Shown piece after piece: positions 1 through 26,809 of a DNA stretch of 26,809 bases. Position 1 is the stretch's first letter. Each line of letters starts with the position of its first letter. The stretch is from a candidate division FCPU426 bacterium (lineage in GTDB: Bacteria > Oederibacteriota > JAAXVQ01 > JAUVAV01). Made by a program: the position numbers and the translations under genes. The stretch lies in the NCBI GenBank assembly GCA_030637655.1, contig DAOWGI010000023.1, forward strand, positions 1-26,809. The letters are read 5' to 3'. The notes below the pieces were generated by a model, which saw nothing but the letters and a program-made list of their open reading frames with translations, was not told where the DNA came from and searched no databases.

Positions 1-1
1 A

Positions 2-166
2 CTCGCAGCAATCTTGTCGGAGAAAAAACCAGCCGGTCAATCGTCTACTGTCTGGAACATACAAAACGTCGCGTCAGGGACTTATTTCGCCCATATTAAG
101 TGGGTCCCTGTTTCCGCTGCCGCAGAGACACAAAGGACAAAGAAAATCTTTATTAAAAAATGGTAA
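2..166 (+). CDS. 3' end of a gene whose product ends in a T9SS type-A sorting / FlgD-Ig-like C-terminal domain (partial, runs off the left edge)
   Basis: Manual translation of frame +2: LAAILSEKKPAGQSSTVWNIQNVASGTYFAHIKWVPVSAAAETQRTKKIFIKKW*, stop TAA at 164-166. The W..VASGxYFxxI...KK(I/L)xxxK pattern matches secretion-tail CTDs. Confidence 0.65.
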   Translation, partial: LAAILSEKKPAGQSSTVWNIQNVASGTYFAHIKWVPVSAAAETQRTKKIFIKKW

Positions 167-273
167 TGTTTTGTAATGTGTTACTGAAATAGTATTATGA
201 AAGCGCATATTATCGTGCCGGCGCGAACACGGTAGGCGTCAAGTATGGTGATGAGAGGGAAGATTATCTAATT

Positions 274-840
274 TCACTTTTTACCTTTTTTTGATTTTTT
301 TGCCGCCGATGATTTTTTTCCCAGATAGCGTTGCAAAAGTTTTTGAGTATTTACTTTTTTGGATTCTTTCGCATCACAAATCACGCTGATTACATTTTCA
401 TAACCCGGGAGATAGATTTCCGCATACCCTTTCCACCCCTGGTACCATGAAAACCCCGAAGGGAAGTATACTGTAGTCCAGTTCTTTTTATTATAAGTAG
501 TGATCATTTCTGTTTTAGTTTGACTCTCGGCCACCCTGTGAAGCAAAATTTTTCCATCCCATTTGTGATCTACCTCTTCAAATAGAATTAAAACTTTAGC
601 ATCGGCTTTAGGTCCAAACCGAACTGTGGTTATTTTTATTCCATCACCTTTGTAAACTTTGGCATATTTAGACACTGTGGGTTGCTGCTTTTTAGAGATT
701 TTTTTAACCACACCCGCTTTGGTTTTGGCCGCGTCAGCCAGACCCGGCATAAAAACAAGACCCCAGGTAAATAGCATAACCACCAAAGAAATAAAAACCT
801 TTTTTTTACGCTGGAGCAAAAGACGGATATTTTTTTTCAT
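274..840 (-). CDS. Secreted, Lys-rich hypothetical protein (188 aa)
   Basis: AAGGAG RBS upstream on the minus strand; basic n-region, hydrophobic h-region and ADA-A cleavage-like site; globular core (RFGP...DHKWDGKI...IYLPG); Lys-rich ends. Confidence 0.8.
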   Translation of the reverse strand: MKKNIRLLLQRKKKVFISLVVMLFTWGLVFMPGLADAAKTKAGVVKKISKKQQPTVSKYAKVYKGDGIKITTVRFGPKADAKVLILFEEVDHKWDGKILLHRVAESQTKTEMITTYNKKNWTTVYFPSGFSWYQGWKGYAEIYLPGYENVISVICDAKESKKVNTQKLLQRYLGKKSSAAKKSKKGKK

Positions 841-941
841 AAATTAGTTCTCCTTAATAATTTTTGAAAAATCTCACGAATCCAGTGAACTCTCTGACCA
901 ACAAAATTGTTTTTGGGGACGCAGGATAACTCCTTTTGTAT

Positions 942-977
942 ATTATATATATATAATGAATATATTTACTTTGTCAA
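942..977 (-). promoter_or_regulatory. Putative sigma70 promoter for the 274..840 gene
   Basis: Minus-strand TTGACA at 977-972; a (TA)6 tract (944-955) gives TATATA at 16 or 18 bp spacing; a TATAAT lies further on at 947-942. Confidence 0.45.
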
Positions 978-1337
978 ATTTATATCAGTGGTTTTAGTTG
1001 TGGAAATTCAACGGACTGAGAAGTAAGTGGAGAGAGAGCTATGGGTGTAATGGTTATGTCGAGATCGGGGTGGAGAAAAAAGTACTATCTACCCTGGTGT
1101 CATGATCGTTAAAATATGGGGTTGGCAGCGATTTGTTAGACATATAAAATGACAGGAGTATGTGAGGTGAAGCGGTTGACAAGGCAGTATGAGTATGCGA
1201 AGATTTGCTGTTTCCAGAACCAAAGCAGTTGGCAGAACGAGTAAAAAGTTAAGCGGTTTTCAGGCAAGCATACCAACTAAGCGGCAAAGGCCAAAATTCC
1301 ATTTCATGCTTAATCAATACATCCGGAGGTGATAGGC

Positions 1338-1883
1338 ATGGCTAAAACCAAAGGTGGAAACATTGTTTTTGAGCGCGAATTTTTGCGGAAACACGGCAAA
1401 GAAACCGAACAGGCTTTTCTGGAGAAACTCAACGCAGAAGAAATCAATATTTATCAAAAAACTCTGCCAATTAGCTGGGTGCCTATTGAAGCGGCAGCGA
1501 AAATATTTGAGATGACGGCGGCTACGCTTTATCCAGGGGATGCGCAAGGTTTGCAATATCTTGGACGGGCGCAGGCCTATGACCATTTGACCGGAATCTA
1601 CAGAATTATACTGAGAATTACAACTATACCTTTCCTGATAGAAAAAACCGCCAAACTCTGGAAAAACTATCATGATCAAGGCCGGGCGTGGAGCGGGGTA
1701 GGCAGGAATAAAAACAGCGCTTTTATGATTGTAGAGGATTATCCCGACTTGCCGGAAACTTTTCGCGAAATGTTGTGCGGCTATATTGCCGGTTGTATGG
1801 AACTGACCGGTGCCCGTAATGTGAGGGTAACCAGAGATAACAACAACCCTGATGCCTGGAAATGGAACATTTTCTGGAAATAA
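1338..1883 (+). CDS. DUF2378/TIGR02265-like protein (V4R/H-NOX-like ligand-binding fold), function unknown
   Basis: GGAGGT at 1325-1330 lies 7 nt before ATG 1338, preferred over GTG 1329. Motifs SWVP, LGRAQA..L.GIYR, LWKNYHDQG, GYIAG.MEL.G and a terminal W are typical of this group. Confidence 0.6.
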   Translation: MAKTKGGNIVFEREFLRKHGKETEQAFLEKLNAEEINIYQKTLPISWVPIEAAAKIFEMTAATLYPGDAQGLQYLGRAQAYDHLTGIYRIILRITTIPFLIEKTAKLWKNYHDQGRAWSGVGRNKNSAFMIVEDYPDLPETFREMLCGYIAGCMELTGARNVRVTRDNNNPDAWKWNIFWK

Positions 1884-1920
1884 TAATAATGTAGCGCCGG
1901 GCCGGGGGGACGAAGTAAGG

Positions 1921-1945
1921 TTATGATTCTGCGGCAGAATCATAA
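1921..1945. promoter_or_regulatory. Perfect inverted repeat (12-1-12), operator-like
   Basis: TTATGATTCTGC-G-GCAGAATCATAA, ending 21 bp before the nitroreductase ATG. Confidence 0.5.
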
Positions 1946-1966
1946 TAATAGCAGAAGGAGAATAGA

Positions 1967-2842
1967 ATGGTACAGTTTAATAAATCGGTTATTGATTTGA
2001 TAAAACAGAGAAGTTCCTGGAGAGCCTATCGATCCGGACCGCTTGAGCCTAAAGTATTAGACGCGCTTAAAAAACATTTTGCCGAAGACAGACCCGGGCC
2101 TTTTAACTGTGAAGCGAGATTTCATTTGATTACCCGGCAAGTTGGGGATGTTGGGAAAGCGCGGAAAATAGGAACGTATGGCACAATTACCGGGGCAGAA
2201 AATTATATCGTGGGAGTGATAAAGCAGGATGAGAAAGCACTGGAAAACTTCGGCTACCTGATGGAAGAAACCATATTATATGCCACTGCCTTGAACCTGG
2301 GAACCTGTTGGCTGGGCGGGGCTTTACATCGCGATGACCTGGCCAAGGAAATATCTCCAGCTCCGGATGAATACATCCCGGCGATGACACCAGTGGGCCG
2401 GATTGCCGAGAAAAGGGGGATTCAAGATCATATACTTCGCTGGAGCGTACGATCGGAAAATCGCAAACCATGGGAGGAATTATTTTTTGCGGGGCAATTT
2501 TCAAAACTCTTAAAAAAAAACGAGGCCGGCGCGTATGCCGAAGCCTTAGAGATGGTTCGCTTGGCCCCCTCGGCCTCCAATCGACAGCCCTGGAGAATAT
2601 TGCAGGAAGAGAAAAAACCTTTTTATCATTTTTATCTGCAAAGAAATTCGCTATATGGACAGATCGCAAAAAATGTGTTGCAGGCAGAAGATATTCAACG
2701 CCTGGATATGGGGATTGCCATGTGCCACTTTGAAAAAACCGCCCAGGAATTGGATTTGAAAGGAGAATGGACCCAAGCAACGCCTCCTGCGATTGCGCTT
2801 CCCCCCAAAACGGAATATTGCGTGAGTTGGAGAGGCCGCTAG
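1967..2842 (+). CDS. Nitroreductase family protein (two-domain, TM1586-like)
   Basis: AAGGAG RBS; N-terminal RxSxRxY FMN-binding motif (QRSSWRAY), LGTCWLGG, LAPSASNRQPW, LDMGIAMCHF. Confidence 0.92.
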   Translation: MVQFNKSVIDLIKQRSSWRAYRSGPLEPKVLDALKKHFAEDRPGPFNCEARFHLITRQVGDVGKARKIGTYGTITGAENYIVGVIKQDEKALENFGYLMEETILYATALNLGTCWLGGALHRDDLAKEISPAPDEYIPAMTPVGRIAEKRGIQDHILRWSVRSENRKPWEELFFAGQFSKLLKKNEAGAYAEALEMVRLAPSASNRQPWRILQEEKKPFYHFYLQRNSLYGQIAKNVLQAEDIQRLDMGIAMCHFEKTAQELDLKGEWTQATPPAIALPPKTEYCVSWRGR

Positions 2843-2884
2843 ACAGGTATTGTGGAGGGCACTTTTCCATATCTATCAATTACG

Positions 2885-2904
2885 CAGCGATTCATTAATC
2901 GCTG
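2885..2904. repeat. Short hairpin downstream of the nitroreductase (terminator or decayed REP)
   Basis: CAGCGATT-CATT-AATCGCTG, 8-bp stem, no U-tract; the core resembles the GCGATT/AATCGC core of the REP at 26589. Confidence 0.3.
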
Positions 2905-3041
2905 GGCACCTGCCGGACTTAGGCACAAAAGCGGATTTTAAGCGCTATCTCTCTGTTGGAAAAGGGGTATAGCGGGGTATTATGAACAGATAGTTGTGCG
3001 TTTTTTTAAAACTCAGTTTATCTGAGCTGAAGGAGATTAAC

Positions 3042-4115
3042 ATGGAAATTTATGCAGACAACCCGGCTTATCAAGTCGCGGAAGCTGACTTGTGTCAGGC
3101 ATTCGAAGCGTTTGGAAAAATCGAATCCGTTAGTCTGATACGGAATAAATACAACGGAGCCTCAAAAAAAAGATTTATTGAGAGAATACAGTTATTGGCA
3201 GCTGTAAAGCGAAAACCAGGTATCAAACATTACTTTCAAAAAATAAACGTCGGGTTGCTTTTAATAGTAATTTTGATTGTTTGGCTGAATCCGATTATGG
3301 CGTTTTCTGCCGGGTCAAAGTGTAGGTTGGAAAGAGAAATGTATGAAAAGCGAAAATTATTAAAAACAGAATATTACCGGAATCGTGAAAAAAACCAGGA
3401 ATTGGCAGGTAAACTACAAAAACAAATAAAGGCGATTGACAGGAAATATTACTGGTTTATGCGCTCACTCTGTGAGGCTTACGATATCAACAACACAAAA
3501 TTTATTAATGAGTGTTGTAAGGAAACGGGTTTTGACCCGATTGCGGTCCAGATTTGCAATCAGGCCGCTTATCTAACTGGGAGGAAAAATCCGGAGGTGT
3601 TTATTGCTGCTTTTCCCGCTAACAGCGACGAGTTTGCGGTCTTTTGGATGCAAGATGAAATAGCATTTTCGCGGCAAAGTGATTTGGGAATGAGGACATT
3701 GCCTGAATTGTATCTGCCCAATGGTCCGGTATATAAAAATATAGATGAACTATTTTTACTGGTAAAGGAAAATAATAAAAAGGCGGTGGAGAAATATTTC
3801 GGCCTTTTAGTATTTGCGGATGGCTGCTATGCGGAATATGTTTGTGATCAAGTCAAGGATTTATTCCTAAATTATCCTAAAATTGTTTTAGCAAACTGGG
3901 AGGAAATAAAAGCAAATAAAGCCCTCGTGAGATCTTCTGCTTATTTTTCCGCGGAAGATATACGGAAAATTGAACACAATTTTAAATCCATATCCCAAGA
4001 AGAAAATAGAAAGTTTGAGGAAATATTGAGCGTTTTTAATATCACCCGGAAAGTCTTACATAGCTTGGAAAATCAAAATAGCCGGCGCAAGCATAAGCAG
4101 GATAATTCAAGATAA
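3042..4115 (+). CDS. Exported or membrane-anchored, Cys-containing helical hypothetical protein with an N-terminal degenerate RRM fragment
   Basis: AGGAG RBS at 3031-3035 before ATG 3042. The first ~47 aa resemble bacterial RRM proteins, followed by hydrophobic VGLLLIVILIVWLNPIMAFSA and a ~270-aa helical domain with several Cys. Confidence 0.7.
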   Translation: MEIYADNPAYQVAEADLCQAFEAFGKIESVSLIRNKYNGASKKRFIERIQLLAAVKRKPGIKHYFQKINVGLLLIVILIVWLNPIMAFSAGSKCRLEREMYEKRKLLKTEYYRNREKNQELAGKLQKQIKAIDRKYYWFMRSLCEAYDINNTKFINECCKETGFDPIAVQICNQAAYLTGRKNPEVFIAAFPANSDEFAVFWMQDEIAFSRQSDLGMRTLPELYLPNGPVYKNIDELFLLVKENNKKAVEKYFGLLVFADGCYAEYVCDQVKDLFLNYPKIVLANWEEIKANKALVRSSAYFSAEDIRKIEHNFKSISQEENRKFEEILSVFNITRKVLHSLENQNSRRKHKQDNSR

Positions 4116-4418
4116 TATATGGGTAGAAATTCCTGTTTCCGATAAAGTCCTTCCAGAATTACTGTCATTTTCTCTTCTGATGTCCATTTTTTAGCTTTAT
4201 TTATTGTTTTGCCCCTGGTTTTTAGCAAATTTCTCGTTTTTAGTTTACTCCAATTACACTAGAAGCCGAAATGGACAAAGTTCTTGAATAATTATACTTG
4301 TGAGAAAACGCGGACAAAAATGTTGAGTGATGCAGATATTTTAACATCAAAAACGTACCAAAATGAATCACGAACAATATTATCCCGTAAAACAAAACAC
4401 AATTAAGAACTCGTCAAC

Positions 4419-4447
4419 TTGATATTTCAATGGTTATATGTTATACT
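4419..4447 (+). promoter_or_regulatory. sigma70-type promoter of giant gene 1
   Basis: TTGATA (4419-4424), 17 bp spacer, TATACT (4442-4447), with an extended -10 TG at 4439-4440. Confidence 0.65.
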
Positions 4448-4492
4448 TAATTTTTTAATTAATATATACTGATAATCAACAGGGGTCAATAA

Positions 4493-7400
4493 ATGATTGT
4501 TTTTTGGCAGGTGTTATCTAAAAAAATAGCTCTTCAGGGCATAACCTCGATCATGGCGTGGCGCGCAGCACAGCGCAAAACAGGCTTAAAAGTTTTGGCT
4601 ATCACCCTGGCGCTGACTTTTGTCCTTCCTTTCCTGACCTGGGCTTTTGATCCTGCAAATTTCCAAATAGGTCTACAATCCGTTCTTTTTGACAACCATC
4701 AGGTATGGGTTCCGAAAAAGATCGGAACTGTCCAGCACACGTATCAAGACGGAGACCGGTTGGTGATTCATATTCAGGACTTGCATTGCAATTACGAGGT
4801 CCAGATGAATATCGCCCGCATTCTCCAGCGCCTGACCGAGAAACACGGCCTGCGCCTGATCTCGGTGGAGGGGACGTCGTTGCCCATTAGTACGGCTCAA
4901 ATCCGGACTTTTCCCATTAAAAAAATTCGTCAAGAGGTGAGTGATTATTTTGTCCGCCAGGGAAAACTCTCAGGCGCGGAGTACTATGCCGCAACCGGAG
5001 AGCATACTGTTCTGCTCGAAGGTGTTGAGAACGCCCGGCTCTACGCGCGCAATAAAAAATCAGTGGAGTTTATTTTAAAAGACGAGGGACAGGGCTATTG
5101 CTTTGACCTGCGCGATCTGCTGGACAGCCTGAAGCCGGGGATTTATTCGCCGGTCTTGATGAAGTATGACCAACAGTGCCGGATGTACCGCGAGGGCCGG
5201 GTGGGTGTGAGGCAGCACAGCCGGTTTTTAAAAAAAATCGCCAAACAATTAAAAATTCCATTTTCCTCCTTTTCGAATCTGACGGCTTACCTTGTCAGTC
5301 CTCATAAGTTATTTCCATTACATGTGGACGCGGACCAATTATTCAGGGAAATCGATCTCCTGGATCATCTGATCCGGGAGCGGTTTTATACCCAAAACCA
5401 AGAGCAAGAGCTGGATCAACATCTTCACCGTCTGGATATTATTGAGAAACTGCTGAATATCTCCGCCAATTCCGAAGAACTGTCGGAATTCCGCGGGCAC
5501 AGAGAGGCCTTTCGCATCCCCGCGTTTGTGCGTTTTATCCGGGAGCAGGATAAAAGCGGGGAGCTGGAAGTAGATTCTGGAATTTACCTGCTCGACGAAT
5601 ATTTGAACGCGGCTGAGGATTTTTACGAGGTGGCTGACGCGCGCAGCCGGCATTTGGCTGACAATACTCTGAAGCGCATGGCAAAGCACGATGAGACCTT
5701 GGCGGTTTTGGTGACCGGCGGATATCATACTGAGCATATTTTAGCTGCGCTGAAAACCAGCGGCGTATCCTACTTGTCAATTAAACCCCGCCTGACCAAA
5801 CAGGATTTGGTGAACCCTTATTTTTCACTCTTGAAAAATCGCCCTACGCCTTTAGAAAAATTACTCTCTCAGGACCAGAAAATATTTACCCTGGAACCGT
5901 ATTTACCCACGATTGCCAATCCTGACCGTATCCCTAAGGTGGAGGAACTTCCCGAAAAAAACCTGCGGTTTGCCAGACTGGTGGAGTTTTTCTTATTTAC
6001 TAAGGACGTAGCGCGCAACTTTATGCGCACTAAAGTGATTGCAGAGATTCAGAACCAGGTGACAAAGACCCTGTCCGGCCGGTTCTGGCAAAGTCTGATC
6101 AAGGCCGGCGCGTTCCGGGTGCATCCCAACCGGGTTCTTAGTTTTACGTTGACTGCGTCCAATAAGAAAAATATGCTGGTTGTGGTATGGCCTCATAAAG
6201 GCCGGTTGCCCTTGAATGAAAAAATTCTGCTGGAAAAAGCGGAATTTCCTGACGAGAACATTGCCGTGGTTGGCCCGGAAAATATAGCGCAAGTTCAGGC
6301 CAAACTGGATGCGATGTCCTCCTGGTCACTGGCGGATCTAAATCTGCGCCAAACCGTGGCGCTCTATCTGGCCTGGCGGTTTCTGCCGCGACTGCTGGCG
6401 GGAGCGCGCATCCTGACCAATCTGATGGCAGGGATACCAGAGCGGATCCGCATCCTCGGCGAACGGATCGCGGCTTGGACTAAGGAGTATCTGCCGCAGG
6501 TGGAGTGGGTTCAGTTGGCCGGCATGCCGGGTTCGCGGCTCATAGTGCAAAGGCCCTGGCTGGCCAGTGTCATGGAGAACCAAGGCAGCGATACGGGAAA
6601 GATTGGAACAGACCGCCTTGAAGATATCCGGTTTAGACTTGATGACCAGAGCGAAAGTGGATTGAAAATCGTCATTACTCAAGGCGTTAATTCACACTCT
6701 GATCTCAAGCGACTCTGTTCCCGGATAAATGATCTTCTGGAGCGCATTCCGGAAATAGCGCCTGAAGAGAAAGACCGGCTTGCGCAGGTTTTATCGGAGT
6801 TAAAAATTCCCAAAACTGCAGTTTCCGCCATGCACGAATTTATTAAACTGCGGCATATCGATGCTGAGAATATTATTCCCGTGCTAATCATTGTTGCGGA
6901 TTATCTTAGAGCTTTACCTGAGGCCGGAAAGAACACGGGTTTGGAACATCTTCGAACAGTTGTAACCCACCGTCAGATCAGCCGCGATGATTTTTTCGCA
7001 GCGCTACAAGCAACAACCCTGTTGCTGGCAAAGTGTCCGGAGCAAGAAACCAGAGACTTGCTCTCAATGATAGATGATACGCTGCACTTCACTAAGTATT
7101 TTAAACATAAAGCACTCGATATATTTTGGTTTTTAGCGCTGGTTGGTGATACGAGCTGCTCTGAAAATTTGCTCCTCAATTTACATGCCTTACGCCCCAT
7201 TCTCACTTCAGCCAATAAAATGGTCTTACAGGGTTTTCCGCTACATGAGATATTACCCAAATTGCTTGCTGCTGTGAGACCCGAGGCGACTGCTGCTGCG
7301 CTGCGTTCCCTGGAACCGCTGTTTGTCTCACTCGCCACGTGGAGCGAATTATCGGAAACAGACAGTGAATATCAGACTTGGCAGACCGTGCTCAGGCAAT

Positions 7401-10400
7401 TGCCGGACTTGTACGGGAAATTATCCGAAAATTCCGGGACAGCATTGCAGGAAGTGATTGCTTTGGTTATTTTACGCACCCAATTAGATATTATTAAATC
7501 AGATGCCATGAAGCCGGAAACGGTTTTGCAAACCATTGCAGCAATCCTGGAAATTTATCAACAGAATCCCATTAATCCTCATCTGGCTTTACTTGAATCG
7601 CAGAAGCCTTTTCTAACTGCCTTTGATTTTAAAGACGGGGGCCGGGCGGCTAATAAGGTCGGCCGGATTATACGGTATCTTTTTGAGAGTGTTCCTGATT
7701 TGAAGGCGGCGGTCATTCCGGGTTTTCCGGAACCAGCCGGCAACATCAGACCAAAACAATTGCCCCGGCTGACCTGGGATGAATTGATTCGTCAGGCAGG
7801 CATGGACCCGGCTGAGGAATATAAAGTCGAAATATTGGGCCGGAAAATTGTTTTCCAGGAAAAATTCGCAGACCGTTTGGGTTGCAAGCTGATTATTAAA
7901 ATATTAAAAGCCGGAGAAACAAACCACCGACTCCAGGATGAAGCGGCAGTTTTGGCATGGATGGCTGAAAACAATACGGATTACCGTGATATCGCACCTT
8001 TGGAATCATCTGCCGAATCAGAGCAAAAACCGGAATATCGTTTCCGGTTCAATTTTAAACAATGCGCTTTCAAAGCGGCAATGCAATCCGGACTGATTGA
8101 GGCAGACCGGCAATCAAAAAAAATGACTGGAAAATCCCTGGCAATTGACGAACAAAATTACCTGGCTATTGCCTATGTGGATAGATCAGGCACGCGCTTT
8201 GAACAAAATTTAGGCAGCCCGACTGTAGCAAAATGGGAAAAATTGCACACGAGTCTCTTGAAGCTAATGGGACAACTGGGAACACTGGCTCGCAAAGAGC
8301 TGGCCCATACCAGCTTGGCTAATATTTTTCATATTACCCACCATCCTAGACGGGCTGTTTTTTATATTAGTCAGTGCCTGAATCCGATCTTTAGGTATTC
8401 TCTCGGCCGGCAGACTGCCTGGAAACCGGCGGGCTGGGCTTTGAATGTGTCGCCTGAAGGCATGCTGAGGGATTTGAAATATCTCACTCCTATTTCAGAA
8501 TTGGGAAGAATTTTTGAATCGTATAAAAACGGAGACTGGAGTTCGATTATTTTTCAGCATAGCCAACATCCGAATAATGTAAGGCTTTTTGAGATATTGG
8601 GACGCTATCCTTTTGTTTTAATGCTGGCTCTGGGAGCCTGGCTGGATGATAATCAATGGCAAAATGTCAATTGGCAAAAAGACGAGACACTGGATGATCT
8701 GGCCCGAACGCTGGAGCAGGGTTTTCAGCGGTTTTTAATCAACTGGCAAAGTGAGGAAGTAAGTCCGGATATTCATGAAATGCAACAGTTGATTGACTGG
8801 AAAGCCTATGCCCGGCAAATGGCCGTTTGGATGAGCCAGGCTCATGTTAAACTTTTGCAAGAACCAAAACATTTTGGCCAGGACCGGCGATTGGAAAAAT
8901 TTCCCGGGCAAGCGCTTTACGGGCTTGGACCTGAAGCAATTACTTTTGATGTGTATAATTCTGAAGGCTGGGATCCCGAGCAGGGCGTGATCGGATCGAA
9001 GTCAGAGATTCCCTTTGCGCGCAACGTCCCTGCTTTAGGGCTGGTTCATGGTGATTTTCCTATTCAGGAATTTTTAAGTGTTATGCTTCCTATCGGCTTA
9101 AACATCGCGCATCTTGCATTAGAGCAAAAGTATGTTAAAGCGGTCACGAAGACAGATGCTGAAAGCTCTACTTTAATCAAAACATCCCTCCCGGTTCCAG
9201 TAGACGCGGAGTTGGAGCCTCAGGTCAATCGCTGCGAACTGGAAATCCTGGCTATAGCCCAAGAGCAGGGGGAAGTTCCCGGTCTTCACAATGAGCGCGA
9301 TTATTATCAGAAGTTTCTGGGCCAATATCCACTGGTAGTGGTTGAGCAAGCTCTGCAAAGAATTAGGGACAAGCAGCCTCTGAACCTTTCGCCAAAAATA
9401 CAACAGGTATTGTCAGAGCTAAGCAAGACCAAATGGATTGACAGCACTAAGGTAGAAATCAAGATCCGCGCCTTATCCCGGATCGAGAGGAGCGAGTCAG
9501 CCTGCTTTGAAATCATCCTGCGCAGTATTCCGGACAAGTATCCGAAGAATAAACGTAAGCCCAAGGAAAGATTATTTGCAAATTCTGAAATCGGGGAACT
9601 TAACCGCAAAGGCCTTTCAGCTTTCGTCGAGCGGCTGGATTTATGGGCCTACCTGAATGAGCTGGCAGAAACCGACTATTTCTTGACCTCGCGCGCTATC
9701 ATGCTGATATTTATCAATAATATTCAGCAGAAGGAACTGGAGGACTATATCAGGATATTTTGTGACAACGAAACCGGGCCCCACGGGATTGCGGTCCTGG
9801 CCGGCCGTGCGGCTGAACGCGTATTAGGCAAGCACCGGCCTCTGGATGAGACTAGGCGTTTGCTAGCGCAGCTGCGGCAGATTCCAAAAATCACGATGAG
9901 CGCAGTTAGTAATATCGTGGGCAGCCGGCTGACCGAAGCGGAGATTGAAAAATATTTTATCAAGCAACCCCAAATTGCGGCCGGCTCTTTGGCCCAGGTG
10001 GAAAGGGCTATCAAAGAGGTCATGAACAGCCGAAGGGAGGAAGAGACCCGCTCCCTGAAAGACCGGTCCCGGATATTCATCAATTCATTGCACGATTTAA
10101 AAATACTGGACGGCCCTACAACCTGGAAAAAAGTGGAGCGTCTGTTGAGAGCCAAACAGCTGCCACATAAAAAACCGGACCAAGGTAAAGGTTTCGAAGC
10201 CGAAGTTATATTGAAAGTTATGCACGGCATTCAGGCTTGCCAGGGAGAACGTTTAACCAAGAAACAAATTGAATTTATTTCCGGACGGACAACACTCGTT
10301 CGTCTGCGGGAAAAGCAGAAATTGATCCGCGCTTTCTATACTGATCACCAATATGCCGAGCTCTCTGGTGAAGTCTTAGTGAATTTATTGCTGAGTCCCC

Positions 10401-13400
10401 AACCTCTGGCCGAGTTAGAGGCTTTACTGTCGCAGTTCAGCGAAGATAGTAGTAGTAATGAATTAGCTAAAATGATTAACAGCCGGCACAAACTGGAGAT
10501 GCTGAGCCGGTTTCACAGTCTAATGAAAGAACGCCAATTGCATGCAAGTGCCCGTGCAGCCGGATATAGCCTGGATGACGAGGAGCAGTTAAAATATTTC
10601 CTGGACATAGTCAGCACGGGATCATTCAGCCAGGAAAAAGTGGGACGCGCGTTCACAGAACTGGTTCGGGGTAAACCTCGGTTGGAATACATATTGACCC
10701 TGTTGAAAACAGGAGCAGTCGAAACGGAAAACTTGACAGGTTTCATTCAGGAACATGTTTCACCCGAAACTCAAATTTTAATCGCCAAAGATTTACACTG
10801 GCTCTACAGTCAGGGTAATCCCCTGTTGGCGGATGTGCGCGGTGGCAGCCCGTCAGGCCATGATGTCAAACCGGTAATTGCGCTGCTCAACCAACTTCAT
10901 GGCAGTAACAAGCTTTTTACGTTACTCACCCTCTTTTTGGAGTCTGATAAAAAAGCCGGCCAAAGAAATAAAATTTTGGAACTGCAGTTCCAGGAGGCCA
11001 CCGCGTTTTTAGTAGGTGTGGTCAGGGCATTTATAAATAAATACCCCTTGGGGCAGGTCAGAAGAGTGCTGACCAGGCTAAGGCCTGAGCAGGTACTGGT
11101 TTACGATCAACTCAGCATTTTGGCCACGCTTTGGCAACTCGGACTGGAACCGGATTTGATCCGGAAATTGGAACAGGCCTGGCAGCTGGCAGGTTCAGAC
11201 CATCCGGACTTGGTACCCCTGGCCCGGACCACAACTAAAGCCTATTTGAAATGCCTGCAGAATCTGGAAAGTCGAATCAGCATCCCACAGGATATCCGGC
11301 AGATACTACACAATGGCGCTGTGCGATTATTAGAGTGGGAAGTCGGAAAGAAAAAAGCCGCCTGTATAGCGATAGATACAGTCGCCTGGCTGATTAAAAA
11401 AGAGGAAAAAAAGACTACGCGCTGCCAAAAGCCACCTGTTCTGACGCAAAAACCGGATAAAAATGTTATACAGGCAAAAAAAGATAAAACTGATGAGTTG
11501 CGCAGGGCTATTGTGCAGTTGTCATCCGATAAGGAAATTGCGATTGAACCAGGCAATGAACATATTTTTATGTCTGCTCTGCGGGATAAGTATTCTCTAC
11601 TCGCTATTCACCAAATCCTGTCGGCTTGCTATGCCGACTTGACACCTGATATTCCGGAAGAACTTCAAGAGATTTTCACAACCCTTAAAAAAGGCAACTG
11701 GCTCGACGAACAGGAAGTGAAGGAGGCTATACAAAAGCTGCCTAGGTTGGAGCGTAGTATAGACCAAGTATTCCGGATTCTGGTTAAAAAAATCAAGGAT
11801 CCAAACAATAAAACAGAAATCCGCTTTTTAATGGAAGAGGATGCTGATGCGATTATTGCCCGCGGCCGGCAGTTTTTCCAGGAATCGCTGGGATTGTGGT
11901 CATATTTAAATCAACTGTCCGCGCGCGGTTTGTCCCTGAACAGCTGGACGATCCGCCTGGTCTTTAAGGCAGGCATGAGTCCGGAGGAATTTAATTATTA
12001 TTTAACCCAAATGGGATGGGGCGAAACTCCACGGAATGACAACAAGCGTTTTAAAATGCATGAAATTGGGAGGATACTTGTAAAAAATCGGCCGGTAAAG
12101 GAATTTTCTGCTCTGCTTGAAAAGTTGCTTCAAGTGCCGGGCCTTAGCACCTTAAAAATCTCGTATATTTTGGGAAGTCATTTGACAAAGCAGAAAATCA
12201 AACTATATTTTATCAAGCAGACTGAAAAGGCGGCTTTGACGGTTAATGAATTACAAGCATTTATTCGCGCCAGTCGGAAGAAAAAAGAAGAGGCTCAAGA
12301 CTGGGCTTGGTTGCTGAATGCCCTGAATTTCGCAAAAGCCTTGGACGAGGAAGGGATTATCCGTGATGTTGTTGGCATGCAGGCTGAGATCCGGCGTCTG
12401 GCACCAAAAGACAAACAATTAAGTCGCGAAGTAAAAATCTCTATTATCAAATATCTCTTAAAGATGGCGTTGGAGAATACACAAGAAAAATTGGAAGATA
12501 AACATTATAACGAGATAGCCCAGCGAGTCACCCTGGAAAATATTCTAAGAAAAATACCGTTGCTGAGATTGATCTTCCATGATCCCCGTTTTATAAATTT
12601 ATCGCCGGATGTTATCATCGCCGGCTTGAAAAGCAGCAAATCCTGGGAAACGCTGCAATTGCTCCTGGAAATTTATCATAAGGAAAGCACATATGAACAA
12701 AGTTATATTATGCGATCAAATTATACTCCTGATATCATTGCACAATACTACCAACGGCTGAAAACATGCGGTCTGGGTTCTGTGATAAGATCTACGGGTT
12801 ATAATTATCAGAAACACCGGGAAGTTGCAGAGGCAATAGAAATCATAGAAGATCATCCGGATCTGGAGCCGTCTGTAAAGAACCGTTTGTTCGACGAACT
12901 GGTCCATTGTCAGTTATCATTGGAGATGTTTTTGCTTCTTATAAGCCTGGGTGAGATTGAAAAAACCGATCTGGAACACTATCTCTGCAATTATACCACA
13001 CCGGACCTGCGCAGTGAAATGATCCTGGATTTGTTATGGTATTACGAGCAGGACAATCCCCTGCTACGCCGGGGTTTGCAGCCGACGCCTTCCGGGAAAA
13101 CGCCGGGTCCAATAAAGCGTCTATTAGTCCGCTTGCACGGACGGTCAATATTATTCCAGTTTATTACCCTCTTGCTGGAAGAAGCAGCTTCCAAGGAGGA
13201 GGATACAGGAAAATTCAACCTTGAGGCCACTAGGATTAAAAACGCGCAATTCAAAACAGCCAACCAGTTGAAAATAGAGTTAACCTTGGCCTATCTTAAA
13301 GAAACAAGGCCCAATAAGCTCCGGAATCGGATGTCGCGCGTAATGCCGGAACTGGCACAATTTGTTGATCAGATCCGTCTTCAGGCTACTCTGAACAATG

Positions 13401-16400
13401 CTGGCCTGCCAACTGAGACGAGAAAAGCTTCTGAGGAGGCTTCCGGGATCATTATTTCTCCTTATCCGGAATTTTGTTCTCTGGTTGTTGACAATTCCCT
13501 GTACTTTATTAAATTACTGGTCTACCAGTCCGCATGGGTGAAAGCCTTGCCAAAGCTCCAGCAGGAATTACTGTTTAGAGCCCTAATGGCCAGGTTGCAA
13601 GCCGATAAACAAGACCAGAAGAGGAATTTTCCCGAATTGCTGAAAAATATCCGGAGTCAGCTGGAAGCAGCACCAAATACGAAGTTTAATAAGCAGGTCA
13701 AGGAGATGCTTTCTGCTCTTAGTAGTCTGGAATCTTATCCGGTTTTTGATGGAGAGGTAGGTGATCCTTATTATTACTATTTGCTCCTGAAAGCGGGTGT
13801 AGACGCGGCTGCTATTGAAGCGGCGCTCTGGATTTTCCGGGCCAAGCGGGATATGCCACTTAATTGGACAGTTGTCTCGCCCAAGATCGGGGATATAGAT
13901 ACCCGGCAGCTCCGGAAATATATTGGTTCTCTAAAAAAAGCCTGGCAGACCGACGGACGGGAGGGGGCGACGCGCTATCTGGAGACAAAACTGGAATCTG
14001 TTGATCGAGAGGCACTGGTATTGATGCTGTGGTATTTATATAATCTGAATAATATAAAAGGCGATCAATTTAACAAGAATGTCTGGCGTGAAATTATTGA
14101 ACTACAGGAAGATATGGAAGTATTGGATATTGGGCTGATATTCACTTTAATTGAATTTCTATTAGGGCCAAGGATTGCTTTGCAGGATATTGCCGCAATG
14201 AAGCAGGATGTTGTCCAATCCGTCCAGAGCAACCTTCCGGATGTTATTAAAGGGCTCAGCCGGAAGGGGTGGCAACGTGGAACCCTGCTTACGCCTAGTG
14301 AGGCAGCTGCCTGGCGGCGCCAATTTTTACAGCAGTATGACACACTTTTGACAGATAAGATTATTCATTGGTTTGGTTGGGATGCGTCGCGCGATAAGGA
14401 GATCAATAAATTTCTTAAGCGTGTTTCCCGGCATATAGGTTGGGAGAAACCGGCAGTCCTGGCGCAGTTGAAAAGATTGATGCCTTGGGAGCAGGATGAA
14501 AAAGGGATTATCAGGAAAATGCTGGCAATGCTGCCGGATGACCACTTCCGTGAGTTTGCCGAAGAAGACCGGGAATTGATTGCCAGCCAAGGTTGGCAGG
14601 TTTTTGTTACCCGTTGGAAGATTTGGAAATTAGCATACGAGGAAAATCCTACTACCGGGGAATATCCCAGTAAGGATCTGCTGGTATCAATACTGCTATC
14701 GCGCAAAACCGTGCTCCAAATAAAGAAGCTGCTGAATATTTATCAAATGTTGGAATATCTGGTCCATTCTGAATCATTAAGCAGGGATGATTGGCAGAAT
14801 TTAATCAGGAAAAAACATCCTGATGAGAGCCGGGCAGCTATGGAATTAATGCTTAAGACCATCGGCAAAATGCCGCGTAAAAACTGGAGCCAGGAAGTGA
14901 TCCAAGCAGGACTCAAGCGCTTGGATTTAGACCGCATTGTTGAGAGTTACACTTTACGTTGTGCATTCAATGAGTTAGAGGGATTAAAAAAACCAGAAAC
15001 ACCCGCCCAACTGGTTATTAACTCAGTCACCCAGCTGGTTGAAAATAAAAAGGGAAAGACTATGCGTCGTCGGGTCCACATTTCCGGACAGGAAGGCTTT
15101 TTACTTGTGCGCTTGATGGGGTATATTGCGGCGTTTTTTGTGGGCGCCTTGGGTGCCCGTGGCTGGCTGCCCAATGGTGACTGGCAAACAGTCTCGCTCT
15201 TGGGAGCGGGCAACGGCTTGGCACTGATTGTAATTTACGCGGTCTGGTTAAAGTATAGAAGCCGGTTTTCCGGCCGGATGCTGAAAAAATGGGTTGTCCG
15301 GCAAATAGAGAGAATACACGACTTTGGCGCTGGGCCGCAAGGATTTGTTTTAAAAGGACTATCCCGAATAGTTAGGACTTTACGCGTCACTAGGAGGCAA
15401 CTGGACCAAAATGACGCGCTGCCGGACACTGCGCCGGGCCCGGAGCTGGAACAACCGGACCTATTGCCCCTGGATTCAGTGCTAAATCGTTCCTGGCTTG
15501 ATTCAAAACCGGTTATTATTAAACTGCTCCAATTTTTATTCACGCCCCAATTGCAGCTCAAAGCGCGGTTTAGAGGCTTCCGTCTTTTGCACGGGGTAGT
15601 TTTTCAGGTGTTTAAGCTTGTTGCTCTGGCGTATGTTGGCATACGTCCAACGCGGGCTGATTCGAAAAAACCAATGAGCAGAAAATTATCATTAAGAGAG
15701 AGGCAGGTTATCTGGACTGATATCCCAACTGCCAGAAAATCAAATCCTGATATTTTCCGGGTGCTGCCCTTATCGCGCCGGCACAAGAGCTTCTTTAAAA
15801 ATCTGCTTTTTGGCAAGGTTTTTGGTGATTATGGAATTCCCGATCAAGACGGTCCATATACGATTGATATTTATCTGCCGGATCAATTATTCTTTGCCGC
15901 CCAGGCCGGTCCGGTCAATCAGTTGTTGTCGGATCTCGCGCTCTGGCGTCAGATTTCAGAATATCAGCAGGCAATCGGACAGTTGAACAATACAATAAGC
16001 GCGACGATTACCCGGTCGCGATTAACGGAACAATTATTAAGCTCGCAGCAAGAGATTACGAAGGCACATGCGGCTTACCTTCGGTTCGCCCGCCGAATGA
16101 ATCAAACCCAGGCCGAAGCATTGCTGGGGGAGATGATCGCGGTGCTTAAACAACAACACCTTGATCTTGCGCAAATACCGGCGAATACGGATGGAGCCGT
16201 GCTCCTGCGGAATAAATTGGTGGATTCGCTTGCGACCTTTAATGAACTTATGCGGATTATGCCTGAATTCAAGAGTCAGCCCATCAAACTCACAGGCAAG
16301 ATATTAGCCAACAACACTGATACCATCTGGATGCCGACAATCGGCAGAATGCGGTGGCTGGGTGCTTACCTGGATATGCTTGAGTATATCGGCATTGTTT

Positions 16401-16465
16401 TTGATCGTCGCAAACTGAAAGAAAGGCGGAAAAGGCCATTGCGGCTTAATATTAACGCTGCGTGA
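4493..16465 (+). CDS. Giant multidomain protein 1 (3990 aa): signal/TM + IQDxH..GGYH domain, helical region, SidJ-like pseudokinase domain, ~750-aa repeats, TM hairpin, conserved C-tail
   Basis: Uninterrupted 11,973-bp ORF; AGGGGT RBS-like sequence at 4481-4486; own promoter; N- and C-terminal similarity to the next gene. Confidence 0.92.
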   Translation: MIVFWQVLSKKIALQGITSIMAWRAAQRKTGLKVLAITLALTFVLPFLTWAFDPANFQIGLQSVLFDNHQVWVPKKIGTVQHTYQDGDRLVIHIQDLHCNYEVQMNIARILQRLTEKHGLRLISVEGTSLPISTAQIRTFPIKKIRQEVSDYFVRQGKLSGAEYYAATGEHTVLLEGVENARLYARNKKSVEFILKDEGQGYCFDLRDLLDSLKPGIYSPVLMKYDQQCRMYREGRVGVRQHSRFLKKIAKQLKIPFSSFSNLTAYLVSPHKLFPLHVDADQLFREIDLLDHLIRERFYTQNQEQELDQHLHRLDIIEKLLNISANSEELSEFRGHREAFRIPAFVRFIREQDKSGELEVDSGIYLLDEYLNAAEDFYEVADARSRHLADNTLKRMAKHDETLAVLVTGGYHTEHILAALKTSGVSYLSIKPRLTKQDLVNPYFSLLKNRPTPLEKLLSQDQKIFTLEPYLPTIANPDRIPKVEELPEKNLRFARLVEFFLFTKDVARNFMRTKVIAEIQNQVTKTLSGRFWQSLIKAGAFRVHPNRVLSFTLTASNKKNMLVVVWPHKGRLPLNEKILLEKAEFPDENIAVVGPENIAQVQAKLDAMSSWSLADLNLRQTVALYLAWRFLPRLLAGARILTNLMAGIPERIRILGERIAAWTKEYLPQVEWVQLAGMPGSRLIVQRPWLASVMENQGSDTGKIGTDRLEDIRFRLDDQSESGLKIVITQGVNSHSDLKRLCSRINDLLERIPEIAPEEKDRLAQVLSELKIPKTAVSAMHEFIKLRHIDAENIIPVLIIVADYLRALPEAGKNTGLEHLRTVVTHRQISRDDFFAALQATTLLLAKCPEQETRDLLSMIDDTLHFTKYFKHKALDIFWFLALVGDTSCSENLLLNLHALRPILTSANKMVLQGFPLHEILPKLLAAVRPEATAAALRSLEPLFVSLATWSELSETDSEYQTWQTVLRQLPDLYGKLSENSGTALQEVIALVILRTQLDIIKSDAMKPETVLQTIAAILEIYQQNPINPHLALLESQKPFLTAFDFKDGGRAANKVGRIIRYLFESVPDLKAAVIPGFPEPAGNIRPKQLPRLTWDELIRQAGMDPAEEYKVEILGRKIVFQEKFADRLGCKLIIKILKAGETNHRLQDEAAVLAWMAENNTDYRDIAPLESSAESEQKPEYRFRFNFKQCAFKAAMQSGLIEADRQSKKMTGKSLAIDEQNYLAIAYVDRSGTRFEQNLGSPTVAKWEKLHTSLLKLMGQLGTLARKELAHTSLANIFHITHHPRRAVFYISQCLNPIFRYSLGRQTAWKPAGWALNVSPEGMLRDLKYLTPISELGRIFESYKNGDWSSIIFQHSQHPNNVRLFEILGRYPFVLMLALGAWLDDNQWQNVNWQKDETLDDLARTLEQGFQRFLINWQSEEVSPDIHEMQQLIDWKAYARQMAVWMSQAHVKLLQEPKHFGQDRRLEKFPGQALYGLGPEAITFDVYNSEGWDPEQGVIGSKSEIPFARNVPALGLVHGDFPIQEFLSVMLPIGLNIAHLALEQKYVKAVTKTDAESSTLIKTSLPVPVDAELEPQVNRCELEILAIAQEQGEVPGLHNERDYYQKFLGQYPLVVVEQALQRIRDKQPLNLSPKIQQVLSELSKTKWIDSTKVEIKIRALSRIERSESACFEIILRSIPDKYPKNKRKPKERLFANSEIGELNRKGLSAFVERLDLWAYLNELAETDYFLTSRAIMLIFINNIQQKELEDYIRIFCDNETGPHGIAVLAGRAAERVLGKHRPLDETRRLLAQLRQIPKITMSAVSNIVGSRLTEAEIEKYFIKQPQIAAGSLAQVERAIKEVMNSRREEETRSLKDRSRIFINSLHDLKILDGPTTWKKVERLLRAKQLPHKKPDQGKGFEAEVILKVMHGIQACQGERLTKKQIEFISGRTTLVRLREKQKLIRAFYTDHQYAELSGEVLVNLLLSPQPLAELEALLSQFSEDSSSNELAKMINSRHKLEMLSRFHSLMKERQLHASARAAGYSLDDEEQLKYFLDIVSTGSFSQEKVGRAFTELVRGKPRLEYILTLLKTGAVETENLTGFIQEHVSPETQILIAKDLHWLYSQGNPLLADVRGGSPSGHDVKPVIALLNQLHGSNKLFTLLTLFLESDKKAGQRNKILELQFQEATAFLVGVVRAFINKYPLGQVRRVLTRLRPEQVLVYDQLSILATLWQLGLEPDLIRKLEQAWQLAGSDHPDLVPLARTTTKAYLKCLQNLESRISIPQDIRQILHNGAVRLLEWEVGKKKAACIAIDTVAWLIKKEEKKTTRCQKPPVLTQKPDKNVIQAKKDKTDELRRAIVQLSSDKEIAIEPGNEHIFMSALRDKYSLLAIHQILSACYADLTPDIPEELQEIFTTLKKGNWLDEQEVKEAIQKLPRLERSIDQVFRILVKKIKDPNNKTEIRFLMEEDADAIIARGRQFFQESLGLWSYLNQLSARGLSLNSWTIRLVFKAGMSPEEFNYYLTQMGWGETPRNDNKRFKMHEIGRILVKNRPVKEFSALLEKLLQVPGLSTLKISYILGSHLTKQKIKLYFIKQTEKAALTVNELQAFIRASRKKKEEAQDWAWLLNALNFAKALDEEGIIRDVVGMQAEIRRLAPKDKQLSREVKISIIKYLLKMALENTQEKLEDKHYNEIAQRVTLENILRKIPLLRLIFHDPRFINLSPDVIIAGLKSSKSWETLQLLLEIYHKESTYEQSYIMRSNYTPDIIAQYYQRLKTCGLGSVIRSTGYNYQKHREVAEAIEIIEDHPDLEPSVKNRLFDELVHCQLSLEMFLLLISLGEIEKTDLEHYLCNYTTPDLRSEMILDLLWYYEQDNPLLRRGLQPTPSGKTPGPIKRLLVRLHGRSILFQFITLLLEEAASKEEDTGKFNLEATRIKNAQFKTANQLKIELTLAYLKETRPNKLRNRMSRVMPELAQFVDQIRLQATLNNAGLPTETRKASEEASGIIISPYPEFCSLVVDNSLYFIKLLVYQSAWVKALPKLQQELLFRALMARLQADKQDQKRNFPELLKNIRSQLEAAPNTKFNKQVKEMLSALSSLESYPVFDGEVGDPYYYYLLLKAGVDAAAIEAALWIFRAKRDMPLNWTVVSPKIGDIDTRQLRKYIGSLKKAWQTDGREGATRYLETKLESVDREALVLMLWYLYNLNNIKGDQFNKNVWREIIELQEDMEVLDIGLIFTLIEFLLGPRIALQDIAAMKQDVVQSVQSNLPDVIKGLSRKGWQRGTLLTPSEAAAWRRQFLQQYDTLLTDKIIHWFGWDASRDKEINKFLKRVSRHIGWEKPAVLAQLKRLMPWEQDEKGIIRKMLAMLPDDHFREFAEEDRELIASQGWQVFVTRWKIWKLAYEENPTTGEYPSKDLLVSILLSRKTVLQIKKLLNIYQMLEYLVHSESLSRDDWQNLIRKKHPDESRAAMELMLKTIGKMPRKNWSQEVIQAGLKRLDLDRIVESYTLRCAFNELEGLKKPETPAQLVINSVTQLVENKKGKTMRRRVHISGQEGFLLVRLMGYIAAFFVGALGARGWLPNGDWQTVSLLGAGNGLALIVIYAVWLKYRSRFSGRMLKKWVVRQIERIHDFGAGPQGFVLKGLSRIVRTLRVTRRQLDQNDALPDTAPGPELEQPDLLPLDSVLNRSWLDSKPVIIKLLQFLFTPQLQLKARFRGFRLLHGVVFQVFKLVALAYVGIRPTRADSKKPMSRKLSLRERQVIWTDIPTARKSNPDIFRVLPLSRRHKSFFKNLLFGKVFGDYGIPDQDGPYTIDIYLPDQLFFAAQAGPVNQLLSDLALWRQISEYQQAIGQLNNTISATITRSRLTEQLLSSQQEITKAHAAYLRFARRMNQTQAEALLGEMIAVLKQQHLDLAQIPANTDGAVLLRNKLVDSLATFNELMRIMPEFKSQPIKLTGKILANNTDTIWMPTIGRMRWLGAYLDMLEYIGIVFDRRKLKERRKRPLRLNINAA
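4580..5885 (+). other. Conserved N-terminal module of giant 1 (possible ChaN/EreA/TraB-TIKI-like fold)
   Basis: KVLAITLALTFVLPFLTWAF, IHIQDLHCNYEVQ, VEG, GKLSGAEY, EGVE, RS, VTGGYHTE, NPYFSLL; colinear with giant 2. Confidence 0.75.
7800..9125 (+). other. SidJ-like pseudokinase domain within giant 1
   Basis: Ordered motifs LGRKIVF, IIKILKAGE, LQDE, LANIFH, LGRQTAW, NVSPEGMLRDL, IDWKAYARQMAVWM and LGLVHGDFPIQE parallel Legionella SidJ motifs as I recall them. Confidence 0.75.
9230..14760 (+). repeat. Intragenic long diverged protein repeat: two full ~750-aa copies plus a partial third
   Basis: Paired motifs LWAYLNEL/LWSYLNQL, YFIKQ/YFIKQ (9953 vs 12206, offset 2253 nt), DLHWLYSQGNPLL/DLLWYYEQDNPLL, LHG..LF. 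The third copy has FLQQY versus FLGQY. Confidence 0.85.
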
Positions 16466-16546
16466 ATCTTCCCGGGCTTGCCCGTGGGGATCCATATTTT
16501 GCTAAAATGGAACATCATCACTTCGCCGCAACACAAATTGCGAAAT

Positions 16547-16575
16547 TTGACATAACCCTCAAAAGAGGATATATA
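16547..16575 (+). promoter_or_regulatory. sigma70-type promoter of giant gene 2
   Basis: TTGACA (16547-16552), 17 bp spacer, TATATA (16570-16575) inside an (AT)6 tract. Confidence 0.55.
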
Positions 16576-16731
16576 TATATTATAGGTTCTATAAATAAAA
16601 CATTATATTTTGATGATTATTCCCACAAAACTATTTTGCCTACAAACAATTCTAAAGTTTTTCCATACCAACGACGATAATTAAAAATTAACGACATTTT
16701 AGACATCTTGCCGGGGAATAAGGAAGGTATT

Positions 16732-19700
16732 ATGGATACGGTTTTTCGACGTCCTATTTTCCTCGCAAATCGGCATAAACCCTGGATAAAGGTTGTTGCA
16801 TTTTTACTTATGCTAACCTTTATTTTTCCTGGCCTCACCTGGACTTTTGCTGAAACATCTTTTCAACCGGAAACGCCGCCTATTTGTATTAATCAGCAAA
16901 TTGTTGAAATCCCGGAAAAATTAGGAAAAATCATAAAATCCTTTCAGGGCAATAAAAAATTAATAATTCATATACAGGATCAGCACTGTAACTACGAGGT
17001 GCAGAAAAATATAGCCGGCCTGATTGACTACCTGGCCGGGAAACACGGACTGGAGTTGGTGGGTGTAGAAGGCGCCGGCTTGCCTGTAAATGTGACCAAA
17101 CTCTCAACTTTTCCGGTGGAAAGTGTAAAAAAAGAAGTGGGTGATTATTTTGTAAAACTGGGAAAGATATCAGGCCCTGAATTTTACGCGGCTACCGGAC
17201 GTTATCCGGTTTGTCTGCAAGGAGTGGAAACCGCTAAACATTATGCGGCAAACCGCGAATGTGTACAGCGGTTTTTAAATGCTGAGAGCCAGGGATATGT
17301 GTATGACTTGCGCTATGCCTTGGATGAGATCAAGCAAAATATTTACGATTCCCGTTTGATAAGATTTGCCGCTCACAAGACCGCTTTTCAGACAGGAGAG
17401 CTGTCGTTATTAAAGTATGCGCGATATTTGCACAAGTATGCCGGGCGGCAAGGTTTGGCTTTAAGCGCTTATCCGCAAGTGCGCTGCTATATATCCAAGC
17501 AGATGGAAATATTACCCCAGGAGGTTGATTCAGACCAACTGTTGGATGAGTTGGATAGATTGGAGATTTGGCTGCGCACAAGTCTATACACCACCACAGA
17601 ACAACAGCAAATGGATGAGCTGCTGCGTTGTCTGGAAATCATAGAGAAGCTGCTGAATATTTCCGTGCGTCCGGAAGAATTAGCTGAGTATCGCGCTTAT
17701 CCTGAAAAATATCAGATTGAACATTTCGTGAAATTTATTTCCCGATATAGTGAGGACCAGGAGTATTATCTGGATCAGGAAATATACACGCTTAATCATT
17801 ATTTGGAGCAGGCAAAAGATTTTTATGCCATGGCTGACCAACGAAGTTTGGATTTTGTGGAAAATCTTGAAAAGCGCATGGAAGAGCAGGGAACCGGACA
17901 AGCCATTCTGGTTACAGGCGGATATCATACTGAAATAATTACCCATGAGTTACGCCGGCGCGGAATCAGCTTTATATCAGTAAGGCCGGTATTACGGCAG
18001 TTGGATAACGCAAATCCATATTTTTCACTGTTGCGAAATCGCCGGACATCCCTGGAGAAGATGCTGGCGTGGAATCAGAAGTACCTGTCATTGGGCATGT
18101 ATTTTATGGAGTGGATTGATGACCAGGTGGTCTTAAAGGAGAAGCAACTGCCTCCGGCTATCAGGCTGGATTACAAAATTCTGCAAATGACCCTGATTTT
18201 GTGGTGGTTAAAGAAACAGGTTGCCAAAGGCGAACTGACCGAGGCTGAATTCCAAGGTGTTCAGGAATATTTTATGGCCCATTACCCGGCTTTTAGTCAG
18301 GAAAACGGGGCATTGAACTTAAATAATATTAAGGCGTTTAAAGATACGATTCTCGTAGCACTGGCAGGTAGAGAGAATTGCGCTGCTATATATCCGCAAG
18401 ATCTGGGCAAACGCGTTCCCTCAGGTTTGATTTCTTCTCTTCCCATCAAGGGCTATGAGATTGGGTTTTACGCTAACCAACAAAAGCCCAAGCTGGAGGC
18501 TGCCTTCAGCGCAGGCCAAGCAGCCGGATCAGAAGACAGAGTGCTGGAATTGATCACAGCCCATATGCTGCCCTGGAGTCCGCTGATGCGGCCAGGGGTA
18601 CGAGCAGTGCTTCCGGTTATAAAGCGGTCCTGGGAGCAGGGCCGGATATGGGTAATGCAAAAATTCCAACAATTGCAAGAAACCGTTATTACCGGTCTCA
18701 GGGCCTGGCGTATGCAGCTGAAGCAAGCCGGCTTAGCCCTGGGAACAATTGATCTGAAAATCAGTGATATTAAAACATGGTCGGTCTTATTACGCGGCAT
18801 ATGGCGCAGGAATTCTTCACTGATATTTTATTTTCTGCCGTATGCCCCTATTATTGCTTATAGTTTATTATTAGCGAATGGCAATAATCCTGATATTCTT
18901 GCCGTTGGCATTCTATATAGTCCTAAAATTAAATTAAAGGAACAGTCTCCGGACAGGCCAAATACTACAGAAGCCTGGCAAGCTTTTTTCAATGACCTGG
19001 AGTCGGCCGGTGACAATCAAATAGTTAAGATCCTAAAAAGCATAAAAACACAGTATTTTGTTCAAATCTCTGAATTTATCCGGACCTCAGCACGCGAACG
19101 GCCCCAGGATTTGGAGCTGATTAAGCGTGTTCAACAAAAAATTACCAAATTTAAAACAACATCCGACTACACAGATTTCTTGGGCAGTAATATTACAGTA
19201 CCTACGTCGGAAAAAGTGGCAGTGGAAAACGCCCGGGTTTTTTCGAGCTATTTAGACGGCATATTGATGGTTGTGGATAAAATTATTCCAGTGCCGGAAA
19301 AAAATCAGGTTATTATAACCAATCTGAGCAGCATTGACGCCATTATTACGGATGACCGCTTTCGTAGCCAGCTCAACCTGCTGGAAGAAGCAGTAACCGC
19401 TTTTTTTAATATCATTAGCGATATCGACGTAGAGCTGGTAAAGGCTCACGCGCCTTATGCAAAGAGCATGGCTTTGGCGGATTTTCTCTTCGCGTACTGG
19501 GCATTTGGCAAAGATAAGAAAACTTTAAATTTGCTGATTAAAAATATTTACAATTGTGAAAGTTTTTCCGTACAAGAGCGCATGGCAATAAATAAATTTA
19601 TTATGTCTTTAGAGCAGAGTAAAATAAAGATTTCAGCGCGCCACGCCGGTTTTCCAGAAATTGCTGAGGCGGCGGAGGTTAAAGCGATTACCCCCAGGCG

Positions 19701-22700
19701 GAATGCGGTCATGGCGGCATTAGGAAAAGAACGAGCGAAGTTGTTCCCTGAAGCGAAGGAAGATCCCAGGGAGATACAGTCGCCGGATATTTTGACAGGG
19801 AAAATAATTCAAGCAATAAAAGCCGGGAATGCCATTGCCGAGGCGGATAAAAAAGCCCTGGTCGCAGTTGACACCGAAATCCGTATCCAATGTTTTTACG
19901 AGTGCATGCGGACAAATAAACAGGGAACACTAAGCAATCTGGATATATTCCAGCTTGCTTCAATTGATTTAGCGGTATTTTTGCATAAAGATATGCCCGA
20001 GATTCTGAAAGAAGTGTCAGGCGTTATTGGGACCATGACAGCTGAATTAAACTCCGGCAGTTATGAAGGCTGGAGTGATAAGACAAGTATAATTACAGAG
20101 AAAAGCCGGAAAGTACGGGATCAGTTTGAATTAATAGAAAAAAACGGGGATGCAGATCAAAAAGACGGCCGCCGGCAGGCAACTATATTGTTTACTTTAA
20201 TGAAAATAAATAATTCCGCAGCCAGGGCAATTACGGCTTTTGATAAAATAAAAGACAGCTTGGCTACCCTGGAGAACAAAGATTCGGCCGGCACCATAAG
20301 CAAGGGCCGTCTCAGCATGTATTTACTCAGGCATATGTTTTCGCCGGCCAATATTATAGCTTTAAGCGAAAATCTGCCTACAGCGGCTGCGCCCAATCTG
20401 TTCCAAAATGCGCTTAATCAGCTAATGCAATTGGAGGAAAAAGAATCCGCTGGTGATTTTTGCATAAAAGATATTTATTGGAAAAAGAGTCACACGATTA
20501 TTGTTGATTTGAGTAACCGGGCGGGTTTTTTCAAAAAAGACCGGAAATTGCAGGTGCCTACAGCCGAAGTCTTGGTAACCGATAAAGTCAAAGCCGGACC
20601 TAAACCCAGTTTGCCAAAGGTTAAGCGTTTCTCTGGAAAATTATCAAATAAAGATATAAATGCTTGGGCTGATAATATTTTGAATAAAATCGAAGCGGAC
20701 GGCTCTATTAACAGCGATAACCAGAAGCAATTCGCCGAAATTAAGAAGAAAATTTCCGCGGCTGATCTCAAAATCCGTATTCTTCTGGCCCAAGCCTGCC
20801 TGAAAAAAGATGCCTTACGAAGCTTTAATCATTGCGATATTTTTAAGTTAAAAGAGCTCGGACTGGATTTGCGCGTACAAGAGAATGATCATGATTTTGG
20901 AAATATTATGGGTGCGAGGTTGGGTAGAGTGTCTTTAGTCGTAACAGATTTGGAAGAAAAACCATATTTTGACGGTCAGGAAGACATTGTCGAATCACTT
21001 AAATCCAAATCCAGCCGATGCATTCGTAATTATACAATCATAAATAAGTATATAAAAATTATTAAGAATATCGAAAAAGCGGAAAAACAACTCGCAGATA
21101 TCAAGGAACATTTAGCAGGGTCAATTTCAAACGAAGAGCGAAATGATTTTAAAGCGGAGAAAAATACTTTGAAAAAAAACCTGAAATTCTATCTGGATAA
21201 CCTGGTTGAGGCTGCTAAAAAAAATAGCACGGCTGAAAATATCCCGGAACTTTTTATTACACTCGTGAACAGGGGATTGGCAGATAAAGCCATACGAGAC
21301 CATTGGTGGCAAGCGCTGCTTTTGTCTCCCATGTTGGAGATCAACCAGGACATGGCTGAGATGCACGAAAAATTGTCAGAACTGCAGAATCTCCTTATGA
21401 AGGGCAAGCTTGCTGATATTGATAAGCAATTGGCAGCATCAATATCAGCAAGCTATTTTGGAATCTTCTTGCTGAAAGATGTATTTTCAGATGAAAAAAT
21501 ATTCAGATTGGCCGCCGAGCCGCAACAAGTTGATTTGCAGCAGGTTTTTATAGCAGCCCAGAAAAACTTTGAAAGTGAGGAAAATATTTCTGTCAATTTA
21601 GTCACCAGTCCTGATTTCTTCGATAAGCCGCACATGGTTGAGGGTGATTATGGCGGGATATTGGATAAAATATTGGCAAATCTGGTAAAAAATGCCAAAG
21701 ATGAACTGGAGAAAAATGCCAAATCAGCTCAAGCAGAAGAAAAGGAATTTTCTGGAAAGATTTTGATCATTTTTGGCCAAAACGAGATCACGGTTCAGGA
21801 TAATGGCACCGGCATTCCAGCAGAGCGTTTGCGGATAGATGAAAACGACATACGGAATTTCGGTGTTACCACCAAGAAAGAAACAGGCGGCAGCGGTATT
21901 GGGGTTTTTGTAGTTAATCAGAGGATGGAAAGTCTGTCCGGTGAACTAGAAATCTCCAATCTAAAAGATCCGGATACCGGGGAGATAGTTGGCGCGGAAT
22001 TTAAATGCGTCTTCCAGCCATCCTCGCCTGGCACGTCTTATGTTGCGGAAGATAAAGTGTTCTCGAGAGTTATTGCGGAATTATCTAGAAGTGAAGCAAA
22101 AACGTACGAGCCGGAACATGCTTTGCCTAAAGAGCCAAAAGCGGCCAAGAAAGAAATCGCCCCAAAAAAACCTGCCAAGGAAAAACCTGCCGGGCCGAAA
22201 CGCACAGCTAAGACTAAAGGTAAAGTTACAGTCCCAAAAGTTAAGAAGCTGCAAGTTATTGATATGCCTTTAATTGTCAAGGAGAAAATTAATCCGAAAA
22301 TAAACGAAGCTATGACCAGGGCAATTCTATGGGTAGAGCAGTTGGCGTACTTGATGGATTTGTATATGAAAAAGGAGAGCCTATCCGGCGAACAATACCA
22401 GAGTCTGGAAAAAATACGCGACTCACTGGAGTCAAAGAAAAAGGAAATACTTGCTGAATTTGAAATCCTGTGCAATATCATGCAACCGAAGTTATTCAAA
22501 TCGTCAAGGGGTGAGGCAGGAGCCGACAGTTTGGTCTCGGAGTCCCCGAGCTTTTTGGAGCAATTTGCAAAAATAAATCAAGTAGTGGCCGGGATTTCTG
22601 TTGAATTATCAGATTTGCGGGAATATGCGGATCACAATCAGATAAATTACGCGGGAACCGCGATAGACGCGGAAGACAAGATTGACGTGATCACTGAAAC

Positions 22701-25242
22701 GGAACAAGCGATGGCTCAGGTGGCACGGGTATTTTCAGATGATATTCACAAAGATCAGGATTCAAAAAGAGCGAAAAAAAGGGAGCGTAAAAGACCTGGA
22801 AAAGACCCGGAAAAATATTTGTATGATGGCAAGGCCGCGCCGACGTCCGGCGGTATTATGCCAAGTGTAGTTGGAGCTGTGGGAGCAATTAAAGAATTTG
22901 ACCTGTTTCTGGCTATGGGAATAGGCACTCTGGCGGCTGCTGCTGTTTTAGGAATAGCGATGTTCATAGGCGGTCTGGCGCCGGCCATAGTGGTGACAGC
23001 AGCAAGTATAGCCTTTGTGGTGTTTGGGGGACTCGCGCTGAAAGCACAGCAGATGATGAGTATCCAAAAATTTTCGCTGGACAAGGAAGCGATTGTAGCG
23101 ATGATCCGGCGGGGCTTGTCCGGCGTGATCAAAATATGGCCGACCACGAAAAAAATCATCATTGCCAATGCTACGCGGCTGCCAGGTCCAACTCGCGGTC
23201 AAGGGAAAGGCGTGGTGCTTTATTGCACAATTATTCCGATAGTAGGCTGCACGGCTTTGCTCGGTGATTCCAATGTTTGGCTTGCTCTGGGCATGATGAT
23301 GGTTGTGTCCCTATGGAAATTATTCCACTTGAATTTCAGGAAAATTGCACTGGGGGTGCTTTCGCTTCGGCTGTTTATTGATAATAGGCTATTATCCACG
23401 TTCTTCTCCCGGGAAAAAATAAAAACAGAAAATACCGCTTACACCGCTGAAGAACTGAAACAGCTGAAAAGCCTGTACCTGGTTTTTAACACTAAGATAC
23501 CAGAAAAATTCCGCCGCTTGGCGCGCAAAAAGCTTAGCGCAAAAGAACAATTTAAATATGCCCGTGAAGCAGCGCGTATTCAGTCAGAGCTGGTCAAGGA
23601 CTGGATCGCGGAAAGAAAACTTTCGGAGAAGCTGGGGCAAGACTTGCAGGAATTTTTCCGGCAGTCACAAATAATGACCTTGGCCACCCATTACTATCTT
23701 CCGCCGGTAAAAGATATTAATCCATATTTGATTAATTGGTTGACTAAATTTCGGGGAACCGACACTTTCATGCACGCATTAAATGTGGTGGAGCCGGGTA
23801 TCTTTATGGAAATAGCGGGTAATCCGAAAATCCGGCAGGTAATCCTCACTCCGGCGCTGGAATTTTTTGCTGAGGAGGAAGGTGAGGTTGTCCTTTTCCG
23901 TTTGCCTCTTGAGTTTGACGCTGCCCAACAAAAAATGTTTCAAAAAAAAGTAAGGGAATTTGCCTATCAGGAAATAGGGAACCCGTATAATATGTCGAAA
24001 ATCATCTGGGGCTATCTGGGGGAATGGCTGGAAGACGGCTGGATTTGTACTGATTTGATTTTAAAGCAGTTGCAGGCTGCCGGAGTTGAGTTGCGTCCTG
24101 TCAGACAATTTTTCAACCTTTATCCATTCGTTTTTTCGGCTATCCCGGTGATTCCCCTGCTGGTATTGGCAATTGCGGCATTTGGATTCAATGGCCATAT
24201 AATTGGTTTGCTGGCAGTCGTTTATGCAGGACTTTGTTTCAGTTATCATAATGTTATCTCCGCGCACCGCATGTTTAAAGGTACGGTTGCAGGCAAAGAA
24301 CTGAAATGTGCATATGAACCACGACGGCATAAACGGAGTAATTGGATATTATTGAATCGCTATTTATGGCATTCCCAGCCGAACAAAGGATTCTGGGAAA
24401 GTTTCCTGCCCAGCGGTGATGAAAGCCTGACCACGAAAATTACTCTTGCCGCAACCGCGGTAGTTTTAGGCCTGCGCTGGATTTATCCTGATTTTAACTG
24501 GCTAGAATCCTTGCATGAAATGATTGCACATTTTACCAAACCTGGGCAGGAAATTCCGGAAATCCGCAGATCTTTGGCTGGGCTGCCTATGTTAGTGCTT
24601 CTCTCAATTTCTTGGGATGTCAAATTGCCGCTCAGATTAATGCAAAGGGGAATGAAGATTATAGCGCCGCCCTCAGTGTGGACAAAGTGGATTGAAAAAA
24701 TAATGAGAACCAGTGAGACCCTGCCCAGACGCATAGAAAACGTGATATATAAGCTATGTCAGAGTATAAATCCGGAAGCGTATATCAAGGTTGTGCAAGA
24801 CGGTATAATTGAACCGCGTTTAAAAACATTGCTCGAAAAAATATCCAGGCATAAGGACTATCCGAAATATGCGAAAGAACCGGACAAAATGACTGAATTG
24901 CTTATTCAAGAGATGACTGGCATGCTGAAAGCACAAAGCCGCGAGATAAAGAGGCTGGAAAAAACAGGTGAGTTTGAAAAAATGCAGAGATTACGTGTAG
25001 AACAACATAAATCCGTGATAGCGTTCCTGGAGATTTTAAGTAAAATAGCCGTATTCAATGTAGCTAAAATAGGAGAATTGAAAGATAAAGATATATTGGC
25101 GCCCATAAGGTTGCGGGAATTTCCCCGGGAATGGGGAATAATGATCGATATTTTACGGAAAATTCCAGTTATAAGATTAAATAATAAAGATCTATTTGAC
25201 CGGCCCCGCCGGATAAATATTATTACCGAGTGGGCGGTGTAG
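16732..25242 (+). CDS. Giant multidomain protein 2 (~2836 aa): same N-module, histidine-kinase-like region with HATPase_c, multiple TM segments, permuted papain-like domain, conserved C-tail
   Basis: Uninterrupted ORF; ATG 16732 is preceded by AAGGAAGG and preferred over TTG 16708; paralogous termini with giant 1. Confidence 0.92.
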   Translation: MDTVFRRPIFLANRHKPWIKVVAFLLMLTFIFPGLTWTFAETSFQPETPPICINQQIVEIPEKLGKIIKSFQGNKKLIIHIQDQHCNYEVQKNIAGLIDYLAGKHGLELVGVEGAGLPVNVTKLSTFPVESVKKEVGDYFVKLGKISGPEFYAATGRYPVCLQGVETAKHYAANRECVQRFLNAESQGYVYDLRYALDEIKQNIYDSRLIRFAAHKTAFQTGELSLLKYARYLHKYAGRQGLALSAYPQVRCYISKQMEILPQEVDSDQLLDELDRLEIWLRTSLYTTTEQQQMDELLRCLEIIEKLLNISVRPEELAEYRAYPEKYQIEHFVKFISRYSEDQEYYLDQEIYTLNHYLEQAKDFYAMADQRSLDFVENLEKRMEEQGTGQAILVTGGYHTEIITHELRRRGISFISVRPVLRQLDNANPYFSLLRNRRTSLEKMLAWNQKYLSLGMYFMEWIDDQVVLKEKQLPPAIRLDYKILQMTLILWWLKKQVAKGELTEAEFQGVQEYFMAHYPAFSQENGALNLNNIKAFKDTILVALAGRENCAAIYPQDLGKRVPSGLISSLPIKGYEIGFYANQQKPKLEAAFSAGQAAGSEDRVLELITAHMLPWSPLMRPGVRAVLPVIKRSWEQGRIWVMQKFQQLQETVITGLRAWRMQLKQAGLALGTIDLKISDIKTWSVLLRGIWRRNSSLIFYFLPYAPIIAYSLLLANGNNPDILAVGILYSPKIKLKEQSPDRPNTTEAWQAFFNDLESAGDNQIVKILKSIKTQYFVQISEFIRTSARERPQDLELIKRVQQKITKFKTTSDYTDFLGSNITVPTSEKVAVENARVFSSYLDGILMVVDKIIPVPEKNQVIITNLSSIDAIITDDRFRSQLNLLEEAVTAFFNIISDIDVELVKAHAPYAKSMALADFLFAYWAFGKDKKTLNLLIKNIYNCESFSVQERMAINKFIMSLEQSKIKISARHAGFPEIAEAAEVKAITPRRNAVMAALGKERAKLFPEAKEDPREIQSPDILTGKIIQAIKAGNAIAEADKKALVAVDTEIRIQCFYECMRTNKQGTLSNLDIFQLASIDLAVFLHKDMPEILKEVSGVIGTMTAELNSGSYEGWSDKTSIITEKSRKVRDQFELIEKNGDADQKDGRRQATILFTLMKINNSAARAITAFDKIKDSLATLENKDSAGTISKGRLSMYLLRHMFSPANIIALSENLPTAAAPNLFQNALNQLMQLEEKESAGDFCIKDIYWKKSHTIIVDLSNRAGFFKKDRKLQVPTAEVLVTDKVKAGPKPSLPKVKRFSGKLSNKDINAWADNILNKIEADGSINSDNQKQFAEIKKKISAADLKIRILLAQACLKKDALRSFNHCDIFKLKELGLDLRVQENDHDFGNIMGARLGRVSLVVTDLEEKPYFDGQEDIVESLKSKSSRCIRNYTIINKYIKIIKNIEKAEKQLADIKEHLAGSISNEERNDFKAEKNTLKKNLKFYLDNLVEAAKKNSTAENIPELFITLVNRGLADKAIRDHWWQALLLSPMLEINQDMAEMHEKLSELQNLLMKGKLADIDKQLAASISASYFGIFLLKDVFSDEKIFRLAAEPQQVDLQQVFIAAQKNFESEENISVNLVTSPDFFDKPHMVEGDYGGILDKILANLVKNAKDELEKNAKSAQAEEKEFSGKILIIFGQNEITVQDNGTGIPAERLRIDENDIRNFGVTTKKETGGSGIGVFVVNQRMESLSGELEISNLKDPDTGEIVGAEFKCVFQPSSPGTSYVAEDKVFSRVIAELSRSEAKTYEPEHALPKEPKAAKKEIAPKKPAKEKPAGPKRTAKTKGKVTVPKVKKLQVIDMPLIVKEKINPKINEAMTRAILWVEQLAYLMDLYMKKESLSGEQYQSLEKIRDSLESKKKEILAEFEILCNIMQPKLFKSSRGEAGADSLVSESPSFLEQFAKINQVVAGISVELSDLREYADHNQINYAGTAIDAEDKIDVITETEQAMAQVARVFSDDIHKDQDSKRAKKRERKRPGKDPEKYLYDGKAAPTSGGIMPSVVGAVGAIKEFDLFLAMGIGTLAAAAVLGIAMFIGGLAPAIVVTAASIAFVVFGGLALKAQQMMSIQKFSLDKEAIVAMIRRGLSGVIKIWPTTKKIIIANATRLPGPTRGQGKGVVLYCTIIPIVGCTALLGDSNVWLALGMMMVVSLWKLFHLNFRKIALGVLSLRLFIDNRLLSTFFSREKIKTENTAYTAEELKQLKSLYLVFNTKIPEKFRRLARKKLSAKEQFKYAREAARIQSELVKDWIAERKLSEKLGQDLQEFFRQSQIMTLATHYYLPPVKDINPYLINWLTKFRGTDTFMHALNVVEPGIFMEIAGNPKIRQVILTPALEFFAEEEGEVVLFRLPLEFDAAQQKMFQKKVREFAYQEIGNPYNMSKIIWGYLGEWLEDGWICTDLILKQLQAAGVELRPVRQFFNLYPFVFSAIPVIPLLVLAIAAFGFNGHIIGLLAVVYAGLCFSYHNVISAHRMFKGTVAGKELKCAYEPRRHKRSNWILLNRYLWHSQPNKGFWESFLPSGDESLTTKITLAATAVVLGLRWIYPDFNWLESLHEMIAHFTKPGQEIPEIRRSLAGLPMLVLLSISWDVKLPLRLMQRGMKIIAPPSVWTKWIEKIMRTSETLPRRIENVIYKLCQSINPEAYIKVVQDGIIEPRLKTLLEKISRHKDYPKYAKEPDKMTELLIQEMTGMLKAQSREIKRLEKTGEFEKMQRLRVEQHKSVIAFLEILSKIAVFNVAKIGELKDKDILAPIRLREFPREWGIMIDILRKIPVIRLNNKDLFDRPRRINIITEWAV
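16780..18085 (+). other. Conserved N-terminal module of giant 2
   Basis: KVVAFLLMLTFIFPGLTWTF, IHIQDQHCNYEVQ, VEG, GKISGPEF, QGVE, RS, VTGGYHTE, NPYFSLL. Confidence 0.8.
21520..22020 (+). other. HATPase_c (GHKL) histidine-kinase catalytic domain within giant 2
   Basis: N box ILANLVKNA, G1 VQDNGTGI, F-box region FGVTTK, G2 GSGIG, terminal GAEF. Confidence 0.9.
23660..24100 (+). other. Permuted papain-like amidase domain (YiiX/YaeF, peptidase C92-like) within giant 2
   Basis: INWLT..FMHA (His codon 23773), ME (Glu 23809), FR, IGNPY, WICTDLI..LQAAG (Cys 24046): the His-before-Cys order of permuted NlpC/P60 enzymes. Confidence 0.75.
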
Positions 25243-25248
25243 AAAGGT

Positions 25249-25275
25249 CAGGGGATGGAATCACTTCGGCCCCTG
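25249..25275. terminator. Weak possible terminator hairpin between convergent genes
   Basis: CAGGGG...CCCCTG immediately after the giant 2 stop; long loop and poor U-tract. Confidence 0.25.
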
Positions 25276-25325
25276 CTATATTTGTAAAACCAGATACTTT
25301 ACTAGGAGCTTGAGCAACTAAATGC

Positions 25326-26186
25326 TCACACTCCTAGGTCCCCCGTCACTCGATGGGTGGACCAGATTAAACTGTTGATGCTGTTTTTATTCTGCTTCTT
25401 GGCGGAATACATAATAGTGTCGGCAATCTTCAGCATTTCGCTTACATTTTCAGGCAGTAAATGGAATGTAACTACCCCAATGCTTAAGGTGACATCCCAA
25501 TTATTTTGTTTGAAATTATCAACACAAACATCTTTGATCCTTTGGATCACGATAGCTGCCTCTTTTTCATTGGTTCCAGGAAATAATAAAGCGAACTCAT
25601 CCCCGCCGATTCTCGCTAAAATGTCAATTTCGCGGATATGGATTTTTGTTTTTTCCGCCAGCTTGCGTAATAATTTATCGCCTACATCATGACCCAGAGT
25701 ATCATTGAGGTTTTTAAAATTATCTAAATCAATATAGGCCAAGGATAACGTCGTTTGCAACCGTTGGGCGCGTTTTATTTCATGTTTCGCTTTCTGAAAA
25801 AAAGCGTGTCGATTATAGATTTGCGTAAGATCATCGGTCATGGCCAGCTTTTTTTGAATTTCCAAGGCCATGCGAAGTTTCGCGGTAATGTAAGCTACTG
25901 ACACAAAAACAAGACAGCGCAATGTTTCGTTGATAAAAGGAATCCAAGGTTTTGAAAATTTATCCACTAATAATAAGTCCGCGCTCAGCCAGGACAAAGT
26001 ACAAATGATTACTATTGCTATTCCTTTTTTAAATCCGAGAAACCAAGTGATGGCAAAAATTGGGAATAAATAGAACAAAGACAACGCGTATTCATGTCCG
26101 GTTAGGTAACGAATTACTCCGATCAAAAGAGCGGCAAATATATTTATACTCATCAGTATTTTGGGATGTTTATTTAAAAAATACAT
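25326..26186 (-). CDS. Membrane-bound diguanylate cyclase (GGDEF domain; N-terminal ~4-TM DUF4118-like sensor)
   Basis: TDDLTQIYNR, IDLDNFKNLNDTLGHDVGD, intact ARIGGDEF, RxxD I-site (REID), SIG, AD..MY.AK. Confidence 0.95.
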   Translation of the reverse strand: MYFLNKHPKILMSINIFAALLIGVIRYLTGHEYALSLFYLFPIFAITWFLGFKKGIAIVIICTLSWLSADLLLVDKFSKPWIPFINETLRCLVFVSVAYITAKLRMALEIQKKLAMTDDLTQIYNRHAFFQKAKHEIKRAQRLQTTLSLAYIDLDNFKNLNDTLGHDVGDKLLRKLAEKTKIHIREIDILARIGGDEFALLFPGTNEKEAAIVIQRIKDVCVDNFKQNNWDVTLSIGVVTFHLLPENVSEMLKIADTIMYSAKKQNKNSINSLIWSTHRVTGDLGV

Positions 26187-26324
26187 TATGTTTACCTGTG
26201 TTTTTGGACATATATATACGTGCCAGGCCCATTAAATTTTTGGTTTTTCAAGCAAGCCATAGCTTTTCAGTTATTTACAGTATACTATATTAAGTTCCGG
26301 GTAAACCATAATTTTATTTTTCTT

Positions 26325-26483
26325 GTAACATGTCAGTGAAGCATTTTTTTAGTTTGTCATTCCCGAACGGTTTAATCGGGAATCTGGTTTTAAACCGTAT
26401 CCCCGATATAAGCATTCGGGGATGACAGGGTGGGGGCTGCATTCACGGATGAGAAACAAAAAAACGCATGACCGACATGTTAC
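26325..26483. mobile_element. MITE-like element with ~35-bp imperfect terminal inverted repeats enclosing a REP doublet
   Basis: Left arm GTAACATGTCAGTGAAGCATTTTTTTAGTTTGTCAT (26325-26360); reverse complement of the right arm (26449-26483) is GTAACATGTCGGTCATGCGTTTTTTTGTTTCTCAT. Confidence 0.5.
26355..26427. repeat. Inverted REP doublet of GTCATTCCCG type (RPE/dRS3-like)
   Basis: TGTCATTCCCGAA...TTCGGGGATGACA with two inner hairpins, ATTCCCGA-N9-TCGGGAAT and ATCCCCGA-N9-TCGGGGAT. Confidence 0.8.
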
Positions 26484-26555
26484 TTTTTCTGTAAGTAACC
26501 TATCAGTTATGGTACTAAATAGCTCCTGTTGCGGAAAGACTGTTTTCTGAAAAGA

Positions 26556-26586
26556 CTGTCATACCCGAATGATTTTGCCGGGTATC
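26556..26586. repeat. Third, single GTCAT-type REP unit
   Basis: CTGTCATACCCGAATGATTTTGCCGGGTATC, containing the hairpin ATACCCG..CGGGTAT. Confidence 0.6.
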
Positions 26587-26588
26587 TT

Positions 26589-26616
26589 GTAGGGGCGCGA
26601 TTAATCGCGCCCCTAC
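26589..26616. repeat. GTAG-family REP, perfect 28-bp palindrome
   Basis: GTAGGGGCGCGATT|AATCGCGCCCCTAC. Confidence 0.85.
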
Positions 26617-26809
26617 CTTAGCCCTGCTTTTTCATAGATGACAGCCAAACGGCACTTTTAGTACCGTAAGAAGCTGTGAAATAATTGATTCATAAAATGC
26701 CGTTATTATTTTCAAGGCATTTTTTTCTTCTTTCTTTACATCAAGAAACACATCCTCTCAGATTACTCCCTGAATTTGGTTTTTTCTGGAGAATTGTTCC
26801 AACGCGCCT

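What the first reader, a model, noticed from the sequence alone, without database searches (positions are those of the whole stretch)
4493..25242. Tandem giant paralogs built as conserved cap + swappable enzymatic cargo + conserved tail: candidate undescribed polymorphic effector/export system
Seen: two adjacent ORFs (3990 and ~2836 aa), each with its own promoter, share a colinear ~450-aa N-module and a ~85-aa C-tail. The >2000 aa between them are unrelated (SidJ-like domain plus repeats versus histidine kinase plus permuted papain), and both have TM segments in the C-terminal part. Knowledge: fixed trafficking ends with variable multi-enzyme cargo is the logic of MARTX and other polymorphic toxins. 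I recall giant proteins with IQDxH-type N-termini from poorly characterised lineages such as Elusimicrobiota and Omnitrophota. Inference: this is a family of exported or contact-delivered polyproteins that manipulate another cell. No RTX, Rhs, CdiA or autotransporter signatures are visible, so the route would not be a classical one.
Basis: partly seen in the sequence, partly recalled or inferred. Interest (0 to 1): 0.92.

Follow-up and report, generated by a model that had tools for sequence, protein, structure and literature searches.

The report
Giant mosaic proteins with TIKI cap
Two neighbouring giant genes belong to a very large, unnamed family of membrane proteins that keep the same enzyme-like head and the same tail ending in two alanines while their long middles are reshuffled, and nobody yet knows what they do.

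Summary
The core observation holds. ORF A (3990 aa) and ORF B (2844 aa) share a 463-aa N-module (41% identity). They also share a divergent ~160-aa C-tail that only profiles detect. Their centres are unrelated.

They are 2 of 29 such ORFs, which fill 9.0% of this 3.28-Mb genome. All 14 sampled genomes of the same order carry 6-31 copies. A profile of the N-module finds 10,111 protein clusters.

New here: the N-module is an exported TIKI/ChaN/erythromycin-esterase-fold domain. The model has pLDDT 89.9, and all five PDB chains with Z>=8 are TIKI members. The catalytic set is invariant: D-x-H, E, R, H. The tail is a folded domain with a flexible end that stops in Ala-Ala. That ending occurs in 15 of 25 own family ORFs, against about 4 of 1,668 other ORFs.

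The centres are mosaics of shuffled blocks. In a related strain, 875 codons inside ORF A are replaced in frame by 392 others. In Omnitrophota the cap is a separate secreted protein, next to an outer-membrane-like protein and a protein that ends in Ala-Ala.

The toxin/effector reading is not supported: there are many TM segments, no immunity or secretion neighbours, and housekeeping-like cargo. Function remains inferred.

The parts
4419..4447 (+). sigma-70-like promoter match upstream of ORF A (TTGATA-17-TATACT with TG)
   Evidence: The count does not exceed shuffles. Similar TGnTATAnT elements lie upstream of many paralogs (by eye).
4493..16465 (+). ORF A, 3990 aa, giant family member
4580..4645 (+). 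ORF A aa 30-51: N-terminal export signal or signal anchor ending in the conserved ...LPFLTWA|FD motif
   Evidence: 23 of 23 own paralogs have more positive charge before this stretch than after it.
4565..5950 (+). ORF A N-module (aa 25-486), TIKI-superfamily fold with a long helical insert
   Evidence: AF2 model pLDDT 89.9. VIA-align top hits are ChaN, HopBA1, BcR136, EreC and BcR135, Z 8.6-9.6.
4772..4789 (+). IQDLHC: invariant Asp96-x-His98 of ORF A
   Evidence: spacing as in TIKI enzymes
4862..4873 (+). SVEG: invariant Glu126, 28 residues after His98
5633..5647 (+). ADARS: invariant Arg384
5717..5731 (+). GGYHT: invariant Gly-Gly-x-His412, 28 residues after Arg384
   Evidence: Weak Pfam PF04187 matches fall here.
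6593..9217 (+). 2625-nt (875-codon) stretch of ORF A that a contig of run X6 replaces by 1176 other letters (392 codons); a contig of X5 joins 6595 to 9191
   Evidence: table 5
7523..9358 (+). ORF A aa 1011-1622: module shared with paralog C4:29259-34754 (24% over 639 aa) and with P0034 (30% over 665 aa); holds IIKILK and VHGDF; fold unknown
   Evidence: No Pfam or PDB sequence match.
9323..11257 (+). ORF A internal repeat, copy 1 (aa 1611-2255)
11588..13519 (+). ORF A internal repeat, copy 2 (aa 2366-3009)
15095..15244 (+). ORF A hydrophobic pair, aa 3535-3553 and 3566-3584
   Evidence: Kyte-Doolittle, window 19, threshold 1.7
15587..15643 (+). ORF A hydrophobic segment, aa 3699-3717
15965..16462 (+). 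ORF A C-tail (aa 3825-3990), ends ...RLNINAA
   Evidence: AF2 model pLDDT 86 with the last ~10 aa at pLDDT 59. No clear PDB fold match.
16466..16707 (.). A-B spacer; the only place where single-base indels between strains were listed
   Evidence: table 4
16708..25242 (+). ORF B, 2844 aa from TTG (ATG at 16732 gives 2836 aa)
16771..18105 (+). ORF B N-module; catalytic set Asp91, His93, Glu121, Arg379, His407
18820..18876 (+). ORF B hydrophobic segment aa 705-723; most paralogs have one at about aa 630-720
18925..19740 (+). ORF B aa 740-1011: block 50.5% identical to aa 1205-1477 of paralog C65:8530-15525, at a different position there
21661..21963 (+). ORF B HATPase_c (GHKL ATPase) domain, aa 1652-1752
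22906..23307 (+). ORF B cluster of hydrophobic segments, aa 2067-2200
24148..24234 (+). ORF B hydrophobic pair, aa 2481-2509
24736..25239 (+). ORF B C-tail (aa 2677-2844), ends ...ITEWAV; 71% identical to the tail of the 5'-cut ORF on C12, with no similarity upstream of it

Best explanation
ORFs A and B are two members of a very large, unnamed family of giant mosaic envelope proteins.

SHOWN:
- Each member starts with a positively charged N-terminus and a hydrophobic export signal or anchor.
- A ~430-aa TIKI-superfamily domain follows. This is the fold of ChaN, erythromycin esterases, HopBA1, RRSP and TraB/Tiki.
- Its catalytic residues never vary: Asp-x-His, Glu 28 residues later, Arg, and His 28 residues after the Arg.
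- A helical insert of about 190 aa sits between the two halves of that domain.
- Each complete member ends with a ~160-aa folded domain. Its flexible last residues usually stop in Ala-Ala.
- Between the two ends lie 1,000 to more than 11,000 residues: shuffled blocks, repeats, hydrophobic segments and divergent copies of ordinary enzymes.

INFERRED:
- The cap lies outside the cytoplasmic membrane. The stand-alone Omnitrophota homologues have classical cleavable signal peptides.
- The hydrophobic segments thread later modules to either side of the membrane.
- The cap works as a hydrolase, most likely a peptidase or esterase. It would process or mature the giant protein itself, its paralogs or an envelope substrate.
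- The free Ala-Ala carboxyl end is a tag read at the C-terminus. The tag would mark a completed chain.
- The two ends are the fixed handling parts. The centre is the evolvable payload, exchanged by in-frame recombination.

It is not a classical polymorphic toxin.
For: Family and architecture:
- The own genome holds 29 N-module matches. 27 ORFs of at least 1000 aa carry the module.
- The family makes up 29 ORFs, 98,293 aa, 9.0% of the genome.
- 10/10 genomes of the same family and 4/4 of the same order have 6-31 copies. 0/46 genomes of other orders of the phylum match at E<=1e-10.
- The profile finds 10,111 cluster representatives at E<=1e-3. In nearly all of the 150 best, the module starts within the first ~50 residues.

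Cap:
- D72, H74, E102, R360 and H388 are invariant in 73 sequences that go down to 23% identity.
- The spacings equal those of RRSP: E3900-x-H3902, E3930, R4001, H4030 (PMC6254334, passages). They also fit my TraB alignment: H19 to E45, R220 to H246.
- The AF2 model has pLDDT 89.9 and pTM 0.84.
- All 5 PDB representatives with Z>=8, of 48,161, are TIKI members. These are ChaN 2g5g Z 9.6, HopBA1 5t09 Z 9.6, BcR136 2qgm Z 9.4, EreC 6xcq Z 9.3 and BcR135 2rad Z 8.6. PMT (Z 6.7) and RRSP (Z 6.3) also appear.
- The Atlas model of homologue P0153 has ChaN, TraB and DUF5694 clusters as its nearest non-family neighbours.

Export:
- 23 of 23 own paralogs have more positive charge before than after the first hydrophobic stretch.
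- By eye, 13 of 14 Omnitrophota stand-alone forms show signal peptides with A-x-A-like sites.

Tail:
- Leave-clade-out HMMs detect A and B.
- 72 of 205 database family proteins hit an iterated tail HMM. 70 of those hits lie within 15 aa of the C-terminus.
- Ala-Ala ends 15/25 own and 80/205 database family proteins. It ends 19/1693 own ORFs of at least 200 aa, and 15 of those 19 are family members.
- The AF2 tail model has pLDDT 86, with a floppy end.

Mosaic centre:
- Median best coverage of a centre by any other paralog is 0.21 over 20 complete paralogs. The best N partner equals the best tail partner for only 3 of 20.
- Shared blocks sit at non-colinear positions.
- The closest foreign relative, P0003, shares the N-part (52%) and the last 343 aa (45%) but not the centre.
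- A cassette is replaced in frame in strains X6 and X5. Indels in coding DNA come in frame-restoring groups.

Split form:
- In Omnitrophota the cap is a ~530-aa protein.
- In 10 of 14 loci it follows a 960-1340-aa protein that ends in ...YRF or ...GKF.
- It precedes an adjacent protein that ends Ala-Ala in 6 of 8 complete cases.
Against: - No activity, processing, topology or expression datum exists. No RNA run holds the stretch.
- Sequence profiles do not place the cap in a TIKI family. Pfam PF04187 matches only 5 of 73 members, best E 0.017, under the cut-off.
- hhalign against four TraB/GumN sequences gives probability 0.09.
- The fold matches cover about 170 of 462 residues at rmsd 4.0-4.8 A.
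- ChaN and PMT are TIKI-fold proteins without peptidase activity, so fold alone does not give chemistry.
- ORF B ends in Ala-Val, not Ala-Ala.
- The residue before Ala-Ala is mostly Asn, Gly, Ser or Gln. In E. coli such residues make weak ClpXP tags (PMC10862746, passages).
- The tail HMM does not hit the Omnitrophota downstream proteins. The link there rests on the last two residues and on adjacency, and those loci are kin, not independent.
- TM segments come from a crude hydropathy scan, so the sidedness of the centre and the tail is not established.
- The cap-tail contact was never tested, because the complex job was not accepted.
Confidence: 0.5

Rival explanations
1. These are polymorphic effector polyproteins in the manner of MARTX. 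Fixed ends traffic the protein out of the cell or into a neighbour. The TIKI cap acts as the (auto)processing protease. The swappable centre is released to manipulate another cell.
For: - TIKI-fold domains serve in delivered effectors and toxins: RRSP of MARTX, HopBA1, PMT.
- The centre is exchanged between close strains in frame and is mosaic among paralogs. That is the pattern of conflict genes.
- Many cargo enzymes need cytoplasmic cofactors. They could act in a foreign cytoplasm.
- Related phyla are described as host-dependent or predatory (abstracts and passages).
- In Omnitrophota the cap gene sits beside an outer-membrane-like protein and, in 2 of 3 loci scanned, near a GspC-like PDZ gene.
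Against: - Most paralogs carry many hydrophobic segments along the chain. That fits retention in the membrane, not release.
- No immunity-like or secretion gene recurs within 5 kb of the 27 paralogs.
- Pfam finds no RTX, Rhs, haemagglutinin, CPD or autotransporter domain. PADLOC finds nothing.
- The cargo is not of toxin type. It includes PGK, NTP-transferase, DnaJ, methyltransferases and repeats.
- The variable part is central, not C-terminal as in polymorphic toxins.
- The OMP-like protein of the Omnitrophota cassette was not found in this genome with one query.
Confidence: 0.15
2. These are membrane-tethered multi-enzyme scaffolds that work in the producer's own cell, like the 'multi-enzyme metabolic cluster' class described for Omnitrophota. 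The cap is only an outward-facing anchor, sensor or ligand-binding domain of ChaN type. The tail is a structural or oligomerisation domain. No processing or tag reading takes place.
For: - The cargo is housekeeping-like and membrane-associated.
- The same picture is drawn for Omnitrophota giants of at least 10 kAA (10.64898/2026.06.07.730766, sections 8 and 9).
- ChaN, the joint-best fold match, is a binding protein.
- The genome keeps its own canonical PGK. The giant's copy is an extra, divergent one.
Against: - The five catalytic-type residues of the cap are invariant over 73 sequences down to 23% identity. That is hard to explain for a mere anchor.
- A terminal Ala-Ala kept across phyla while the rest of the tail diverges beyond HMM reach points to recognition of the free end, not to a structural role.
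- ORF A has no recognisable enzyme at all.
Confidence: 0.25
3. The giant frames are not real proteins. They would be assembly chimeras or decaying pseudogenes that happen to stay open.
For: - Many paralogs lie at contig ends.
- One paralog (C103) has an in-frame TAG inside its N-module.
- No RNA evidence exists.
Against: - Contigs of two other runs of the same study cover the stretch piecewise without a difference.
- Diverged strains from other studies keep the frame: indels come in frame-restoring groups and the cassette swap is a multiple of three.
- 10,111 clusters share the module at the N-terminus.
- Both ends fold with high confidence.
Confidence: 0.03

Closest known systems
Giant 'multi-enzyme metabolic cluster' and archaeovorin-type proteins of Omnitrophota and neighbouring phyla (West-Roberts et al. 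2023, bioRxiv 10.1101/2023.11.21.568195; Nielsen & Lui 2026, bioRxiv 10.64898/2026.06.07.730766)
   Same: - Very long ORFs in little-known, PVC-related candidate phyla.
- Many TM helices or a signal peptide.
- Divergent copies of sugar-metabolism enzymes, methyltransferases, HATPase_c, AAA_5, SecA-like and repeat domains.
- Sequence-unique centres.
- Function unknown.
(Sections read.)
   Different: - Those studies set thresholds of at least 10 kAA or at least 30 kAA. They state that N-terminal regions 'generally lack identifiable domains' apart from C39/S8 peptidases.
- Here the members are mostly 2-5 kAA (one of 12,210 aa).
- They are defined by a shared TIKI-fold cap and a shared Ala-Ala tail.
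- They occur as 6-31 paralogs per genome in an order whose labelled MAG relatives are called Firestonebacteria or Goldiibacteriota.
- The supplements of both preprints, which hold the domain catalogues, could not be seen.
TIKI superfamily (Tiki, TraB/PrgY/GumN, ChaN, erythromycin esterases, HopBA1, RRSP, PMT C1-C2)
   Same: - The predicted core fold matches.
- The His/Glu/Arg/His set has the same spacing.
- Some members sit outside the membrane. From recall: Tiki and PrgY are membrane-tethered and ChaN is a lipoprotein.
   Different: - No significant sequence-profile match.
- A helical insert of about 190 aa splits the domain.
- Asp stands in place of the first Glu.
- The domain is fused to the N-terminus of giant polytopic proteins.
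MARTX toxins
   Same: - Conserved ends with a variable set of internal enzymatic modules.
- A protease domain in the same chain.
- One MARTX effector (RRSP) has the TIKI fold.
   Different: - Pfam finds no RTX repeats or CPD.
- There is an N-terminal signal or anchor and internal TM segments. From recall, MARTX toxins instead use type I secretion of a soluble chain.
- The cargo is not of toxin type.
ssrA-like C-terminal degrons (…Leu-Ala-Ala-COOH) read by ClpXP, and non-polar C-termini read by tail-specific protease
   Same: A free C-terminal Ala-Ala on a flexible end. Terminal Ala-Ala is the critical element of ClpXP tags (PMC10862746, passages).
   Different: - The residues before Ala-Ala are mostly polar or Gly. 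That paper found such tags weak in E. coli.
- The compartment of the tail is unknown.
- No test was done.

Membership tests
TIKI superfamily (fold level) | alpha/beta core: central parallel beta-sheet flanked by helices | tested here: met
   AF2 model pLDDT 89.9 with strands 54-60, 66-72, 98-101, 150-153, 379-385 and 402-408. All 5 chains with Z>=8, of 48,161, are TIKI members, with 167-176 residues aligned at rmsd 4.0-4.8. The definition is taken from PMC6254334 passages.
TIKI superfamily (active enzymes) | 2His/2Glu catalytic set: acid-x-His, Glu about 28 residues later, second His | tested here: met
   D72-x-H74, E102 (+28) and H388 are invariant in 73 sequences. Asp replaces the first Glu. 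RRSP has E3900-x-H3902, E3930 (+28) and H4030.
TIKI superfamily (active enzymes) | conserved basic residue near the active site, about 28-29 residues before the second His | tested here: met
   R360 is invariant, 28 residues before H388. RRSP has R4001 and H4030. The TraB alignment has R220 and H246.
TIKI superfamily (any Pfam family: PF04187, PF01963) | significant match to a curated family profile | tested here: not met
   PF04187 matches 5 of 73 members, best E 0.017, under the cut-off. hhalign against 4 TraB/GumN sequences gives probability 0.09. A PDB profile search finds nothing related.
TIKI superfamily (active enzymes) | hydrolase activity | not testable with these tools
   needs purified protein
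Polymorphic toxin systems (Rhs, CdiA, MARTX and the like) | repeat or trafficking domains of the class (RTX, Rhs/YD, haemagglutinin repeats, CPD, autotransporter barrel) | tested here: not met
   Pfam scan of A and B at E up to 0.1 gives only HATPase_c in B. No such domain was listed for the other 27 family ORFs, scanned in 30 pieces.
Polymorphic toxin systems | small immunity gene directly downstream of the variable toxin end | tested here: not met
   B follows A after 242 nt. A convergent GGDEF gene follows B. No recurrent small neighbour lies within 5 kb of the 27 paralogs.
Polymorphic toxin systems | variable part is a C-terminal toxin domain (nuclease, deaminase, ADP-ribosyltransferase, pore former) | tested here: not met
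   The C-terminus is the conserved part. The variable centre carries housekeeping-like enzymes and repeats.
Omnitrophota-type giant membrane proteins (class 1, multi-enzyme) | length of at least 10,000 aa, as used in the two preprints | tested here: not met
   A has 3990 aa and B 2844 aa. One paralog has at least 12,210 aa.
Omnitrophota-type giant membrane proteins (class 1, multi-enzyme) | signal peptide and/or many TM helices, with several unrelated enzyme domains in one chain | tested here: inconclusive
   Hydrophobic segments are present, and the family carries many enzyme Pfams. But A has no recognisable enzyme and B has one. No trained TM predictor was available.
Sensor histidine kinase (ORF B) | HATPase_c together with a HisKA or dimerisation-phosphoacceptor domain | tested here: not met
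   Only HATPase_c was found. NCBIfam matches are far below the cut-offs and limited to the ATPase part.
ssrA-like ClpXP degron | terminal Ala-Ala preceded by hydrophobic residues on an accessible end | tested here: inconclusive
   Ala-Ala ends A and 15/25 own family ORFs. B ends Ala-Val. The end is flexible in the model. The preceding residues are mostly N, G, S or Q, which are weak in E. coli.

The most novel reading that the evidence does not exclude
The TIKI cap and the Ala-Ala tail together form a so far unknown handling system for oversized envelope proteins. The outward-facing cap hydrolase and the C-terminal tag would act on each other, in cis or between paralogs. Their action would mature, release or quality-control chains that are too long for ordinary pathways. 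The Omnitrophota three-gene cassette is the same system in split form: an outer-membrane-like protein, a secreted cap protein and an Ala-Ala-terminated protein. That would make it a new export or processing route, onto which an evolvable payload of 1,000-11,000 residues has been grafted many times.
Probability: 0.2. Interest if true: 0.9.

Novelty: new variant of a known kind. Interest (0 to 1): 0.72.

Why it matters
Giant genes take up a striking share of some uncultured bacterial genomes. Here 19% lies in ORFs of at least 1000 aa, and 9% in this one family. Their function is an open question in the two preprints that catalogue them.

This work gives the question a handle.
- The family has at least 10,111 clusters and can be recognised by two short, testable parts.
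- One part is an exported TIKI-type hydrolase with five invariant residues. The other is a C-terminal domain that ends in Ala-Ala.
- Both parts are small enough to express, mutate and assay, unlike the whole proteins.
- The in-frame cassette swap between strains and the split form in Omnitrophota give natural experiments for what the ends do.

If the ends prove to be a processing or export device, it would explain how bacteria make and handle proteins of thousands to tens of thousands of residues.

Tried and rejected
A stored homologue, P0153, was used instead. The Atlas search with part of P0148, for the module shared with ORF A aa 1011-1622, gave only noise-level leads: Kdo and APH kinases at 0.75. 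That is no support for 'SidJ-like'.
- Pfam at E up to 5 found no family for the 'SidJ-like' stretch (A aa 1011-1622), the 'permuted papain' stretch (B aa 2270-2480), either tail or the A repeat. PDB sequence searches at E up to 10 found none for the first two stretches.
- NCBIfam found nothing for A. PADLOC found nothing for either ORF.
- PF04187 was not found in 61 relatives or in the controls, so no ChaN alignment could be built.
- PF01963 gave only 4 sequences. Protein comparison failed internally. hhalign in the script box then gave probability 0.09.
- The PDB profile search with the N-module found only chance hits.
- The C-tail fold search gave a best Z of 7.8 among mixed helical bundles, so no assignment was made.
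- The tail HMMs did not hit the Omnitrophota downstream proteins.
- The OMP-like Omnitrophota protein was not found in this genome with one query.
- No RNA holder is listed for the stretch.
- Foldseek against the PDB was busy.
- The cap-tail complex job was never accepted because the queue was full. That question is untested.
- A careful ML tree did not finish. Only the quick tree is reported.
- A recent tandem duplication of A and B was considered and rejected. They fall in different sub-clades of the N-module tree and share only 41-42% identity.
- Type I secreted LapA-like adhesins were also considered and rejected. These have an N-terminal retention module and a C-terminal signal. Here Pfam finds no RTX repeats, and an N-terminal signal and TM segments are present.


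Full report
**1. The observation**

The window holds two long frames on the + strand.
- ORF A runs 4493-16465 (3990 aa, ATG).
- ORF B runs 16708-25242 (2844 aa from TTG).

BLASTP of A against B gives one strong, ungapped HSP: 192/463 identical (41%), E 3e-111, A 25-487 against B 20-482. Every other HSP has E >= 0.12. That includes a 156-residue alignment of the two C-termini at 24% and E 2.0. So the N-module is confirmed, the centres are unrelated, and the C-tail cannot be shown from the pair alone.

Domain content:
- Pfam finds nothing above cut-off in A, and only HATPase_c (aa 1652-1752, E 4.2e-10) in B.
- NCBIfam adds nothing, and PADLOC nothing.
- A carries an internal duplication, aa 1611-2255 ~ 2366-3009, at 26% identity.
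They were not tested by folding.

Promoters:
- A promoter-like site lies before A (4419-4447). The scan found none in the A-B spacer, and neither count exceeds shuffles.

Flanking genes:
- Upstream lie a nitroreductase-family gene (1967-2842) and an unassigned gene (2994-4115).
- Downstream lies a convergent GGDEF gene (25326-26186, -).

**2. A large paralog family**

The window is contig C3 of a 3.28-Mb, 120-contig genome rated 91.6% complete. The A N-module has 29 matches in that genome, in open frames of up to 12,216 aa.

A six-frame ORF count gives these figures:
- 96 ORFs of at least 1000 aa make up 19.1% of the genome.
- 27 of them carry the N-module.
- With two 5'-cut ORFs that carry only the tail, the family is 29 ORFs, 98,293 aa, 9.0% of the genome.
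- Tandem pairs occur on C3 (A and B), C98 and C115.

Distribution in 60 relatives searched with a profile of the module:
- 10 of 10 genomes of the same family and 4 of 4 of the same order have 6-31 matches each.
- 0 of 46 genomes of other orders of the phylum have one at E <= 1e-10.

Wider distribution:
- A scan of one genome per species found 80 loci. They lie in MAGs labelled Firestonebacteria, Goldiibacteriota, Auribacterota, Omnitrophota, Elusimicrobiota/Endomicrobiales, 'PVC group' and 'Planctomycetia'.
- Against 1.84 billion cluster representatives, the profile finds 10,111 proteins at E <= 1e-3 and 6,849 at E <= 1e-30. In nearly all of the 150 best, the module starts within the first ~50 residues.
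- In a quick ML tree of 73 modules, the nine own copies are interspersed with those of other genomes. A and B sit in different sub-clades, so they are old paralogs and not a recent tandem copy (the careful search did not finish).

**3. What the N-module is**

Conserved residues:
- In a 73-sequence alignment reaching down to 23% identity, ten columns never vary. Among them are D72, H74, E102, R360, G385, G386 and H388.
- In ORF A these are Asp96, His98, Glu126, Arg384 and His412. In ORF B they are Asp91, His93, Glu121, Arg379 and His407.

Sequence searches are weak:
- Pfam's ChaN family (PF04187, 'Tiki superfamily') matches 5 of 73 members, best E 0.017, at the GGxH stretch.
- A PDB profile search finds nothing.
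- hhalign against four TraB/GumN sequences gives probability 0.09.

The residue pattern fits the TIKI superfamily.
- For the TIKI-fold endopeptidase RRSP, the catalytic set is Glu3900-x-His3902, Glu3930, a conserved Arg4001 and His4030 (PMC6254334, passages read).
- The spacings there are 28 (His to Glu) and 29 (Arg to His). In the module they are 28 and 28. In my TraB alignment they are 26 and 26.

The structure settles the fold.
- AlphaFold2 on the 73-row alignment gives pLDDT 89.9 and pTM 0.84.
- An exhaustive alignment to 48,161 PDB representatives gives five chains with Z >= 8, and all five are TIKI-superfamily proteins:

| Chain | Protein | Z | Aligned residues |
|---|---|---|---|
| 2g5g | ChaN | 9.6 | 167 |
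| 5t09 | HopBA1 | 9.6 | 169 |
| 2qgm | BcR136 | 9.4 | 170 |
| 6xcq | EreC | 9.3 | 176 |
| 2rad | BcR135 | 8.6 | 169 |

- PMT (Z 6.7) and RRSP (Z 6.3) come further down the same list.
- The aligned residues flank a helical insert, at about model residues 157-374.
- Independently, the Atlas's own model of a close homologue (P0153) has ChaN, TraB/GumN and DUF5694 clusters as its nearest non-family neighbours. All were 'under the bar'.

I therefore file the cap as a TIKI-fold domain with a complete catalytic-type residue set. It is not a member of any curated TIKI family.

**4. Where the cap sits**

- All 23 own paralogs with an intact start have more positive charge before the first hydrophobic stretch than after it.
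- That stretch ends in a conserved ...P[YF][LV]TWA|F[DE] motif.
- In Omnitrophota the module exists as a separate protein of about 530 aa (14 loci). By eye, 13 of these 14 begin with a short classical signal peptide with an A-x-A-like site.
- I infer that the cap is exported. This is not shown.

A crude hydropathy scan finds a second hydrophobic segment at about aa 630-720 in most paralogs (B: 705-723), with many more downstream. ORF A has none between aa 52 and 3535. The sidedness of the later parts is therefore open.

**5. The C-tail**

Evidence that the tail is a shared domain:
- All-against-all BLASTP of the last 200 residues links family tails transitively. Examples are B-C115 at 1.6e-7, C115-C39 at 4e-8 and C39-A at 1.8e-11. 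Family tails only hit other family members or two 5'-cut ORFs.
- An HMM of 23 own tails hits nothing else among the 96 long ORFs except those two 5'-cut ORFs.
- Built without the A clade, it still finds A (1.3e-12), C39 (2.4e-9) and C66 (6.6e-6). Built without B, it finds B at 3.7e-5. The best non-family ORFs score 0.11 and 0.064 respectively.
- Among 205 database proteins with the cap, an iterated tail HMM hits 72. In 70 of them the hit lies within 15 residues of the C-terminus.

The last two residues are the most conserved feature:
- Ala-Ala ends 15 of 25 own tail-bearing ORFs, and 21 of 25 end in [A/S/M]-Ala. ORF B ends Ala-Val.
- Ala-Ala ends 80 of the 205 database proteins, many of which are probably cut at contig ends.
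- Only 19 of 1,693 own ORFs of at least 200 aa end in Ala-Ala, and 15 of those 19 are the family.

Structure of the tail:
- AlphaFold2 folds the last 170 residues of A with pLDDT 86 and pTM 0.80. The model has a helical hairpin, a beta hairpin and further helices, and the last ~10 residues are at pLDDT 59.
- No PDB chain reaches Z 8.

**6. The centre is a mosaic and can be swapped**

Among the own paralogs:
- Over 20 complete paralogs, the median share of a centre covered by any other paralog (BLASTP, E < 1e-5) is 0.21, with a range of 0.00-0.83.
- The closest N-module partner is also the closest tail partner for only 3 of 20.
- Shared blocks sit at different positions. B 740-1011 matches C65 1205-1477 at 50.5%. 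C57 603-699 matches C43 1295-1388 at 60%.
- Similarity can stop abruptly. B and the C12 ORF are 71% identical over the last 185 aa and share nothing before that.

Against other genomes and strains:
- The closest foreign relative in hand, P0003, shares A's first 628 aa (52%) and last 343 aa (45%) but not the centre.
- A contig of run X6 (another study, flanks about 90-95% alike) joins window 6592 to 9218 with 1176 other letters between. That is 875 codons replaced by 392, both multiples of three.
- A contig of X5 joins 6595 to 9191.
- The listed indels inside the coding parts come in frame-restoring groups. Single-base indels were listed only in the A-B spacer.
- Contigs of X2 and X3, from the same study as the likely source, match piecewise without a difference. 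This is not independent support.

Recognisable cargo:
- In the own paralogs each has something different. The list is DnaJ, AAA_5 with LRR, Arm/HEAT, GH99 with phosphomannose isomerase, protein kinase, glycosyltransferase, methyltransferases, aldose epimerase, metallophosphatase, NTP-transferase with PGK, and LysM. 16 of the 30 pieces scanned have no Pfam match.
- Precomputed Pfam labels of 120 listed relatives add PPDK/PEP-utilising domains, enolase, TIM, FBPase, PFK, phosphoglucomutase, SecA and others.
- The genome keeps a canonical PGK (548 bits). The giant's copy is divergent (93 bits).

**7. The split form in Omnitrophota**

Around the ~530-aa stand-alone cap genes:
- In 10 of 14 loci, the gene upstream encodes a 960-1340-aa protein with a signal peptide. 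Its C-terminus reads ...GG(L/Q/F)Y(R/K)F or ...(K/S)GKF. I read this, from general knowledge, as typical of outer-membrane barrels.
- The gene directly downstream encodes a 430-1444-aa protein with an N-terminal anchor. It ends in Ala-Ala in 6 of 8 complete cases, with one Ala-Val and one Cys-Val.
- In 2 of 3 loci scanned with Pfam, a GspC-like PDZ protein lies two genes upstream.

Limits on this evidence:
- These loci are related to each other, so they count as few independent observations.
- The tail HMMs do not hit the downstream proteins.
- Still, a cap gene beside a gene whose product ends in Ala-Ala, in a lineage where the two are not fused, points to a functional link between the two ends.
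- The OMP-like protein was not found in this genome with one query.
- No accessory gene recurs next to the 27 paralogs here.

**8. How it most likely works**

Shown: the architecture, the fold and invariant residues of the cap, the terminal motif, the mosaic centre and the in-frame swap.

Inferred:
- The cap is outside the membrane.
- The cap is a hydrolase that processes a protein or envelope substrate, possibly the family's own chains.
- The free Ala-Ala end is a tag read at the carboxyl terminus.
- Terminal Ala-Ala is the critical element of ClpXP tags. However, polar or Gly residues before it, as in most family members, made weak tags in E. coli (PMC10862746, passages). The reader of the tag is therefore open.

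I give this combined reading 0.5. Most of the doubt is on the last two steps. The rivals and their weights:

| Rival reading | Weight |
|---|---|
| Plain membrane-tethered enzyme scaffold, without processing | 0.25 |
| Non-genes | 0.03 |

**9. What is known, and novelty**

- Giant genes in Omnitrophota, Elusimicrobiota and neighbours are described. So are their TM helices, SecA-like domains and divergent enzyme domains, and a 'multi-enzyme metabolic cluster' class.
- For 10.1101/2023.11.21.568195 I read the abstract, section 7 and passages. For 10.64898/2026.06.07.730766 I read the abstract, sections 8-9 and passages. I read passages of PMC12057145 and PMC11573180.
- The first preprint states that N-terminal regions generally lack identifiable domains.
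- I found no mention of a shared TIKI-type cap, a shared tail or the terminal Ala-Ala. The searches were made, plus the 'find' look-ups.
- Supplements were closed and may hold domain tables that bear on this.
- I rate the finding a new variant of a known kind. The phenomenon is known. The family definition, the cap's fold and residues, the tail tag, the strain-level cassette swap and the split form are new as far as I could check.

Noticed in passing
whole genome G000 (e.g. C20, C8, C56): 96 ORFs of at least 1000 aa fill 19.1% of the 3.28-Mb genome. Several giants lack the N-module or are cut at contig ends: 9463 aa on C20, 8532 aa on C8, 4629 aa on C56. So at least one further giant family exists.
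   Followed up: no
G000 contigs C20, C8, C45, C36, C64: A separate family of ~1030-1175-aa paralogs shares 30-68% identical C-terminal 200 residues. Several lie in tandem.
   Followed up: no
G000:C103:10-1179: One family member has an in-frame TAG inside its N-module. It may be a pseudogene, a sequencing error or a read-through site.
   Followed up: no
G000 paralogs on C57, C43, C40, C10, C93: The N-modules of these paralogs are 74-84% identical while their centres share only about 10-20%. This suggests gene conversion or recent exchange of the cap among paralogs.
   Followed up: partly
L063, L068, L079 and 11 further Omnitrophota-type loci: A conserved cassette. It has a large signal-peptide protein ending in ...YRF (outer-membrane-like), a secreted stand-alone cap protein of ~530 aa, and an adjacent anchored protein ending in Ala-Ala. 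PKD-domain and GspC-like PDZ genes lie upstream in two loci.
   Followed up: partly
upstream regions of the paralogs, e.g. window 4430-4447: Many paralogs have a TGnTATAnT (extended -10-like) element about 50-110 nt before the start. ORF B has no obvious one (by eye).
   Followed up: no
window 274-840 (-) and 2994-4115 (+): The first is a small lysine-rich protein with an N-terminal hydrophobic signal. The second is a 373-aa protein with a sub-threshold RRM match and one hydrophobic segment. Both are unassigned.
   Followed up: no
window 9044-9058 and 7892-7909: ORF A holds VHGDF (aa 1518-1522) and IIKILK (aa 1134-1139). From recall, these resemble the catalytic-loop and lysine motifs of aminoglycoside/choline-kinase-like folds. 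It is untested.
   Followed up: partly
window 15000-19000: Near-identical DNA is held by cold-seep metagenome runs of several studies.
   Followed up: partly
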